In this document: positions 1 through 64,000 of the stretch, piece by piece
Layout of the letters: the number at the start of each line of letters is the position of its first letter
Position numbering within the stretch: the stretch's first letter is position 1
Origin: a virus
Lineage: Duplodnaviria > Caudoviricetes
Virus record (IMG/VR): IMGVR_UViG_3300023174_003901
Location: 96,001 to 160,000 of that record
DNA length: 64,000 nucleotides
Reading direction: 5' to 3' (one strand)
Notes under the pieces: generated by a model
What the model was told of the DNA's origin: nothing
Database searches by the model: none
Seen by the model: only the letters and a program-made list of their open reading frames with translations
Translations under genes and position numbers: made by a program

Positions 1-667
1 TCAAGACATCCAAAAATTTCAAACAGTAACGATTGTTTTCAAAATACACACGTGGCTTGTCTATGCCATTGATCATACCAATGGTTTTGCCCGAGTCAAG
101 TATGCGTTGCCATTCGGGCACCTGATCTTTTATCTTTGTTAGACCTAAATGATTTGGAGTCCACATATCATTGATATCATACACCAGATCGAATTTTTTG
201 CGTTTGTCTCCGTAGTATTTTACCACAGACTCAGTGAGGTCAACTTCTCTAAGTTTAATGTTGGGGTGTTGTTCGCACACAGCCCTGGCCACTGGCAGTG
301 CTACATTGAATATCTCAACTTCGCCTGCCGCAAGTTTGTTTTGCGAACCTTGGTACATATGGTAGCACAATATCTCATCGACATGTATGCCGTTTTTTAT
401 AAAACTATCTAAAATGTTGGTGCTGTCAGCACCTCCGCTGAAAAACAGCACAAGGTAGTCATACTTCTCACGCAACTGTTGAGCACGTTGACAATAAATT
501 TCCCACAAACTTTCACTGGGCTCTTGAGTCCAATCCACAGTGCCAAACACTTCGTCGTTGAAATTCCAAGTTGGGTGTATGCCTGTTTTGTGGTGGAGTT
601 CTATGGCCTCCATTTTGCTCACCGTGGTGAGAGATCCGATTTGATAAAATCCAAATTTTTTGTTCAT
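1..667 (-). CDS. PP-loop (adenine nucleotide alpha-hydrolase-like) protein, runs off the left edge
   Basis: Hand translation from ATG at 667: MNKKFGFYQIG...YDYLVLFFSGGADSTNILDSF; SGGxDS PP-loop motif; frame open to position 1. Confidence 0.7.
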   Translation of the reverse strand, partial: MNKKFGFYQIGSLTTVSKMEAIELHHKTGIHPTWNFNDEVFGTVDWTQEPSESLWEIYCQRAQQLREKYDYLVLFFSGGADSTNILDSFIKNGIHVDEILCYHMYQGSQNKLAAGEVEIFNVALPVARAVCEQHPNIKLREVDLTESVVKYYGDKRKKFDLVYDINDMWTPNHLGLTKIKDQVPEWQRILDSGKTIGMINGIDKPRVYFENNRYCLKFLDVL

Positions 668-811
668 GGTAATAATTTACCCAAGTTGTATTTTATTGCT
701 TGTAGAAGAACTCTACTCACAGCCGGCGTTCCATGTGTATCACAATGGTAAAGGAGTAGACTACTCCGAGCGTCTAAGATGCTGGCGTCGGACCTTCCGG
801 CGTTGCAAAAC

Positions 812-819
812 TATTTATA
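812..819 (-). promoter_or_regulatory. T4-late-like promoter TATAAATA
   Basis: Exact TATAAATA on minus strand about 145 nt upstream of the 667 ATG. Confidence 0.55.
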
Positions 820-834
820 TTAACTGTTGTTAGG

Positions 835-996
835 CTAATTTTTTTTGTCGTGACTTCTTGGCTGGTGTTGACGTCCATACAAGTCGGCTTGAATCACTGT
901 GCGTTTGATTTCATTACGTTTGTTACGATCAATGTATGAAGCCAACATGACCTTGTTGGGGCGGCTCATCTTGTAAGTGGGTCCCGGTTTAAGCAT
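835..996 (-). CDS. small basic hypothetical protein (53 aa)
   Basis: Hand translation MLKPGPTYKMSRPNKVMLASYIDRNKRNEIKRTVIQADLYGRQHQPRSHDKKN*; fills the gap directly after rpoZ. Confidence 0.65.
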   Translation of the reverse strand: MLKPGPTYKMSRPNKVMLASYIDRNKRNEIKRTVIQADLYGRQHQPRSHDKKN

Positions 997-998
997 GA

Positions 999-1232
999 TT
1001 AATATTTCCTGTGATGACTTGTGGTTGATAAATCTTGTTTCTTGTAGAGATAACTGCGATCCACAACACCTGCTTCGATCTCCAGCAGGGCTGTGCTGAT
1101 GTTGCTCTGTCCTGGATCGACCCGGGGCATATCGCCACGGCTGAGTTCTCGGGCACGACGACTGGCAACCAAGATTAAATCGTAACGATTGCCAATTCGT
1201 TCTACTGCTAGTTCACTGCTGAGTCTTGACAT
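999..1232 (-). CDS. rpoZ: RNA polymerase omega subunit-like protein
   Basis: 77 aa with NRYDLILVASRRAREL and STALLEIEAG omega signatures; SD AAGGAA upstream. Confidence 0.85.
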   Translation of the reverse strand: MSRLSSELAVERIGNRYDLILVASRRARELSRGDMPRVDPGQSNISTALLEIEAGVVDRSYLYKKQDLSTTSHHRKY

Positions 1233-1267
1233 GGTGTTTCCTTTGTTGATAAATAATTATAACACAC

Positions 1268-1924
1268 TTATTGAGCATGAGCAATCTCAATATAGTAGAT
1301 TTGGCATTCTTGATCTAGATGAAAGTGTTTGGGACTAGGCCAAGAATCCAGCACTTGTAGGCCAGATCGTTTGATCATGGGTTCAAAATCTGCCAAGGTA
1401 CTGCCACGTTGATTTTCTTGTAGAATGATCACACCATCAGAAGCAAGATGTTGCTTTACATGCTGAAAAAAGTTCAGGTGACTGGCCCAACCTGGATCGG
1501 CTTCAATACGTCCACCGTGATCTGCTGTGTGTACTATGGCAGTACCATATGGTTCATGTGGAGGATTGGCCACAATCAAATCAAACTGGTAGTGTATGGG
1601 CAACAGGGCCACATCTCTGAACAACAAGGCCTCCACTCGATCTACAACACCTGCCCGACGAGCAGTCTCTTTGGCCAGTTCCACAGCCGGATCGTAAATG
1701 TCGGACAACAACAGTTGTTGGCAAATGTCATGATCCAGCATACTGAAACCAATAAAGCCTGGACCAGCACACCATTCCCAGCAATGGGCAAACTGTCGTC
1801 CAGGATAGCGTTCCTTGACAACTTCGATCAGTTCCTGTCCAAACCAAGTGCCACCACCGTCAGTTTCGGGCAGGTGAAATACTGTGTATTGATTAGGTCC
1901 TGTTGTGGTAAATTCGTGTATCAT
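1268..1924 (-). CDS. class I SAM-dependent methyltransferase (HemK/PrmC-like)
   Basis: Motif I WCAGPGFIG and DLIVANPPH (NPPY-like). Confidence 0.8.
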   Translation of the reverse strand: MIHEFTTTGPNQYTVFHLPETDGGGTWFGQELIEVVKERYPGRQFAHCWEWCAGPGFIGFSMLDHDICQQLLLSDIYDPAVELAKETARRAGVVDRVEALLFRDVALLPIHYQFDLIVANPPHEPYGTAIVHTADHGGRIEADPGWASHLNFFQHVKQHLASDGVIILQENQRGSTLADFEPMIKRSGLQVLDSWPSPKHFHLDQECQIYYIEIAHAQ

Positions 1925-2688
1925 AATCGTTGAGGTCGGTTGGGTTCACGCCACTCGAATGAGTGACCTGCGGTCATTGAGTCTGTTATATGTTGTGCCC
2001 AGGTTCTTGTTTCTGCACTGACCATAAACTCGGGTAGGATCCGGTCACAGTATTCAATGTGCTCCACAGGAGTAGGATGAAAGTCTCTTGTGCGTGGATC
2101 AAACCCATCTGGTATGCCCGGGCGACTACGCCAGTCAGAATTGAAAACAGTTTCGTAAACACTGGGACGTATCAGACTCAGTGTATCTTTGTAAAGTTCA
2201 GCCACGTCTTGTGTGTAACTGTTGGGATCTTCAGGATTGTGACCCAGGCCGCTGAGTTCATTTGAGTAATGTAACGGAATCATGCTAAGGAATCGATATT
2301 GGCAACCCCAATGCTCCAGCAGGTGTCGCACTGCGGTAATAATGGCCATGTCTCTAATGAAGTAGCCACGTTCACAAGCAAACTGTTCAACCCAACCTTT
2401 GGGATATTGACTGCCTGATGACCAATATACGTTGCCGCCTTCTATCCAACGATTGCCCACATAACGATCTTCTCTGGCGGTATTGGTCCACATGATCAAC
2501 ACAGTATCATCAGTACCGAGATTGTGGCGTTGGTTACATTCCAGTAGATTGTATTGTATAGCAGGGTTGCCTGTGCCACAGATGCCCCAGTTTTCAAACT
2601 GATCGAATTCCTGACCGATCATGTCTGCCCAGGTCGGCCAACGCCAGTATTGTGTAAAACTACAACCAAATGTAAAAAGTCTCCGCAT
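1921..2688 (-). CDS. SGNH/GDSL hydrolase-like protein
   Basis: FGCSFT block I-like, GTGN, DFHPTPVEH (DxH); TAAATA 5 nt upstream of ATG. Confidence 0.6.
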   Translation of the reverse strand: MRRLFTFGCSFTQYWRWPTWADMIGQEFDQFENWGICGTGNPAIQYNLLECNQRHNLGTDDTVLIMWTNTAREDRYVGNRWIEGGNVYWSSGSQYPKGWVEQFACERGYFIRDMAIITAVRHLLEHWGCQYRFLSMIPLHYSNELSGLGHNPEDPNSYTQDVAELYKDTLSLIRPSVYETVFNSDWRSRPGIPDGFDPRTRDFHPTPVEHIEYCDRILPEFMVSAETRTWAQHITDSMTAGHSFEWREPNRPQRL

Positions 2689-2696
2689 GAAGGTAT

Positions 2697-2939
2697 TTAC
2701 ATTTCTGTTAGTTTAGAGATATCTTGATGCCGGACAACAATCACGTTGCGTACTTGTTGTTCATGCTTGATAGGCAGATCCAAGTGAATGGTCACTTGTG
2801 GCCCGGTGTTGTCAATCACACGATCGTTGCCCACAGTACCAACAAACGGAATCTTGTTCCAGTGTCCAAATACTCTATCGCCAATTTGGTACTTGGCTCG
2901 ATATCCAATGCGTTCAAAATAGTCTGTTTGATTACCCAT
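2697..2939 (-). CDS. hypothetical protein (80 aa)
   Basis: Start moved to MGNQTDYFERIGY, 7 nt below a TATAAT box (2947-2952). Confidence 0.65.
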   Translation of the reverse strand: MGNQTDYFERIGYRAKYQIGDRVFGHWNKIPFVGTVGNDRVIDNTGPQVTIHLDLPIKHEQQVRNVIVVRHQDISKLTEM

Positions 2940-2988
2940 ACAACATATTATACAGGAATTGTGTAAAAAATCAACGAGTTTGGTAGGA

Positions 2989-3144
2989 CTACTTTCGACG
3001 ACTGCAAGCAGGGTCTTTGCAGACAGTGCTTCGCTTGCGATCACAATCTGGGCAGTCTTTTACTCGCATCCAGTTGATCATGGATTTGGGTATTTCATTT
3101 TTACCGGGTTTTTCCCAACTGTCGCATTTGGCGTTGTATTTCAT
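2989..3144 (-). CDS. small Cys-rich hypothetical protein (51 aa)
   Basis: SD AAGGAG then MKYNAKCD...CPDC...C...C. Confidence 0.55.
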   Translation of the reverse strand: MKYNAKCDSWEKPGKNEIPKSMINWMRVKDCPDCDRKRSTVCKDPACSRRK

Positions 3145-3205
3145 CAATGTCTCCTTGACATACATATACAACGCCATAGCCCTACAAAGGGTTTACATAG
3201 TCAAA

Positions 3206-3231
3206 AAAATAGGCTCCGAAGAGCCTATTTT
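3206..3231 (-). terminator. intrinsic terminator after tmRNA
   Basis: AAAATAGGCTC-TTCG-GAGCCTATTTT followed by a T run on minus strand. Confidence 0.85.
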
Positions 3232-3232
3232 G

Positions 3233-3565
3233 GTGGTTTCTGTTACGAGGTATTTCCTACCCTAGGCGGCTGTTAAGCGGCCAATGCGAACTGTTCGTCG
3301 TTTGCTTTTACGTTTTTTGTTGTCTTCGGCCAGGAACTCCCAACCCTACGGCTTCCACATTGCCGAGCGCCATTACCCCTACTCTTTGCCCTGTCGAAAC
3401 TATGCAGGCCCATCAAAAAAAGAAATGTAATATGATGACAAATATTAATAGTGTTATTACTACTACATCACATGTTCTACATTTGTCCATAACATATCCT
3501 CTTTTGGTGGACCTGGGGGGATTCGCACCCCCGTCCAGAACACTTTTCTTGATAACAGTTTACGC
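3233..3565 (-). ncRNA. ssrA: circularly permuted (two-piece) tmRNA
   Basis: Acceptor piece (T-arm ...CAGGTCC-A-CCA ending at 3505) precedes the coding piece (5' GGGCCTG at 3411); 7-bp acceptor stem with G3.U70; tag frame 3305-3273 = ANDEQFALAA*. Outer boundaries approximate. Confidence 0.93.
3413..3490 (-). CDS. 25-aa hydrophobic peptide inside the tmRNA intervening segment
   Basis: SD GAGGA then MDKCRTCDVVVITLLIFVIILHFFF*; stop ends 1 nt before tmRNA G1. Confidence 0.5.
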   Translation of the reverse strand: MDKCRTCDVVVITLLIFVIILHFFF

Positions 3566-3579
3566 TGTTTGAGTATTTA

Positions 3580-3873
3580 TTATTGATAAATCACTACGTC
3601 TTGGAAGTCTTCACCGTTGACACAGAGTGCGTATTCACGTTTGGCATTATAGCCTTTCTTTAGCACAACCATACCGTCTGCTGTGGTAAAGATTACTTTG
3701 GTACCAATGGTCATACGACCTAGACCCAATTCTCTACGCTCAAATTCAGGATCGTTCATGATCTTGCCACTGCCAAAATCAATACCGTTGTAAACAGCAG
3801 GCACTCGCTCGCCGTTGACCAATAGTACGTATTGGCTGTTTTTGACTAACTTGCTAGGGATAATCTTACGCAT
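3580..3873 (-). CDS. hypothetical protein
   Basis: 97-aa ORF with SD AAGGAA, below a sigma70 promoter. Confidence 0.7.
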   Translation of the reverse strand: MRKIIPSKLVKNSQYVLLVNGERVPAVYNGIDFGSGKIMNDPEFERRELGLGRMTIGTKVIFTTADGMVVLKKGYNAKREYALCVNGEDFQDVVIYQ

Positions 3874-3903
3874 GGCTGTTTCCTTTTGTGTTGCTAAGTC
3901 ATA

Positions 3904-3933
3904 ATTATAGCATATGAACCATTAAATGGTCAA
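3904..3933 (-). promoter_or_regulatory. sigma70-type promoter
   Basis: TTGACC-N18-TATAAT with extended TG. Confidence 0.7.
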
Positions 3934-3972
3934 ACGGAAAAAAGTAATACTCAAGTATTACATGCTACATTT

Positions 3973-4638
3973 TTAGTTGCCAGCCCAAGGGTCATTAAAT
4001 ACCGGAATCCATCCTCGATACATGGTGTTTGAAGCAATGTCTAAATCGTCTACATTGTGCTCGCTACCAACTAGTTCACGAGCATCCTCTAGAGATTTAT
4101 ACACTTGACGTACACCAGGCCCGTATTTTTGGTCAAAAAATTCTTGGTTATTTTGCGTTTGCCAAAAGTCCCGATTTGGATCATACTTGGGACCTAGTTT
4201 GGTTGTTTTGTTTAAGAAAGGAATATTGACAGGTTCGGGTGACAGTTTCTCGGTGGGAATCATAATCCAATCACTTTTGCCTACCCGCACAGTACGGACC
4301 GGACCAAATCTCGGAAAATGTCGTCGGATGGCTGGATCTTGTATTTTAGCAACGAAATTCACAAATTCAACTGGATTACTTGTGTCCTCTCTAGATCCGG
4401 GTGTGTTTTTTTTGTAAAATTTTATTACCTGATTATTTTTTTCCGCCACCACAGCATAACTACCTTTGCCTAGTGTGTTCCATCCACGCTCACGCAAGAA
4501 GTTAACTATTTCATCTTTTTCTCCGGGCCACACGCCTTGGACCCTACCTGCCGCTGGTGTCTGGACCAGGGAACTTGGGTTGGCTATCTCATTTAATACA
4601 TTAATATTAGACTCGGTGAAGATTTCTTTAAAACGCAT
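3973..4638 (-). CDS. late hypothetical protein with kinase-like motifs
   Basis: Start MRFKEIFTE 4 nt after TAAATA; LGKGSYAVV, VIK, degenerate DLxxxN, NDP. Confidence 0.55.
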   Translation of the reverse strand: MRFKEIFTESNINVLNEIANPSSLVQTPAAGRVQGVWPGEKDEIVNFLRERGWNTLGKGSYAVVAEKNNQVIKFYKKNTPGSREDTSNPVEFVNFVAKIQDPAIRRHFPRFGPVRTVRVGKSDWIMIPTEKLSPEPVNIPFLNKTTKLGPKYDPNRDFWQTQNNQEFFDQKYGPGVRQVYKSLEDARELVGSEHNVDDLDIASNTMYRGWIPVFNDPWAGN

Positions 4639-4645
4639 GTAGTAT

Positions 4646-4825
4646 TTATTTGGTGCTGAGATGACACGACGCCACAATCTGTTTGTTTTGGGCCCGGAAC
4701 TCTTCACGTTTCTGGACTCGGGCCTGCTCGCATTCTGCTTGGGTTTTGAACTTGGCTTGTTCGCCATACTCAGGCACTGGCCCTAGCACACTAAACGATA
4801 ATACCCAGATCAATGTCCGGCTCAT
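4646..4825 (-). CDS. small hypothetical protein (59 aa)
   Basis: Hand translation MSRTLIWVLSFSVLGPVPEYGEQAKFKTQAECEQAR...CHLSTK*; SD AGGAA. Confidence 0.65.
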   Translation of the reverse strand: MSRTLIWVLSFSVLGPVPEYGEQAKFKTQAECEQARVQKREEFRAQNKQIVASCHLSTK

Positions 4826-4850
4826 AGCAAATTCCTAATTGTGATATTTA

Positions 4851-4926
4851 TGGTGCCCCCTCCAGGTTACGCTCCTGGCTTTCAGGATTTTCAGTCCTGC
4901 ACTTTCACTAGATTAGTTTAAGGGGC
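4851..4926 (-). tRNA. tRNA-Phe(GAA)
   Basis: Cloverleaf, anticodon arm CAGGA-CTGAAAA-TCCTG, encoded CCA. Confidence 0.92.
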
Positions 4927-4929
4927 AAC

Positions 4930-5004
4930 TGGCGGGTCCTGCAGGAATCGAACCCACATCTCCAAGTTCGAAGCATGGCATTCTATCCATTGAACTAAAG
5001 ACCC
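4930..5004 (-). tRNA. tRNA-Arg(TCG)
   Basis: Loop CTTCGAA, GGTTCGA T-arm, CCA. Confidence 0.9.
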
Positions 5005-5012
5005 ATAAGTAA

Positions 5013-5717
5013 ATGATGACAGAATTCATATACACCTTAATCGCAACACACATCACCATAGCATGTGTTACACTGTACCTGCATCGCGGACAAGCACATC
5101 GATCAGTGACGTTTCATCCTGTGATCGAACACTTTATGCGAGCCTGGCTATGGCTCACAACAGGCATGGTCACCAAGCAATGGGTGGCCATACACCGCAA
5201 GCATCACAGATACAGTGATCGAGCCGGTGACCCACACTCACCACATGTGTATGGGATTGGGCAGGTATTTTTTAAAGGAGCGATGTTATATCATGCGGCA
5301 TCAAAAGATAAAGATATGGTTAGTACATATGGTCGTGGCACTCCTGCTGATTGGGTGGAGCGCAACATATACACTCCTCACAGTAGACTTGGCATTGGCC
5401 TGGTCCTTGTGTTCAACACCTTGATATTTGGTTGGTGGGGTATACTCGTCTGGGGCATTCAAATGATCTGGATTCCACTCTGGGCCGCGGGAGTTATCAA
5501 CGGCCTAGGTCATTGGGCAGGATATAGGAACGGAGAAACTCGTGATCTCAGTCGTAATCTTGTGCCTTGGGGCATTGTGGTTGGCGGTGAGGAACTACAC
5601 AACAATCATCACCTGGATCCGGCTAGTGCTCGCCTTAGTAGGCGTTGGTGGGAGTTTGACATAGGTTGGATGTATATCTGCATCTTTAAGAACCTAAGAT
5701 TGGCCACTGTCAAATAA
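5013..5717 (+). CDS. membrane fatty acid (acyl-CoA delta-9-type) desaturase
   Basis: His boxes HRGQAH, HRKHH, HNNHH and hydrophobic segments; only convincing plus-strand gene. Confidence 0.92.
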   Translation: MMTEFIYTLIATHITIACVTLYLHRGQAHRSVTFHPVIEHFMRAWLWLTTGMVTKQWVAIHRKHHRYSDRAGDPHSPHVYGIGQVFFKGAMLYHAASKDKDMVSTYGRGTPADWVERNIYTPHSRLGIGLVLVFNTLIFGWWGILVWGIQMIWIPLWAAGVINGLGHWAGYRNGETRDLSRNLVPWGIVVGGEELHNNHHLDPASARLSRRWWEFDIGWMYICIFKNLRLATVK

Positions 5718-5718
5718 T

Positions 5719-5792
5719 TGGTGCTCTCACCGGGTAACGATCCTGGGTTTCTACATTACCAATGTAGTGTAATGCCTTTATACTATGAGAGC
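5719..5792 (-). tRNA. tRNA-Thr(GGT)
   Basis: CTACA-TTGGTAA-TGTAG arm, CCA. Confidence 0.9.
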
Positions 5793-5800
5793 AATGAAAT

Positions 5801-5982
5801 AAAGAAAGCACTACCTGATGTTTAAGGGTGCGGAATACATGTCTGCACTCCCTTCCCTCCAGCAACATGACACGACTGTGACTGGCAGTCTACCGCGGCT
5901 TTCGCCCGTTCAGAGGCGCTGGATCTAATAAGGTCCCTGGTAGTTAGGCCCATAGTCAATGAGTTTCTAACACGCTTTCTTT
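5801..5982 (-). ncRNA. candidate structured RNA (~180 nt), family unknown
   Basis: Closing stem AAAGAAAGC/GCTTTCTTT, inner stems ACTACC/GGTAGT and TCCAGC/GCTGGA, GGC-GAAA-GCC hairpin. Confidence 0.55.
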
Positions 5983-6017
5983 ACTCAACTTGGAGCGGGA
6001 TATTATCCCGCATTGCT

Positions 6018-6107
6018 TGGCGGAACGTTAGGGAGTCGAACCCTATCAGCGGCTCGTCACCACCGCGGGATTAGCAATCCCGTGCCTTACCATCCGGCCC
6101 ACGTTCC
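6018..6107 (-). tRNA. tRNA-Ser(GCT)
   Basis: CGGGA-TTGCTAA-TCCCG, long variable arm, CCA. Confidence 0.92.
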
Positions 6108-6115
6108 TCTATGTA

Positions 6116-6144
6116 ATTATACTGCAATCAATCTCTGTTGTCAA
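6116..6144 (-). promoter_or_regulatory. sigma70 promoter within tRNA array
   Basis: TTGACA-N17-TATAAT. Confidence 0.8.
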
Positions 6145-6147
6145 TTC

Positions 6148-6223
6148 TGGAGCGGAAGGCGAGATTCGAACTCGTCTATTTCAGTTTGGAAGACTGACGT
6201 GTAACCCAAAACACTTCATCCGC
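6148..6223 (-). tRNA. tRNA-Gly(TCC)
   Basis: TCAGT-CTTCCAA-ACTGA, U73, CCA. Confidence 0.9.
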
Positions 6224-6230
6224 GGTTGTT

Positions 6231-6707
6231 CTATGCTGCCTTGCTCAGTACCCAGTCAAGTCTGTCTGCGGCATAACTTGCGGCAAACGCTCGAGGTTTG
6301 ACCATGGGGATCACATTGCAAGTGCCTTTGATGTAGCCAATGGCTTGATTGACCACTATACTAGACTTGTGCATTTGATCAGGGTTAATGTCAAGGTGAA
6401 CTTCTACTAGTCGATCTTCCAGCACATCTGCCAGGCGCTGAAACAATTCACTTACCTTGTACACTTCGTTCATGAGTCTCATGCTGGGTCTATCGCTACG
6501 TTGATCCCAGTCTTGTTCTCTCACAACTTCTCCAAAGATTTTGCAACCATGGCAACTGTCAATGTGTACCACAACGGCCAGAGCATAGTCAGCGTACCAA
6601 CGTCCATTGACTTTGACACGTTCACTATCACAGCCGAGGTAAACAGCAGTTTCTGGACTTTGTGCATCAATATAGGCTTTGACTTGGTCTAGATCAAGTT
6701 TTTTCAT
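6231..6707 (-). CDS. RNase H-like YkuK (DUF458) family protein
   Basis: YLGCDSE, HIDSCHG, EVHLDIN acidic RNase H-fold motifs. Confidence 0.75.
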   Translation of the reverse strand: MKKLDLDQVKAYIDAQSPETAVYLGCDSERVKVNGRWYADYALAVVVHIDSCHGCKIFGEVVREQDWDQRSDRPSMRLMNEVYKVSELFQRLADVLEDRLVEVHLDINPDQMHKSSIVVNQAIGYIKGTCNVIPMVKPRAFAASYAADRLDWVLSKAA

Positions 6708-6731
6708 ATTTGCTTTCTTTTATTTATAGAG

Positions 6732-6806
6732 TGGTCCGGCTAGCAGGAATCGAACCCACATTCATCGGGTAGAAGCCGACGGTATTATCCATTATACTAT
6801 AGCCAG
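6732..6806 (-). tRNA. tRNA-Arg(TCT)
   Basis: GTCGG-CTTCTAC-CCGAT, CCA. Confidence 0.9.
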
Positions 6807-6972
6807 AATAAATAGGATTATGAGATTTGACAACGAACACGGCATTGAAGCATTGTACCAAGTGGCTGCCGAGGGGGTGTATCAAGAACACTGGTTCTCT
6901 ACTGTACGCAGAGACTTTGTGATTGATCCTCAGTTGATAAATCCCCTACGTGAATTTTGTTTAGACACTACA

Positions 6973-7056
6973 TGGTGCAAGCACCCGGAGTCGAACCGGG
7001 ATGCCATAAGCGGTGAATTTTAAGTCCACTGGGTCTGCCGATTCCCCCATGCTTGC
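6973..7056 (-). tRNA. tRNA-Leu(TAA)
   Basis: GTGGA-CTTAAAA-TTCAC, variable arm, CCA. Confidence 0.92.
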
Positions 7057-7059
7057 AAT

Positions 7060-7135
7060 TGGTCTCCGATGAGAGATTTGAACTCCCGCTTCATGGTCCC
7101 AAACCACGGGTACTGCCAGGCTATACTAATCGGAG
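7060..7135 (-). tRNA. tRNA-Pro(TGG)
   Basis: CGTGG-TTTGGGA-CCATG, CCA. Confidence 0.9.
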
Positions 7136-7374
7136 TTGATTCTTTGCTTGATCCACATGCCAAACAACGTGCCACAGTAGGCACCTAGCAGGGCTGGAAT
7201 CAAGGCCCAATGATCTGCTGTGTAGTTGATCACCGCCACACTGGCAGTAAAGGTCACTGCTACTGACCACCATGCGGCCATCATTGGGCGATTGTCTTGT
7301 ATTGATCTCACAAAGTATACGTAGATCAAGTCAGTGGCAAATACTGCAAAAAAAGTCACAACATAATCTAGCAT
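7126..7374 (-). CDS. small membrane protein
   Basis: 82 aa, about three hydrophobic segments; last 10 nt overlap the tRNA-Pro 5' end. Confidence 0.7.
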   Translation of the reverse strand: MLDYVVTFFAVFATDLIYVYFVRSIQDNRPMMAAWWSVAVTFTASVAVINYTADHWALIPALLGAYCGTLFGMWIKQRINSD

Positions 7375-7388
7375 ACAAACTTTCTAGA

Positions 7389-7462
7389 TGGTGCCCCTAG
7401 AGAGAATCGAACTCCCGTCCTCGGATTACAAAACCGATGTTCTGCCATTTAACTATAGGGGC
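7389..7462 (-). tRNA. tRNA-Thr(TGT)
   Basis: Loop TTTGTAA, T-arm GGAGTTCGATTCT, CCA. Confidence 0.9.
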
Positions 7463-7466
7463 TGAT

Positions 7467-7540
7467 TGGATGCGGGGGACAGATTCGAACTGCCGATGCA
7501 CCTGGCTTATGAGACCGGTGTGGTGACCTCCCTCCCCGCG
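7467..7540 (-). tRNA. tRNA-Met(CAT), initiator-like but atypical
   Basis: CGCGGGG acceptor with C1.A72 mismatch, loop CTCATAA; lacks three consecutive GC anticodon-stem pairs; U discriminator. Confidence 0.8.
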
Positions 7541-7544
7541 GTAA

Positions 7545-7697
7545 TTAACTTGGAATAATATGTGGAATATACGGAACTGCTCTTGGACCACCGTATTGTT
7601 GTTCAAAAAGTTTTTTAGCCTCTTGCGGTGTTGCCGCATAGATACGCTTCTTTTCTTCACCTTGTGGTGTTCTCACAGTTGTTTCATACATTGGCAT
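7545..7697 (-). CDS. small hypothetical protein (50 aa)
   Basis: SD AGGAG then MPMYETTVRTPQGEEKKRIYAATPQEAKKLFEQQYGGPRAVPYIPHIIPS*. Confidence 0.75.
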   Translation of the reverse strand: MPMYETTVRTPQGEEKKRIYAATPQEAKKLFEQQYGGPRAVPYIPHIIPS

Positions 7698-7717
7698 ATA
7701 ATTCTCCTAATATAATG

Positions 7718-7937
7718 CTCTGCGTCCCTCGGCGGTAATTATATCGCATCAGAAATTTCGTCAAGTTGCCCCAACTAGTCTATTCATCACGCACGACCTC
7801 CACCCGCTTCCCGACAGGGACCGTTCTCGTATTGCTAACGCCGGTTGAGGCTAGACCGCAGTATTGCTACTGTGAAGATTCAACTCTTCAGAACCGCCCG
7901 TGTGTGTCATCACACTTCTCATCCTCCGGGACCAGAG
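7718..7937 (-). ncRNA. candidate structured RNA (~220 nt), family unknown
   Basis: Closing CTCTG-GTCCC-GG / CC-GA-GGGAC-G-CAGAG; several GCAA-capped hairpins; GC-rich; no credible ORF. Confidence 0.6.
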
Positions 7938-7959
7938 TATCCAGTGACGCTGGAACGTT

Positions 7960-8037
7960 TGGAGCACTGGGCTGGATTTGAACCAGCGACTTTACGGATT
8001 TGCAATCCGTTGCATTGGACCTCTCTGCCACCAGTGC
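7960..8037 (-). tRNA. tRNA-Cys(GCA)
   Basis: ACGGA-TTGCAAA-TCCGT, U73, CCA. Confidence 0.92.
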
Positions 8038-8056
8038 GTTGTTTCTATTTACATGT

Positions 8057-8085
8057 ATTATACACAATTATCTATTGTGTGTCAA
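8057..8085 (-). promoter_or_regulatory. sigma70 promoter within tRNA array
   Basis: TTGACA-N17-TATAAT; spacer holds inverted repeat ACACAAT/ATTGTGT. Confidence 0.8.
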
Positions 8086-8159
8086 TGGTACCTCGTGACA
8101 GAATCGAACTGCCGTAACCGCCGTGTAAAGACGGAGTTCTACCATTAAACTAACGAGGC
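8086..8159 (-). tRNA. tRNA-Val(TAC)
   Basis: CCGTC-TTTACAC-GGCGG, CCA. Confidence 0.92.
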
Positions 8160-8162
8160 AAG

Positions 8163-8250
8163 TGGTGGAGGTAGATGGATTTGAACCACCGAGGCCCCGT
8201 AGGGCGCAGGATTTACAGTCCCGTGCAATCGACCGCTATGCGATACCTCC
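8163..8250 (-). tRNA. tRNA-Tyr(GTA)
   Basis: CGGGA-CTGTAAA-TCCTG, long variable arm, CCA. Confidence 0.92.
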
Positions 8251-8258
8251 GAATTTTT

Positions 8259-8333
8259 TGGTGGACCGTCCTGGGTTCGAACCGGGGACTGAGGCTTGCA
8301 AAGCCACTGTGTTCCCAACTATACCAACAGCCC
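8259..8333 (-). tRNA. tRNA-Ala(TGC)
   Basis: Loop TTTGCAA, G3.U70, CCA. Confidence 0.92.
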
Positions 8334-8340
8334 AAATTTT

Positions 8341-8414
8341 TGGCGACTCGTGATGGAATCGAACCACCGCTAGAAGTTTTGGAGACTTCCGCACTGCCAC
8401 TATACTAACGAGCC
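8341..8414 (-). tRNA. tRNA-Trp(CCA)
   Basis: GAAGT-CTCCAAA-ACTTC, CCA. Confidence 0.92.
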
Positions 8415-8420
8415 ATATCT

Positions 8421-8498
8421 TGGTGCCCTAGGAGAGACTCGAACTCTCAAAACCTGGTTTCTAAGACCAGTACGTATACCAAATTCCGTCACCAGGGC
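8421..8498 (-). tRNA. tRNA-Leu(TAG), short variable region
   Basis: CTGGT-CTTAGAA-ACCAG; only GTTTT between anticodon and T arms. Confidence 0.85.
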
Positions 8499-8508
8499 AA
8501 AACTATCT

Positions 8509-8583
8509 TGGTGGATGAGAGTAGAGTCGAACTACCACTTGACTCCGTATGAAGGAGGCGCACTACCATTATGCTACTCATCC
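8509..8583 (-). tRNA. tRNA-CAT (elongator Met or Ile2)
   Basis: CTCC-TTCATAC-GGAG arm, GGATGAG/CTCATCC acceptor, CCA. Confidence 0.85.
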
Positions 8584-8587
8584 AGTT

Positions 8588-8664
8588 TGGGGTGCCTGAT
8601 GGGATTCGAACCCACGCATATCGGAATCACAACCCGAGGTCTTAACCACTTGACGACAAGCACC
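8588..8664 (-). tRNA. tRNA-His(GTG)
   Basis: Loop TTGTGAT, encoded G-1 opposite C73, CCA. Confidence 0.92.
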
Positions 8665-8765
8665 ATATAGAAACACACTGCTGATATCAGGCTAACGTTA
8701 TGACATATTGGGTTTACTGCCGTATTCCCAGGCTACTCATAAACTCGCCACAATGTGTTTTTATA
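8665..8765 (-). ncRNA. inter-tRNA RNA with shared AAACACA/TGTGTTT closing stem (A)
   Basis: TATAAAAACACATTG ... CAGTGTGTTTCTATAT arms; fills the His-Lys spacer exactly. Confidence 0.55.
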
Positions 8766-8955
8766 TGGTAGGACCGCCGAGATTCGAACTCGGGATTGGC
8801 AGATTAAAAGTCTGCTGTGATACCGCTTCACCACGATCCCTTACTTTGCATGATCGACGAACTGCTTTGTTTGTCTTTCGATGGCTACCCGCTTTTCTTT
8901 TCAATGCCAATGCAACGAAGGAGTTACGTTGCTTGACGGTCATCTTGCGTTTCAT
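8761..8955 (-). CDS. small basic protein whose frame runs through tRNA-Lys
   Basis: SD AAGGAG, MKRKMTVKQRNSFVALALKRKAGSHRKTNKAVRR; no stop before the tRNA. Confidence 0.5.
   Translation of the reverse strand: MKRKMTVKQRNSFVALALKRKAGSHRKTNKAVRRSCKVRDRGEAVSQQTFNLPIPSSNLGGPTI
8766..8840 (-). tRNA. tRNA-Lys(TTT)
   Basis: GCAGA-CTTTTAA-TCTGC, CCA. Confidence 0.92.
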
Positions 8956-8973
8956 CGCATTCTCCTTAAAAAT

Positions 8974-9047
8974 TGGTACCCCCGGGAGGTAACGCTCCTC
9001 CGATTGCCGCTTATCAAGCGGCTGTTATACTTTTTAACTAAAGGGGC
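8974..9047 (-). tRNA. tRNA-Ile(GAT)
   Basis: GCCGC-TTGATAA-GCGGC; non-canonical D and T loops; CCA. Confidence 0.85.
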
Positions 9048-9049
9048 GT

Positions 9050-9124
9050 TGGTGCCTTTGTATGGAATTGAACCACAATCGCCGGCTTCGTAGACCAGTG
9101 TATTATCCATTATACTACAAAGGC
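9050..9124 (-). tRNA. tRNA-Arg(ACG)
   Basis: CTGGT-CTACGAA-GCCGG, CCA. Confidence 0.92.
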
Positions 9125-9128
9125 AAAT

Positions 9129-9204
9129 TGGCTCCCCAGCGTGGGATCGAACCACGGACACCTTGATTAACAGTCAAGTGCAACTACCGCTGTGCTACTG
9201 GGGA
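9129..9204 (-). tRNA. tRNA-Asn(GTT)
   Basis: CTTGA-CTGTTAA-TCAAG, CCA. Confidence 0.92.
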
Positions 9205-9215
9205 ATAAAAAGGGA

Positions 9216-9276
9216 GAAGCCACGGTTGCAGGATCTAGTGCCTTTTGCAAGGGAAGTATCCAGGCGATGTGGCTTC
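9216..9276 (-). ncRNA. short inter-tRNA structured element
   Basis: Perfect 8-bp closing stem GAAGCCAC/GTGGCTTC between tRNA-Asp and tRNA-Asn. Confidence 0.4.
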
Positions 9277-9285
9277 AAAAAAACT

Positions 9286-9360
9286 TGGCGGTCCCAAGGG
9301 GTAACGATCCCCTTCTTCGAGCGTGACAGGCTCGTGTGCGTCCATGAACACTTTGAGACC
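9286..9360 (-). tRNA. tRNA-Asp(GTC)
   Basis: CGAGC-CTGTCAC-GCTCG, G73, CCA. Confidence 0.92.
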
Positions 9361-9361
9361 A

Positions 9362-9518
9362 AGATATTATAGTCAAGCACCGAGAATGCCAATTTAGGAG
9401 TCCGGTGCTTCCGTTCCAAAGCCGATGCAGTTATATCAGGATCAGTCGCCGGCCGCTGTGACCCGAATAGTGTTGGCGTCCCAACACGATACCTTATCGA
9501 TGCTTGACTATAACATCT
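9362..9518 (-). ncRNA. inter-tRNA multi-hairpin RNA (157 nt)
   Basis: 19-nt arms AGATGTTATAGTCAAGCAT / GTGCTTGACTATAATATCT; internal hairpins GTGTTGG/CCAACAC and CGATA/TATCG. Confidence 0.55.
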
Positions 9519-9521
9519 AGC

Positions 9522-9591
9522 ATATAAAAACACACTGGACGAGGCGACCCTGTGGCCACAAGTTCCTGCTTATCTCCAGTGTGTTTACATA
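9522..9591 (-). ncRNA. inter-tRNA RNA with shared closing stem (B)
   Basis: TATGTAAACACACTGGA ... TCCAGTGTGTTTTTATAT on minus strand. Confidence 0.55.
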
Positions 9592-9667
9592 TGGTAGTGG
9601 GTACCGGATTCGAACCGGTGTGAATGCCGTGAAAGGGCACTATCCTAGGCCTCTAGATGAACCCACC
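9592..9667 (-). tRNA. tRNA-Glu(TTC)
   Basis: GTGCC-CTTTCAC-GGCAT, CCA. Confidence 0.92.
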
Positions 9668-9891
9668 ATATGAAAAAACATTTGGGAACCATTGTGGATC
9701 TCTTTCTGCTTGGCTTGCGAGGCCAAGTCACCACGGTCATTACTGCCAGACGATCCGCCGCTTTTCTGGATCTACTTGTTACAGTAGAGAGCCGGCTTCA
9801 TGACTGGTAGTAAGTGGGTACCCGCCGGTACCAATTGGACACTTCTACCAATGCCTCTAACGGGTCTGGTAACCCTAATGTGTTCTCATAT
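9668..9891 (-). ncRNA. inter-tRNA RNA with shared closing stem (C, ~224 nt)
   Basis: ATATGAGAACACATTAGG ... CCAAATGTTTTTTCATAT; inner hairpins GGTAC/GTACC, TCTACT/AGTAGA, CTTGGC/GCCAAG. Confidence 0.55.
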
Positions 9892-9976
9892 AGTGCCTGC
9901 GAACAGGACTACATATACGTAATTTTTAAAGATCTCTACAACTGTCTCGATCGACTTTGTTGCTTTGTTAAGTTCT

Positions 9977-10005
9977 ATTGTAGCATCAACCGATTTATTG
10001 GTCAA
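9977..10005 (-). promoter_or_regulatory. sigma70 promoter within tRNA array
   Basis: TTGACC-N17-TACAAT with extended TG. Confidence 0.7.
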
Positions 10006-10037
10006 TGCTGAGTGTTGCGTTTTCACAACAATTGTTT

Positions 10038-10111
10038 TGGCACGGGAACTAGGGCTCGAACCTAGAATGACAGAGTCAAAGTCTGTAGTGTTACCATTAC
10101 ACTATTCCCGA
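10038..10111 (-). tRNA. tRNA-Gln(TTG)
   Basis: ACAGA-CTTTGAC-TCTGT, G73, CCA. Confidence 0.92.
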
Positions 10112-10117
10112 ACAATC

Positions 10118-10209
10118 CGGCGGAAGACGGAGGAGTCGAACCCCATCCGATTTCTCGGAACCTGGTTTTCAAGGCCAGTCGCGGTACCAATACCACTGCA
10201 TCATCTTCC
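10118..10209 (-). tRNA. tRNA-Ser(TGA), 3' end encoded as CCG
   Basis: Loop CTTGAAA, long variable arm; ends TCTTCC-G-CCG. Confidence 0.88.
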
Positions 10210-10213
10210 AACA

Positions 10214-10297
10214 TGGTACCCTTGGTGAGATTCGAACTCACATATTATACTCCTCTGTTTGAGAGAGGCGACTTTACCAAAATTTGTCCACAAGGGT
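10214..10297 (-). tRNA. tRNA-Leu(CAA)
   Basis: CCTCT-CTCAAAC-AGAGG, CCA. Confidence 0.9.
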
Positions 10298-10321
10298 CTA
10301 ACACACTGTTGCCAATGTGTG

Positions 10322-10380
10322 TATCGAAACACTCTACATGGATGAACCCACTTGCCTCGCGGCCTGAGAATGCTTCGATA
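10322..10380 (-). ncRNA. small three-way-junction element (D)
   Basis: TATCGAAGCATTCT/AGAGTGTTTCGATA stem enclosing GCC-GCGA-GGC and TGG/CCA hairpins. Confidence 0.45.
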
Positions 10381-10488
10381 CGCTGTAATTTTTCACACTA
10401 GAAGAAGTGCTTCATCCTACAGGCCGCCCATTTGCCGGATGTTTTAAGTGCCCAGCAGGGTCTCGTTCCCTACACACACTTTGCGATG

Positions 10489-10644
10489 TTAACGGTTCTC
10501 TTGGAGAACCTCTCGCTTGCTTCGAGCATTGTCATATGCTTGAGCACGTTCTAACTTCTCTGCAATTATCTTGCGAAGATCTTGTTGAGTTAGGGTGTGC
10601 TGTCGCGTAAACTCTGCTTGCCTTTTTAATTTTGTATCTGTCAT
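10489..10644 (-). CDS. small hypothetical protein (51 aa), first gene after the attenuator
   Basis: SD AAGGAA then MTDTKLKRQAEFTRQHTLTQQDLRKIIAEKLERAQAYDNARSKREVLQENR*. Confidence 0.7.
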   Translation of the reverse strand: MTDTKLKRQAEFTRQHTLTQQDLRKIIAEKLERAQAYDNARSKREVLQENR

Positions 10645-10661
10645 TTTCCTTGTTCCAAAAA

Positions 10662-10694
10662 CAAAAAACCCTGGAGTTTTTAGTTCCAGGGTCC
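10662..10694 (-). terminator. intrinsic terminator of the putative attenuator
   Basis: ACCCTGGA-ACTAAAAAC-TCCAGGGT then TTTTTG. Confidence 0.8.
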
Positions 10695-10719
10695 TTTGAA
10701 GTCTGAGTATGCGGTTGAA

Positions 10720-10863
10720 CTATACTCTGTCTCCTTGGACCCTGATTCTATCTAATGTGCGACCATTATTCATGCTCTCAATCGCAAACCACAAGGCGGG
10801 GCAGGTGCCCAGACTTAGCGTCGGCTGATAGAGTGATATGGAATAATGTGCGGAATGTTTCAT
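10720..10863 (-). CDS. putative attenuator leader peptide (47 aa)
   Basis: MKHSAHYSISLYQPTLSLGTCPALWFAIESMNNGRTLDRIRVQGDRV*; 3' end holds CAGGGTCC, complementary to terminator arm GGACCCTG. Confidence 0.7.
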   Translation of the reverse strand: MKHSAHYSISLYQPTLSLGTCPALWFAIESMNNGRTLDRIRVQGDRV

Positions 10864-10872
10864 CTTGTGCTT

Positions 10873-10901
10873 ATTGTATAGGTTTATTTATACCTTGTCA
10901 A
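10873..10901 (-). promoter_or_regulatory. sigma70 promoter with nested TATAAATA at the head of the tRNA array
   Basis: TTGACA-N17-TACAAT; TATAAATA at 10885-10892. Confidence 0.8.
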
Positions 10902-10938
10902 CCCCTTGTTTGAGTTTTTATTTATCTTTTGTAAAAAT

Positions 10939-11556
10939 TTACATTGTGGGGCCGTTGCCGGATTTGAATCCAACCACGCCACCTTCTGCTTCGATGTTAC
11001 GAATAACATCTTCAAACAAGATGGGAGTGAAGTCAGTTTGCTCCACGCATACACAATGATATCGGGGATCAATCTCAGTGCTGTACAACACAGTTCCGGT
11101 CTTGGCGTCTACGCCACGTGCCTTCTTAACACGACTGGCATGCAAGTGTCCGTGAATGTTCACACCAAAGCGGCCCAACGAAGCCTCATGCACAGGAATA
11201 TGGCTCAAGATCATGCCGTTCATCACATGGTACGCCCGTAACTCACGAAAGTACTCGCGATATTCGTCATCACGGAAGATGTCATGGTTGCCACGGATCA
11301 ATACCTTGTCACCGTTCAATCTAGACAAGGTCTTCAAGGCCTTGCGGTTGATCACCACGTCACCCAAGTGATACACCTTGTCGTTGGGACCTACACGATC
11401 GTTCCAATTCTTGATCATGGCTTCGTCCATCTCATCAGGATCGGTCCACGGACGCAATTTTACATTGGCGTCATCTGGGTGCGTGAAGCGACAAACACCA
11501 GCGTGTCCGAAGTGCGTGTCACTTGTTAAAAATACTGCTGGCATCATGTTCTCCAT
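10939..11556 (-). CDS. calcineurin-like metallophosphoesterase
   Basis: SDTHFGH, LGDV, GNHD, HGHLH motifs. Confidence 0.9.
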   Translation of the reverse strand: MENMMPAVFLTSDTHFGHAGVCRFTHPDDANVKLRPWTDPDEMDEAMIKNWNDRVGPNDKVYHLGDVVINRKALKTLSRLNGDKVLIRGNHDIFRDDEYREYFRELRAYHVMNGMILSHIPVHEASLGRFGVNIHGHLHASRVKKARGVDAKTGTVLYSTEIDPRYHCVCVEQTDFTPILFEDVIRNIEAEGGVVGFKSGNGPTM

Positions 11557-11566
11557 CTAATACGTA

Positions 11567-11595
11567 ATTATAGCACATGTGAAGATTTTGGTCAA
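11567..11595 (-). promoter_or_regulatory. sigma70 promoter
   Basis: TTGACC-N17-TATAAT, extended TG. Confidence 0.8.
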
Positions 11596-11629
11596 GTAAT
11601 ACTAAAATATTAATTATATCTCAGGAAAA

Positions 11630-13273
11630 TCATGCTTGGCTAATCAGCCATTCTGAGAAAGTTTCTGTGCTATGATCTATGCTTTGTATTTTTGGTATGG
11701 TCAATTTCTTGAATATTAAATTTTTATATGCAATCATTCTTTGCATTTTTTTCTTATCTAATGCATGCCAGTCAACCTGGGGGTTCGTTTTGTTAAAACT
11801 GGTTGATAAATCAACTCCTAGCCCTGCTATGCTAAATGCCGCAAGCCCACTGACATTATTTCGTATGGTTTGAGATTTTTGTTGTATGTCCTCTACCATT
11901 TTTTGAATTTCCAATCGATCAGTATGCTCATTTTTCCAAATCAACTGACCTTGCTCATTTCTATTTTGAGTATAAATTGATCCGCGACTTTCGTCGTTGC
12001 CTATCACACTATAGCCATATTTGGAATAGTTCTTGTCAAGATCACTGAGGAAGTCGTTAGAGTAGGTTTGATTATTTGGCCTGATACTCAGTGCTTGAAC
12101 TATCCAAGAGTCCAATGGGTTTTTGTCACTCATTAAAAAATCTGTAGTTTCTTGCAAACTGCTCAATGATTCGTGTGGCAATCCGTATATAAAAGACCCG
12201 TGCAAATTTACATGATTTCCGTATTGTTGTTTTATTTTTCGAACAGTATCAAACAAACGAGTACGATCGCCTCCTTTGCCAATGGCACTAGCGGTCTTGG
12301 GGTTAAGAGTTTCGATTCCAAAAAATGCTGAACGTAGGCCGCTTTCAAACAACCACTCAACAGTTTCTGGGTGTGCTGTCAACAAATCCAGTCTGATATA
12401 TCCCCACCACTCTAACTTAAATGGCAATCTCTTGCTCATGTCATAAATCATCTGACATTTTTCAGGACTGTCGTTCACAGTGTCATCACAAAAAATATAT
12501 CTTGTGATTCCAAATCGTTCATAGTTGTCGACCAATTCTGCATAGATGTAATCCATGTTCCGTATAAAATCCAATTTTTTCTTTCCATTCATTGGATAGG
12601 AACAGAATGCACATTTAAAAATACAACCACGTGCAACTTCTAACAGCAAGGTTTCTCCGGGCAGAATTGCATCATGATCTTCGTAACGCATCTGGCATTC
12701 GTTAAAATCATAAGTCTCTGCTCGGCTATCATTGATTATAATAGACCCGTGTACGCTTTTGTGTGCTTTTTGTAAATCTATGTTTGTGTCACAAAGATGC
12801 TGTGCTAGATTAACTATTGATGTTTCTGAGTATCCGATACACTGATAATCAAAAATTTTGTTGTATTCAACATCTCTAGCAGTAGGACCACCTAGAGTTA
12901 GTTTACAGTTGGGATTGCAGTCACGGATTAGATTTTTGATAATCTCATTGTATTGAGGGCCATGTGGTAATATACAACCGGGCGCAATGTTTTGTAAAAT
13001 CACACCCCCGTTCTCAGACCTGTTTGGATTTGCAATATCAGCATAAAAGAAGTTGTTAACTCCTACAAACAGAGTTTTGTCTGAAATAAGGTTACGCAAT
13101 ATGTGACAAATTTCCTCAACAGTAAACACACTGAGATGATGTAGAACTGCGACTTGAAACCCTTGACTTCTCAAGGCCTGGGCAACTTTATAAGGTCCCA
13201 GGGTCTTGCTCAAAGTAATTACATCAGTCTTGTCAGACAGTAAAATTACATTGGGAAAATTTTTGTCAAACAT
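11630..13273 (-). CDS. B12-binding-like radical SAM protein
   Basis: EVARGCIFKCAFC (CxxxCxxC), DDT, FFGIET, GLPHES; N-terminal flavodoxin-like region. Confidence 0.85.
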   Translation of the reverse strand: MFDKNFPNVILLSDKTDVITLSKTLGPYKVAQALRSQGFQVAVLHHLSVFTVEEICHILRNLISDKTLFVGVNNFFYADIANPNRSENGGVILQNIAPGCILPHGPQYNEIIKNLIRDCNPNCKLTLGGPTARDVEYNKIFDYQCIGYSETSIVNLAQHLCDTNIDLQKAHKSVHGSIIINDSRAETYDFNECQMRYEDHDAILPGETLLLEVARGCIFKCAFCSYPMNGKKKLDFIRNMDYIYAELVDNYERFGITRYIFCDDTVNDSPEKCQMIYDMSKRLPFKLEWWGYIRLDLLTAHPETVEWLFESGLRSAFFGIETLNPKTASAIGKGGDRTRLFDTVRKIKQQYGNHVNLHGSFIYGLPHESLSSLQETTDFLMSDKNPLDSWIVQALSIRPNNQTYSNDFLSDLDKNYSKYGYSVIGNDESRGSIYTQNRNEQGQLIWKNEHTDRLEIQKMVEDIQQKSQTIRNNVSGLAAFSIAGLGVDLSTSFNKTNPQVDWHALDKKKMQRMIAYKNLIFKKLTIPKIQSIDHSTETFSEWLISQA

Positions 13274-13297
13274 TGGTTGCCTTGATCATATCATGCT

Positions 13298-13327
13298 ATT
13301 ATAGCAACAAGTATCAATCAATGTCAA
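13298..13327 (-). promoter_or_regulatory. sigma70 promoter
   Basis: TTGACA-N18-TATAAT. Confidence 0.65.
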
Positions 13328-13830
13328 CTATTCAAAACCTTGGCAACTGAGTTCATTACTGCGGCAATACGGCCAATGTCACGAAGTTGTTCTACAGTGT
13401 AGCCTTCTGTCTTGAGTGTTTCATAATGTGACCGAACACAAAAGTGACACTTGCCCACAATGCTTGCTGCCAAACTGAATGCTTCAAAGTTACTCTTGGT
13501 AGTTCCGCCATGTGACGCAATAGCGTTCATGCGTAACTGTGCTGGCAATCCTGTTAGGTTAGGATCATCAGCCATTTCAACGTAGGGGTACCATACATTG
13601 TTCTGTGACATAATACTTGCGGCTGTCATTGCTGACTCTGCATGTACTGGCGCATCTGCTAATAGGATACTCAGTACCTTCCCGTTGCCAGTTGCAGCCA
13701 GTGCGGCCACAGCACAACCCATGGCCACATCTGCATCCAAAGTGCTACGTACAAGAACAGCATCAAGATTTAACTTGGTGTCCTTGGCGTAGTCTGGCAA
13801 CGCTGATTTAACTGCGTCGATAAATGCCAT
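13324..13830 (-). CDS. ahpD: alkylhydroperoxidase AhpD
   Basis: LPDYAKDTKLNL N-terminus, SIVGKCHFCVRSH (CxxC); directly after ahpC. Confidence 0.92.
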   Translation of the reverse strand: MAFIDAVKSALPDYAKDTKLNLDAVLVRSTLDADVAMGCAVAALAATGNGKVLSILLADAPVHAESAMTAASIMSQNNVWYPYVEMADDPNLTGLPAQLRMNAIASHGGTTKSNFEAFSLAASIVGKCHFCVRSHYETLKTEGYTVEQLRDIGRIAAVMNSVAKVLNS

Positions 13831-14390
13831 TATAGTGTCTCTCCGCCCACTGTGCGGTTACAAGCACACAGTTCGCCAGTTTGCAATGCGTCTAATACAC
13901 GCAGAGTTTCTTCTGGGCTACGACCCACGTTCAAGTTGTTGACAGTGACATGTTGGATGACGTTGTCTGGATCCACAATGAATGTGGCACGAAGTGCGGC
14001 ACCTGCTGGAGCATAGAATACGCCCAACTGTTCAATAAGGCTTACGCTACCACGCTCTTCGCCGGGTTGGTGACGAGCAGTGTCAGCAAACTGATGATGT
14101 GTGATCTTACGCAAATCATCGTGACTCTTTTGCCATGCTACCTTGCAAAACTCGTTGTCTGTTGAGCCTGTTAGCAATACTGCATCACGATCAGCAAAGT
14201 CTTGTGCCAACTTGTCGTAGGCTACGATTTCTGTAGGGCAAACAAATGTAAAGTCCTTTGGATAGTAAACAATCACTTTCCACTTGCCTTCAAACGATTT
14301 TTCTGTAATCGTATAGAAAGCGTCTTCTGGTTGTCCAGGTTTGACGCCTGTTACTGCAAATTTTTCTAACTTATCGCCAACTGTTAACAT
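13830..14390 (-). CDS. ahpC: peroxiredoxin AhpC
   Basis: YYPKDFTFVCPTE, GRSPEETLRVLDALQ, ELCACN. Confidence 0.95.
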   Translation of the reverse strand: MLTVGDKLEKFAVTGVKPGQPEDAFYTITEKSFEGKWKVIVYYPKDFTFVCPTEIVAYDKLAQDFADRDAVLLTGSTDNEFCKVAWQKSHDDLRKITHHQFADTARHQPGEERGSVSLIEQLGVFYAPAGAALRATFIVDPDNVIQHVTVNNLNVGRSPEETLRVLDALQTGELCACNRTVGGETL

Positions 14391-14436
14391 ATTTTCTCCT
14401 TGATTAAATGAAACTCAGTATTTGTACTGAGCGTTT

Positions 14437-14522
14437 ATTATAGTAGTATATATCAATGAAGTCAAGCAAAAACAAGATTTTTGCTATTGTTTGTGTCAAT
14501 GCCAGCAATAGAAAATTTCTAA
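14437..14522 (-). promoter_or_regulatory. ahpC promoter with upstream OxyR-like box
   Basis: TTGACT-N17-TATAAT (14437-14465); ATTG-N7-CAAT-N7-ATAG-N7-CTAA at 14486-14522. Confidence 0.6.
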
Positions 14523-14998
14523 TCTTCGGCCTCTAGCACAATCCAGCCCAAACGAAATAAGTCTTCACGGATTTGATCTGTTACTGTGCCTTCTGGCACA
14601 TGTCCTAAGTCCACCCAATCATCATCAGGTTCGCCTTGTATGCCCGAGCAGTACCACTCGACATAGTCGCCTTCTTCACGCATGTCGGCAACAATACCCC
14701 CGGCATGACGCCAACTACAACCCCATGTTTTATTTTCAAGCCTGGGCCATACTTCGTTTTTTTGAAAATCATTGTTGCACAAGGCCGCATACAAGTTTTG
14801 AGCGTAGGTCTTGGTACTTTTGGCACTGTCACAGATCCATTTGGTACTACGCAAATCCCATTCCAAGTTGTCTTTCTGCCATTCAGGGTTGGCCAAGTTC
14901 TTGCGATCTTGGTTGCGTATGGATTCCAACACCTCGGCCAACTCATCACGAGAGTGTTGAAATGTGTGTCGTTGGGGACTGGAATTTACTTTAGTCAT
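14519..14998 (-). CDS. hypothetical protein
   Basis: Start moved to MTKVNSSPQ because the longer frame overlaps a tRNA. Confidence 0.75.
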   Translation of the reverse strand: MTKVNSSPQRHTFQHSRDELAEVLESIRNQDRKNLANPEWQKDNLEWDLRSTKWICDSAKSTKTYAQNLYAALCNNDFQKNEVWPRLENKTWGCSWRHAGGIVADMREEGDYVEWYCSGIQGEPDDDWVDLGHVPEGTVTDQIREDLFRLGWIVLEAED

Positions 14999-15009
14999 GA
15001 TATTAAAAA

Positions 15010-15086
15010 TGGTGCGCCCAACAGGACTCGAACCTGTGACCAATCGATTATGAGTCGACTGTTCTAACCAACTGAACTATAGGCGC
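15010..15086 (-). tRNA. tRNA-CAT (Ile2 or elongator Met)
   Basis: GTCGA-CTCATAA-TCGAT, canonical D and T arms, CCA; TTGACA-N16-TATAAT at 15095-15122. Confidence 0.92.
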
Positions 15087-15118
15087 ATTTGTTTATTATA
15101 ACAAAAAAATATTTAGTG

Positions 15119-15427
15119 TCAAGCCTGTATCCACTTGACCCTATCTCTTAATTCGATGCTTTCAGCACCATCGTATTCATTCACCCGAAAAAAAGTACCT
15201 TCAGGAATCCACTCTATTTTCAATCCCACTATACCACCATCATAGATGCCGGGGTACTTGAGAGTGACATACATCTCTAGTTCTTCATCTTGATTTTTTT
15301 CTACGAATTCAACAATGGCAGGATCAAACAAGATTCCAGGATGCTTGGGATTCCAAGTTGACCAGCCCCCGCCGTATTCGGGCGAGTAAATTACTGCTAC
15401 CCGACCGTCACGGATCAATTTGTTCAC
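15119..15427 (-). CDS. hypothetical protein
   Basis: 102-aa ORF, coupled to neighbour. Confidence 0.75.
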   Translation of the reverse strand: MNKLIRDGRVAVIYSPEYGGGWSTWNPKHPGILFDPAIVEFVEKNQDEELEMYVTLKYPGIYDGGIVGLKIEWIPEGTFFRVNEYDGAESIELRDRVKWIQA

Positions 15428-15711
15428 TTCAAGTCGCCTTTAAGGGTGTGCCAAACAACAGGATCACAGTTGAGATAGATTCGATATTTTACATTGTTGC
15501 GCCAACGTGTAAATTCGTTTATCTTGCGCTCTACAAAGTTAAACATTGAATCACGAAACCAAAACGGATTCAAGATGGCCGCAATCATGGCAATGGCTAA
15601 GGGCGGCATGAGAACGGCCACAGTGACCCAGTGGAAGGTCATGGCACGATAGAATCGGCCACCTGTGGGTGTGAGTGTTATTTCTTTGTTCATCGCTGTA
15701 CCTTTTGACAT
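15424..15711 (-). CDS. hypothetical membrane protein
   Basis: One hydrophobic segment; co-oriented run. Confidence 0.65.
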   Translation of the reverse strand: MSKGTAMNKEITLTPTGGRFYRAMTFHWVTVAVLMPPLAIAMIAAILNPFWFRDSMFNFVERKINEFTRWRNNVKYRIYLNCDPVVWHTLKGDLK

Positions 15712-15887
15712 TCAAAAACGCCGGGAAACATCTTGTTCTCCCGTACCAACTTGTCCATGTATACAACCATGGAAGTCTTGGTCTTTTCACAGTCCTCTAG
15801 TTCTCTAAACTGACTCATGCGTTCTATGTGAAAGCCTGGAACCCCGGCCTTGGTCACAATCAAAAATGTAAATATTAGTTCGTACAT
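15690..15887 (-). CDS. hypothetical protein
   Basis: 65-aa ORF in tightly packed run. Confidence 0.6.
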   Translation of the reverse strand: MYELIFTFLIVTKAGVPGFHIERMSQFRELEDCEKTKTSMVVYMDKLVRENKMFPGVFECQKVQR

Positions 15888-16111
15888 GGTTCATATCCTA
15901 AGTTCGTTGCGTATTCTCGAACAGACGGCGCCCCGTTCAACCCATCTTCATCTGTGAACACCGGATCGCTGGCATGCATATACCCATCCAGGAATGAGAT
16001 AAACCAAGCGGGTTCACCATAACTCACACAAGGTGTGGCCTGCCCTACTCGCCTGCCATTCACATAAGGTGGCCGATCGATACTGACGAGATACTGACTA
16101 ATCTGATTCAC
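15875..16111 (-). CDS. hypothetical protein
   Basis: 78-aa ORF, ATGA overlap. Confidence 0.6.
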   Translation of the reverse strand: MNQISQYLVSIDRPPYVNGRRVGQATPCVSYGEPAWFISFLDGYMHASDPVFTDEDGLNGAPSVREYATNLGYEPCTN

Positions 16112-16377
16112 GATTCAACCTCGTAGTTCTTTTTGATGTGCTTGGCAATGGTGTAGCCTTGTCCCAGTGTAAGTCCATCAAAGCGATAGGCAGTATCGGC
16201 ACAGTCGCGGATCAACAATTCAGCAAAGTGTTTCACAAACTTTTCCAAGTCTTCGGGCGTCATGGTGCTCCAAGTTTCCTTGAACTTGTCGTCCAGTGTC
16301 TGTCCCATTAGTTGTTTGATACGCTTGTTCACTGCGATCTCCGCTTCATCCATGTGTAGTCTACTCCGTCTGGACAC
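16108..16377 (-). CDS. hypothetical protein (start probably further downstream)
   Basis: Co-oriented ORF overlapping the upstream gene. Confidence 0.55.
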   Translation of the reverse strand: MSRRSRLHMDEAEIAVNKRIKQLMGQTLDDKFKETWSTMTPEDLEKFVKHFAELLIRDCADTAYRFDGLTLGQGYTIAKHIKKNYEVES

Positions 16378-16532
16378 TTGCCATTTCGAATGCTATCAGC
16401 GCCAAACACACCCACAATCTCCATACCGTTGCCTGTGATAGTAACAAACTCACCCAACGCCCGGGCATACGCCATGGCCTGATCCAAAGATTCAAAATCT
16501 TGTTGTTGAGTGGGGCTTGCTACATTATACAT
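16329..16532 (-). CDS. hypothetical protein
   Basis: 67-aa ORF directly after upstream stop. Confidence 0.65.
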   Translation of the reverse strand: MYNVASPTQQQDFESLDQAMAYARALGEFVTITGNGMEIVGVFGADSIRNGKCPDGVDYTWMKRRSQ

Positions 16533-16715
16533 TTAATCCATTAGACTGTAAAGTCTATCTTCCCAATAAAATTCATAACTTTGGCATTGTTCGGCAACTT
16601 TGCCCACAAGGCTGGCACGTTGTAGATAAGTTCTACTTGTTTTTGCCGCTTCTAATTTGGCAATCAGCGCATCAATGTCTGCATTCATACGCTCGTCAAG
16701 TGGTGATAGTCTCAT
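16533..16715 (-). CDS. hypothetical protein
   Basis: SD AAGGAA; 60 aa. Confidence 0.65.
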   Translation of the reverse strand: MRLSPLDERMNADIDALIAKLEAAKTSRTYLQRASLVGKVAEQCQSYEFYWEDRLYSLMD

Positions 16716-16724
16716 ATGATTTCC

Positions 16725-17072
16725 TTAATCTAAACGGCTACCAGCGTAGGCAGTAAAGCCGTATCGCTTAAACACATCAGCCGCCGCTTGGGCACCTGCT
16801 TCCAGGGTGTCTACGTTTTGCACGTACATATTGGCTGGGTTCCAAATTTGGAATGCTCCAGTATGGCTCTTGCTCACGCCTGCTTCTTTGAGAGCACGGC
16901 CCAGTTTGGTATTGCCCTTGACACCAAAGATGTCAACCCAGGCAAAGCCACAGGCAAACTGATCTCGTCCGCCAAGTTTTTCCTGGAAGAAACGTTCAGC
17001 GGCCTCACGAGCGGCTGACTTGGCTTCGGCTACGATTGTGTCTACTTTGACACCGTTTACTGTTACTGTCAT
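16725..17072 (-). CDS. hypothetical early protein
   Basis: SD AAGGAG; promoter TTGACC-N17-TATAAT at 17102-17130. Confidence 0.8.
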   Translation of the reverse strand: MTVTVNGVKVDTIVAEAKSAAREAAERFFQEKLGGRDQFACGFAWVDIFGVKGNTKLGRALKEAGVSKSHTGAFQIWNPANMYVQNVDTLEAGAQAAADVFKRYGFTAYAGSRLD

Positions 17073-17119
17073 GGAGGGCTCCTTTTAGTTTCTATACAAG
17101 TATTATAGCAAAATGGGAA

Positions 17120-17467
17120 TTATTGGTCAACCGTTTTTGTACGCACGTCGGTGTTGAGTGCAGGTGTATACTTTCGTATTAGTTCACGCTCTAGGGTGTG
17201 TGCTTGGGTCTTGCCACGCACAATGTCAACGATCGCAAAGTTCACAGCCGACTCACCAGCGGCGCGAATTGCTTCATACAGGCGCCAAGATTTGTCTTCT
17301 GTGCGTGAGCGATAGATGTGCTTGTTGATGCGTGAACGCAGGCTCATTGTGATGGTGCGTTGAGTTTTTGCTGTAACACCAATGTAGTACTCCAGGCCAA
17401 TTTGGATGAAGTAAACAATGTGTGTACGGTCCACTCGTTTTTTGCGTGATTGCTTTTTAAGTTCCAT
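17120..17467 (-). CDS. GIY-YIG nuclease-like protein
   Basis: HIVY...YYIGVT...RINKH; start MELKK 6 nt below TATAAT. Confidence 0.7.
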
Positions 17468-17473
17468 ACATGT

Positions 17474-17558
17474 ATTATAACCGAAATTGCTTTTTTGGTC
17501 AACCAAAATCAAGTACTACAAAAGTACTACTTTTTGCGGGTTACAAAAGTAGTACTTT
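17474..17558 (-). promoter_or_regulatory. sigma70 promoter with upstream AGTA-N-TACT repeats and a 14-bp inverted repeat
   Basis: TTGACC-N17-TATAAT (17474-17502); AAAGTACTACTTTT-N10-AAAAGTAGTACTTT (17521-17558). Confidence 0.7.
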
Positions 17559-17562
17559 GGGT

Positions 17563-17943
17563 TTAACTGTAATTTTCCAGGAATCGGCTCAAGTCCCCGT
17601 ACAAGTTGGCCAGCAAGGCCTCGCGACTGCCGTAGAATTCAATCCAGGGCTTGCGTCGATCGGCTTTGAGAAAATATGGATCATGCAGTCGTTGGTCCAA
17701 CATGACCAACAGTCGGGGTGTGAGTTTGTCTGGGTTGATGTCAAAGTGATAACTCTCTACACCCAATTGTTTCATAACTGCATAACCTTCTGCAGTCAAT
17801 CGTAGACCGGAACCATCTCTAATGTTCTGCCACCAGTCACGCATGGCCGAACGGATGCCAGGACGGTCATCAGGCTTGAGTTGTGCAATTACGGCTTGAG
17901 TGATGGCAAGTTTATCTCGCATTGGGATAGATCTTATCCCCAC
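17563..17943 (-). CDS. hypothetical protein
   Basis: 126-aa ORF, co-oriented. Confidence 0.7.
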   Translation of the reverse strand: MGIRSIPMRDKLAITQAVIAQLKPDDRPGIRSAMRDWWQNIRDGSGLRLTAEGYAVMKQLGVESYHFDINPDKLTPRLLVMLDQRLHDPYFLKADRRKPWIEFYGSREALLANLYGDLSRFLENYS

Positions 17944-18208
17944 TCTTTAACAACACCACAGTGAACTTGTCGGTCTTGAATTGTACATTGAGTTTGCGAG
18001 CCAAGTTGATGGCATGACCACTGTTGCTGAAACTGACCTTTTTGTACTTGGGGCCAGGATACTGAGTCAACAGATTGGCAGTTTTGAGATTGATAGGCTG
18101 GTTGTCAAAGAACACCGCCCAGATGCCTTCGGCCGCAAGTACCTGTTCCGTCTTGTAGGTCTGCTTGTTTGTGTGCTCAATCAGCACTTGTGGCTTGGGT
18201 CTGCTCAT
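17912..18208 (-). CDS. hypothetical protein
   Basis: SD AGGAG; 98 aa. Confidence 0.75.
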   Translation of the reverse strand: MSRPKPQVLIEHTNKQTYKTEQVLAAEGIWAVFFDNQPINLKTANLLTQYPGPKYKKVSFSNSGHAINLARKLNVQFKTDKFTVVLLKSGDKIYPNAR

Positions 18209-18251
18209 TCATTAAACTCCTACATTTATTTATCTCAAAATATACGTAGTT

Positions 18252-18461
18252 TTAGAAGTCTTTGCCGGCCACTTCCACTGTGATTATGGACTCCTGTTGT
18301 AGAGCCTGAACTTGAGACTGTAAGTTAGTGACAACCAACAACAATTTGGTTATATCAGCATGTAGATCTTTGGCATCTCGCATGGGGCACATGAAGTCCT
18401 TGGCATTGCGACTTTCGTGTGCTTTGATGTTGTCTATGAATCGGTTTATGTGTAGACTCAT
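18252..18461 (-). CDS. hypothetical protein
   Basis: 69 aa, ATGA overlap. Confidence 0.65.
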   Translation of the reverse strand: MSLHINRFIDNIKAHESRNAKDFMCPMRDAKDLHADITKLLLVVTNLQSQVQALQQESIITVEVAGKDF

Positions 18462-18826
18462 TGCCGCTTCAAGAAAGGTTTCAAATCAGGTGGTTCCCAG
18501 CCCAAAGGCTTGAGTACCTTGCCATCTTCACGCTTGCGAACCTTGCCTGTTTCGTGATCAATCTTGGCAAAGTTGGTCTTCATGACTTCCTTCCACGCAC
18601 CTTCTGCATCAAACCCTGCTGAGTGTATGGCACCAATGGTCACAACCAAGATATCGATCAGTGCATCCAATGCTTCTACATCATCGTTGGCTGCCAATGC
18701 GGCCACGAGTTCTTTGTGTTCTTCTTCGATGAGATTGCAGTACATATCAAACTGAGCACCTGGTGGCCCATCAACTGTTTGATCACAGGCTCTCATAAAT
18801 TTTTCTTGATCACGGAAGGGGTTCAT
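18458..18826 (-). CDS. MazG-like all-alpha NTP pyrophosphohydrolase
   Basis: LIEEEHKEL...DALIDILVV...SNxxK-like TNFAK, RKREDGKVLKP. Confidence 0.8.
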   Translation of the reverse strand: MNPFRDQEKFMRACDQTVDGPPGAQFDMYCNLIEEEHKELVAALAANDDVEALDALIDILVVTIGAIHSAGFDAEGAWKEVMKTNFAKIDHETGKVRKREDGKVLKPLGWEPPDLKPFLKRQ

Positions 18827-19268
18827 TACGTGCCTCGTCTTCGGTATGAAAGGGACCTTGGTAAGCATAACGCTCCAGGGTAATAAGTTTGGGACTCTGA
18901 GTCACTGCCCAGGTCTTGCGTTGACGCACTTGATACCAGCCGGCCGCAAACCACGACTTTGATTTGCGTTTCTTGGTAAACAATGGTAAGCCTTGTTGTA
19001 CGTCCCATACAGGGTTGTATACTCGACTGCCCGATGGATAGCCTTGCACTTGATAACTGGCCGGCTCTCGATTGGGCTTGTTGCCAATGGCTTCAAACTC
19101 AATGTTGGCTCGTTGCCGAATCATGTTGATAGTTTTGAAACTGGTAATCTTGTTATCAATCTTTACAGCGTAGCCATCATCAGTGGCCTCTATGTTGCCG
19201 ATCTTGCGATCGTCTTGTTTCAAAATCCAAAACTGATTATCAACTACCGGTTTGGCTACTATGTTCAT
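18810..19268 (-). CDS. hypothetical protein
   Basis: 152-aa ORF in run. Confidence 0.75.
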   Translation of the reverse strand: MNIVAKPVVDNQFWILKQDDRKIGNIEATDDGYAVKIDNKITSFKTINMIRQRANIEFEAIGNKPNREPASYQVQGYPSGSRVYNPVWDVQQGLPLFTKKRKSKSWFAAGWYQVRQRKTWAVTQSPKLITLERYAYQGPFHTEDEARNEPLP

Positions 19269-20262
19269 TTAAGCGTCCTTTGTAAGTTTCGTTGAGCCAG
19301 CGAGCATATTGTTCTGCTGACTCTGAAAGTTTGTTCAACTCGTATTTGCCACAAAATTTCATAAATCTGACTCCTACCTGTCCCACGTCCTTGTGACTGA
19401 CGTTCTCATGTATGGCCATGTCCACTTTGTGCTTGATCTCTGCAGGCTGTGCGGTAAGGTCAACCAAGGTACAGTTGCGTTCGTAATCATCTTTCACACG
19501 ATGTTCTAGACCGTTGTGGTCGGACCAACGTTGGAGCATGAGATTGTTCCACGCATACCCTTTATCATTGCGATCCGCGTAGGCTTCACGGAGACCAACT
19601 TTATTCTTTGTGCCTTTCTCACGTACTCCCGGATATGCACTAAAAACATTGTCGGAGGAGTCCCCACGCATACACTTCTCAAATAACAGCCAGGCTGGGT
19701 CTGGTACCGTTTTTGGCTGTTTAGTTTTTTTATCAATGACCTGTCGACCTTTAGCATCAAAGATTCCTTCCAAGGTATGAAGTTCGTCGGTTATGCCATT
19801 GTACTGGCTGACATTGGGAGCAAGCAATTGTATGAAATCTGTGTCTGAACTGATAATGTAGTGTTCGTCCAGTGGGTGCAATGCAATCCAGCGAGCAATC
19901 ACATCATCTGCTTCAGCCTCTGGGTGACGTATCACGCTACAGTTTGTGTTGTCACTCAAGTATTTAGTCAGGCTATCAAACGTCTCCCAGAACAACTGAT
20001 CTTCTTCTTTTTCAGTTTCTGTCAAAGCCGCACGAGCCACAGCACGATTCTTCTTGTAAGGCTCGTAATAGTCCTTGCGCCACGAGCGTCCTTCCAGTGC
20101 GAATACCACGTGATCTGCTTCAAATTTGCGGTGCACCTTGTTGATACTACTCATTACAATATGCAGAGCATAGCCTACCTTTTCCCAAGGATCTGCGGCT
20201 CGGAAAGCCGAATGACGGGCACGAAAAAATGTGTTAGCAGTATCAATCAGCAAGTATCGCAT
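19240..20262 (-). CDS. rnh: 5'-3' exonuclease / T4 RNase H-like flap endonuclease
   Basis: LLIDTAN, EADDVIA, ISSDTDFIQL, GDSSDNV motifs. Confidence 0.9.
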   Translation of the reverse strand: MRYLLIDTANTFFRARHSAFRAADPWEKVGYALHIVMSSINKVHRKFEADHVVFALEGRSWRKDYYEPYKKNRAVARAALTETEKEEDQLFWETFDSLTKYLSDNTNCSVIRHPEAEADDVIARWIALHPLDEHYIISSDTDFIQLLAPNVSQYNGITDELHTLEGIFDAKGRQVIDKKTKQPKTVPDPAWLLFEKCMRGDSSDNVFSAYPGVREKGTKNKVGLREAYADRNDKGYAWNNLMLQRWSDHNGLEHRVKDDYERNCTLVDLTAQPAEIKHKVDMAIHENVSHKDVGQVGVRFMKFCGKYELNKLSESAEQYARWLNETYKGRLNEHSSQTGS

Positions 20263-20264
20263 GT

Positions 20265-20966
20265 TTAAACCAAGTTGTTGTGTTTGATGTAGTTTAACAC
20301 ATGTTCCGCCCAAAAGCAATGGGCAGCCTCACCAAAATGCCAAGAATCCGGGCGTACAGTAGCAAAACCACTGTTTCTTAGTACTCGATCGTAGGTATTG
20401 TCCGGATCATAAGGTGCCATGTAGTTCACACCCCAGTCGTGACGATTTGTCACACCTGAGAAATCCGAATTACCATTAAAGAACACATGCCGAACATGGT
20501 TGAGTCGGAGTTCACGATGAAACTGCCAGATTTCACTGTGTGCGTGTTGTCTACATTCCTGCCAATCAACCTCGGATATAAACCGCCGATATCGATCCTG
20601 TAGATCTATGGGCACATGATCTACGCCACTAGCATTGACTTGATACCAGGTATTATCATGCAACCATTCTTGACGTTCCCAAGTTGACCATTGTATGACG
20701 ACTAGAGTATCTTCAAAACTATCTTGCTGTTGCAACCAGGCTCGGGTGGTGCGCATGATTCGAGCATTGCTGGAGGCACTTTCTGCATCACAATGTAGTA
20801 TGGCTCTGAGATAGTTGGCCAGATCGCAACCCCAACTCACACGCTCGTTATCTGGATGTGGCCTACGTCCTAGCCCATAATACAAGCCATCATCTTCGGC
20901 AAAGGCATATGAGTTAACTGCTTCGGCAGCGGCAGTATGGCTATCACCGTTGACATACAGTATCAA
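20265..20966 (-). CDS. SGNH/GDSL hydrolase-like protein
   Basis: YVNGDSHT, ASSNARI, DSWHFGEAAH. Confidence 0.7.
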   Translation of the reverse strand: MILYVNGDSHTAAAEAVNSYAFAEDDGLYYGLGRRPHPDNERVSWGCDLANYLRAILHCDAESASSNARIMRTTRAWLQQQDSFEDTLVVIQWSTWERQEWLHDNTWYQVNASGVDHVPIDLQDRYRRFISEVDWQECRQHAHSEIWQFHRELRLNHVRHVFFNGNSDFSGVTNRHDWGVNYMAPYDPDNTYDRVLRNSGFATVRPDSWHFGEAAHCFWAEHVLNYIKHNNLV

Positions 20967-21367
20967 GAGACCTCTGTGCGTCCGTCACCAAGGTCGGTGG
21001 TACGAACATAAATGCCTGATTTCTTGATGGCTTCTTCTTGTTCCCATGTTTCCATTACAACATGGCGGCAAACATTTTGGAACCAGCGGTCCACAATCTC
21101 TGCGTCTGTGTCTTCTTTTTTGATTTGATATCCTGCACGAATAAGATTGAAGATGAACTTGTCATTCCAGTCTAGTTCAAACGCTCCTTGATGCAGATTT
21201 TCAGGATCAATGTCCATGCTTAAAATTGCCACCCAGGGCTCGCCACGTTCAGTGGCCAGTTGCTTTTCAGTCTTGACAGGTTCCTTGGGCTTGGGTTCGG
21301 CCTTGACCTTGGGAGCCGGTTCGGGTTTTTTCTTGAACCAATCACGTATTCCCATCATGTGCCCCAT
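20963..21367 (-). CDS. hypothetical protein
   Basis: 134-aa ORF, coupled. Confidence 0.75.
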   Translation of the reverse strand: MGHMMGIRDWFKKKPEPAPKVKAEPKPKEPVKTEKQLATERGEPWVAILSMDIDPENLHQGAFELDWNDKFIFNLIRAGYQIKKEDTDAEIVDRWFQNVCRHVVMETWEQEEAIKKSGIYVRTTDLGDGRTEVS

Positions 21368-22203
21368 TCGTTTTTAAACAGTGGCACTTGTAGTCTATCA
21401 CTATACCGCCAGCCTTTTCGCATGGCCATCTCTGCCACTGCACGATTGTTAAGGGTATACACCCGCTCAACCCCACCAACAGGCATGACATACACAGGAC
21501 CCGTAAAGCCTGCTGTGCGATACTCCAACACTGCTTGTTCAGCATCTGTTAAATCCTGTTCTGTTGCCACCACTAGTTTCAAGTAAGTATAACCAACTTG
21601 TTCGTACTCACATACCACTTCTGGGCATATTGCTTCTTCCCACCGCTCACCTGAACCAGGAAGTTTAGCACTTACGGAGAATGTGATTTCACGTTGTGCT
21701 CTCCATCTCTGCAGATATTCTTTAAACTCTGGAGTGAGTTTTTGGGTGCCGTTGGTTTCAAATGTGATTTCTTTGAGACCATGCATGCTGTCGTGATCCA
21801 GCAAGTCCGGATAAGCACGTTGCCAACCCAGCAATGGTTCACCACCTGTAATAACCAAGTGTTCTTCTTCCCAACGCCGATGTGGAAGTATCTCCATAAT
21901 ACGATCCACAATAGCATTACTTTCTAACATGGGACTTAGGTCCTTGAAGTCTGGATGCCATGACGCATAACTATCACATCCTGTACTAACCAAAGGCAAG
22001 TCTTCGTACTTCTCAAATGCCCGGATCATTGTATGTGTGGCCGCAAGGTCAGTAGCCTCGTGGCTTGCTTCACCACGTGGCATACCAAAGCCGGCACATT
22101 TAAAGTTGCAACCAAACGTTCTCAAGAACACCGACGGCACACCCATATATCTGCCTTCGCCTTGGATTGAATAAAATAATTCTGCTATTTTGAGTTTACT
22201 CAT
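21355..22203 (-). CDS. queE: 7-carboxy-7-deazaguanine synthase (radical SAM)
   Basis: IAELFYSIQGEG, VFLRTFGCNF, CDS, ITGGEPL, ETNGT, VSAK. Confidence 0.9.
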   Translation of the reverse strand: MSKLKIAELFYSIQGEGRYMGVPSVFLRTFGCNFKCAGFGMPRGEASHEATDLAATHTMIRAFEKYEDLPLVSTGCDSYASWHPDFKDLSPMLESNAIVDRIMEILPHRRWEEEHLVITGGEPLLGWQRAYPDLLDHDSMHGLKEITFETNGTQKLTPEFKEYLQRWRAQREITFSVSAKLPGSGERWEEAICPEVVCEYEQVGYTYLKLVVATEQDLTDAEQAVLEYRTAGFTGPVYVMPVGGVERVYTLNNRAVAEMAMRKGWRYSDRLQVPLFKNEWGT

Positions 22204-22982
22204 ATTTTCTTTGCTTTGATTAATAGATGCCAACCTAGATATTCTTTTACTGCTTCACGCATTTCTTCTGACATGGCCGCAAACCATGGCTCTAGTTCGT
22301 AGATACCTTGTCGGTACTTGGGTACATTATACATGAAACAATGTGCTTGTCTAATCCTTAGGACCTCAAATTTACCTTTTAGTAAATCATAAATTTCTTC
22401 ATTTGAGTAGGCCTGTGCATACGGACAACCTGCTTGTGCCTCAAATTGATCCAGACCTTTTCGAATCATGGCATACTTCCAGGAATTCTTTGCGTATACC
22501 AACATTCTAAACTCACCGTCTGGTTCTAAGGCGGTGTGAATGTTGTCAAGGCAAGTGGTCATGTCCGGATAGTGATGTAGCACACCACATGAATACACCA
22601 GGTCAAACTGGCCCAGGGTGGCCATGCTTTTGGTATCAGCGGCATCCATGTTATGAAACTCACCTTCTAGACCAAACAAGTCAAATCGTTGACGGCTCAT
22701 GGCTACAGACTCTGCTGAAAGATCAATACCCACATACTCAGCACCGTGACGCACAAACTCCACAGCGTCCGAACCAATACCAGATCCTACTTCCAACACA
22801 CGCTTGCCGCGCCATTGATGAAACCCAGCCAAGTCACGCAGGTGTGGTTCTACAAAATATCTACGCTTGCTTATTTCATTCCAGTATTGTTCTGTTCCGG
22901 GCTCACTTAGGCTGTGTTTGACATTACACGGCTGTGTATTCCAATAATTTTTAATACGGTCAATCAGTTGATCATTATTCAC
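22200..22982 (-). CDS. class I SAM-dependent methyltransferase
   Basis: VLEVGSGIG, GIDLS, FDLVYSCGVLHH, LEPDG. Confidence 0.88.
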   Translation of the reverse strand: MNNDQLIDRIKNYWNTQPCNVKHSLSEPGTEQYWNEISKRRYFVEPHLRDLAGFHQWRGKRVLEVGSGIGSDAVEFVRHGAEYVGIDLSAESVAMSRQRFDLFGLEGEFHNMDAADTKSMATLGQFDLVYSCGVLHHYPDMTTCLDNIHTALEPDGEFRMLVYAKNSWKYAMIRKGLDQFEAQAGCPYAQAYSNEEIYDLLKGKFEVLRIRQAHCFMYNVPKYRQGIYELEPWFAAMSEEMREAVKEYLGWHLLIKAKKI

Positions 22983-22983
22983 G

Positions 22984-23901
22984 TTAGGTTTTCCATTGTT
23001 TTAATCGTTTATGCGGGTCAGCAAGATTCATCTTGCACCAGATGTCATATTCGTTTCCTTGATCATCCTTACCTTCAATCCCCCATTTGAAATGATTCAT
23101 GTCATGTCCTAGCGGTGCAAGATGCTGTGACAACTTCATGCACTCGTCAATTCGGGTTTTGCGCCAGGTGACATGATTGAAGTCTCGTGGATTAGATGGA
23201 TTGCCTTCTAGCATGGGACGATTCTTGAACACCTCATCACCATTCTTGCCTGTAAGATCATAACGTTCGTGATCTACCAGTACCGGAATATTTTTAACAA
23301 TATCCAACATCCAGGCCACTTGACTGACCCAGGCATCATTGATCTGATGTGGAGATAAATGTCCAGTGATCTCTACCCACTTGCGGGGCACAATAGGAAA
23401 AATTGCATAAGGATGTTCGTGATTGGTTTCTGCACGTAATAATGCAAACTCACCGTCGTGATCCATGATTGCTTGATCCCAGTCCTGTGTGGTCATCACA
23501 GCATCATCATTCCAGAAAAACATCCAGGCGCCATGGCTGTGTTTGGCCAACTCATTTAGATACTCATTGAGCCTAATGTAGCCCAGACGTTGGAATTGCA
23601 TGGCACTGTACCGTACATCCATGTCGTCCAGGTAAGGTGCAATATTTTCAACAAAGTAATCAATTGTGTCTGTATCGTCGTCGTCAAATGCAATTAACAC
23701 TTCAATACGCTCAGGATTTTTTGCCCGATCGATCAGTGTGTGCAAACACTTTTCCATGGGCTCGGGTCTGCCACGCACAGGCAATAAGATACTGATATCT
23801 ACGGTAGGGTCACGCTCGGGCAAGTTCTGCGTTGTGGACACGATCTCGGGTGATATTTGTTTTTCCAAAGTTTCTCTTTCTAGCAAAATACATGTTTTCA
23901 A
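22984..23901 (-). CDS. GT-A fold glycosyltransferase (family 2-like)
   Basis: ISILLPVRGR, FDDDD, FFWNDD, HINDAW-like QINDAW. Confidence 0.8.
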   Translation of the reverse strand: MKTCILLERETLEKQISPEIVSTTQNLPERDPTVDISILLPVRGRPEPMEKCLHTLIDRAKNPERIEVLIAFDDDDTDTIDYFVENIAPYLDDMDVRYSAMQFQRLGYIRLNEYLNELAKHSHGAWMFFWNDDAVMTTQDWDQAIMDHDGEFALLRAETNHEHPYAIFPIVPRKWVEITGHLSPHQINDAWVSQVAWMLDIVKNIPVLVDHERYDLTGKNGDEVFKNRPMLEGNPSNPRDFNHVTWRKTRIDECMKLSQHLAPLGHDMNHFKWGIEGKDDQGNEYDIWCKMNLADPHKRLKQWKT

Positions 23902-25759
23902 GAAAACGATCCATACTCATGTTTTGATCTTCTACAGTATCGAACATGTATGTACAGGTTTGTTTGATTGGCTCATTGTCCAAGATATAACCAAGAAAAT
24001 CATAATCAAATTCTTGTTTAATTGGCAAAGATTTAAGATCACGATAATCAATCACATAGTTTCGTTGAAACCGCATGAGTTGATCTAGTATGTCCTTGTT
24101 GATATTATAATGACTTTTTACAAATCTGTCAACACTGTCGAACACATAAGCCACTCTATCTTGTTTTTGCATGTACAAGGTAGTACGATGCACTAGATTC
24201 CATCCAAACACTTGAATGTTGCCAATAGGAGGATGATCGATGGATCCTTGTTTGGTCCAGTTGGCAAAATAGTTTCGAGTTTCTTCAAACTGCTCGCGGA
24301 ACCAGTCGTCCTTTTGCACCCACTGATACAGATCATCATAGAACTTGCTGTATTCAATACCGTGTGCTTTGTCCAAGTATCTTGCAATGTATGTGGTCAG
24401 TCCGTTGATGTGGAAAGTTTGAATAAAACTGTTCCAGACCAAGGTATCCAACATTTCTTCCTTGGGAATATCTTTGGTGCTCACAACCACATCCACGCAT
24501 TCGTTAAGATCAGCATCGCCATAACTGCCACTCATGTAATCATACACCGGGACTGAATCAATCTTCCACATGCGTTTTTGTAGCAGATTCATTTCGGCAT
24601 TTTCCAATAACTGTGCTTGCAGTATGTTTATGCCAGTGTGATTGCCAGCACGGAAGATTTTCCAGAATGCATCTTTCCATGATTTAACAGTTTCTCCAGG
24701 CAGGCCAAGAATTAACTCTGTGTACACAGGAATATTGTTGCGATCACACAAGGCAAAGATTTCATCAATCTTGTGCTGATCTAGATTTCTACGTTTGATA
24801 TTTTCCAACACATCATGATCCATTGATTGCACACTAACAGTAAGGCCTTGACCAAAGTTTGGACTTTCTTCAATTAACTTCTTCACAATGTCAACAACTT
24901 CGTTCTTTTGGTTCTTGGCCCAGGTCATTGAGAATGAGGCCAATTTGCCCCATCGCTTTTGCACTTCAATTAACTTGTCCACGATCATGTTGTCACGTTC
25001 TACAAACATGCCAAAGTTGGCATCAGTGATTGTGACAAAGCCACAGTTGGCTCCAATCCAGTCCATCTCGTGGAATACTCGAGTGAGTTCAAACTTCTTG
25101 ACCTTGTTGTAGGTCAAACTGCCCCAGTCACAAAATGTACACTGATAAGGACAACCACGATTGGTTTCCAATGTAGCATTCCAAATCACGTCAGGATTGT
25201 CTTCAATGATCTGATCAAAGATGCCTGTGAGATACGGACTGGGTATTTGGTCCAAGTCATCAATTCTAGCACAGTCTCCGGTGTTGGCCAGGCCAGTGGG
25301 GGTGTTTATCAGTAATCCGGGTATGTGGGTGAAGTCAGTATCAAAGTCTTCCATGATACGTTTGAATGTGATCTCGCCTTCCATCTTGCTGACCAAGTCC
25401 ATGAAAGGTTCTTTTTCAAACAGTTCGGGATCTTCAATGGCAGGCTCTGGACCACCAAATATGATTGTTACACTAGGATTGATTTCTTTGATGCGTCGTG
25501 CTAGTTTGTAGTTGTACCTGTGATTCCAAACATATGTGCTAAAGGCCACAATGTTGTTCTTGGCCAATCGAGGTGCAAGTTCTTCAATGTCTTCTCTACG
25601 CCAGATCAACTGGTCTACAGCCCAGGCCTCACGTATGTGTTCAAAACCCATGGCATAACTCAATATTACTCCTGCTGAATAAGGCAAGTAATAGGCATTG
25701 AATTCCTTGGGGCCTTGTTGAAAGTTAGGCTGTACAAAACTTATAGTTTTTTTGGTCAT
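23810..25759 (-). CDS. B12-binding radical SAM protein
   Basis: ETNRGCPYQCTFC, DANFG, SVQS, ILGLPGET; GGPE cobalamin-domain region. Confidence 0.9.
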   Translation of the reverse strand: MTKKTISFVQPNFQQGPKEFNAYYLPYSAGVILSYAMGFEHIREAWAVDQLIWRREDIEELAPRLAKNNIVAFSTYVWNHRYNYKLARRIKEINPSVTIIFGGPEPAIEDPELFEKEPFMDLVSKMEGEITFKRIMEDFDTDFTHIPGLLINTPTGLANTGDCARIDDLDQIPSPYLTGIFDQIIEDNPDVIWNATLETNRGCPYQCTFCDWGSLTYNKVKKFELTRVFHEMDWIGANCGFVTITDANFGMFVERDNMIVDKLIEVQKRWGKLASFSMTWAKNQKNEVVDIVKKLIEESPNFGQGLTVSVQSMDHDVLENIKRRNLDQHKIDEIFALCDRNNIPVYTELILGLPGETVKSWKDAFWKIFRAGNHTGINILQAQLLENAEMNLLQKRMWKIDSVPVYDYMSGSYGDADLNECVDVVVSTKDIPKEEMLDTLVWNSFIQTFHINGLTTYIARYLDKAHGIEYSKFYDDLYQWVQKDDWFREQFEETRNYFANWTKQGSIDHPPIGNIQVFGWNLVHRTTLYMQKQDRVAYVFDSVDRFVKSHYNINKDILDQLMRFQRNYVIDYRDLKSLPIKQEFDYDFLGYILDNEPIKQTCTYMFDTVEDQNMSMDRFLENMYFARKRNFGKTNITRDRVHNAELARA

Positions 25760-26583
25760 ACTTTATTTAACCGTTCTACGGTCATGGTGGTTACTTGTTT
25801 ATTGGGGTCGTTGGCCCGCATTTTAACCCAAGGATCGCGTGTGCCTTTGCAACAATCTGCAAAGAAACTCATGTCTTGATTTTTTACATCCTGGAGCCAT
25901 TGTGCTAGGGCGGCTGCATCTTGCATTCTAAGTGCCACAACTTCTGGATAATTAAAATCTAACGGATTTGCCTTGTCACCTTCTAATACGGTTCTGCGTT
26001 GATATGTATCGTCATTGTTGGTACCGGTAAGATCAGCACGTTCGTGATCACAATAGATGGGAAGTCTTTCAAAAATGTCTAATGCGTAAGCAATGCAACT
26101 GACCCAGGCATCGTTAAGACTGTGTTGACTGATGTGCCCCAGCGTTTCGTACCATGCACGTGGAATGATAGGAAAGATTGAATAAGGGTGTTCGTTGTGT
26201 GTTATCACACTTAACAGTTTGAATTCGCCAGTTTTGGCACGTATGTATGTGTCCCAACCCTGTGTTTTCATTATAGCATCATCGTTCCAGAAAAACAGCC
26301 ATGGGCTTTTGCTACTTTCGGCCAGGCCGTTTAGATAACGATGCAGATTGTGATAGCCCATGGGTTCAAATATCACAATTTTGTGTGCTATATTGTGTTG
26401 CTCAATCCAGGGTATCACATGATGCAACATGTTTTCAAGTCCTACAGCATCGTTGTTGTCCATTCCGAATAAAATTTCGATAGTGGAAAAGTCGGTAGCC
26501 AAATCATGCAGGCTGAACAGACTACGCATGAGCATGTCTGACCTACCACGTGTGGGCAATAGGATTGAAATATCTATGCTCAT
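25756..26583 (-). CDS. GT-A fold glycosyltransferase, paralog of 22984-23901
   Basis: ISILLPTRGR, FFWNDD, HNEHPYSIFPI, LNDAW. Confidence 0.8.
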   Translation of the reverse strand: MSIDISILLPTRGRSDMLMRSLFSLHDLATDFSTIEILFGMDNNDAVGLENMLHHVIPWIEQHNIAHKIVIFEPMGYHNLHRYLNGLAESSKSPWLFFWNDDAIMKTQGWDTYIRAKTGEFKLLSVITHNEHPYSIFPIIPRAWYETLGHISQHSLNDAWVSCIAYALDIFERLPIYCDHERADLTGTNNDDTYQRRTVLEGDKANPLDFNYPEVVALRMQDAAALAQWLQDVKNQDMSFFADCCKGTRDPWVKMRANDPNKQVTTMTVERLNKV

Positions 26584-27095
26584 GCAAACAAATCTTCATT
26601 CCACTCGCGATGACCTTCTCGGAAAGCCATGTTGCTCTGTGTTTCACGCACTTCCACACGGTAGCACCAGAGCCGCTTGGCTTCACCTTCTCCCCAATAG
26701 TCAGGAATGTAAACCCCGTTCACAAACTTGTACAATTGATCAGCAAGCCCTTCGCATCCAAGTCGGGGTAATATAGTTAGTTTGGCAATGTTGCGACGTT
26801 GCATTTCTTTGTAGAATTCTAGTTCAGGATCATCTTCGGCAACTAACAATGTGTGATCAAATTGATCTTCAAGAACGTGTTTGAGTTCTTTGAGACCACC
26901 GTAATCAGCGGCCCAGTTACGCACATCCAGATGGTCGGTGCCAAAGTAGAACTTCATTGAGAAACTGTAACCGTGGATCAGATTGCAGTGGCTGTCGGCT
27001 CGCCACTGTCTATAGGCGCATGGAAATGCGTCGTGGTATTCTTTGGTACTGGTGTATTTGTACTGGCGAGGAATTGGTATTTGTATATGATTCAT
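26580..27095 (-). CDS. queD: 6-carboxytetrahydropterin synthase
   Basis: HCNLIHGYS, DYGGLK, FDHT, CEGLA, VEVRET; T-fold PTPS pattern. Confidence 0.88.
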   Translation of the reverse strand: MNHIQIPIPRQYKYTSTKEYHDAFPCAYRQWRADSHCNLIHGYSFSMKFYFGTDHLDVRNWAADYGGLKELKHVLEDQFDHTLLVAEDDPELEFYKEMQRRNIAKLTILPRLGCEGLADQLYKFVNGVYIPDYWGEGEAKRLWCYRVEVRETQSNMAFREGHREWNEDLFA

Positions 27096-27104
27096 GCTGT
27101 TTCT

Positions 27105-27180
27105 CCTATGTTAAATTATAGCATAGGCGGCAGAGTTTGTAAAGCGGGAGTGACGCCAAGACCGCTTAAAGAAATATTTA
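27105..27180 (-). promoter_or_regulatory. queD leader: promoter, RBS-occluding hairpin and pseudoknot-like stem
   Basis: TTTACA-N17-TATAAT (27115-27143); CCTATG/CATAGG hairpin over AGGAG; AAGCGG/CCGCTT stem; TAAATA at 27175-27180. Confidence 0.55.
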
Positions 27181-27579
27181 TGCTGGCTGTTTGTAGCCAC
27201 CAGTTTTGTAGTTCTGTTGTTCGGGAATTACGCCACGCACACCACCTACAGGGTCTGTACAGTCTCCAGTTCTACGAGGGATCAAATGAATATGTGGGTA
27301 CATTACTGTTTGTCCAGCGGCAGGACCTTGATTGATGCCAATGTTGTAAGCATCACACTCGCCCAGGTTGACCATATCCTCACCGGCCCGTTGAGCACTA
27401 TAAAATGCCTCATTGATCACTTCAGTGGTGTTGTAGTTGGGCACAAATAACAAATGACCGTTGGTGACCGGAAAGCGATCGCGGAACACAGTGACATGAA
27501 AGTCCGACAGTTCTTCTACTCGCAAGTCCCAAGGTGCCGCTCCAGCGGCGTGTGCTGATTCTAGTGTTTCGTATTTCAT
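27178..27579 (-). CDS. HIT family hydrolase
   Basis: FPVTNGHLLFVP, GQTVMYPHIHLIP. Confidence 0.9.
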   Translation of the reverse strand: MKYETLESAHAAGAAPWDLRVEELSDFHVTVFRDRFPVTNGHLLFVPNYNTTEVINEAFYSAQRAGEDMVNLGECDAYNIGINQGPAAGQTVMYPHIHLIPRRTGDCTDPVGGVRGVIPEQQNYKTGGYKQPA

Positions 27580-27689
27580 AGTTCAATCAAGTGATATTGC
27601 GAATGTGGATAGTGTTGTTGTAACCATTCCAACAGGCCAGGTTCCACAGGCAGTTGAATGCTTCCATCGCGGTTGGAGATGCAACTCAT
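27576..27689 (-). CDS. small hypothetical protein (37 aa)
   Basis: MSCISNRDGSIQLPVEPGLLEWLQQHYPHSQYHLIEL*; ATGA overlaps at both ends. Confidence 0.55.
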   Translation of the reverse strand: MSCISNRDGSIQLPVEPGLLEWLQQHYPHSQYHLIEL

Positions 27690-27880
27690 TTTTTTCTCGT
27701 TTTAAGTTCGTGTATATCTTGTTTCAAACTCTCACTGAGATTTTTGTAATAGTCAAATTCCTTGCCTATTTCTTCTTCAACCTCTCGACGAGTTTTACGA
27801 TAACCTTGCCAATCTCGTTCTTGGGCATAAGTCATGCCACCTAAAAATCCTGCCACTATACACGCAATTTCTAATAGCAT
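27686..27880 (-). CDS. hypothetical protein with N-terminal membrane anchor
   Basis: 64 aa; hydrophobic N-terminus then coiled coil. Confidence 0.6.
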   Translation of the reverse strand: MLLEIACIVAGFLGGMTYAQERDWQGYRKTRREVEEEIGKEFDYYKNLSESLKQDIHELKTRKK

Positions 27881-27883
27881 AAG

Positions 27884-28585
27884 TTATCTCGGTGCAAACT
27901 CTTGTTGCAGTTTGATGTTGTCAAAAAATTCTTTCTTCACGCTTGGGTCGGTCTTGAATGCACCATGAAGTACTGTGGTTTGGGTGAGACTACTGTGTGC
28001 CATAATACCGCGATTCTCACAACATCCGTGGGTAGCCTGTATATAAACCGCAACATCGGATGACCCAGTGGCAACCCCAATTTCTCGAGCAATATCCATG
28101 CATAGTTCTTCTTGTAAGGTTCCTCTCCGAGCACACCATTGAGCAATACGTGTGTACTTGGACAGACCAATGAGTTTTGGTCCAGCAATAATTCCAATAT
28201 AAGCCACACCCGACACAGGTTGATGATGATGCGAGCACATGCTTTTGAGTTCAGAACGAACAACCAACATGCCTTCGTACGCACCGTCTGTATCATTTGG
28301 GAAAGCCGTAGCGTTTGGTGACTGTTCATATCTACCTGCCATTATTTCGTTGAAGTACATCTTGGCCAAGCGTTTTGCTGTGCCTTTGGAGTTGGGATCA
28401 TTTTCTCTGTCAATCAATAATGTATCTAGCACACGTTCAAATGCTACAGTTGCTTCGTCAATCAGTTGCGATTTTGTTTCATCATCCACATAGTCACTGA
28501 TGTTGTCTCCAGCCCAAAAACGTTTACCGCTAGACTTCATTTGTTCACGTATTGCTTGTGATAAGTTTTTACTTGTGTCTGTCAT
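27884..28585 (-). CDS. folE: GTP cyclohydrolase I
   Basis: SMCSHH, IGLSK, QEEL, HGCCENRG. Confidence 0.95.
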   Translation of the reverse strand: MTDTSKNLSQAIREQMKSSGKRFWAGDNISDYVDDETKSQLIDEATVAFERVLDTLLIDRENDPNSKGTAKRLAKMYFNEIMAGRYEQSPNATAFPNDTDGAYEGMLVVRSELKSMCSHHHQPVSGVAYIGIIAGPKLIGLSKYTRIAQWCARRGTLQEELCMDIAREIGVATGSSDVAVYIQATHGCCENRGIMAHSSLTQTTVLHGAFKTDPSVKKEFFDNIKLQQEFAPR

Positions 28586-28586
28586 C

Positions 28587-29183
28587 TTAATCCTTGATTG
28601 TGATAGTTCTTAAATCTTGATAGTCAACATGTCTTGGTTCAGGACAAAATTCTTTAAGACCTTCCAACAATGCCAAACCTTGAATGGCTTCTTCTGGTGT
28701 AGGTTTATAATGATATCCAACTCGAAATTCATGTTGTGCAATCCAGGGTGTGATATTTAGGTCACGACCATCATACCGCATACGAATTATTGCATCATAT
28801 GCTGTGCGGTCATCTAGTATTATAGCACCACCACGGCCTATATGTAAAGGCTTATCATGTCCGAAACTTACACATTGCATGGTTCCGGAACGATACATAT
28901 TCCGTTCTAACCGCCTTGCACTATCCCAAATTCGTGTGTTTAGAAAAGGATACTCGCCTACCCAACGTTGCCAAGCATGATCCGAGTATGCATATTTGAT
29001 CCCTAACTTGTGCATGAGCATGGGAATACTTAGGTAAGTGTAAGGAGTGAACTCACATTCCTGAATCTGATCGTGTCGCAGGCACAATTCGATTGCGTGT
29101 GTACAACAATCGGTCATGATGGCATACGGTGCTCCAGTGAACTCTGCCAGTTCGTGTTCAAACTTTAGTATCTTATCGAACAT
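28587..29183 (-). CDS. DegT/DnrJ/EryC1/StrS aminotransferase-like protein (short)
   Basis: FEHELAEFTGAPYAI, CTHAIEL, SFGHDKPLHIGRGGAI. Confidence 0.8.
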   Translation of the reverse strand: MFDKILKFEHELAEFTGAPYAIMTDCCTHAIELCLRHDQIQECEFTPYTYLSIPMLMHKLGIKYAYSDHAWQRWVGEYPFLNTRIWDSARRLERNMYRSGTMQCVSFGHDKPLHIGRGGAIILDDRTAYDAIIRMRYDGRDLNITPWIAQHEFRVGYHYKPTPEEAIQGLALLEGLKEFCPEPRHVDYQDLRTITIKD

Positions 29184-30120
29184 ACCATGCCCAAGAATGG
29201 CGGATTATGTCATCTAGTATGTGATGTCGCCACTTGCCTACAACGGATGCAAACTTTGCATCGCTGGCTGTTAACACAGCAGGATCTCCTTCACGACGAG
29301 CACCGACTATGACATTTAATGGCTGTTGTGTTTCATCTAGCGCGGCTTCAATAATGCCTCGATTGCTTGTGCCCATGTTAGAACCAAGATTGTAGACACC
29401 AGGTTCGATCTTTCGATCCAGGGCCAGCACATGAGCGCCGGCAATGTCTTCTACGTGTACATAGTCACGCACACATGTTCCATCTTCTGTGGGGAAATCA
29501 TCGCCGTTTAACACAAACTCTTTTTGATCTCTAATGCTTTCTAGCACACGAGCAATGATGTGTGTGGCACCAGGTGCCTGTCCGTGCCTGCCAAGGCTGT
29601 CGGCACCGCAGGCATTGAAGTAACGAAACGCCACATAGTCCAGACCGTAGGCTCGATGATAACTCTCTAAGATTTGTTCTACCATGAGTTTGCTTTGACC
29701 ATAAGGTGAAACAGGCTCACAAGGATCTACTTCCTGACAAGGATTTATAATAGGTTCACCATAGGTGGCAGCACTTGAACTAAAGATAAATCTTGTTCTG
29801 GGTAGACTATTTTTAACAATGTCCAACAGTCGCAAGGTTTTGACCACGTTGTTGTTGTAATAGTCAGCAGGATTCTTCATACTAGGACCCACAAGACTAG
29901 TACCAGCACAATGTATAATAGCATCTGGTTGTTTGCCGATGATCCAACTCAAGGCCACATCTGACGCAAAGTCCTGATACAAAAACTTATCGCATACTCC
30001 CAACAGGTGCTTGGGAGGTTCTTGTCGATCAATGCCATAAACTGTATGTCCTGCATCTTTCAACTGCAACATGATTTGGCCACCAATGTAGCCGCCTGAT
30101 CCAGTGACTATAACGTTCAT
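29173..30120 (-). CDS. galE: UDP-glucose 4-epimerase
   Basis: TGSGGYIG, FSSSAATYG, YGQSK, FRYFNACGA, GTCVRDYVHV. Confidence 0.92.
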   Translation of the reverse strand: MNVIVTGSGGYIGGQIMLQLKDAGHTVYGIDRQEPPKHLLGVCDKFLYQDFASDVALSWIIGKQPDAIIHCAGTSLVGPSMKNPADYYNNNVVKTLRLLDIVKNSLPRTRFIFSSSAATYGEPIINPCQEVDPCEPVSPYGQSKLMVEQILESYHRAYGLDYVAFRYFNACGADSLGRHGQAPGATHIIARVLESIRDQKEFVLNGDDFPTEDGTCVRDYVHVEDIAGAHVLALDRKIEPGVYNLGSNMGTSNRGIIEAALDETQQPLNVIVGARREGDPAVLTASDAKFASVVGKWRHHILDDIIRHSWAWYVR

Positions 30121-31298
30121 TAGTATTTGGCCCCTGCTATGTGATTACGATACCTATTGCCTGAACGGTTCCACTTCTCGCCTGAACCTTGGATGATATC
30201 AACAATACGATCAACTGTGCCGTTGTTCCAGTCACTGATACGACCCATACTAGTATGTGGCGAAACCAACAACGGATCTAACTTGTTCATAGCATCAGCC
30301 ATGCTCCAAGGAACATAAAGACGTTCCGGATCATTGGCAAAGGTCTCAGGGAAACTACGATAAGCAGGGTAAAGAACATTACACCCTAGAGTATCAGCCT
30401 CAGAGACGGTGTTGCTGACCCAATCTTGAAGGGCACAATTAAAGAGACAACGAGTATCATTAAGCAAAGCGTAGTATTCATTTTTGTTCAAATTCTCATG
30501 TATTTCTAACAAGCCGGCGGCTGCCAATGCTCGAGCACGATACACATAGTCTGGATTGTTTGATCTCAGTGGACCACCTTGAAAGATAGCAAACTTCACA
30601 CTAGGGTCGGTTGCCTGATACTGTTCAGCCAGGTCCATGAAGAAGCCGGGCTGTTTCTCTTGATCAAATCTTGCGGCAAAGCCCACACGCAGTTGACGCT
30701 CGTGGAATAGTCGAATGTTGTTGGCACCGTCAATGCGTTCCAGAACTTCTGCCTTGCCAAATGCTAGGCCACTAATATTGTATATAGGAGCATGCCATCC
30801 AGCAATGCGCATATGAGCAACCATCTCTTCGTTCGTGGCGAGAACTCCTGTCGCAAACTCATTAACCATTTGTTCGTAGAGCCCCATCCATTTTGCCATA
30901 CCCCATACATGTACGAAATCATCAGGATCAATGGACTGAGCAAGACACCTAACATATACACGGGGACGTTGATCAGCAGTAACTTGATCAAGAATATAGG
31001 GCAGGCTCTCGATTCCAGGTTGAAACATGTCTTCAAAGTAGATAACATCTTCATTGGTAACTTCTCCGTTCTTCATCAACTGAACCAGGTTCATCATCTG
31101 GCTCATGCCAAAGTAACTGCGACCATGTGCATCCAACACTTGCCCTACACTGATAGCCTGTGTGTTGTCAATAGTGACACCTGGAACATAAACCACGTCC
31201 AGACCTCTACGGTCAAAAACTCTTCGGTTCCACTCTGTCAGTTGTAGTGTGTAGCGGCCTTGATAACTTTCAAGACCCATGTAGTATAGTTTTCTCAT
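30120..31298 (-). CDS. GT-B fold glycosyltransferase
   Basis: FAARFDQEKQP, QDWVSNTVSEA, GCNVLYP; start MRKLYY. Confidence 0.75.
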   Translation of the reverse strand: MRKLYYMGLESYQGRYTLQLTEWNRRVFDRRGLDVVYVPGVTIDNTQAISVGQVLDAHGRSYFGMSQMMNLVQLMKNGEVTNEDVIYFEDMFQPGIESLPYILDQVTADQRPRVYVRCLAQSIDPDDFVHVWGMAKWMGLYEQMVNEFATGVLATNEEMVAHMRIAGWHAPIYNISGLAFGKAEVLERIDGANNIRLFHERQLRVGFAARFDQEKQPGFFMDLAEQYQATDPSVKFAIFQGGPLRSNNPDYVYRARALAAAGLLEIHENLNKNEYYALLNDTRCLFNCALQDWVSNTVSEADTLGCNVLYPAYRSFPETFANDPERLYVPWSMADAMNKLDPLLVSPHTSMGRISDWNNGTVDRIVDIIQGSGEKWNRSGNRYRNHIAGAKY

Positions 31299-31576
31299 CA
31301 GAACCTCGATGCAAAGCGACGTGTGTCTTCGTCCCACATGTTCTTGGCAGTCTTGCCCTGGACATGTTTATTAAACTGCTGGAACGCATAACTGCGGAAG
31401 TTATACAAGTCCGCTTCGTTGAAGCGATATCCGTAGTCTTGTACAAACTCGCGATAGCGATCCAGATCCTCCCATACTTGTTGAGTTCGAGCATTGAGTT
31501 TGATTTGTGGCTTGGCCATTTTACTTCCTTTAAAAATAATAACTAGACATTTGATTGTTGGCACGCCATTGATCAT
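31298..31576 (-). CDS. hypothetical protein
   Basis: ORF abutting downstream ATG; start may be MAKPQ. Confidence 0.65.
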   Translation of the reverse strand: MINGVPTIKCLVIIFKGSKMAKPQIKLNARTQQVWEDLDRYREFVQDYGYRFNEADLYNFRSYAFQQFNKHVQGKTAKNMWDEDTRRFASRF

Positions 31577-32168
31577 GCAGGCGTTGTGCTGGTGCTAGAT
31601 CAATGTTGATACCGAGAAAACTATTTAGACGATCCCATGTGCCATTGTAATTTATAACACTATGCCATAGATCTGTCAATGGAAACGAGAATATATCACA
31701 CTCTTGACCGGTGAAATAAGTGCTGTACATTTGTGGTTGATACAAAAAATATTGTTCTTCATGTAGATAATAGTCATGACTTTGTTGGCCCAATCGTTTC
31801 TGACGATGTTGTAACACTCGACGATCCTGCGGAGTATCGATGTTTACAATCACAAATCTTTTGTTTTGTATATTGTTGATTGTTTCTCTAAATGGAGACA
31901 GTTCACCAAAGTGTCCGTGTAGAATAAAATCTCCCGAACTAGACAATGCATCAGCCATGCGATATTGATTCATGTTACGACCGGATGTGCTGTGAACTTC
32001 TCTATTGCCAGTATCATATGGCTCAAGATTGAGATCACTGCTGTTGGCAAATGCATCACTTAGACACAAGAGATTTTTGAGATGATTGCCACCTCCCGAA
32101 GGAGGGTAAGCAATAATGGTGGCTTGCACGTTAGATCTTGATTGAAAGATTAGGGCGAGAAAGTTCAT
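31530..32168 (-). CDS. hypothetical protein, possible sulfotransferase-like P-loop
   Basis: AYPPSGGGNHLKNLL; probable GTG start near 32129. Confidence 0.55.
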   Translation of the reverse strand: MNFLALIFQSRSNVQATIIAYPPSGGGNHLKNLLCLSDAFANSSDLNLEPYDTGNREVHSTSGRNMNQYRMADALSSSGDFILHGHFGELSPFRETINNIQNKRFVIVNIDTPQDRRVLQHRQKRLGQQSHDYYLHEEQYFLYQPQMYSTYFTGQECDIFSFPLTDLWHSVINYNGTWDRLNSFLGINIDLAPAQRLHDQWRANNQMSSYYF

Positions 32169-32583
32169 ACTTGATCAAGGCGCCATTCTCACCATCTTCG
32201 GCCACCTCAATCCACACTGCACGGTCAGGATATCGACCAGCAATTTCTGCGTACAAGTCATCAGCCATCATTTCACAACTTTTATAGTCAAGTTGTAAGA
32301 TGCCGTCTTTGTACAAATTTTCTAACCAACGTTTGAATTGAATAAACTCAATGTCGCGGTCGTTGTGTAGCACATCAATCCATACTCTAAAGTGGAATAT
32401 ATGACGATGTGGGGTACCAAGGAAACTCACATCATATTCATCACCTGTAGCCAGTGCAGAATCAGTAGCCGCCGCTGGATAGCAATGTATGCCTTCCTTG
32501 CGGAATGTAACCCAGATTTTACGTTCTGCGTGACTCATGATTCGCTCACGCTGTTCTGTTAGTGCTTGCTCTCGTTGGTTCAT
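32131..32583 (-). CDS. second QueD/PTPS-like T-fold protein
   Basis: EGIH...PHRH metal-ligand pattern, IEFIQFK, LDYKSCEM, IEVAEDG; no Cys at the QueD nucleophile position. Confidence 0.6.
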   Translation of the reverse strand: MNQREQALTEQRERIMSHAERKIWVTFRKEGIHCYPAAATDSALATGDEYDVSFLGTPHRHIFHFRVWIDVLHNDRDIEFIQFKRWLENLYKDGILQLDYKSCEMMADDLYAEIAGRYPDRAVWIEVAEDGENGALIKYELSRPNLSIKI

Positions 32584-32987
32584 GCTTTTAATGACTCCAT
32601 GGTAATAATTTTGCCAAGTTCTTCGCCAATGTCTTGATCACTGGAGATCACATGCAGTTCAAAAAGGCTGTCACCGGTGCGTCGGTCATTACGACGAGTT
32701 TCAACCACAGTACCACCATTGGCACGATACACTTCAAATCTAATACCCGTGGCACTGATTCTAATTTCATCTGGACGTTCTGATATCTGGATGTCTTCTT
32801 GATGATGATCGCTCATGCTCCAAGTGACCAAATCTTTGATCATTCGTTTAAACATATTGGGTCCTTTTGTTTGATATTTTCTTGTTGATTTACCTAAGGT
32901 AGCATCATAGCCAAAAATTGTGTTTATTCTATGTTTATGTTGTTTAGTGCTAACTTTGGCACCCATGATTGCTGGATATGTTGCCAT
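32580..32987 (-). CDS. hypothetical protein
   Basis: 135-aa ORF coupled to neighbours. Confidence 0.65.
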   Translation of the reverse strand: MATYPAIMGAKVSTKQHKHRINTIFGYDATLGKSTRKYQTKGPNMFKRMIKDLVTWSMSDHHQEDIQISERPDEIRISATGIRFEVYRANGGTVVETRRNDRRTGDSLFELHVISSDQDIGEELGKIITMESLKA

Positions 32988-33514
32988 TAGATTACTGAAT
33001 CCTCACGATAGTCATCCCACGATGTAAATGTTCTTCGACTCATTAGACTGTGGAGACTGTGACACCAAACTCCAGGATTGGTAGCATCAAAGTCCTTGTC
33101 ATCTATTTTTAACATTGTATTATAATTCCACAGTTTTGTATAGGGTAGACTTACCCGAATCTGCGGAACAAAGTTTCTGTAGTCGCAAAGTGGGCCATCA
33201 TGAAACTCGTCCACGTGAGTAATTGGAATGTCCAGACTACACAAGTGACCGTCACGTAGAAATGGTTCAATCATGCTTTCCCATCGTTGCCATTCCAGTC
33301 TGTTGCTAGGATGAAAACTGTGATTGGCACCAAAGAAGATGTGTTTGATATGTTTGGTGTTGTCTGTGTGTGAATTGTGTTCGGCTAGTAGTCGAACAAT
33401 TTCGAGTACAGGTTGCCATCCCACAACAAACAAAGTGTGTCGGCCAAATGCAGGGGTGCGTTCTACTTCTGTTCCTACAAAAAAGTTTACGTCTTTGTGT
33501 CCGTTTCGATTCAT
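32987..33514 (-). CDS. hypothetical protein directly downstream of dpdA
   Basis: 175 aa, ATGA overlap. Confidence 0.75.
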   Translation of the reverse strand: MNRNGHKDVNFFVGTEVERTPAFGRHTLFVVGWQPVLEIVRLLAEHNSHTDNTKHIKHIFFGANHSFHPSNRLEWQRWESMIEPFLRDGHLCSLDIPITHVDEFHDGPLCDYRNFVPQIRVSLPYTKLWNYNTMLKIDDKDFDATNPGVWCHSLHSLMSRRTFTSWDDYREDSVI

Positions 33515-35088
33515 TTCTTTTGGTCCTGTTCCAGTTGATCCAATGCTGATGTGTCTAATTCTACACTATCATCGTCGGTTTCTGCAACCTCAACTTCTTC
33601 GAAAAACGTATTAAATTGCGGTCTTGCACTGATGGTCTTGTCACCTTTGAATCCTCTAGTGCCCACAATGTCCATCCAATATCTTGAGTAATGTTTGATA
33701 ATGGCTTCGGATTCCTCACGATCTGGTGTGGCAAATATGGCATCCACAATGTCCTTGAAGTGTGCATGGTCTCCAGTACGACCTTTGGTACCTTGGTTCC
33801 ACATCATAGCCGGCCACGAACCTGAATCGTATGTGCGATTGGCACGTTGAACTGATTCTAAATGTGTCCAAACATTGTGACCCATAAGCAAAGCATAACT
33901 AAAACTATCCCAACTTGTCTTGCCTTCTTTGCCAATCTTGTTTAGGTCACCTGGTTTGTAAATACAGATGTCTTTCATCTGTAGGTGTTGGCTAATTGGT
34001 GACTCATCAAAGTGACCAATCAATCCATCTGCTACCACTGCCTGTCCATATGGACGAGTATCTGCGGCATACTTCTTGTCATCCACAATAGGACTCATAC
34101 GATAGCACCACTTGTCGTTGTGTGGCAAGTCAATGTGATGATATACCTGTCCATTGGCAGTGGCAAGGAATGGACTGGCACAATCAAAGGAAATAGTAAA
34201 AGACGGATTAACGTATTTTCTAACTGCTCTTTGGATCACAGTGAGTAGCACAGCCCATTCCAACTTTGATGTGCCCAAGAAGTGCATCCAATCGTGTAAA
34301 CCTTCTTGTAGCAAACCGTCATGACGTAGTGCTACCAGTCTGCGCAAAACTAAATCAACGTCACACATGTTTTGACCACCCATGCCCCAGCCATCAAAGT
34401 GACGACCTGGATACTTGGCAGGATCGCAGTAGCCTTTCATAAGTTCATACCATGCATCTGCGTTGGGATGATTGTCACCTTGCAACACATTCAAGAACTT
34501 GGCACCACCGTTATCTTTGCCTTTACGGTGCTTGATAAAGTATTCGTTGTTGTACTTGGTGGCCGCAACTGCTTGGTCCAAGGTTTTAATTTGGCAAGCA
34601 TCTGACGCTTTCTTGTCATGAATAACCCAGGTAGGAATATCGAGCCCCATGCCATATGTGCTGATTGAGTCTAACCAAGTCAACACTTGTGAACGTTTCT
34701 TTTGTGCTTTGGCACAACCCGAATTGGCCTTCCAGTCACCTTCCCACAGGCCCTTGGCAATCTGGAAACCACCTGAGTCGCCTAGCATGATGGTATTGGG
34801 GTCTCGATTGCGAACCATGTCCTCTGACCAGTCTTGTTTGGTCAAATCTAAGTTGGCATGACCACCTGAGTATAGACTCCACTTGTAAGGGAACAGGCCC
34901 TTCTGCGAATTAAGCCAGTTCATCATTTCCATGTCCTGCATGCCTGCTGGCAATCTAGAAGGATCCACATAAGGACCATTCACAGGATCACGTTGCTTGC
35001 CTACAAAAGTAGCATAGAAGCCAGAGATGGCTGGTAAGAACACAGCATAGTCTAGTTGTTTGGCAGTTAAATTGTCTTGTTCACTCAT
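33511..35088 (-). CDS. dpdA: TGT-superfamily transglycosylase, DpdA-like
   Basis: LGDSGGFQ, LDIP, VLQG, GMGG, HFLG, SFDCASP; lacks the C-terminal CxCxxC of tRNA-acting TGT; sits with folE/queD/queE. Confidence 0.8.
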   Translation of the reverse strand: MSEQDNLTAKQLDYAVFLPAISGFYATFVGKQRDPVNGPYVDPSRLPAGMQDMEMMNWLNSQKGLFPYKWSLYSGGHANLDLTKQDWSEDMVRNRDPNTIMLGDSGGFQIAKGLWEGDWKANSGCAKAQKKRSQVLTWLDSISTYGMGLDIPTWVIHDKKASDACQIKTLDQAVAATKYNNEYFIKHRKGKDNGGAKFLNVLQGDNHPNADAWYELMKGYCDPAKYPGRHFDGWGMGGQNMCDVDLVLRRLVALRHDGLLQEGLHDWMHFLGTSKLEWAVLLTVIQRAVRKYVNPSFTISFDCASPFLATANGQVYHHIDLPHNDKWCYRMSPIVDDKKYAADTRPYGQAVVADGLIGHFDESPISQHLQMKDICIYKPGDLNKIGKEGKTSWDSFSYALLMGHNVWTHLESVQRANRTYDSGSWPAMMWNQGTKGRTGDHAHFKDIVDAIFATPDREESEAIIKHYSRYWMDIVGTRGFKGDKTISARPQFNTFFEEVEVAETDDDSVELDTSALDQLEQDQKK

Positions 35089-35762
35089 TGGTTGAATACC
35101 TGTTTTATTATTTCATAATCGCGAGCATAGGCTTTTTGTACTCGCTCACACAGTTCGGGTCTGGTATTTAGACGATGTTGCAAAAATTCATGAAGTTTTT
35201 TTGTGTCTGGATTGTCATTACCATCGTTGCGATCAAGATTTATTATTAAGTCAAGTCCTAACCCGGATGCAAAATTAGCATCAAAATCTTTGTCAAGCAT
35301 AAAATAACGTCTTGTAAGACCAGGCTTTATATGTTCATAAAAATCATGTTGAGGCCACACATGATCATCAAATCTAAACACATTGTCAAATATCAATCGT
35401 TCAGTAGTTTGATTGTAACAACTAATAAAATCATCAGCAGTCATACTATAATCTTCTGCCCCTTCGAGCATGCCCGGAAACACAGGACCATTGGGTCCTA
35501 CCGGACACAACACATAAGTTTTGAGATATTGACTCATACCACTAACCCATCTTGTCAACGGGTCTCTCAGGATCACAACTATCTCTTTCAAATCAAGCCA
35601 GGTGTCATTGGTTACCACAGCAGTCTTCCACTTGAATCTAGTGGTCCAATCTAGCACATAACTACTGGCATTTTTTGGTATATTAACAATGAATTTAGTA
35701 TTGTCAGGACTTATCATTCCTGAACACTCACCAAAACCTCGATTTGATAATGCTAGGTTCAC
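35085..35762 (-). CDS. sulfotransferase family-like protein
   Basis: VNIPKNASS, ILRDPLTRWVSG, HVWPQ. Confidence 0.7.
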   Translation of the reverse strand: MNLALSNRGFGECSGMISPDNTKFIVNIPKNASSYVLDWTTRFKWKTAVVTNDTWLDLKEIVVILRDPLTRWVSGMSQYLKTYVLCPVGPNGPVFPGMLEGAEDYSMTADDFISCYNQTTERLIFDNVFRFDDHVWPQHDFYEHIKPGLTRRYFMLDKDFDANFASGLGLDLIINLDRNDGNDNPDTKKLHEFLQHRLNTRPELCERVQKAYARDYEIIKQVFNQ

Positions 35763-36481
35763 TTGCTTTGTGCTGGAAGAATATAGTTGTAAACAGCCAA
35801 GCCAGAATCCACTGTGATCTGCATGGCACCGTCATCACTGATACGCATGGTCTTGTCCCCAACCAGCCCCATGATGCTCAATACCTGTGCCACCGGCCAT
35901 GCCCAAGCACGTTTGAGTTGTCCTGCAACTCCTGGCTGGAACACAAAATTGCCTGCGTGTGTAGAATGGTCTCCAAAGAAAAACTTTAGATCTCCATTTT
36001 CTGTTTTGGCAGTGAATGTGGTCTCTTCGGCATTGGCCTGTGCCTGCATACGTAATCGTTGAATAGCCGCCACAGTGGGTTCGAACTCAATATGCCATGT
36101 AGGTGCCTTAAACTTGAGTGTCTTGAGTTTCTCACTCACAATCTCTGCGGCCATAAATCTGTAACTATTTTTAAAGTCACCGTCAGCATTTTCAAAGTTC
36201 AGGCCATCAGGAGCACCTGTGGACTTCTTGCTCAACGCAATCTTGGCATTCTCTTTGTACTCTTGCAAGTTCAACAAGATTTTGAGTTTGGTCAAATTAG
36301 GCATGCCAAATGTACCTGCAAAGTCTGCCACTGGGTTATGGAATCGGGCTTCAACTACCACACTCTTGTCTTCGGCTAGTCCGTTAATAGCAGTTGTAGC
36401 GTCGTCGCCGTTGATCTTGATCAAATCGATACAGCCAAGATCGTGTGTGTGTTGTACTAGGTCTAATAAATGGTCTCTCAT
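35759..36481 (-). CDS. probable DNA polymerase sliding clamp
   Basis: 240 aa, two-domain alpha/beta pattern, YILPAQ C-terminus, near polB; inferred from size and position. Confidence 0.5.
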   Translation of the reverse strand: MRDHLLDLVQHTHDLGCIDLIKINGDDATTAINGLAEDKSVVVEARFHNPVADFAGTFGMPNLTKLKILLNLQEYKENAKIALSKKSTGAPDGLNFENADGDFKNSYRFMAAEIVSEKLKTLKFKAPTWHIEFEPTVAAIQRLRMQAQANAEETTFTAKTENGDLKFFFGDHSTHAGNFVFQPGVAGQLKRAWAWPVAQVLSIMGLVGDKTMRISDDGAMQITVDSGLAVYNYILPAQSK

Positions 36482-37647
36482 GATTGCTTCCTTTGGTTAA
36501 ATAATTCCGTTATCATCTGCTCAGTTAGTGGTTGAGGATGTATGCTCTGTTCAATAGAGCGTCTTAGTTTTTTTGCTGAGTATTGTCCTTTGGTGACGCA
36601 TTGTTTTAGGTCAATACCTAATCGTTGGGCAATGTTCAACAATATATTCAATTCATTGTACACAGAGTCTGGCGGGTTGTCAATGACATTGGTAATGTTT
36701 GATGCAGTAGATCTTTGGTGTATGGCTGCTAGGGTTTGCCCTCCGCGTATGCTAGACCAATTACCGGGGCGCCGAAGTTCCATCCAACTGTTATTTGAAT
36801 CATCGTCTAGATCGAACACTGTTTCATATCCTAGGGCTTGTGCATATGCTCGAACCAGTCGTCCAGGTGTATAACAACCAAAACAATGTTCAACTGCACC
36901 TACTCGTCTGGCAAGATCACAGTTGTTATAGGTGAACGCTAATACACCACCTGGCCTCAGCAGTTCAAAGCATTCCCTGAGATACTGTTGTAGCACCGGC
37001 CAAGGTCGATAATTGAAAAAATGAAATGCATAGATCAACCCAAACTGCCCAGCAGGCAAATTGATAAACGTGGGTTGATTATTGTATTCTTCAATCACAT
37101 AATGTCGTAGCCTGCGTTGATATTCAGGAGTAAACCACGACTCGGTGAGTTCTAACAATTGGTCACTGGTATCTACAAAGTACATGGGATCGCAAGCCAC
37201 AAGATCTTCTACGTACTTGGCATGGGCCGGACGTATAACCATACCTGGATGTTGCCAACTGGTATATATTTTGAGTCGCTGTTGAATTATCACGGCAGTC
37301 ACAGGATCTACGCCTATACGCCGATCTCGAATATGATCAGCCGAATCATTGCGATAACCGGTGTTGTAGAGGTCTAAACTGTTTTGAAAATACTCTGGTT
37401 CCTGTTGTTCTATTAGATTTTGAACAGACAACTTTAGTTGAGTAAACTGTTTTTCAAACTGCTCAACTGCTTGAGATACTTGTTCACGTGCTCGGTTCAT
37501 CTGATCCACAGCATTAGGAATCTGTATACTACTAACTTCGGCAACATTTATTATGCTCGAAATTTCATCCAGCAATTCTTGAGCCGTAGGTCTACTGCTA
37601 AGGGTATCTAATAAATTCTTATAACTGACTATGTCGCTGAGTTTCAT
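36478..37647 (-). CDS. class I methyltransferase-domain protein with N-terminal coiled coil
   Basis: GQFGLIYAFHFFNY, LLRPGGVLAFTYN. Confidence 0.7.
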   Translation of the reverse strand: MKLSDIVSYKNLLDTLSSRPTAQELLDEISSIINVAEVSSIQIPNAVDQMNRAREQVSQAVEQFEKQFTQLKLSVQNLIEQQEPEYFQNSLDLYNTGYRNDSADHIRDRRIGVDPVTAVIIQQRLKIYTSWQHPGMVIRPAHAKYVEDLVACDPMYFVDTSDQLLELTESWFTPEYQRRLRHYVIEEYNNQPTFINLPAGQFGLIYAFHFFNYRPWPVLQQYLRECFELLRPGGVLAFTYNNCDLARRVGAVEHCFGCYTPGRLVRAYAQALGYETVFDLDDDSNNSWMELRRPGNWSSIRGGQTLAAIHQRSTASNITNVIDNPPDSVYNELNILLNIAQRLGIDLKQCVTKGQYSAKKLRRSIEQSIHPQPLTEQMITELFNQRKQS

Positions 37648-40304
37648 TCAAATTCAAACAAATTAGTAAATGTGTTTTCTGTGTTGGTTGCTGATGCTAA
37701 TTCCCAGTCCAATACACCAAGCAAATTGTCGACCTTTTGATCCACAACCGTTGCTTCCATAAGTCCATCATCAAATGGCAATTCGGTAAACCAAGTGGGC
37801 AAACGTTGTTCATCCGTAGGATAACCGATTGACGTCCATCCAAGTGCATTTGACTTGAGTTTACACACAATAGTTTTCATACCATCTACAATTTGCATAC
37901 TATAGTTGTCCCCGTTCATTCTACGCATTTGGTTCCAGTTCATTGCGGCTCGCACATGCCCTGGCATGTTGGCTTTGCCAAGCCTGGCTTCTTCTGCCGC
38001 ATACTTGGTCAAATTGTTCACACGTTTGGGTGAACCTTTCTCCCAACCTGGACGCTCCATGAACTCGTATTTGAATTCACGGATACGTTCCACAATGTCA
38101 TCCTTACCTGCACCAGACAGTAGTTTATTTAGAATTTCTAACAAGAACTCTTGAATTACTTTGGGGGTGTCACTGCGTTTTAAGTCAAGTCCTGTGGCCT
38201 TGGTTTTACCAATTGACCCATTTACATCTAATCGCTTGCCTTCAATGTCAATGGCATTTACAGCATAACGCTTCTTGGTAATAAACAAACCACGATCTGC
38301 TACAGTTTCACGACCACACTTGATCAATTCACCCATGTCACGGGGACAATGAAACGCCTGTTCCATAAAGCCAGGGAAACTCGAGTTGACCTGTTCAGCA
38401 AGGCTGTCGTACAGTTGAATACAAGTTTCTTTCGACCATGCCATCCTACCTTCTTCAACTTCTTTCTTGAGTACCGGCCACGCGGAGAAATAACACGAGT
38501 CTGTGTCACCATATATAACTGCTTGGCCCACATGGTCGTATTCGCCTGTGATACACTCATTAAGATGAGCGTCCATGTGCCGGGCAATTGAACGACCAGT
38601 AAGTGTTGTTGACTGTCCAATACGTTTGTCAAAGAACCTACAACCCGGGTTAAGAATAGCCCCGTATAAACTGTTGAGGTTAATCTTTTTAACCAGTTGT
38701 CGTTTGTCCCAGAAAGCAATTTCTTTGGCATCTTTTGCGTCTTTCTTCTTGGCTTGTAAGTCTTTGCGCTCACTGTACCAACGTTTTAGTAGTCCAGGAA
38801 TGATACCTTCCTTATCGTAAGTGAAGATAGTTCCATTGGCACTGAGTATCCAAGGTTGATTAGAGTCAAACATCATATGCCATATTTCAGCACCTGAATG
38901 CACAGTCTCCTCACCTGACTGCCAATCTATAGTAATCTCTGTACCACGCTCTTGATTCAATACTGAGGTATATTCTAAACTAGCAAACACGCCTTCCCAT
39001 GCGGCCGCAAAACTTTGTCCTTTGGCCATGTTGTCCTTGATCAGTCGATCAGTCATCACAGGACGCAGTTGTCCTACAATGGTTTCTGGCCCCATGTTGA
39101 GCGCACGAATAGCCGAGGGATAGAGACTGTTGATGTCAACTGATCCAATCCATTCGTGGACACCTTTCTTGGGATAAGCAACATAGGCACCTGCCGCCTG
39201 TGTGTCTTCGTCTGTGAGTCTTTGTTTGCGGTTGGGCACAACCATTCCACGTTCATGTGCTTCATTGATAATTGCCTGTTCAGTTACAGCCACCGCTCCC
39301 ATTGTGGTTTGCAGTAGCACGGTATTGGCGTGAGCCAATTCATTGGCCAATTCCAAGAAGCGTAACTTCTTGTCCATCTTGGCGATAAGCATAGTATCTT
39401 GACGATTATACTCAATAAACGTCCGGAAATGTTGGTTGTATAAACTATCCAGTGTGCCTTCAAACTGTGTCTTGCGTTCGCCCAGTTCGTATTCAGAGAT
39501 GGCATCTAAACTGTATGAGTGGCGTTCTTCATAGGTGTACTTGCGATACAGTTGCATATAGTCCATATGCACCCGACCAATCAAGTCGTATGTTTCATTT
39601 TCAGCACCAAAGCGTTCAAACATACGCTTCTTGGGCAATTGGTTCCATAAACAAAAACGACGTGTGTCATCTTTTGATAACACTCGTGTGGCTCTGTTGA
39701 TGGTGTAGGGAATGTCATAGCCTTCTGAGTTCCAACCCGTTAGGATGTCCGCATCTTCAATCAAGTCCAGGAATGTCTTGATCATTTCTGACTCTTGTTC
39801 AAACAAGATGGTGTTCTCAAAGTCGGCCACAAGATCCTGTGCTGTGGCCCAGGTCATGCTCCGGGGCGGCACCGCAAGTGTTACTAACTGATCTAACCAG
39901 TCGAGATAGACTGAAATTGCAGTAATGGGATTAAAAGGGTCTGATACAGGTGAGAAGCCGCGGTCTTTATCAAAAGCCACCTCAATGTCAAAAAACGCTG
40001 TGTGAAGTTCAGGCGCATCTTGGTCTTTGTAGTTTTCTTCAAGGCATCTGAAGATGGGATTGATGTCGCTTTCATACAGCGGTTTATGGCTGTGAACGCG
40101 GACCTCCTTGCGAAACTCTTTGTTGTTTCTTGTACTAAATCTTGATACGGGTGTGCCATAGATACTTTGAAATTTACCTCGGGAGTCATCATAATAGAAA
40201 ATATAATTTGCTGGGTATTCCCGATACACTCGTTCGCCATTGCGACGTTCTACAATGTGAATACGATCGTGCTCACGATCAAATAGTGCGTCAATGTAAC
40301 TCAT
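37644..40304 (-). CDS. family B DNA polymerase
   Basis: FFDIEV, GWNSEGYDIPY, DINSLYPS, KINLNSLYG, YGDTDS, KKRY. Confidence 0.97.
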   Translation of the reverse strand: MSYIDALFDREHDRIHIVERRNGERVYREYPANYIFYYDDSRGKFQSIYGTPVSRFSTRNNKEFRKEVRVHSHKPLYESDINPIFRCLEENYKDQDAPELHTAFFDIEVAFDKDRGFSPVSDPFNPITAISVYLDWLDQLVTLAVPPRSMTWATAQDLVADFENTILFEQESEMIKTFLDLIEDADILTGWNSEGYDIPYTINRATRVLSKDDTRRFCLWNQLPKKRMFERFGAENETYDLIGRVHMDYMQLYRKYTYEERHSYSLDAISEYELGERKTQFEGTLDSLYNQHFRTFIEYNRQDTMLIAKMDKKLRFLELANELAHANTVLLQTTMGAVAVTEQAIINEAHERGMVVPNRKQRLTDEDTQAAGAYVAYPKKGVHEWIGSVDINSLYPSAIRALNMGPETIVGQLRPVMTDRLIKDNMAKGQSFAAAWEGVFASLEYTSVLNQERGTEITIDWQSGEETVHSGAEIWHMMFDSNQPWILSANGTIFTYDKEGIIPGLLKRWYSERKDLQAKKKDAKDAKEIAFWDKRQLVKKINLNSLYGAILNPGCRFFDKRIGQSTTLTGRSIARHMDAHLNECITGEYDHVGQAVIYGDTDSCYFSAWPVLKKEVEEGRMAWSKETCIQLYDSLAEQVNSSFPGFMEQAFHCPRDMGELIKCGRETVADRGLFITKKRYAVNAIDIEGKRLDVNGSIGKTKATGLDLKRSDTPKVIQEFLLEILNKLLSGAGKDDIVERIREFKYEFMERPGWEKGSPKRVNNLTKYAAEEARLGKANMPGHVRAAMNWNQMRRMNGDNYSMQIVDGMKTIVCKLKSNALGWTSIGYPTDEQRLPTWFTELPFDDGLMEATVVDQKVDNLLGVLDWELASATNTENTFTNLFEFE

Positions 40305-40359
40305 CTGTCTCCATTTGTGGCTGGTTGGCCATGATTCATGTTCGTCAAGTGAACGATTC

Positions 40360-40668
40360 TCAATTGCTTTGTATCAGCAATTTAATCAGCCCTGCGCTGT
40401 CAATAATACTTAGTATCAAGTAGTTGCCTAGGATACCAAAACTGCCTCGCGTGTAAGCACACCAGGCCATGATCAGACATCCTGTGATGAATGCCGCATA
40501 CAAGGGTATGAATGGCAAGTTGGGCACTGTGATAGCATAGGTTAGACTACAGCCGATGCTTATGACCCAACCCAACATCTCCAGGCAGAAACGCAGGGGA
40601 TATTCGCGGTAGTCGGCTCGAACATAGTCCGCAACTGAACTGCGCCATTCTCGAAATGTTTGACTCAA
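40360..40668 (-). CDS. small membrane protein
   Basis: Three hydrophobic segments. Confidence 0.7.
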   Translation of the reverse strand: MSQTFREWRSSVADYVRADYREYPLRFCLEMLGWVISIGCSLTYAITVPNLPFIPLYAAFITGCLIMAWCAYTRGSFGILGNYLILSIIDSAGLIKLLIQSN

Positions 40669-40931
40669 AGTGTTTTACCAACAGTTTCCAAGATGGTGTT
40701 GAGTTCGTCGTGATCTCGATTGGTCTCGCCCAATTTGGCCTTGTGTGCAATCTTGATTGCTTTCTTTAAGGTAGCAGGTTTGATTTCTAATTCTTCAGCA
40801 ATGGCCTTGATGGTGTCATTGAGGCCTTCGTTTAGGGTATCAACTTCGTGTAGCACCTGCATGCCTTCGTTGATCAGTTGTGTGAGTTTGGCTTTGGCTT
40901 CGCCATTGAAAGTGCGGTTATAATCGCTCAT
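40665..40931 (-). CDS. small helical DNA-binding-like protein (T4 DsbA/GapR-like)
   Basis: SD AAGGAG, MSDYNRTF; promoter TTGCTT-N17-TATAAT 40951-40979; size and pattern resemble DsbA-like proteins. Confidence 0.5.
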   Translation of the reverse strand: MSDYNRTFNGEAKAKLTQLINEGMQVLHEVDTLNEGLNDTIKAIAEELEIKPATLKKAIKIAHKAKLGETNRDHDELNTILETVGKTL

Positions 40932-40998
40932 AAGTTCTCCTTGATCATGTATTATACATTGATGTGTTAACGAAAGCAATGGGTTTGGTAAAGAAAAA

Positions 40999-41084
40999 TG
41001 CTCACTTATGGGTTCCAGTAGCGAATTGGATGACCAAGGCAGCAGCCGCCTACCCTCGCAACTAGTGCGGTCCTAAGGGTGTTC
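40999..41084 (-). ncRNA. candidate structured RNA with possible pseudoknot
   Basis: ACCCT/AGGGT, CGCA/TGCG, GGC/GCC, TCCA/TGGA stems; loop TTCGCT complementary to 3' AGTGAG. Confidence 0.5.
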
Positions 41085-43160
41085 TTATGATTGGATGATT
41101 TGTTTCAACAACGCTAGACGGCTTTCGCGCACAGGTGCTTTTGGTTGCTGTTGTTGCTTGGCTTTTTCTTGTGCTCGGGCTTTTTCACCCACACGCTTAA
41201 CCATGTCCTGATATTTTTTACCATAGTCGGCTTCTTTAGGTGGCACGTAGTCGTCCTTGGCTTCCGGCAATACAGGATCCACATGCTTGCCTAAACGACT
41301 ACGAATGTGATCTTTTTTGTCTTGGGTAGGAATAAGTTGTTGGACTGCACGAGGTCTATCTCCAGGCTTCCAATCTTTAACTTTGTTAATTTTATATCCT
41401 CTGCCAGGTTCCAACCCAAAAGTTTCTATGTCGCTTTTTGGCAGTCGAGAGCCAATGGTCACTGGCCCGTCTTCCGCCATGCCTTGCTTAATTGGAGGCA
41501 ATCCTCTTAACTTGACATAAGCATCAAGAATATCGGATGCAAAATCTGTATCGTACATGAGCCAGTTTAATCGTTGACGACTTCCTAACTCTTGAATAGC
41601 AATGGCAAAAGCATATCGTTGCACTAAATTGTAAGAGGTAAGTTTAGGATGTTCGGCAAATACTTTTTCTGCTAAATCTTTCGCGTATTTACGGGCAAAA
41701 GAACGGCCAAAGCGTTCGCGAATTTTATCTGTTCTTTGTTGTGGAATATTGTCTTCGCCTTCGTCCACACCTTGCTCAATCACATCAACACCGGCCTTGC
41801 TCTGCGGACTCAACATGCGTGTGATGTCTCTAGCATTGGCTTGAATAATTTGCTTGCCAACTTCAACATTCTGTGGAGTAAGTTCTCTAGCCACTTTGTT
41901 AATTTTGTCAACGACAGGAAGCACTGGGCTTGGTCGAGAACCAAACATGCCTTCTTCCACGCCCTGGTCTTCAATCTGCATCGGATTCAAAGGATCATCT
42001 GTGTAAATAGTTCTTACATCGCTGCCTGCATCACTTAGTAATTCATCAATCATGTCACTTACATCAGAATTATGCTGAGCCTGGAATCCGGCACGTTCAC
42101 CTTGTGTGATATAAATCTTTGCTATTTTTGCTGCCTGATCTAGTTCAGACCTGCTGTAACCATCTTCGCCGCCAAACCTCTTGTAGTTGGCTAAAATTAC
42201 TTTGCCTATCTCCGGTCCAGGGTCTGCCTTGGGCGCCGTCTTTTTGGCAATGCTAATGATTTGATCTAAATCCTCAATTTGATTTGTATTTTCAGGTGGC
42301 CCCATGCCTTGCCACACGTCTGAAACATATCCAGGTAATCCTGTGGTCTGTAAACTCTTGTTTATATCTACAAAAAATTTATTGATTTCCTTCACAGTCT
42401 TAACAATGTTTGTTGCAAGATAGGGGTAATTATTTGATGTGTATTCCTTTGCAGTGTCAAAGAACATTTCAGTAAAGCCCTGGCTTTGCCCAGAGTCAAT
42501 TGAATCCCATCCATATTTTTTACCAATAGACATTAGTTGTTGTTCAACTTGATCGGGAGTAAATTCTATTTTACCACTGAGAAATTGGTCAGGGTCGCCG
42601 ATGTTGGTTGGTATTGGTTTGCCATTGCGGCTAACACCTTTGATTTTTTTTGACCCTTGCTCACTTGCAAAACTCACTGCTACATATCCAGTTACTGGAA
42701 CATATTTAGGAGTTGATTTTTGTATGTTGCCCATCATCTTTTGAAAACGTGGGTCGTCCGTTGGACCTTCCTCTACACCTTGCTCGTCTAGGCCACGATT
42801 GTGACGCCACTGACGAACGCTCTTGCCCCGGTCACGTGCGCTGCCTAGTTTGGGTCTTAGGTCGCCTCTTTTTTCAGTCACGTCTTGCTCGCCAAAGTCA
42901 TCTGCCAACCGATCAAACACAATTTGTTCAATGCGTTCAAAGTCATCGTCTGGATGGAGACCTGCGTCAATCACAACATCGTCATACATGTCTTGCACAT
43001 ATCGGCCAGCAGGAGTGTTGGCACTAAACAACTCATACAATGCGTCAAAGTCTTCGCGGGCCACAATGTTGCGCAGTTCCGCGTCAATTTCACTCATCAC
43101 GCCTTCAGTCATGTCTTTTTCAAACACTTGGGGTAAGTTAAAAAATTCGTTCAGTATCAT
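41085..43160 (-). CDS. modular late protein with repeated QGVEEG-type linkers
   Basis: 691 aa; EQDVTE, QGVEEG twice, QGVDEG, QGMAED. Confidence 0.8.
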   Translation of the reverse strand: MILNEFFNLPQVFEKDMTEGVMSEIDAELRNIVAREDFDALYELFSANTPAGRYVQDMYDDVVIDAGLHPDDDFERIEQIVFDRLADDFGEQDVTEKRGDLRPKLGSARDRGKSVRQWRHNRGLDEQGVEEGPTDDPRFQKMMGNIQKSTPKYVPVTGYVAVSFASEQGSKKIKGVSRNGKPIPTNIGDPDQFLSGKIEFTPDQVEQQLMSIGKKYGWDSIDSGQSQGFTEMFFDTAKEYTSNNYPYLATNIVKTVKEINKFFVDINKSLQTTGLPGYVSDVWQGMGPPENTNQIEDLDQIISIAKKTAPKADPGPEIGKVILANYKRFGGEDGYSRSELDQAAKIAKIYITQGERAGFQAQHNSDVSDMIDELLSDAGSDVRTIYTDDPLNPMQIEDQGVEEGMFGSRPSPVLPVVDKINKVARELTPQNVEVGKQIIQANARDITRMLSPQSKAGVDVIEQGVDEGEDNIPQQRTDKIRERFGRSFARKYAKDLAEKVFAEHPKLTSYNLVQRYAFAIAIQELGSRQRLNWLMYDTDFASDILDAYVKLRGLPPIKQGMAEDGPVTIGSRLPKSDIETFGLEPGRGYKINKVKDWKPGDRPRAVQQLIPTQDKKDHIRSRLGKHVDPVLPEAKDDYVPPKEADYGKKYQDMVKRVGEKARAQEKAKQQQQPKAPVRESRLALLKQIIQS

Positions 43161-43837
43161 TTGGCTTCTTCCACGTAGTCTGCACTAGAGTCTGGCTGCA
43201 CAGCCGGACGTCTGGCACGGTATAGATTCACTGCCATCTCGGCTTCATCTAATTCTTTGAAACTGGATGGCATGCTTCGAGTGCCATTGTGAATGGTAAA
43301 CCCTCTGCGTTGATCGCCGTGTATCTCTAGTACTGAACCATCTTCTAGCGGAATAGTCTTGACAGGTGAACTTGCAGGCTCAGGAATGGTACTAACTTGG
43401 CCTTGTCCTGGACGCATCTCATCTACTTCAACATCTTCTTCTTGACTGTCAGGATCTGTGGGATCATTGTCTTCAATGTCTCGAACTGCTTTGTCTTTGA
43501 GATCTTGATCTACTTTGACTTTGTCGGCCAACTGATCCAAATAGTGTGTTAGGTCTTTCTTGACCTTCGAAATCATGTCTTCTTCAATCTCGGACATGGT
43601 TTCTGCCAGGGGCATTTGCCCCACTTCTACATCATCACCAAACATGTAGCCAGCCGGGCTTGCTTTCCGATTGGCATCGCCGCCTAGTACAGGTCCTTGC
43701 TTGGGCATTTTGAACAGGGCCGGCATCTGTGGCACTGATTTCTGTTGTGCGTTCAAGCCTTTCTTGACTGTGGCGGGAGTTGTCTTTCCCTCAATCAAGT
43801 CCAAGCGTTGGAGGATGCTGTAGATATCGTCGCTCAT
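43157..43837 (-). CDS. acidic hypothetical protein
   Basis: Start MSDDIYSIL via ATGA overlap. Confidence 0.75.
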   Translation of the reverse strand: MSDDIYSILQRLDLIEGKTTPATVKKGLNAQQKSVPQMPALFKMPKQGPVLGGDANRKASPAGYMFGDDVEVGQMPLAETMSEIEEDMISKVKKDLTHYLDQLADKVKVDQDLKDKAVRDIEDNDPTDPDSQEEDVEVDEMRPGQGQVSTIPEPASSPVKTIPLEDGSVLEIHGDQRRGFTIHNGTRSMPSSFKELDEAEMAVNLYRARRPAVQPDSSADYVEEAK

Positions 43838-44274
43838 GCTCGTTCGACTTTCAAGTAACTGGTCAGTTGCCAACGATATTTGCCATGAGCACTGAGTCGT
43901 TCTGCAATGAAGTTAGCAATACCTTGTTCGTTGGCGTCATTGGCTTCTGCAAAGCAACGATTCAACAAATCCAACATCTGATCATTGTTGGCCTTGAGTT
44001 CTTCTAACATGAGTCGAGCACGGGGAATCTTTGTCTGCCCTGAGATCTCAGTGAGTTCGCTAAACCGCTCAAAACTTGCAGGCGAATATTCACCTAGGTA
44101 GCGGATGTATTCTGCTGTGGGATCAATGGCTGAGTAAGCATCTTCATATATCTCTTGAAAGAACCCGTGGAGTTCGCTGAAGTCTGGCCCTTCTACATTC
44201 CAGTGGAAGCCATGGGCTTTCAAGTAGTAAGCAAAATTAGTTGCTAATAGAATTTTTAAACTGTCCGCGAGCAT
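43834..44274 (-). CDS. dps: Dps / mini-ferritin
   Basis: YLKAHGFHWNVEGPDFSELH, HGKYRWQL. Confidence 0.92.
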   Translation of the reverse strand: MLADSLKILLATNFAYYLKAHGFHWNVEGPDFSELHGFFQEIYEDAYSAIDPTAEYIRYLGEYSPASFERFSELTEISGQTKIPRARLMLEELKANNDQMLDLLNRCFAEANDANEQGIANFIAERLSAHGKYRWQLTSYLKVERA

Positions 44275-44449
44275 TTTTGTTCCTTTTGTATTCCTGGGGC
44301 GTGTTAGGCGTCAGGTCCCTAGTATATTTACCACTTAACATTGATCCGCCTGATCTTGCGACCATGCCCAAGGGCTGTGCGATAGTGGCTATACTACCTG
44401 CACTTGAGGTGGCAGCAGACGAATTTTCCAGGATTTCACGTGCTCTCAT
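44237..44449 (-). CDS. small hypothetical late protein
   Basis: MRAREILE start type shared with neighbours. Confidence 0.65.
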   Translation of the reverse strand: MRAREILENSSAATSSAGSIATIAQPLGMVARSGGSMLSGKYTRDLTPNTPQEYKRNKNARGQFKNSISN

Positions 44450-44738
44450 GGGGATATATCCTTAACATAGTATTTTTTATTCTTGCACTGGGTGGGCCTG
44501 AATCCACACGCAGGTTTTTAACTGTTAATCGGGCTTGACTGGGTTCAACCAGTTCATAGCGTATGTCGTACTTGCCTGGCTCAGCATACACAGGAATCAA
44601 CTCTTCCAAATACTGTTCCTGCCAGATGTACGTGCGTTCCACAAACAGTTCGTTGCCCACAAATAATCTATACACAGGCGGCCGATCCTTCCAGTCACAG
44701 TAGACATCACACTTGATCATGACATGCTCGCGGCTCAT
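44436..44738 (-). CDS. hypothetical protein
   Basis: 100-aa ORF coupled to neighbours. Confidence 0.7.
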   Translation of the reverse strand: MSREHVMIKCDVYCDWKDRPPVYRLFVGNELFVERTYIWQEQYLEELIPVYAEPGKYDIRYELVEPSQARLTVKNLRVDSGPPSARIKNTMLRIYPHEST

Positions 44739-46255
44739 TATTCGCTCTTGTTGCCCCAGTTGGCAGCACCTTTTTTACGACACTGAACCAAGGCTCCGGA
44801 CGCATAGGCCGACGGCCATACTTTGTATCTGCTTTTTACTTTGTAATAACAAGCATCTTGTTTTTCATTTATCATCAACTCACTGAACATGGGGCCGCCA
44901 CAGTTGGGACAGTGTTGTTCCTGCACAGATTTATCCTTAAGGCCCTGCACCGCAGTTGTGCGTCGGGGATCAGGAGCAGGTGCAGTGTCGGCACTGGGCA
45001 AGAACTTGACTATTGATTGCTTGGTCAGTGGACCCAATACACCATCCACATCTAAATTGGCATTGAATTTTTTGTTCAGCATCTGTTGTATTCTGCGGAT
45101 TTCGTCTGAATTCTTTTGGCCTAGTGTTTCGTTAACAAATTCTTGTATGGTATCTTTTGCTACGTCTTGCTGACCTGGTAATGTATCAGAAACGGTTATC
45201 ATATTTTCAGGAACTATTTGTACGGGAACGCGGCCTTGGTAGCCTGCTACTTGATAGGCCAGGAACCGGTGATTGCCATCTATTACAAAAAGTTGTCCAT
45301 TATCGTTCCACACCAGCAAAGGTTTTAACACACCATTTTGTTTTAATTCTGGTAAAAGTTTGTTAGTTACCCAATCAGCAATTTTAGGATCTTTCATTGA
45401 TTTATGCTTTTCCCACATGCGCAATTTATTGAACGGTACCAAGGTAGACGGCAAACTTTTCTTGATGTTATCATCTATTGTGGCACCTCTATGATTGGTA
45501 TACACAATCACTGGTTTTTGTTCTGACCCTTCTGCTACATCTTCATTTTTCTTTTTGTTCTTTACACAGTTGGGATACCTTTTGCCAAACATGGTTTTCA
45601 TGCCTTCTTTGTGATAGCCTTTCCAGCAGGCTTCTTCTAAATCCACGCCCTCGTCAGTTTTCTTGTTGGCATTGATGTAGGCACGATACACCGCGGCTGC
45701 TGATGCCTTGCCGGCTGCCCGGGCACGTTGTTCCATGGCCACTGCGGCCTGTATCTTGTGTGCATGGCTCCGACCACTGTTGCGTATCTTTGCAACACTG
45801 GCACGTGCGTCTTCAACTGTGGCAAACTTCAAGCCAGTTATGGTGCCTCGAGGATTCTCATCTGTGTATAAATCACTATGTTTCTTTGAATCAGCAGGTT
45901 GCCCTGGTTTCCTAGCAATTCGTGGGCTTTCCGTCACAGGCCGTTGCCAGGCACGGGCCGGAACGTTAAGTGTTTTTTCCAAATGTTTTAGTGAAGCATT
46001 TGTCAACAAGTCTGTGCTGTCTCTACCGGGTTGATAATACCACTTGCCACTTTTGGTTTGTCTTAGCCCCATAATCTTTAAATCAAGATGGTTGAAACTG
46101 CGGCCACCTCGAGCCACATCAAAGAAGTAGAGTGTGTCAGCAGGGTTGGTCACTGATTCTGTCTTGGGCTTTTTGCCGGCCTTTCGCATGGCAATGGCAA
46201 TAGCGGCCTGCTGTGCAGGGTTGGCTGCTTCTGAGAAGAAATCACCGAGTATCAT
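44738..46255 (-). CDS. modular late protein with ParB-like and peptidoglycan-binding-like modules
   Basis: PLLV...VIDGNHRF; LDVDGVLGPLTKQSI; EDVAEG and QQDVAK linkers. Confidence 0.75.
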   Translation of the reverse strand: MILGDFFSEAANPAQQAAIAIAMRKAGKKPKTESVTNPADTLYFFDVARGGRSFNHLDLKIMGLRQTKSGKWYYQPGRDSTDLLTNASLKHLEKTLNVPARAWQRPVTESPRIARKPGQPADSKKHSDLYTDENPRGTITGLKFATVEDARASVAKIRNSGRSHAHKIQAAVAMEQRARAAGKASAAAVYRAYINANKKTDEGVDLEEACWKGYHKEGMKTMFGKRYPNCVKNKKKNEDVAEGSEQKPVIVYTNHRGATIDDNIKKSLPSTLVPFNKLRMWEKHKSMKDPKIADWVTNKLLPELKQNGVLKPLLVWNDNGQLFVIDGNHRFLAYQVAGYQGRVPVQIVPENMITVSDTLPGQQDVAKDTIQEFVNETLGQKNSDEIRRIQQMLNKKFNANLDVDGVLGPLTKQSIVKFLPSADTAPAPDPRRTTAVQGLKDKSVQEQHCPNCGGPMFSELMINEKQDACYYKVKSRYKVWPSAYASGALVQCRKKGAANWGNKSE

Positions 46256-46518
46256 GATTTTTTCCTCTTTGTAGACACATTGATGGCTGGGCCTGAGCGT
46301 TCAGGATTGGGATCTTGTTTGCGTTTGCGGCTAGCGGCACTTGCACGACCTTTCTTGCCCAGTGAGTGTGCCTTGGAGGCAGGCAAGCACTTGGGTTTGC
46401 CTTCAGAATCTGATCCTCTGGCACAATCGCCGCGGATTTTACCATCAGGACCAAATCGTACCCATTTGTCTTTAAACCACTTGCGTAGGTTTTCGTTCAT
46501 GAATTCATCGGCTCTCAT
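46252..46518 (-). CDS. small basic Cys-containing protein (DUF5872-like)
   Basis: LRKWFKDKWV, CARG, GKPKCLP; TAAGTA 5 nt before ATG. Confidence 0.65.
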   Translation of the reverse strand: MRADEFMNENLRKWFKDKWVRFGPDGKIRGDCARGSDSEGKPKCLPASKAHSLGKKGRASAASRKRKQDPNPERSGPAINVSTKRKKS

Positions 46519-46542
46519 ATGTTTACTTAGCCCTGTCGGCTT

Positions 46543-47013
46543 TTACCTTATTCTGTGCAGTAGATAAACTGTGGTGTTGGCCATGTCACTGCGATCCAAT
46601 CTATAACCCCAGGCCTGAGCATAGCGTTGCACCAGGCGATCATAGAGATTGCTTCGGCTCATGGGTTTCTGTCCAGGCTCAACATCTTTGTCGGCTGTGA
46701 AACGCAGGGTTTCAGGCTGTTCCATTTCTATGAATTGACCAATAGCGGTCAACACTGTGGCAAACACTCGCTGAGCATCACCGGCTCCGGAAATGTCCAG
46801 GCGATTGTCGCGCCAAAATTCAACTACCCAATCTTCATTGTCGGCCACATCAGAATCAGTATAGAAATTGATTGTGAGATTGGTGCCATCTGGCAGTCGT
46901 GCTAAGGCATCATATCTAGGATCCTGTTCAGCACCGGGCTCGTCCTGATTGTTGTCCCAGTGAAATGCATAGGGTTGGTCAAATGCTTCTAAGATAATAT
47001 CTGTGACCCTCAT
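46543..47013 (-). CDS. hypothetical late protein
   Basis: MRVTDIILEA start type; 156 aa. Confidence 0.75.
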   Translation of the reverse strand: MRVTDIILEAFDQPYAFHWDNNQDEPGAEQDPRYDALARLPDGTNLTINFYTDSDVADNEDWVVEFWRDNRLDISGAGDAQRVFATVLTAIGQFIEMEQPETLRFTADKDVEPGQKPMSRSNLYDRLVQRYAQAWGYRLDRSDMANTTVYLLHRIR

Positions 47014-48452
47014 TTTTTCTTTGCCTTTGCTCTACCAGCCTTCATATTGGCCAACCAGTGTGCCATGCGTTGCTTTTCACCTGAACTATTTTTAGCAGTT
47101 TTTCTCAGACTGCTTACTGATGCCTTGGTGTTCACACCTGAACGCTTGGCAAGTCCTTTGCGGCCAGGATTCTTGCCATCAGCAAAGTTTTCTGCTACAC
47201 CTTGCTTGGGAATCAACAATTCAGGCATACGATACTCACTGACATCTACTGGATATGGCTGTAGTGATGCTTTGTATAATTCGGCATACTGTTGTTTTTC
47301 TTCGGATGTCTTGGCTCTGTAAAACTTGTTGGCAATGGCCATGTCGCCCACCAAAGTTCCTGGTGGAATTGAAATCTTTTTTGGACCATAGTATTTTAAT
47401 TTGTCAGAATCTTTGTTGGTCAAACTGTAAAAGGTTGATTCCCATTTGTCCGGGTGCAAGGCATATTGTGCTGTTGTTCTTTCTGGCACAAACTCTGCAA
47501 GTGTATCTGCACCAGGATGAAATTTACCTAACTTGGATAAACTTATAGCAGTATCATTGCTTTCGCCTTCCGCAACAACCGGTTTGACAGGAACATAGGC
47601 AGGCACACTGGTCATGCCTGCTTCTACCGCGGCTACAGCACGATGGTTGCCATCAATGATCCAACCCTGTGAATCAACCACAATGGGCATACTTTTTAAC
47701 ACTGATCCAATCCGTGGTATCAATTCTTGAACTTTGTCATTGTCCACCCAGTTCACACGATTGTAAGGATCCGGTTCTTCGCCATCAGGATCCAAGTTCA
47801 GTTGTGACAAGGGAATACTCTTTAATTCCCACTCAGGATGATCAGTTATGCTGTATTCAATGTCAAATGCTTCTGGAGCATGAGCACGTTTGACATAATC
47901 AAGCACTTGGTCGGCCGCCATGGATTCTGTTATGCCTGGCCTGCTTTGTGCCACGGCCACATAGGCAGGACCAACGTAGCCATCAGGATACCGGGCAAAG
48001 TGTTGTATGGTTCTATGCCAACCTTCCAACAGTTCATAACCGTTGCCAAATTTAATTAATATTGCAGGTTCTCGACTCACACCGCCCTGTTGTATCAATG
48101 CCGCTTGTGTGGCATGTCTTTCAGCATCTTTGGGTATGCCCATACCCATGTCACTGGTGCCGCCTGCACGACCAATTAACTTTCGTTTGCTCTTCGGCTC
48201 AAACATGTCCATGGTAAACTTCATGTTGGGTACAAGTTGCCAAGGGTTGACATTAGGACTTAGTCCTGCATCTGCGATCATTTCGATAATTTCATCTTTG
48301 ACTGCTCTACTATCAGTGGTGTAATTTTTATTTTTACCGCGACCTTTGTACAACCAGTCTTGCACAACATATTCTGGCCATGTGGGAACAATGCTTCGGA
48401 TGTATTGATACATCCTGTCTCTGAGTTCTATTAAAAATTCACTTGCTCTCAT
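47010..48452 (-). CDS. modular late protein with two ParB-like modules
   Basis: ELLEGWHR and PIVVDSQGWIIDGNHR; PGITE, VVAEG, QGVAE linkers. Confidence 0.75.
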   Translation of the reverse strand: MRASEFLIELRDRMYQYIRSIVPTWPEYVVQDWLYKGRGKNKNYTTDSRAVKDEIIEMIADAGLSPNVNPWQLVPNMKFTMDMFEPKSKRKLIGRAGGTSDMGMGIPKDAERHATQAALIQQGGVSREPAILIKFGNGYELLEGWHRTIQHFARYPDGYVGPAYVAVAQSRPGITESMAADQVLDYVKRAHAPEAFDIEYSITDHPEWELKSIPLSQLNLDPDGEEPDPYNRVNWVDNDKVQELIPRIGSVLKSMPIVVDSQGWIIDGNHRAVAAVEAGMTSVPAYVPVKPVVAEGESNDTAISLSKLGKFHPGADTLAEFVPERTTAQYALHPDKWESTFYSLTNKDSDKLKYYGPKKISIPPGTLVGDMAIANKFYRAKTSEEKQQYAELYKASLQPYPVDVSEYRMPELLIPKQGVAENFADGKNPGRKGLAKRSGVNTKASVSSLRKTAKNSSGEKQRMAHWLANMKAGRAKAKKK

Positions 48453-51400
48453 ATCATCACCGGCAACACTTCAATATCTGCACCTGGTGCAGGGGATAAC
48501 GATCCTTGACGACGTTGATCCTGCAACCAAGTTTGTGCAATGCGATTGGCATCTGCTTGATTGTTGCCTACACCACGGAAGCGCCATACTTCTTCGCCAT
48601 CAATCATGACTCGCCACTGTCCACTAAAACTATTGCCAGGCGGTGCCGAACTGGCCTGATCTGTGGTGCCAAACAAGTCTCTGAATGAGTAATCCGTGTT
48701 GCGGCCATTGGTACGGTCCGGGAAGTTCTGTGCCACATCCATGGGAACTTCGGGAATTTCCTGCTGTGCCGCAACTGGATTGAATATCACCTGCAGACTC
48801 AGTTGACGGGCATCAACACCATGTCTGCGGGCTGTGTCGTCTCGTACCGCCAGGGCCTGATCCTGACTGGCACCACGTACGGTGTTGAGTGTCTCGTCAG
48901 TCTCACGATCCACTATGCGCCAGTCACGTGGAATTTGAGAAGGTTGAGGTCTGATCTCTTGGAATCCGTAGTCTTCAGTAGTTGTGGGCAGGCCAGCGGC
49001 TGCCAGCCACTCTCCATAAATTCTGTTGGCATCTCTGCGATCGTCAGCACGGAATCTAAACACAGGGTTAGTATTGAACCGATCCACAACTGCATAGTTG
49101 GCGTTGGTTGATTGACTTGGCAAGCCCAGGCGGTTCTCCATGTCGGTCTGTGTGCCTACGTTGGCCCCACTGCCTGTACCTCTAGTTCTCACACCGTAGA
49201 GATCGTGCCGTCCAGTGGAAATAAGTGCCATGGCTTGACGTTGTGCCGCGCCACGATCAGTTATGGGTTGTCCGCCCTGAAGAAGATTAACCGTACTGTT
49301 GCCAGTTTGTCTGTTGTAAACTTCCCAAGGCCCAGGTCCGGTAGGCCGCAAAGGGTTGGACGCGGCGTCTTGATCGGTATTACCGCTGCCATCCACAGGT
49401 CTAGCACCAAACAACAAGCGAGCATCTACTGTGCCTATGCCGTGGGGACCAAAATTGATATAATCATCTAATCTTGTGTTTACATCTGATTGATTGCGAG
49501 CAGAGAATTCAGTGTCGGGGACGGCCTCACCAGTGCGTCTATCGAACAGTTCATAGGTTCCTGTGCCGGTCTGTGGTGCGCCAGGTTTGTCTGGTTGTTC
49601 ATCGTAGGGCCGTAAAACTTCAGCATCCATTTGAGCCAGAGTGTTGACCAAGAGTGGTTCGCCCCATTCTTTTGCAGCCTTCTGTTTGGCTTCTTCTTCT
49701 GAGGTAGCAACCACTTCCACTGTGTAACTATATTGGCCAGCATTCTTGCCGTATTTGTAAACTTTCCACCACATTTTTTGGCCGTCAGTCTTGCCACGTT
49801 TGATATTGCGTTGTAACTGTGCCTGTTTGATAAAACTACGCAGGGCCGCTTTGGGAATCTTGCCGGCCACATAGTCACTAAAGTACTTGATGGTGTCGTC
49901 ATCTCGGTTGTTTTCAGTCAACATTTTGTAGAGTTTGGTCAGGTACTCTTGACGATACATTTCAGGATTTAGTGCCGCACTCATGGCCACAGTAAATCTC
50001 AACAGAGTGTTTTCAATCTTGTCAAAATTTTCGTCCAACCAGTCGCCACCGGGTGAGCGGAATTCAATGTGTCCATCCTTGGTGTTGATTGATGTATACT
50101 TGCTGGTGATGCCTGAGTGTATGGCCTTGCTGGCCAACTGATCCAAGTTGCCCTTCATCTTGTCCAACAACTGGGCGGCATTGTCAGGATTGTCACGCAC
50201 AGCCCGTTTCACAATGTCCAGTGCTGATTTGGCATAGGTGTTGCCACTACGACCAAATGCATCCAGCACATATTTGTCACCCATGAGCAGGGCCAGTTTA
50301 ACAAAGTCCAAGTTTTCTCTACTGTAGTCCGGCACAGAGATATTGATGTGCAGGCCAGTTGAATCATTGGTGTAACAACCATACTCCTTGGCCCAGCGTT
50401 TGACTTTGTTCAAGTCGCTGAGTATTTCATCAATAGGCAAGGGTGGACTCACAAACTCCAGGCCTTGATCGTTGGGATCATCTGGTTCCAGGCTGCCATC
50501 TGGTTCCACCACATATCGTATTTGAGTTGGGCTGGGACGGATTGTACTGCCTGAGTGATAGTTGCCACTGGCTCTGACATCGCGACCAATGGCATTTTCA
50601 AACTCTTGTGCCACATCTTCAATGCTGGCTTCGCCACCGCTTTGGGGGTCGCTCCAGTGCGGCCAACTCATGCTGTAGGCATTTTCAATTTCGCTCATGT
50701 TACTTAGATCTGCACCATCCAACCAGTCGCTTTCGTCATAACTTTCTTGATTTTCTTCGCGGAACTCTTCGTAGGCTGTTTGATATTGATCACTCACAGG
50801 ATCAGCATGAACATTGGCAGCATATTCTTCCAGGGCTTCTGTGCGTTCCAGGTCAGATTTTTCCTCTGGATTCCACTCTGACTCGTCTACGTTTTCTTTA
50901 ACCCATTGATATATGTATTCCTCACCCCCACTGTCCCAGTCGTCGGAGATCTTTTGATCCAACCATTCTGTATAGTCGTTCCGCATGCTGTCACGCATCT
51001 CATCGCAACTGCGGCGACTGTTCCAGTCACCATCATAGAAAAAGTCATATGCATCCTGTATGCTACGGCAACGTTGGTCGTAGTCGTAGTCGGGTTCCTG
51101 GTCGGCATCACCGCTGCCGCCTTCAACATTGGGCACAATCATTTCAAATTCCATACCGGCTATGGCGCCGGTCTTGGCAGCCTCTCGACGCAGGTTCTTT
51201 GAACCCATATTGATTTCAAACAGGTCTTGTTGTTTGAATTGAGCCAGTTCCTCTGCTAAACTTTCGTTTAGTTTGGCGGTCAACAATGCAGGACGACCTT
51301 GAGCGTCTGTTTGTAGTCCTAGTTTGTTGGCTTCTTTGCCCACAGCACCTGGTCGAACGTCTCGAGTCAAGGCCATGATAAAGCGTGGATCACGGGCCTG

Positions 51401-52546
51401 TTTCTTTGTGGGAATGTATCCTGAGGCTTCCTCCAATGGCACATGGGCAAACATCTCAGGATGTTTCTCTGCCCAGTGACGCATGATGCGACCTGCCATG
51501 GCATTGGCTTCATCTTCATAGGGACTGCCTGTCTCTCCGGCATTGTCGGGTAGTTTTTGTTTCTCTGCTTGCTTGCGATGTGTAAACTCATGGGCCATGG
51601 TTCGCAGGATGTCTAGAGTGTGGCGGCCTGCTGTGGCCAAGTGTAGCACATTGTTTTCGGGCTCATATTGACCAAACGATCCTGTCTGTTCACTCCAGTC
51701 TGTGCTGGTATGCAATTCAATACGGGGTGATTTCTTGATACCCAGGTACTCTATACAACTCTGTGCAAACTGATTGATAGTGTCTTGTAGTCCATCTTCA
51801 GACTCTGTGGTAAAGCCATAAGTCACATGTGGCTTGGCACGTTCATCAATACTGAGTTCTTGGTCCTTGGCAGCATTTCTGGCATCTACTAACTTTTGAA
51901 TATAACCTTGTGTGCGCAACATCTTGAATGCAAGATTCTCAGGACCAAACTCGCCATGCTCATCAAGACCGCTTTGGCGTAGTTGTCGAATCTTGGCCAT
52001 CAAATCAGCCATGACCGCATGGTCTTGAGTCTTGATAGCATCTTGGATGCGTTGTTTTAAATCTTGATACTTGCTACGAGTGTTTTGATCCACAACATCA
52101 GCACGTTGACGACGTGGTACTTGAATCCAGTCGTTGCGGAGCAAACTGTATTCACCTTGTGTCACATGTGGTTGGTCTACATCTTGCACATACAGTTCAA
52201 CATCATAGCCGCCAATCTTGATGTTGTGCTGATTGTTATATGCGTACTTTTTGGCATCAAACAATTCACGATATACCTCATCATTGGGTATGTCAACCAC
52301 AAGGTGCAGGTCTATGTCTGAATTGGGGGTATATGTGTAAGCGGCGTTTGATCCGCTGAGTGTGATGTCTTTTAGATCGAGATCTTTCACGCCCAGTGTT
52401 GCACGAAAATCATCTGCAATTTTCATCAGTGCGTCACGCACTTGGGGCTTCAAATGCTCGTCCTGGCCCCATATTCGGGGGTTTAGACGAGCATTGAATT
52501 TTACAGCGTCGGAAAGTTTATAGCGGTCTAACTCATGGAGATTCAT
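48449..52546 (-). CDS. large fusion: pol-beta-like nucleotidyltransferase + HExxH + amidoligase + C-terminal repeats
   Basis: GSNA..SDIDLH..DVELY; AHEFTH; GMEFE, EPDGSL, GLEFVSPP, STGLHINIS, IEFRSPGG; W/YxxxDR repeats. Confidence 0.8.
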   Translation of the reverse strand: MNLHELDRYKLSDAVKFNARLNPRIWGQDEHLKPQVRDALMKIADDFRATLGVKDLDLKDITLSGSNAAYTYTPNSDIDLHLVVDIPNDEVYRELFDAKKYAYNNQHNIKIGGYDVELYVQDVDQPHVTQGEYSLLRNDWIQVPRRQRADVVDQNTRSKYQDLKQRIQDAIKTQDHAVMADLMAKIRQLRQSGLDEHGEFGPENLAFKMLRTQGYIQKLVDARNAAKDQELSIDERAKPHVTYGFTTESEDGLQDTINQFAQSCIEYLGIKKSPRIELHTSTDWSEQTGSFGQYEPENNVLHLATAGRHTLDILRTMAHEFTHRKQAEKQKLPDNAGETGSPYEDEANAMAGRIMRHWAEKHPEMFAHVPLEEASGYIPTKKQARDPRFIMALTRDVRPGAVGKEANKLGLQTDAQGRPALLTAKLNESLAEELAQFKQQDLFEINMGSKNLRREAAKTGAIAGMEFEMIVPNVEGGSGDADQEPDYDYDQRCRSIQDAYDFFYDGDWNSRRSCDEMRDSMRNDYTEWLDQKISDDWDSGGEEYIYQWVKENVDESEWNPEEKSDLERTEALEEYAANVHADPVSDQYQTAYEEFREENQESYDESDWLDGADLSNMSEIENAYSMSWPHWSDPQSGGEASIEDVAQEFENAIGRDVRASGNYHSGSTIRPSPTQIRYVVEPDGSLEPDDPNDQGLEFVSPPLPIDEILSDLNKVKRWAKEYGCYTNDSTGLHINISVPDYSRENLDFVKLALLMGDKYVLDAFGRSGNTYAKSALDIVKRAVRDNPDNAAQLLDKMKGNLDQLASKAIHSGITSKYTSINTKDGHIEFRSPGGDWLDENFDKIENTLLRFTVAMSAALNPEMYRQEYLTKLYKMLTENNRDDDTIKYFSDYVAGKIPKAALRSFIKQAQLQRNIKRGKTDGQKMWWKVYKYGKNAGQYSYTVEVVATSEEEAKQKAAKEWGEPLLVNTLAQMDAEVLRPYDEQPDKPGAPQTGTGTYELFDRRTGEAVPDTEFSARNQSDVNTRLDDYINFGPHGIGTVDARLLFGARPVDGSGNTDQDAASNPLRPTGPGPWEVYNRQTGNSTVNLLQGGQPITDRGAAQRQAMALISTGRHDLYGVRTRGTGSGANVGTQTDMENRLGLPSQSTNANYAVVDRFNTNPVFRFRADDRRDANRIYGEWLAAAGLPTTTEDYGFQEIRPQPSQIPRDWRIVDRETDETLNTVRGASQDQALAVRDDTARRHGVDARQLSLQVIFNPVAAQQEIPEVPMDVAQNFPDRTNGRNTDYSFRDLFGTTDQASSAPPGNSFSGQWRVMIDGEEVWRFRGVGNNQADANRIAQTWLQDQRRQGSLSPAPGADIEVLPVMI

Positions 52547-52560
52547 GAGTGTATTTACCG

Positions 52561-53499
52561 TTAAGCGGCTTTGGTGGCCTTGACTTTCTTATCTGCCTTT
52601 TTATCTACTTTTTTGCTGGTTGCAATCACTTTTGCTTCCACAGGCACCGCAGTTGTTTGTGCGGCAGCGGCAGCAATCTGATTGTTCACAGCAATTTCAT
52701 GCAGGTCTTGATACAGTTTGTCCTGTGTTTGATAGTCAAACACATAGGTACCTGTATGTCGGAGCAACACACGGCGATCAATCCAGACTTGGCCACCCAG
52801 GTCACGCCAGTTTTCACAGAATGTCCAGTCTTCTGAGTAGTAACGATTTTCACGCACTGCTGTGTCAAAGTAGGTTTTCATGTAAGGGTTAAGAACAGGG
52901 TCCAGACCAATATCATTGGTAAATGGCTTCACAGCAGGGTGTGCATTGAGTTTCTCAAACACTTCACGCTTCATGAGCAAGAAGCCCGTGCCGGTCTTGG
53001 TAACTTCAACCAAGCCTGATGGATCATCTTGTGGTGTGCCAGGAATGCCGTTCACGCACCATTTCACTGGCAACGACTTCATTGGATACAATCCGCCTAC
53101 CACATCCTTTTGATGGTTCAACATGGCCAACAAGTGCCAGGGCTCCCAACCAATGTCAGCGTCAATAAACATCAAGTGTGTGGATTCTTTTGTGTGCAAG
53201 AACTTGGCAGTGAGTGTGTTACGTGCGCGGCTAATAAGTGATTCATTAGTCATGGTTTCTACTGTCCAATCAATGCCCAGTTGACGAGCAGTGTTAGCCC
53301 ACTTGATATAACTCATGAATGTTGATTCAGTCAGCATACCACCATAACATGGCATGCAAATATGCACTCGTGTGGTTTTCAAATAATCAAGATTTACTTG
53401 AATTTGGTTCTGTGGTTGTCCATTTGGAGTTTCCTGCGGTGCCAATGGCACGTCTGAAGGCAGTGTGGCTGGGGGTGTGGTTCCGGTTTGGGTTATCAT
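52561..53499 (-). CDS. GT-A fold glycosyltransferase-like protein
   Basis: HICMPCYGG, ISRARN, MFIDADIGW, GTGFLL, SEDWTFC. Confidence 0.75.
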   Translation of the reverse strand: MITQTGTTPPATLPSDVPLAPQETPNGQPQNQIQVNLDYLKTTRVHICMPCYGGMLTESTFMSYIKWANTARQLGIDWTVETMTNESLISRARNTLTAKFLHTKESTHLMFIDADIGWEPWHLLAMLNHQKDVVGGLYPMKSLPVKWCVNGIPGTPQDDPSGLVEVTKTGTGFLLMKREVFEKLNAHPAVKPFTNDIGLDPVLNPYMKTYFDTAVRENRYYSEDWTFCENWRDLGGQVWIDRRVLLRHTGTYVFDYQTQDKLYQDLHEIAVNNQIAAAAAQTTAVPVEAKVIATSKKVDKKADKKVKATKAA

Positions 53500-53548
53500 A
53501 AGTTCCTCGTTAAAATTGTATAATATTTAACGAGTTTAGCACAGGGCG

Positions 53549-54586
53549 TTATTTTTTGCGACCTGCACAATGAGCACGTTGACTAAAACCTCGAGGATTG
53601 GCACAATTGATACTGCTCTTGTACTTTTGACTCCACTTTTCTTCTATGTAGTCTTCACTGACCGGAGTATCTGCGGCAGTCCATTCAAAATCACTGTCAC
53701 GCACTCCAAACTTTTTGCTGAGTTTGGCCAGTAGTGCATCCAGTACTGTTGCGGGCACATTCTTGGCCACCACACGCCGGCCACTACTGCGAGGATCAGG
53801 ACGATAGAATATGTCAATTCGTTTGGGATTAACATTGTGTGTTTCATCTACATTGTTGCTGTTCAATTGGTCTTCAATATCACTGCCAATTTCGTGTCCG
53901 GCCACACGCATGCCCAGTGTGCCCATGGTTCCAAGTTCTGTGGCGGCGGCCAGTCTTCCGCCCAAGGCCGCACCCAGTGCAGGTAAGAATTCATTCAGTT
54001 GTTCACCAATGGCTGTGTCCAACATTTTAACAACTGTGGCTGCCAGTTTAGGATTGGTTTGTGTTTTGGGATAAAGGCTCATTACCAAGGCTGTCTTGCG
54101 TTTGTCATTCAGTGTGGGCCAGGCAGTACGAATTTCTGTAGCCGACGTCATGCCAGGACCAAACTCCACAGTGGGCAAGTAAGTCATGTAAGCGTGTCGG
54201 TTCATGGGATAAAGAACGTCTTGTCCTGCCAGTGGTTGCAGATACGCTGGGTTGCCATCTTTTTTGATGCCACCTGCTTGTGGCGGCTTGTTGGCGTCTT
54301 TTTCTGAACGCACAAATATCAATTGTGTATCTTCGGGATTGTAATTTTTGGTAATTTCTTCAGCACGAAATGGTGATTTAACTTGATAAAAGTCTCCGGG
54401 CTTGACTCCAGCCAACTGGGCTAGTTTTTCTTTTATTTTAAAAGGAAACGGACGCTGACTTGTGTCATTGGTGGCAGCCACTTTGATATCGGCACCAGGA
54501 AACGCTTCTTGTGCAGATTGATAAAGTGCGTGGTGTCCGGCGTGAAAAGGATGAAATCCGCCAGGCATGATAACCAATTGTTTCAT
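53549..54586 (-). CDS. cytidylyltransferase-like (HxGH) domain protein
   Basis: MPGGFHPFHAGH, SATEIR; TAAATA 5 nt before ATG. Confidence 0.75.
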   Translation of the reverse strand: MKQLVIMPGGFHPFHAGHHALYQSAQEAFPGADIKVAATNDTSQRPFPFKIKEKLAQLAGVKPGDFYQVKSPFRAEEITKNYNPEDTQLIFVRSEKDANKPPQAGGIKKDGNPAYLQPLAGQDVLYPMNRHAYMTYLPTVEFGPGMTSATEIRTAWPTLNDKRKTALVMSLYPKTQTNPKLAATVVKMLDTAIGEQLNEFLPALGAALGGRLAAATELGTMGTLGMRVAGHEIGSDIEDQLNSNNVDETHNVNPKRIDIFYRPDPRSSGRRVVAKNVPATVLDALLAKLSKKFGVRDSDFEWTAADTPVSEDYIEEKWSQKYKSSINCANPRGFSQRAHCAGRKK

Positions 54587-54600
54587 ACCTGTATTTAGCG

Positions 54601-55035
54601 TTACATGTTTTCCAAAAGCCACAAGTACACAGGCGTGGCAAATTCTAACTCAATTGTGCCATTGCAACCCATATCGCCAAAGAATTGATCTTGGATTTCG
54701 GGACCTGTACCATTGAGATTGTGTCGATAAACAGCATGGTCATGAACAATTTGTGTACAATCAATTTCGTCAAACAAAATTTCAGTCACGCTTAATAATG
54801 AATCAGACACAATGTTGCCTTGATCATCAACTTGGGTATGTTCAGGTAGTTTGTTTTTTAGTGTGATACGCAATGAGTGCTTGCCATCGTCATCACTGAA
54901 TTCATGCGCAACAACTGTAGGATCGTTCACGTGATCCTGATCAAACACACAGGTATTGTCAATCCACACTTCACAACCCAGTGACATGGCAGTATTACTA
55001 GGGGCCACAACACAGGAAAATTTTACAGTATTCAT
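54601..55035 (-). CDS. hypothetical protein
   Basis: 144-aa ORF. Confidence 0.75.
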   Translation of the reverse strand: MNTVKFSCVVAPSNTAMSLGCEVWIDNTCVFDQDHVNDPTVVAHEFSDDDGKHSLRITLKNKLPEHTQVDDQGNIVSDSLLSVTEILFDEIDCTQIVHDHAVYRHNLNGTGPEIQDQFFGDMGCNGTIELEFATPVYLWLLENM

Positions 55036-55038
55036 AGT

Positions 55039-55416
55039 TTAATAGGTTGCTGAAACTAGTTCAATTGTGCCATCGGTGAAATTTGTGATCACAGCACGTA
55101 GCCAAGTAAAATTGCCCAGCACACTGTCGTAGTGTACATCAGTGATTGTGGTAGAATCTGCTGTGCTGCCGTCGCCGTAACTGGTCACATCAAACCACTG
55201 AACTGTGGCAGGATCTTGGTCCAAGGTGGCTTGTATAGTTACATCACCTTGTACCCCGAGAAAACGCCACTGGATTGTTTGCACACCACCACGCCCGCGA
55301 TAGTAATTGGCTGCCTTTTGTGGGTCACCAATAAAGTCCTCACTGGATCCATCATAGTTGCCCGAAGGCACACCATGCGTGGTTGAAGCCAACAGGGTCA
55401 CAGTGGTTGTGGCCAT
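55039..55416 (-). CDS. hypothetical beta-rich protein, possibly structural
   Basis: 125 aa, Thr/Gly-rich. Confidence 0.7.
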   Translation of the reverse strand: MATTTVTLLASTTHGVPSGNYDGSSEDFIGDPQKAANYYRGRGGVQTIQWRFLGVQGDVTIQATLDQDPATVQWFDVTSYGDGSTADSTTITDVHYDSVLGNFTWLRAVITNFTDGTIELVSATY

Positions 55417-55580
55417 TATGCTCGTTCAACTTCCACAATGATACCTGCACCTGTCAGTTCTTCCACAACTGCTTGTAGGGCTGTTACTGTGTCGTCGCTG
55501 ACAATTTCAGTGCCTGCATCCAAATCTTTGACCAATTTTGATAGTTTGATCACAACTATTTCTTCGATGATTTTTGCCAT
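55416..55580 (-). CDS. small acidic hypothetical protein (54 aa)
   Basis: MAKIIEEIVVIKLSKLVKD...VEVERA*; TAAATA 7 nt upstream. Confidence 0.7.
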   Translation of the reverse strand: MAKIIEEIVVIKLSKLVKDLDAGTEIVSDDTVTALQAVVEELTGAGIIVEVERA

Positions 55581-55590
55581 AGTACACTAT

Positions 55591-56259
55591 TTAGCCGCGG
55601 GCCACAATGGGCAGGGTCTTTTTTACAATGCCCGGAACTGCCATGTTAATCAGAAAATCTGCTTGGGGCTCGTTGTGGTCCACAAAATAGTTGCCCATGA
55701 GCCACATGCGTCGGCCTTCTACTAGCATTTGAAATCCTGGACTCAGTCTAAATTGATCTGGTCTAGCCTGAAAGTACCCACGAAGATTTTGAAGTTCGTG
55801 GTCTCTCAGCCAACGTTCTCGAAAGAATGTTCTGTAACTGTGTCGGGGATTCTTTAGAGTGACCGCATCGGGCTGTAAACTCACACTGACCTGGGTGCAA
55901 TTAGTAACCACTAGTCCACCAACACCATTGAGATTCTTAAAATCCGCAGGATGGTTGGTGTAAAGATACATGGCATGTGTGCTGACTGTGCGTTTGAAAG
56001 GATTCGGACGACACAGCAAGTAGTCACACACACCAATCAAATCATGCTGTTCTTCTTCGGTTATTTTTTGTCGAAAATTCCCTGACGGCGGCCATGCATT
56101 GCGATAATGTATAGATTTTAAAGCCTTGATAGGATCCAAAACTCTCAGCACATTAACGTTCTTTAAGAAAAAAGAGATGCAGTAATGATACTGTCCAAAG
56201 AACAGTTGATTGCGTTCAATCGGCTTAAACTTCATTGGCAATCCTGATAATGCCATCAT
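55591..56259 (-). CDS. hypothetical protein
   Basis: 222-aa ORF downstream of clpA. Confidence 0.7.
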   Translation of the reverse strand: MMALSGLPMKFKPIERNQLFFGQYHYCISFFLKNVNVLRVLDPIKALKSIHYRNAWPPSGNFRQKITEEEQHDLIGVCDYLLCRPNPFKRTVSTHAMYLYTNHPADFKNLNGVGGLVVTNCTQVSVSLQPDAVTLKNPRHSYRTFFRERWLRDHELQNLRGYFQARPDQFRLSPGFQMLVEGRRMWLMGNYFVDHNEPQADFLINMAVPGIVKKTLPIVARG

Positions 56260-58492
56260 CTCCTACTATAGTATCCGCTCTGGGCGTGATATCAAAATGC
56301 ACAGCGTCATCTGCCATGGTAGCCATGATATCACAATCGCTCAGGCGCTCAAACAAGATCTTCTTGGATAGCGGTACACGAATAAGTTCGTCAATTTTAC
56401 GACTGAGTGGTCTCGCACCCATCTTCGAATCATAGCCCTTGAGAGCAAGCATGTCAACGACTGATTCGGAAAGATTGAGACGTATACCTTTTGTATGCAA
56501 ACTTGTCTTGAGTTCGTCCACAAACTTGACCACAACTTTCTTGATGGCCAAGGTGTCCAGTTTGACAAACTTGCAGATTTGATCGATACGATTACGTAGT
56601 TCGGGTTTAAAAAAGTTCTTAAGTGCTTTATCATCTTCGCCTGTCTTTTCAAAACTACCAAATCCAATGTTGTTGGCTTCTGAATCCTGTGAGCCCAAGT
56701 TTGATGTCATAATAATGATACAGTTCTTGACATCTACCCGCTTGCCATTGCTTGAAGTAATGTGTCCTTCGTCCAGCATCTGTAGCAGAATGTTTGAAAC
56801 ATCTTGGTGTGCTTTTTCAATTTCGTCAAACAAGATCACAGCAAAAGGATTCTTGCTGATATCTGAAATCAGTTTACCACCACCAATATTGCCATCTTCA
56901 AAGCCCACATAGCCCGGAGGAGCACCAATTAAACTTGATACTGTATGACGCTCTTGATACTCACTCATGTCGTACTTGAGCAGGTGCATGTCTAAGTTTG
57001 CGGCCAGTAGTTTGGCCAATTCTGTTTTACCTGTACCTGTTGGGCCCAGGAACAAGAAACTGGCCATCGGACGATTAGGGTTGCCAATGCCCGAGAAGTT
57101 GATGTACACACGCTCTAGTACAGAGTCTACTGCGCCATCCTGTCCATACAGTTTCTGCTTGATGTTTGATTCAAGATCCACAATCTTGGCAGAACGTTCG
57201 TTCTGCAAGCGATCCACAGGTATACTGGTCACCCGGGCCACTTGTGCCATGATCAAATCTTGGGTCACAGTGAGTTGGCCCTGATCTTTCACACGCTCTC
57301 GAGCACAGGCCGCATCCAACAAGTCAATTGATTTGTCAGGGTTCTTCTTGTCGTGTATGTAACGTCCACTCAGTTCCACTGCGGCGGTCATAGCCTCCGT
57401 GTCAATCAGCACATTATGAAACGTCTCGAGCCTGGGAGATAAACCAATAAGAATTTTCTCTGTGGTGTCACGATCTGGCTCATCGATTGCCAAGCGGTAG
57501 AATCGACGCATAAGCGCCCGATCCTTTTCAAAACTCTCATAGTATTCTTCCCATGTGGTTGACGCTACAACTTTTAAACTGCCCCGGGTGATAGCCGGCT
57601 TTAACATGTTGGCAAAGTCCAAGGCGCCATTTGACCCTGCTCCAGCACCTTGCATGGTGTGTGCTTCGTCAATGAACAAGATACACTTCTTCTTGCTTTC
57701 TAAAGCCTGGATCACCATCTTGAACTTTTCTTCAAACTCGCCGCGGTACTTGCTTCCTGCCAACAGTGACCCGATCTCCAATGACCACACTTCGTGATCC
57801 TTCAAGAATTCAGGCACACGTCCGGCTGAGATTTCTTGTGCTAGGCCTTCCACGATACAAGTTTTGCCCACACCAGGATCGCCCACCATGAGCACATTGG
57901 CCTTGAAGCGTCGAGCCAGCACAGCAATCATTTCTTCCAGTTCAGTAGCACGACCAATCAAGGGTTCCAGTCGATCTTTCTGTGCCATAGCAGTAAGACT
58001 CACACAATGCTCGTCCAGCACTTCGGTGGCCTGACGATCGCTCATACGGTTGGCTTCTCCTTGAGCATAGTTAACTTGCCAGAACTCCACAAACTCCTGT
58101 TTGGTCACTCCGTACTTGAGCAAGAAGTAGTGTGAATGACTGTTGCCTTCGCCCATGAGCGCAAGATACAGGTCCACAGTAGTAACTGATCTCCGTCCGG
58201 TAAACAGCACCTGTGTCAAGGCACGATTAAATGTGCGTTCCAGGGCTGTGGTTTTCCTGGGCGTGATATCTGGGTCAGTTGACACTAGACTTTGACAACT
58301 GTCTAAGTAAGCACACAGTTCGGTTTCGAACATGGCCACATCTGTGCCAAATTTAGTTAGGCAGCGACGAAATGGTTCGTGTCTAATAAGGCTCAGTAAC
58401 ACATGTTCAGTCAACACATATTCGTGTTGCCAGGTGCGGGCAATTTTGACCGCGTTTTCGATAATACTTTCAATTTCTGGGTTGTGTTGCAT
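56225..58492 (-). CDS. clpA: ATP-dependent Clp protease ATP-binding subunit ClpA (alternative start 58519)
   Basis: Clp N domain, GDPGVGKT, FIDEAH, GPTGTGKT, LFDEIEKAH, IGF loop; no ClpB-type middle domain. Confidence 0.92.
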   Translation of the reverse strand: MQHNPEIESIIENAVKIARTWQHEYVLTEHVLLSLIRHEPFRRCLTKFGTDVAMFETELCAYLDSCQSLVSTDPDITPRKTTALERTFNRALTQVLFTGRRSVTTVDLYLALMGEGNSHSHYFLLKYGVTKQEFVEFWQVNYAQGEANRMSDRQATEVLDEHCVSLTAMAQKDRLEPLIGRATELEEMIAVLARRFKANVLMVGDPGVGKTCIVEGLAQEISAGRVPEFLKDHEVWSLEIGSLLAGSKYRGEFEEKFKMVIQALESKKKCILFIDEAHTMQGAGAGSNGALDFANMLKPAITRGSLKVVASTTWEEYYESFEKDRALMRRFYRLAIDEPDRDTTEKILIGLSPRLETFHNVLIDTEAMTAAVELSGRYIHDKKNPDKSIDLLDAACARERVKDQGQLTVTQDLIMAQVARVTSIPVDRLQNERSAKIVDLESNIKQKLYGQDGAVDSVLERVYINFSGIGNPNRPMASFLFLGPTGTGKTELAKLLAANLDMHLLKYDMSEYQERHTVSSLIGAPPGYVGFEDGNIGGGKLISDISKNPFAVILFDEIEKAHQDVSNILLQMLDEGHITSSNGKRVDVKNCIIIMTSNLGSQDSEANNIGFGSFEKTGEDDKALKNFFKPELRNRIDQICKFVKLDTLAIKKVVVKFVDELKTSLHTKGIRLNLSESVVDMLALKGYDSKMGARPLSRKIDELIRVPLSKKILFERLSDCDIMATMADDAVHFDITPRADTIVGDDGIIRIANEV

Positions 58493-58573
58493 GTGATTGT
58501 GTCCTGAAGAGGTTGTCATACAATTGATTATACATGAATAGGGCTGGGCAAGCAACCTTTATGGCTCAATTAC

Positions 58574-59365
58574 TTAGCCACCAATTTCTTGTTTGATAGC
58601 AGCCATTAATTCTGGAGAAACTGTGGCGGGCATGGTGGCTTGTAGTCGAACCAACATGTCTCCGCGTGTGCCTGAACGATCCGGTAAACCTCGACCCTTG
58701 GCACGTAGTAGTGTTCCGGGTGCAGTATTGAGAGGAACTGTCAGAGCCAAATGGTTGCCCAGAATGTCTGTGACTGCAACGTCACCTCCGGCGACCAGAC
58801 ACCAAAATGAGACAGGTGCTTCAGTTATCAAAGTGGCACCGTTGCGTTGCCAGCGTGGGTTAGGGTGGATTCGGTAAGTGATCACCAGGTCCTGACCACC
58901 CGGAGCAAGATTGTCGTATTTCACATGATCACCATCTTCGATGCCATTGGGAATGTTTACTTGTACATTGTGTGCGCCTGTATGTGTGCCCATGCTCACA
59001 GTTCTAGGTCCAGGGTAGGCCACATCCTGTAAGGTGATCCAAAGAGTCATTCTTGAGTGTTGAGCACGTGGTGGGTGCTGTTGTTGAAACTTGGCGCCAA
59101 ACATGTCAAATATGGTATTGAAATCAAAGTTGGCATTGAAGTTTGGTCCGCCGCCGAACCCGCCGAACTGTGGTTGTGGTGAGTCATACTGTGACCGTTT
59201 GGCCACATCGCCTAACACATCATAGGCGGCTTGTATTTCTTGAAACTTTTGAGTATCACCACCCTTGTCTGGATGATTTTTACTGGCTAGTTTGCGAAAA
59301 GCCCGTTTGATTTCGTCAGCAGTGGCAGTTCGAGCAACACCTAGCGTTGCATAGTGATCGGGCAT
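58574..59365 (-). CDS. J-domain chaperone (DnaJ/CbpA-like, no Zn finger)
   Basis: DHYATLGV, HPD motif, G/F-rich region, DnaJ C-terminal GRG..GDM. Confidence 0.9.
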   Translation of the reverse strand: MPDHYATLGVARTATADEIKRAFRKLASKNHPDKGGDTQKFQEIQAAYDVLGDVAKRSQYDSPQPQFGGFGGGPNFNANFDFNTIFDMFGAKFQQQHPPRAQHSRMTLWITLQDVAYPGPRTVSMGTHTGAHNVQVNIPNGIEDGDHVKYDNLAPGGQDLVITYRIHPNPRWQRNGATLITEAPVSFWCLVAGGDVAVTDILGNHLALTVPLNTAPGTLLRAKGRGLPDRSGTRGDMLVRLQATMPATVSPELMAAIKQEIGG

Positions 59366-59369
59366 GAAA

Positions 59370-59415
59370 AAGTCCTGTATGTTTTAATTATACAGGACTT
59401 AGAGGGTAGTGTCTA
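59370..59415 (-). promoter_or_regulatory. promoter overlapped by an 11-bp hairpin covering the J-protein RBS
   Basis: TAGACA-N17-TATAAT (59387-59415); AAGTCCTGTAT/ATACAGGACTT arms. Confidence 0.6.
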
Positions 59416-59649
59416 TTATTTCTTTTCGACTTCGAGTTTCTTGTGTTGCTTGACGTCTTTACACGTTTGTTTAACAACACCTTTGGCATCCTTTACAGGC
59501 TGGCCATCTTTGACAACGTCAACACAGACCCGCTTGGTTTCTTTTTGTGCTTTGGCTGCTTCTGCCTTGGCTACGTCTGCTGAGTGTGAGTCAGCGGCCA
59601 ATGCCGGGACACAAAACATTAATCCTGCTACAAATATAATATTTTTCAT
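59416..59649 (-). CDS. small secreted/periplasmic protein
   Basis: Signal peptide-like N-terminus, Cys pair. Confidence 0.7.
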   Translation of the reverse strand: MKNIIFVAGLMFCVPALAADSHSADVAKAEAAKAQKETKRVCVDVVKDGQPVKDAKGVVKQTCKDVKQHKKLEVEKK

Positions 59650-59650
59650 T

Positions 59651-59980
59651 TTACTTTCCTACCTTTTGATTAAGTTGTCTCAACTTCTCTTCGTGGATAG
59701 ATATATGTTCTCTATTCTGTTGGATAGAATCACGGTTCTTTTGAATTTCGGCTGTTAAGTCTTGGCGTAGTTTTTCACGAGCAAGTTCGCTACTTGTATT
59801 AGATGCTTGTTTGTTATCGCTTGTGACTACTAAACTTACTTTGCTTTCCAACACTGTTATCTGATGATTTAGCGTTGATACTGCATTTAGCAGGTAACCC
59901 ACACCTGCTATGATAAGTGGTAATAGAGCAAACAACATTTTCTCTATAAACACACCTTTTGCTGATTCTTCTTGAGCCAT
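59651..59980 (-). CDS. membrane-anchored coiled-coil protein
   Basis: One TM then coiled coil; next to holin-like gene. Confidence 0.7.
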   Translation of the reverse strand: MAQEESAKGVFIEKMLFALLPLIIAGVGYLLNAVSTLNHQITVLESKVSLVVTSDNKQASNTSSELAREKLRQDLTAEIQKNRDSIQQNREHISIHEEKLRQLNQKVGK

Positions 59981-60000
59981 TTTGTTTTCCTTTATAGTTA

Positions 60001-60552
60001 TTATCGTTCTGGGAATGGTGGTATCACAGGGGCGGGTTTCCCACCAAATCCTGTAGTGACTTCAGCCGCTGGCGCTCCAAATCCTGCACTGCTACTAGGC
60101 CCTGCTGAAGGTGCGCTTCCAAAGCCGCTTCCCACGCCCAGGGGTTGTGATCCCCATGAGTTAGTGACTGGTGCGCCAACTGCGGCGGGTGCGCTGGGTT
60201 GAGGAACTGCTGCCGGGGGTGCGTAGGTTGTTCCTCCGCTGACTGGTATGGATAATCCGCCATTGTTAGCCCCTCCTAGTTTTTCTTGTGTACGACCGTA
60301 GGCTGCAATACCCAGCACAGCACCCATGGCAATGTGATACAGGCCTGCACCTTGTAAGGTGATGGGTTGCCATTGCACGTTGACTTGACCTTTTGAAATG
60401 GCCTGTAGCACTGACCACAGCACAGGAAATATCACAAAGTCTGCAATACAGGTCAGCATGTAACTCCAGCCCATCATGGGACGCCATTTTGAGTTCATCC
60501 AGTCTTCTTTTTTCTTTTCTGATTCCGACATCGGTTTTTGTTCTTCTGCCAT
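60001..60552 (-). CDS. holin-like membrane protein (3TM GTA-holin-like)
   Basis: KWRPMMGW, AVLGIAAYGRTQEK; Pro/Gly-rich tail. Confidence 0.6.
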   Translation of the reverse strand: MAEEQKPMSESEKKKEDWMNSKWRPMMGWSYMLTCIADFVIFPVLWSVLQAISKGQVNVQWQPITLQGAGLYHIAMGAVLGIAAYGRTQEKLGGANNGGLSIPVSGGTTYAPPAAVPQPSAPAAVGAPVTNSWGSQPLGVGSGFGSAPSAGPSSSAGFGAPAAEVTTGFGGKPAPVIPPFPER

Positions 60553-60581
60553 GTCTGCCCCTTTTGAATATTTATTATGAT

Positions 60582-61355
60582 TTACGGATGTAGTGTGCTG
60601 TAAATTACACCACTATTGGTCATGGTAAAGTTGTTGTTGCTAGAATCAGCCAGGTACGTGCCGGCGGAATTCACTTGTAGCAACAATGAAGTGTTGGCTA
60701 TGTTGGGCAATGGCGCTGACGGAGCAGTGAATCCTGAAGTGTACAGGGCCGACTTGGTCACACGCACACTGCTCATGTAGCCATTAAAATATCTGCCAGC
60801 GGAACTGGATCCCAGTGTCAATTGATCAGTCACTTGTGATGAACCCACATTTGTAGTAATGATATTGGCGCCTGACGCTTGATTTGTTTGCAAGGTACCA
60901 TTCACAAACAAGTAAACGTTGGGTCCATTTATGGTCATGGCCACATAGTACCAGACGCCTTCAGACAGTTGTGTTGTGGTTGCCACTAATTTGTTATATG
61001 AACCATTGTATATAAACAGTTGCAAATAACCATTGCTCTGCACATTCCATCCCCAAGGAGTGGTGGCCAGGTCTGCTGAGTAATTGCCTATGATCCAACT
61101 TTCTTCGCCGGTTTGACCGGTCTTGGTTCCATTGAATGAAGTGATGTTGATAAATGCTTCCAGCGTGAATACACTTGAAGTGGTCAATTGCCCGCCGGTC
61201 AGCAGATTGATGTTGGTAGAACCTGGGCTACTGACGGGTGTCTGTAGATACGCGGCAGCCGGAGTAAAATTCATACTGCCGGTGGCAACAGGTCCGCCAC
61301 TTATTGAGATGCCTGTTCCAATATTGATTCCGCTGCCGATACTAATTCCCATCAT
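60582..61355 (-). CDS. LamG/concanavalin A-like domain protein
   Basis: FTLEAFI, WYYVAMT, LFVNG, FNGYMSSVRVTK, YTSGFTAP. Confidence 0.8.
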   Translation of the reverse strand: MMGISIGSGINIGTGISISGGPVATGSMNFTPAAAYLQTPVSSPGSTNINLLTGGQLTTSSVFTLEAFINITSFNGTKTGQTGEESWIIGNYSADLATTPWGWNVQSNGYLQLFIYNGSYNKLVATTTQLSEGVWYYVAMTINGPNVYLFVNGTLQTNQASGANIITTNVGSSQVTDQLTLGSSSAGRYFNGYMSSVRVTKSALYTSGFTAPSAPLPNIANTSLLLQVNSAGTYLADSSNNNFTMTNSGVIYSTLHP

Positions 61356-61374
61356 GTGCTCCTTCTAATATTTA

Positions 61375-62094
61375 TTATAATCCGTATCTGCTTTTTACCG
61401 CATCATAATTTTGTGTGATTTCAATTGTGGATAGCGCACGATTATAAACCAACACTTGTGAAATTCTTGCTGTGGCAAATTCACCAGCATCTGGATCACC
61501 ACCAACAAAAAACGGCATGGCAGTCACTCTCAAATCTGGTTGGTCAGCGTCTCTCAAGCCCACTTGTGTGCCATTCACATACATCTTCATGTTGGCTGTG
61601 CCGGCCTGTGTGCCATCGTAAATCACACATATATTCTGCCAGACATTGAGTGTGAACAATTGGAATATTTCTGCAGGATACATTTCAAATTTTTGAGTGG
61701 TCAATTTGTAAAATCTAAGAAGGGTAGTTCCTCTATAGCCCATGAGAACAAAACTGTCTGAATTTCCTGTTGGATATGCCCAGATGTTCCAGGTAAATGC
61801 AGTGGCAGATGTTTGTATCGGCGTCTGATAGGTAAAACTGGTTCTTTGTGATCCAGCACTTCCAAAACTAAAATAACTTGCATCTCCAGCAGATGTAAAT
61901 GTAGGACTGTTGACCAGTGTTCCGTTGTTGCCGTTGCCGCTGATGTCATTCCAGGCAGTGCCTGAGCCGGAATAACTGGAGGTCTGTCCGGCGTCAATAT
62001 ACACTTGTAACCCTGTGGTAACTATGTCAGGACCGGGAGTGCTTCTTACGGTGATTCCTGGACCTATGGTAATTCCTGGACCTATTACTGGCAT
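61375..62094 (-). CDS. LamG/concanavalin A-like domain protein
   Basis: LQVYIDAG, WNDISGNGNNGTL, WQNICV, VYNRALS..EI.QNY. Confidence 0.8.
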   Translation of the reverse strand: MPVIGPGITIGPGITVRSTPGPDIVTTGLQVYIDAGQTSSYSGSGTAWNDISGNGNNGTLVNSPTFTSAGDASYFSFGSAGSQRTSFTYQTPIQTSATAFTWNIWAYPTGNSDSFVLMGYRGTTLLRFYKLTTQKFEMYPAEIFQLFTLNVWQNICVIYDGTQAGTANMKMYVNGTQVGLRDADQPDLRVTAMPFFVGGDPDAGEFATARISQVLVYNRALSTIEITQNYDAVKSRYGL

Positions 62095-62103
62095 GGTTTG
62101 TCC

Positions 62104-62868
62104 TTAAAACGGTACTGTTGCTGTTTGTGTCACTGTGCCATTGTTGGTCACAGTCTGTGTGCTCGATGTGTCTGTGGTCACTGCCGCGCCCAACATCAAG
62201 TACTTGGTGTTTGCGCCTGATGTGAGTGGTGCTGACGGTGCAGTGATTGTGGCACTGTTGCTGTCATACACAGCCGCACCTGTAGTGATTCTTAGGTTGG
62301 TGATGTTGCCAGGCCAGTAGCCACCATAGTATCTGGCCACCCAGTTATTGTCGCCCCAGACCTGACTGTCTGTTTGTGTACCGCCCGAAGGACTGCCGCC
62401 GCCTACGGCACCGGTTGCCCGTGTGCAAGTCACGTAGTTGGCAGTGTTGGAGAAAGTTCCAACCCACATGGTTTCCAAGTCAGTTGTGGCATTGCGATTC
62501 AGCACTATGTATTGCCACTGACCTATTTTAAATGTACCTGCTGACCAGGTGTAAGAGGGCTGATATCCACCGCCGTATCTGTCCAGGGTAATGTTGGAAT
62601 CACTGGTGAGAAACATGCTCATGCCCACACTTTGATCAGTGCCTATCAGTGCCCGATTGGAGAAGTCACCGGTGTTGTAGAACCAGCCTTCTATAGTAAA
62701 TGCGCCGGCTGCCGGAGTCCACCCAGGAGTCATGCTGATATACTGACTGGTTCCGTTAAACCCTAAACTACCTGCCAGGGGTGTGTAGAGATTGGGAGGA
62801 TCTCCGCCCATAAAAATGCCGCCACCTATGTTGATTCCGCCACCAATTGCTATTCCTGGTAATGCCAT
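62104..62868 (-). CDS. LamG/concanavalin A-like domain protein
   Basis: FTIEGWFY, WQYIVL, GNITNLRIT, TAPSAPL. Confidence 0.8.
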   Translation of the reverse strand: MALPGIAIGGGINIGGGIFMGGDPPNLYTPLAGSLGFNGTSQYISMTPGWTPAAGAFTIEGWFYNTGDFSNRALIGTDQSVGMSMFLTSDSNITLDRYGGGYQPSYTWSAGTFKIGQWQYIVLNRNATTDLETMWVGTFSNTANYVTCTRATGAVGGGSPSGGTQTDSQVWGDNNWVARYYGGYWPGNITNLRITTGAAVYDSNSATITAPSAPLTSGANTKYLMLGAAVTTDTSSTQTVTNNGTVTQTATVPF

Positions 62869-62869
62869 A

Positions 62870-63412
62870 TTATACTCCTGGTATCCATAACCAAACGGCC
62901 TGGCTCATCAAAAGCAAGGCAAATGCGCCAACACCTATGCTGGCTCGATACAAACTGTTCTTCACGCTGAGTATACTGGCAGTGAGTAAAACAATAGCAA
63001 TCTGCAACAGACTGCCTGCGTATGTGTACCAAGGGCTACGTTGCTTGGCCACTGCACGATCTGCTTCAAGAGCACGTGCTTTAGTCATTAGTTCTTTCTT
63101 GCCTTCGCCTGTGGCAGGATCACTTTCATATCTGGCAATCTTTTTGCTGAGTGCGGCAACTTTGTTCACATCCTTGCGGGCCATGGCATCATCCAGGGCC
63201 ATTTCTGCCAAGGTACCTTTGATACTCTTGGCTTGATAAAATGCCCAGGTGTTGTTGGCTTCAATTGTGTCGTTTAAGATACGACTGCTATTGCCATTGC
63301 CCAGGTATGTGTTGATGGCCAACAAGGCTGCCATGACCACAATGACCCATCCGGCTTTGTCTTTGATTTGTGCTTCACGTTCTGAACGTGATAATTGTTT
63401 TTGTTCTGTCAT
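62870..63412 (-). CDS. DUF4337-like membrane protein
   Basis: ANNTWAFYQAKSIK; two TM regions flanking a coiled coil. Confidence 0.65.
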   Translation of the reverse strand: MTEQKQLSRSEREAQIKDKAGWVIVVMAALLAINTYLGNGNSSRILNDTIEANNTWAFYQAKSIKGTLAEMALDDAMARKDVNKVAALSKKIARYESDPATGEGKKELMTKARALEADRAVAKQRSPWYTYAGSLLQIAIVLLTASILSVKNSLYRASIGVGAFALLLMSQAVWLWIPGV

Positions 63413-63434
63413 GATTTCTCCGTTGACATTGTAT

Positions 63435-64000
63435 TTAACCACGAGCAGGGAAATAATCTTCTACTGTGCTTTGACGGCGTATGTCCACGGTCAAGCAGTG
63501 CATGGCACCGTCCCAGAAACTTCTGGTGCGAAATGGCACCCAGTGTACTGTTATACCGCGACGGGACAGTTCTTCTGCTAGTTTTTCATTCTCTGCTAAC
63601 ATAATTACATTTGATTCATTTATACTCAGGCAGTTTAATTCAAAATAGGTTTCTGTGTAGTTGCCCACCCAGTCCTGGGCATGCTGAACAATGTGATCGT
63701 TGAACATGCGATTTGTGCCCACGGTGGTGTCATAAAACTTGCCATTGTACACAGGATAAGGTTGCTGGTAGCCTATGCTGGGGTGTGCATGATACGTGGG
63801 GTTGTCTAGATATATGATTTCCCAGCCGGGAAATGTGCGTTCGTATCCGTTGAAATAATGATTGGCCAGGATCAGTCCAGGCTTTAACACAGCAAAACAC
63901 CCGTCCATGTGCCCACCGTTCTGTTCTACCTGCACTCGATATTCAGGCCACCAATTGCGATACTCAATGTCAAATACATCTGTGTCCAACACAATGTCGC
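63435..64000 (-). CDS. pentein-fold amidinotransferase (5' end beyond the window)
   Basis: HMDG, FELNCLSI, FWDGAMHCLT; frame open to position 64000. Confidence 0.8.
   Translation of the reverse strand, partial: DIVLDTDVFDIEYRNWWPEYRVQVEQNGGHMDGCFAVLKPGLILANHYFNGYERTFPGWEIIYLDNPTYHAHPSIGYQQPYPVYNGKFYDTTVGTNRMFNDHIVQHAQDWVGNYTETYFELNCLSINESNVIMLAENEKLAEELSRRGITVHWVPFRTRSFWDGAMHCLTVDIRRQSTVEDYFPARG

Follow-up and report, generated by a model that had tools for sequence, protein, structure and literature searches.

The closest described counterpart of the locus analyzed here is the cluster of Cellulophaga phage phiST, in which FolE, QueD, QueE, DpdL and DpdA3 give rise to 2'-deoxy-7-deazaguanosine (dDG) (Cui, Hutinet et al., NAR 2023, PMC10516641). 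DpdL is the marker of this published QueC-independent route to dDG, and the two DpdL proteins named in that study are phiST CGPG_00067 and gp125 of Acidovorax phage ACP17. Decarboxylation of 7-carboxy-7-deazaguanine (CDG) by DpdL is a prediction in this literature, and no dDG was formed in E. coli expressing DpdL and DpdA of phiST and ACP17 (PMC10516641). Another point of reference is Pseudomonas jumbo phage PA5oct, whose DNA is resistant to restriction at sites containing G and is a substrate of nucleases that recognize hypermodified DNA (PMC12191111). The chemical identity of the PA5oct and ACP17 modifications was not found in the literature searched.

The window, that is, the whole stretch of DNA analyzed, comprises 64,000 nt (positions 96,001-160,000) of IMG/VR record IMGVR_UViG_3300023174_003901, a 200,246-bp sequence with 58% completeness (CheckV) from an uncultured freshwater (lake-water) giant/jumbo phage. 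It was compared with relatives G001 (89% complete) and G002 (93% complete) and with further relatives designated by L numbers. The genes encoding FolE, QueD, QueE, GalE, a GT2 glycosyltransferase, a B12 radical SAM enzyme, a SAM methyltransferase and a HIT protein named in the original prediction were all found within 21355-35088, each on the minus strand (Table 1), together with three conserved genes that had been overlooked: a DpdL homolog, a 175-aa partner (u175) and a 73-aa ORF (s73). The operon is flanked by PolB and RNase H on either side, placing it in the replication module and not among structural genes.

Table 1. Features of the putative deazaguanine operon, in window coordinates
Position	Strand	Feature	Basis
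21355-22233	-	QueE, CDG synthase, phage type	PHROG QueE-like phrog_2076 2.2e-51
22200-22982	-	Class I SAM-dependent methyltransferase	PF08242 8e-17; PF13649, PF08241 at ~1e-16
22984-23901	-	GT2-family (GT-A) glycosyltransferase	PF00535 8.6e-7, 29.5 bits (cut-off 23.3)
23810-25759	-	Cobalamin-dependent radical SAM C-methyltransferase, TokK/CysS-like	PF02310 and PF04055
25756-26583	-	Putative glycosyltransferase (weak assignment)	phrog_14945 glycosyltransferase 1.2e-11 only
26580-27095	-	QueD, CPH4 synthase, phage CxxxHGY type	PF01242 5e-14
27178-27579	-	HIT-family protein	PF01230 3.5e-12; HinT-like 1.5e-10
27884-28585	-	FolE, GTP cyclohydrolase I	PF01227 2e-38; ~80% identity across relatives
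28587-29183	-	mini-DegT, 198-aa shortened PLP-fold protein	PF01041 5e-14
29173-30120	-	GalE, UDP-glucose 4-epimerase	TIGR01179 equivalog 275.5 bits (cut-off 262.3); PF01370 5e-54
30120-31337	-	GT4-family (GT-B) glycosyltransferase	Family profile vs PDB
31298-31519	-	s73, conserved 73-aa ORF	Ends at likely GT4 start
31530-32168	-	u212, strain-variable insert in DpdL/GT4 slot	Comparison of relatives
32131-32583	-	DpdL homolog, T-fold QueD paralog, predicted CDG decarboxylase	LGTPHRHIF; phrog_17812 1.5e-33
32580-32987	-	u135, poorly conserved ORF	27-77% identity, often missing in relatives
32987-33514	-	u175, conserved 175-aa protein of no known family	Start overlaps DpdA-like stop
33511-35088	-	DpdA-like DNA-guanine transglycosylase candidate, 525 aa, TGT fold, long divergent subfamily	Predicted fold and hhalign

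Evidence for a transglycosylase came from structure and profile comparison. The 525-aa product did not match any Pfam (TGT and DpdA models included), PHROG or NCBIfam model, but the DpdA/TGT-like call made for it was upheld by its fold: an AF2 model (pLDDT 90, pTM 0.90) returned exclusively TGT structures as top Foldseek matches (E 2e-7, prob 1.0), with VIA-align Z-scores of 17-18 over ~305 residues against bacterial, human and archaeal TGT. Alignment of the family profile with E. coli Tgt using hhalign (90.6%, E 1.3e-6) matched the DSGGFQ, D-I-P/D-E-C, QG, GG and FDC motifs, which include both catalytic Asp motifs. Among 50 family representatives, no variation occurs at D104, S105, G107 and D302 and almost none at D150; no Zn site was identified, and the family consensus shows no conserved Zn-binding cysteines. 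The family HMM matches ACP17 DpdA (5e-8) and a BUDD gene annotated as TGT, and homologs adjoin QueE in PA5oct and QueF, QueC, FolE and QueD in Vibrio phage 2.275.O. A role as a DNA-guanine transglycosylase is thus suggested by the fold and catalytic motifs of this protein, by its genomic setting and by the resistance of PA5oct, which carries a homolog, to G-specific restriction. The adjacent u175 is present in 63 distinct relatives (44-90% identity), and its ACP17 homolog, gp122, lies directly upstream of ACP17 DpdA. No clear fold match was obtained for u175 (model pLDDT 86), its best Z-score (6.1, to QueE) lying within noise.

The genes for deazaguanine synthesis also present phage-type features. 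The CxxxHGY motif of QueD is shared with the QueD proteins of phiST, ACP17 and Synechococcus phage BUCT-ZZ01, with relatives alternating between two QueD types, and QueE is 48% identical to its BUCT-ZZ01 counterpart, scoring 1e-15 to 1e-10 against the NCBIfam QueE equivalogs, under their cut-offs. As originally reported for the cluster, no QueC, QueF or ArcS was found, and the same held across the whole record, G001 and G002 (58, 89 and 93% complete, respectively); the sole matches to the QueC-type PF06508 were NAD-synthase-family proteins and were rejected as QueC. The DpdL homolog carries the LxxxHRHxF signature of DpdL, and tblastn matched it to both phiST CGPG_00067 and ACP17 gp125. Since DpdL marks a QueC-independent route, the missing QueC is explained and is no anomaly, the locus fitting the published FolE-QueD-QueE-DpdL-DpdA pattern.

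A sugar core composed of the genes for GT4, GalE and mini-DegT is fixed between DpdL and FolE in ~45 relatives. The GT-B protein, which probably starts at 31298 (392 aa), falls by itself under every Pfam cut-off; its family profile matched GT4 enzymes in the PDB (WlaC/PglH 1.2e-6, GT1-family 6e-6, WbaZ-1 1e-5, PimA and MshA), refining the earlier GT-B assignment to GT4, and PF00534 is present in some of its homologs. GalE shows 45-92% identity in relatives, and assignment of this SDR as a 4,6-dehydratase was rejected on the basis of TIGR01179. The PF01041 match of mini-DegT spans only profile positions 162-241 of 360, and in alignments with 382-aa aminotransferases the protein covers residues 32-64 and 175-257; about 30 N-terminal residues, a portion of the large domain and the entire C-terminal domain are missing. 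Its length is conserved (192-203 aa) and the SFxxxK lysine is kept, so that the predicted DegT-type aminotransferase stands as to family and lysine, but in truncated form. With a genuine GalE epimerase as the SDR and a truncated aminotransferase, there is little basis for an amino sugar. Homologs of s73 occur in 54 relatives (51-94% identity), in every case located between DpdL and GT4, with no match among cultured phages.

The remaining sugar and tailoring genes differ strongly from relative to relative, the pattern that diversifying selection on a modification would be expected to give. Two GT-A glycosyltransferases had been predicted: GT2, with 38-67% identity in some relatives, was confirmed by PF00535, whereas the other has a single PHROG match and none in Pfam, NCBIfam or PDB sequences. 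The closest NCBIfam models to the SAM methyltransferase are O-methyltransferases, and the B12 radical SAM protein matches the KedN5 family (1.2e-66), TokK (7kdx, 2e-76) and CysS (9n1b, 4e-45); its gene recurs in L005, the closest relative, but not in L020, L027, L045, L053 or L067. The HIT protein is conserved at 50-89% identity. The DpdL/GT4 slot holds u212 here and in one other relative (L025, 25% identity) and is empty in about half of 45 relatives; in L004 and L005, which are the closest, a 2OG-Fe(II) oxygenase gene occupies it. Profile searches returned no family match for u135.

These results support the original reading of a 7-deazaguanine system, QueC-less and with a TGT-fold transglycosylase. 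FolE, QueD and QueE would convert GTP to CDG, the established function of these families, the DpdL homolog would convert CDG to 7-deazaguanine, as predicted in the literature, and the TGT-fold protein would then swap G in DNA for the deazapurine. Replacement of guanine in the phage DNA by a 7-deazaguanine base through the QueC-independent DpdL route is probable, and DNA as the target is supported by the location of the operon between PolB and RNase H and by the resistance of PA5oct DNA. Subsequently, GT4 may attach a hexose, which GalE, encoded next to it, would probably supply as galactose or a related sugar. The strain analyzed here may extend and alkylate this sugar by means of its two further glycosyltransferases (GT2 and the PHROG-type enzyme) and two methylases (the SAM methyltransferase and the TokK/CysS-like B12 radical SAM enzyme). 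Placement of this sugar on the DNA base, which we infer purely from conserved gene linkage, is proposed with reservation. In huimycin and dapiramicin, a GT-B enzyme and a SAM methyltransferase act on a 7-deazapurine (bioRxiv 10.64898/2026.04.15.718813), a chemical precedent confined to the free base. If the proposal holds, phage DNA may carry a sugar-decorated purine; no report of glycosylated deazaguanine in DNA, or of any such purine, was found in the literature searched.

The main alternative is that the FolE-QueD-QueE-DpdL-DpdA core yields unadorned 7-deazaguanine exactly as in phiST, and that GT4, GalE, mini-DegT, the remaining glycosyltransferases and the methylases merely share the operon and have other substrates, for example proteins of the virion, glycans of the host envelope or some other metabolite. 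Glycosyltransferases serving other purposes are often found in jumbo phages, and the tailoring cassette varies in the manner of surface-glycan loci. Plain dDG is the sole product proven for a DpdL-type cluster (PMC10516641), and full replacement of G by dDG has been reported in a Vibrio phage. At C7, dDG has neither a hydroxyl nor an amine that would be an obvious glycosyl acceptor, and a 2OG oxygenase that could create one is encoded only in the closest relatives, with no copy here; both observations count against a sugar on the base. Furthermore, no GT4 was found within 10 kb in four DpdL-bearing lineages (phiST, RHph_I1_18, Bakedbeans and Ahp1), the first of which produces plain dDG. Against this, seven lineages with little else in common have a GT4-type gene no more than one or two genes away from DpdL or DpdA: this clade; PA5oct, ACP17, BUDD, BCSR5 and Phosso, these five detected by HMM; and the T4-like cyanophage BUCT-ZZ01, where a 67% identical homolog sits beside DpdL, DpdA, FolE, QueD and QueE. 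In ACP17, GT4 is located within a DpdA-GT4-DpdL-QueE arrangement with no other sugar gene, and the operon analyzed here belongs to the replication module. The proximity of GT4 to DpdL or DpdA across lineages, together with the fixed gene order in the ~45 relatives, ties the sugar genes to the deazaguanine cluster both physically and evolutionarily; the cross-lineage linkage also weakens the earlier alternative of virion or host-surface glycosylation. Plain dDG is accordingly a serious alternative, but a somewhat doubtful one.

Two further explanations concern the target. The TGT-fold enzyme could insert a deazaguanine, possibly glycosylated, at position 34 of GUN-anticodon tRNAs, including those of the phage. 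Mannosyl- and galactosyl-queuosine are precedents for glycosylated tRNA, the fold is that of tRNA-guanine transglycosylases, and the ~25 tRNA genes of the window include those for tRNA-Asp(GTC), Asn(GTT), His(GTG) and Tyr(GTA). The position of the operon between DNA polymerase and RNase H, the HMM connection with phage DpdA proteins, the failure of the Pfam TGT model and the consensus without Zn-binding cysteines all point away from tRNA, as do the G-specific DNA restriction resistance of homolog-bearing PA5oct (PMC12191111) and the DNA modification produced by the phiST DpdL-type cluster (PMC10516641), making this highly improbable. A deazapurine nucleotide or free glycoside that is incorporated by the polymerase or released as a metabolite, with the TGT-like protein as an accessory, also appears improbable. 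Such a route, modelled on tubercidin or huimycin biosynthesis, would agree with the phosphoribosyltransferase adjoining QueE in G001, G002, L027 and BUCT-ZZ01, and with two features known from actinomycetes, CDG-based pathways containing a phosphoribosyltransferase and the decoration of deazapurine bases by GT-B and methyltransferase enzymes (bioRxiv 10.64898/2026.04.15.718813), but no phosphoribosyltransferase was found in the 200-kb record, and the TGT-fold gene is the best conserved of the operon (~80% identity), with both catalytic aspartates kept. Overall, the reading that we tentatively consider most likely is incorporation of a deazaguanine into DNA via the DpdL route, followed by attachment of a strain-variable methylated sugar to the base.

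Like phiST, the locus combines a biosynthetic core without QueC or QueF, a homologous DpdL with the LxxxHRHxF signature, a CxxxHGY QueD, a TGT-superfamily protein and an adjoining DNA polymerase. It differs in its transglycosylase (525 aa, versus 259 aa in phiST DpdA3, with no BLAST similarity), in the presence of GT4, GalE, mini-DegT, u175 and s73, all absent from phiST, and in the absence of MazG, which phiST encodes. PA5oct shares the PolB...RNase H synteny and encodes a DpdA of the long type (30% identity), after which come a GT1-like gene, DpdL (54%) and QueE, and ACP17 presents u175-like, DpdA, GT4-like, DpdL and QueE genes, but both loci lack GalE, mini-DegT, the extra glycosyltransferases, the methyltransferases and the B12 radical SAM enzyme. 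The huimycin and dapiramicin systems (preQ0 base, SAM O-methyltransferase HuiC and GT-B HuiG) likewise unite a 7-deazapurine core with a GT-B enzyme and a SAM methyltransferase, but are bacterial small-molecule pathways with QueC and preQ0, without a transglycosylase, whose product is not in nucleic acid. Glycosylated pyrimidines are known in phage DNA, including T4 glucosyl-5hmC and the base J-like and 5hmC or 5-hydroxycytosine glycans that viral glycosyltransferases produce. Those systems use a pyrimidine with a hydroxymethyl or hydroxyl handle, in contrast to the purine analogue with no known handle considered here, and no TS-like hydroxymethylase was found in the present record, G001 or G002. 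They nevertheless follow the order proposed here, in which a non-canonical base is made first and then acted upon by phage glycosyltransferases, with sugars that vary among related phages.

Family searches across the cluster outlined the gene set collected in the table. They agreed with the original prediction for FolE, QueD, QueE, the SAM methyltransferase, the GT2 glycosyltransferase, the B12 radical SAM enzyme and the HIT protein, and the predicted GalE, an SDR-family protein, scored above the cut-off of the curated GalE equivalog (275.5 bits against 262.3). The assignment of the second predicted GT-A glycosyltransferase is weaker than had been implied, its one source of support being a match to a PHROG glycosyltransferase family. 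The predicted DegT-type aminotransferase retains the Schiff-base lysine motif that holds PLP, but it comprises only 198 aa, with a good match confined to profile positions 162-241 of 360, and lacks the C-terminal domain and hence the full two-domain DegT PLP fold (~360-400 aa). Relatives conserve its 198-aa length, so this mini-DegT is taken as a genuine gene rather than the remnant of one. The enzyme with an N-terminal B12 domain and a radical SAM core matches the iterative C-methylases TokK (2e-76) and CysS (4e-45) and belongs to the class B (cobalamin-dependent) radical SAM methyltransferases; it scored 225 against a cut-off of 700 with the KedN5 subfamily model and was therefore given no assignment to that subfamily. 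In QueE, the putative cluster cysteines form a CxxxC motif followed after ~39 residues by a further cysteine; the stretch inserted ahead of this third cysteine sets the motif apart from the CxxxCxxC arrangement of Bacillus subtilis and the Cx14CxxC arrangement of Escherichia coli.

Features of the window, with coordinates, strand and basis of assignment
Feature	Coordinates	Strand	Basis
tmRNA, two-piece permuted betaproteobacterial type	3205-3616	-	
~25 tRNA genes, most amino acids covered	4854-10297 and 15013-15086	-	
5'-3' exonuclease/RNase H	19240-20319	-	
QueE	21355-22233	-	family search
SAM methyltransferase	22200-22982	-	family search
GT2	22984-23901	-	family search
B12-binding radical SAM enzyme	23810-25759	-	PF02310 and PF04055
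Putative glycosyltransferase	25756-26583	-	PHROG match only
QueD	26580-27095	-	family search
HIT protein	27178-27579	-	family search
FolE	27884-28585	-	family search
mini-DegT	28587-29183	-	
GalE (SDR)	29173-30120	-	TIGR01179
GT4-type glycosyltransferase	30120-31337	-	family profile against PDB
s73, conserved unannotated 73-aa ORF	31298-31519	-	homologs in 54 relatives
u212	31530-32168	-	
DpdL homolog, 150 aa	32131-32583	-	motif and tblastn
u175	32987-33514	-	
DpdA-like TGT-fold protein, 525 aa	33511-35088	-	fold and hhalign
Two ORFs between PolB and the DpdA-like gene	35759-36481, 36478-37647	-	
Family-B DNA polymerase (PolB), 886 aa, single ORF	37644-40304	-	

The original prediction of a cluster free of QueC and QueF was borne out, with no QueC, QueF or ArcS domain detected in the 200-kb record or in two relatives' genomes (G001, 89% complete, and G002, 93% complete). 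It had overlooked a DpdL homolog, in which the sequence LGTPHRHIF presents an LxxxHRHxF motif in place of the CxxxHGH of QueD. This motif, described as the signature of DpdL, a QueD paralog proposed to act as a 7-carboxy-7-deazaguanine (CDG) decarboxylase (Cui, Hutinet et al., PMC10516641), aligns with the corresponding segments of DpdL from phages phiST, ACP17, PA5oct and BUCT-ZZ01, and tblastn searches with the window protein retrieved the DpdL genes named in that work, phiST CGPG_00067 (8e-8) and ACP17 gp125 (2e-37). Cellulophaga phage phiST, which encodes FolE, QueD, QueE, DpdL and DpdA3 but no QueC, has all its G replaced by 2'-deoxy-7-deazaguanosine (dDG); DpdL and DpdA alone did not yield dDG in E. 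coli, and "other unknown enzymes" were invoked (PMC10516641). With a DpdL homolog co-occurring with FolE, QueD, QueE and a DpdA-like protein, and no QueC, the window reproduces the published QueC-independent pattern; the DpdL route and dDG are already known.

Signals for the QueC family PF06508 at 195.6 kb of the record and in the relatives G002 and G005 were rejected, as they correspond to NAD-synthase-family PP-loop proteins (PF02540, ~1e-47). Here the encoding gene is far from the cluster (G000:C1:195656-195844; L001:991-1767), and in G002 and G005 the NadE-like protein is encoded directly downstream of QueE and is followed by a UDP-glucose dehydrogenase (L084:1006-1761; L085:1009-1776). 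Its role could be to activate the CDG carboxylate, by amidation or in some other way, or simply to support NAD synthesis. The CxxxHGY motif of the window QueD is no anomaly, since it is shared with QueD of phiST, ACP17 and BUCT-ZZ01 and is normal for the group. In Vibrio phage Bakedbeans, a DpdL-like domain fills the C-terminal third of the 383-aa protein gp176 (L096:9254-10405) and hence seems fused to an unknown N-terminal domain.

The 525-aa DpdA-like protein returned no matches in Pfam (including TGT PF01702 and DpdA PF23859), PHROGs, NCBIfam or phmmer searches; PF01702 and PF23859 were not found anywhere in the genome, and a family-profile search of PDB sequences returned no tRNA-guanine transglycosylase (TGT). 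BLASTP detected no similarity to phiST DpdA3 and aligned only the DSGG motif with the TGT of Xanthomonas phage BUDD. The protein belongs to a mostly viral family with at least 6955 close homologs and at least 918 representatives at 50% identity. An AlphaFold2 model built from an alignment of 50 of these representatives (pLDDT 90, pTM 0.90) presents a TGT-type (beta/alpha)8 barrel. All of its top 50 Foldseek matches in the PDB are tRNA-guanine transglycosylases (E 2e-7, probability 1.0), and VIA-align superimposed ~305 residues on bacterial, human and archaeal TGT (Z 17-18, rmsd 4.4). Alignment of the family profile with E. coli Tgt by hhalign (probability 90.6%, E 1.3e-6) paired GDSGGFQ with TDSGGFQ, LDIPT with FDECT and SFDCASP with MFDCVMP, together with QG and GG motifs. 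Both catalytic Asp residues, one in the DSGGFQ and the other in the FDC motif, are present, as is the Asp that binds substrate, with D104 and D302 invariant and D150 at least 90% conserved among the 50 representatives; a conserved cysteine cluster of the kind expected for the CxCxxC...H zinc site is not visible in the family consensus.

The family HMM also reaches ACP17 gp123 (5e-8) and the BUDD gene annotated as TGT. A homolog adjoins QueE in the Pseudomonas jumbo phage PA5oct, and another lies beside QueF, a preQ transporter, QueC, FolE and QueD in Vibrio phage 2.275.O. On the basis of fold, aligned motifs, HMM links and gene neighbours, we accept the 525-aa protein as a DpdA-like enzyme of the TGT superfamily, in a subfamily that the curated models do not represent. 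That it exchanges bases in DNA is inferred from two sources, its gene context and PA5oct restriction data.

Comparison with ~80 IMG/VR relatives revealed a conserved operon order: PolB, a methyltransferase-like gene, u240, the DpdA-like gene, u175, DpdL, s73, GT4, GalE, mini-DegT, FolE, HIT, QueD, one or more glycosyltransferases, a methyltransferase and QueE. Around this core, gene content varies. The B12 radical SAM enzyme is present only in this record and its closest relative (L005), which carries an additional radical SAM enzyme, and yet another one is found in L067. A cytidylyltransferase is encoded in L020, and G002 has gained a full-length DegT, a pair of SDRs, three methyltransferases (one of them an FkbM), a split transketolase and a phosphoribosyltransferase. 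Between DpdL and GT4, the window encodes u212. In the closest relatives, L004 and L005 (L004:11585-12172; L005:12869-13456), this position is taken by a 2OG-Fe(II) oxygenase (PF13640, 1.7e-14) that most relatives lack; six other unrelated inserts occupy it elsewhere, and it is empty in about half of 45 relatives. The oxygenase is a candidate source of a glycosyl acceptor, and the other inserts matched no clear families, with weak hints of GDSL hydrolases. Two QueD types alternate between close relatives, and the tailoring cassette differs even among relatives that are 95% identical. The pattern is one of cassette shuffling around a fixed core, and the window holds the richest tailoring set in the comparison, with two extra glycosyltransferases, an O-methyltransferase and the TokK/CysS-like methylase.

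All these genes lie on the minus strand, bounded by the family-B polymerase and the 5'-3' exonuclease/RNase H. The polymerase ORF is split by a ~316-aa ORF in two relatives (L020:39-3079; L045:4002-8098), and that of PA5oct is interrupted by an annotated homing endonuclease. Between the polymerase and the DpdA-like gene are encoded a 389-aa protein, in which a methyltransferase domain is weakly recognised, and the conserved 240-aa protein u240 (phrog_12062). The u240 homolog of Phosso bears the annotation sliding clamp, that of PA5oct structural protein. The window spans bases 96001-160000 of the 200,246-bp record, which is 58% complete (CheckV), and relatives' genomes of up to 317-347 kb indicate that its source is a jumbo phage. 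At least four studies have recovered the stretch, in metagenomes of lakes and fresh water, and no near-identical DNA was found in cultured phages. The type of its tmRNA (Rfam beta_tmRNA, 120 bits; tmRNA_permuted, 118 bits; ARAGORN tag ANDEQFALAA) hints at a freshwater betaproteobacterium as host. The tRNA array includes four GUN-anticodon tRNAs (Asp, Asn, His and Tyr), the natural substrates of TGT.

The gene originally predicted to encode a GT-B glycosyltransferase is, taken alone, below all Pfam gathering thresholds (PF00534, E 0.19; PF13524, E 0.073) and is missed by a genome scan, but its family profile finds GT4 structures in the PDB, with matches to WlaC/PglH (1.2e-6), a GT1-family protein (6e-6), WbaZ-1 (1e-5), GlgM, MshA and PimA, and some of its homologs carry PF00534. 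Its C-terminal domain is thus predicted to be the nucleotide-sugar-binding domain of GT4 (GT-B, retaining) enzymes. The co-occurrence of glycosyltransferases with DpdA across phages, raised in the original prediction, was found for this GT4 gene. The T4-like cyanophage BUCT-ZZ01 encodes a homolog with 67% identity in the order QueE, phosphoribosyltransferase, QueD, FolE, a GT1-like gene, DpdA, DpdL and GT4. The GT4 HMM identified partners beside DpdL or DpdA in PA5oct (DpdA-like, GT, DpdL), ACP17 (DpdA, GT, DpdL, QueE), BUDD (GT, TGT, DpdL, QueE) and Phosso (DpdL, GT), as well as in Burkholderia phage BCSR5 (2e-79), which was outside the training set. GT4 hence accompanies DpdL in seven lineages, and the pair is present in at least six cultured phages; an identical GT4 is also encoded on a 330-kb contig. 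In phiST, RHph_I1_18, Bakedbeans and Ahp1, no GT4 gene was found closer than 10 kb to DpdL, and none lies near the DpdA-like gene of the QueC- and QueF-bearing phage 2.275.O. Of the lineages compared, phiST is the one whose product is known to be plain dDG. The transglycosylase and GT4 families each count thousands of homologs and are very abundant in lakes. Neither the long TGT-fold DpdA subfamily nor the GT4 linkage was found described in the literature searched.

Two small conserved proteins accompany these genes. The u175 ORF, conserved in the clade, overlaps the stop of the DpdA-like gene, and its ACP17 homolog lies just upstream of the DpdA of that phage. For u175, a language-model atlas returned only fungal hits scoring below 0.9. 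Its confident model (pLDDT 86) gave nothing at E <= 0.001 with Foldseek against the PDB, and a best Z of 6.1 (QueE), among STAS domains and within the noise band, in an exhaustive VIA search. The s73 ORF lies immediately upstream of GT4 and ends at its likely start; its homologs in relatives share 51-94% identity, and none were found in the cultured phages compared. Either u175 or s73 could belong to the "other unknown enzymes" invoked after DpdL and DpdA alone failed in E. coli.

By family assignment, FolE, QueD and QueE would produce CDG, which DpdL is predicted to convert to 7-deazaguanine for exchange with G in DNA by the TGT-fold enzyme; the literature predicts these last two steps, and the data are consistent with them. 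We regard this combination of CDG synthesis, DpdL step and transfer into DNA as highly probable. Linkage suggests that GT4 may glycosylate the deazapurine, either ahead of its insertion or once it is in DNA, using a donor of the UDP-galactose type provided by GalE. That a sugar is carried on the DNA base is quite conceivable, if somewhat short of probable. In this strain, the sugar could be lengthened by GT2 and by the PHROG-type glycosyltransferase, and methyl groups could come from the O-methyltransferase-like enzyme and from the cobalamin radical SAM methylase; the latter, being TokK/CysS-like and thus possibly an iterative C-methylase, could build branched alkyl groups. We tentatively propose that virion DNA of this widespread freshwater clade and of cultured phages such as PA5oct, ACP17, BUDD, BCSR5, Phosso and BUCT-ZZ01 may contain a sugar-bearing 7-deazaguanine, which would be the first purine analogue in DNA to be glycosylated, with the sugar of the clade diversified among strains through swapped tailoring cassettes.

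A serious alternative, nearly as conceivable, is that the DNA contains plain dDG and the glycosylation genes are unrelated to it. A phosphoribosyltransferase adjoins QueE in G002, L027 and BUCT-ZZ01 (L093:8011-8559; L027:9548-10078; L087:7093-7554), which suggests that in some phages part of the pathway works on nucleotides and hints at a nucleotide-level or small-molecule route, but no such enzyme was found in the 200-kb record and we deem this route improbable. That the pathway is directed at tRNA seems more improbable still. Hydroxymethyl-pyrimidines were rejected as glycosyltransferase substrate, because no thymidylate-synthase-like hydroxymethylase was detected in this record, G001 or G002.

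If glycosylation of the deazapurine is correct, it would add a chemically new class to the known DNA bases, and camouflage by sugars against restriction would reach purines as well as pyrimidines. It might account for the failure of DpdL and DpdA alone to produce dDG in E. coli and for the sensing of PA5oct by nucleases recognising bulky hypermodifications, and the recently discovered defence glycosylases specific for 7-deazaguanine might be ineffective against such phages. Should the base carry no sugar, the analysis still defines a long TGT-fold DpdA subfamily that present Pfam models overlook.

To our knowledge, the known deazaguanine modifications of DNA all bear small groups at C7, namely cyano, amido, aminomethyl (with methyl and formyl forms), carboxy and hydrogen, and searches of the literature on DpdL, ACP17 and glycosylated deazaguanine found none in which a deazapurine in DNA bears a sugar. 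As dDG has no hydroxyl at C7, the candidate acceptors would be the CDG carboxylate, the exocyclic N2, the electron-rich C7 or C8 through a C-glycoside, or a hydroxyl that some enzyme yet to be recognised would add. Among these candidates, N2 of a 7-deazapurine is the sugar acceptor in huimycin (bioRxiv 10.64898/2026.04.15.718813).
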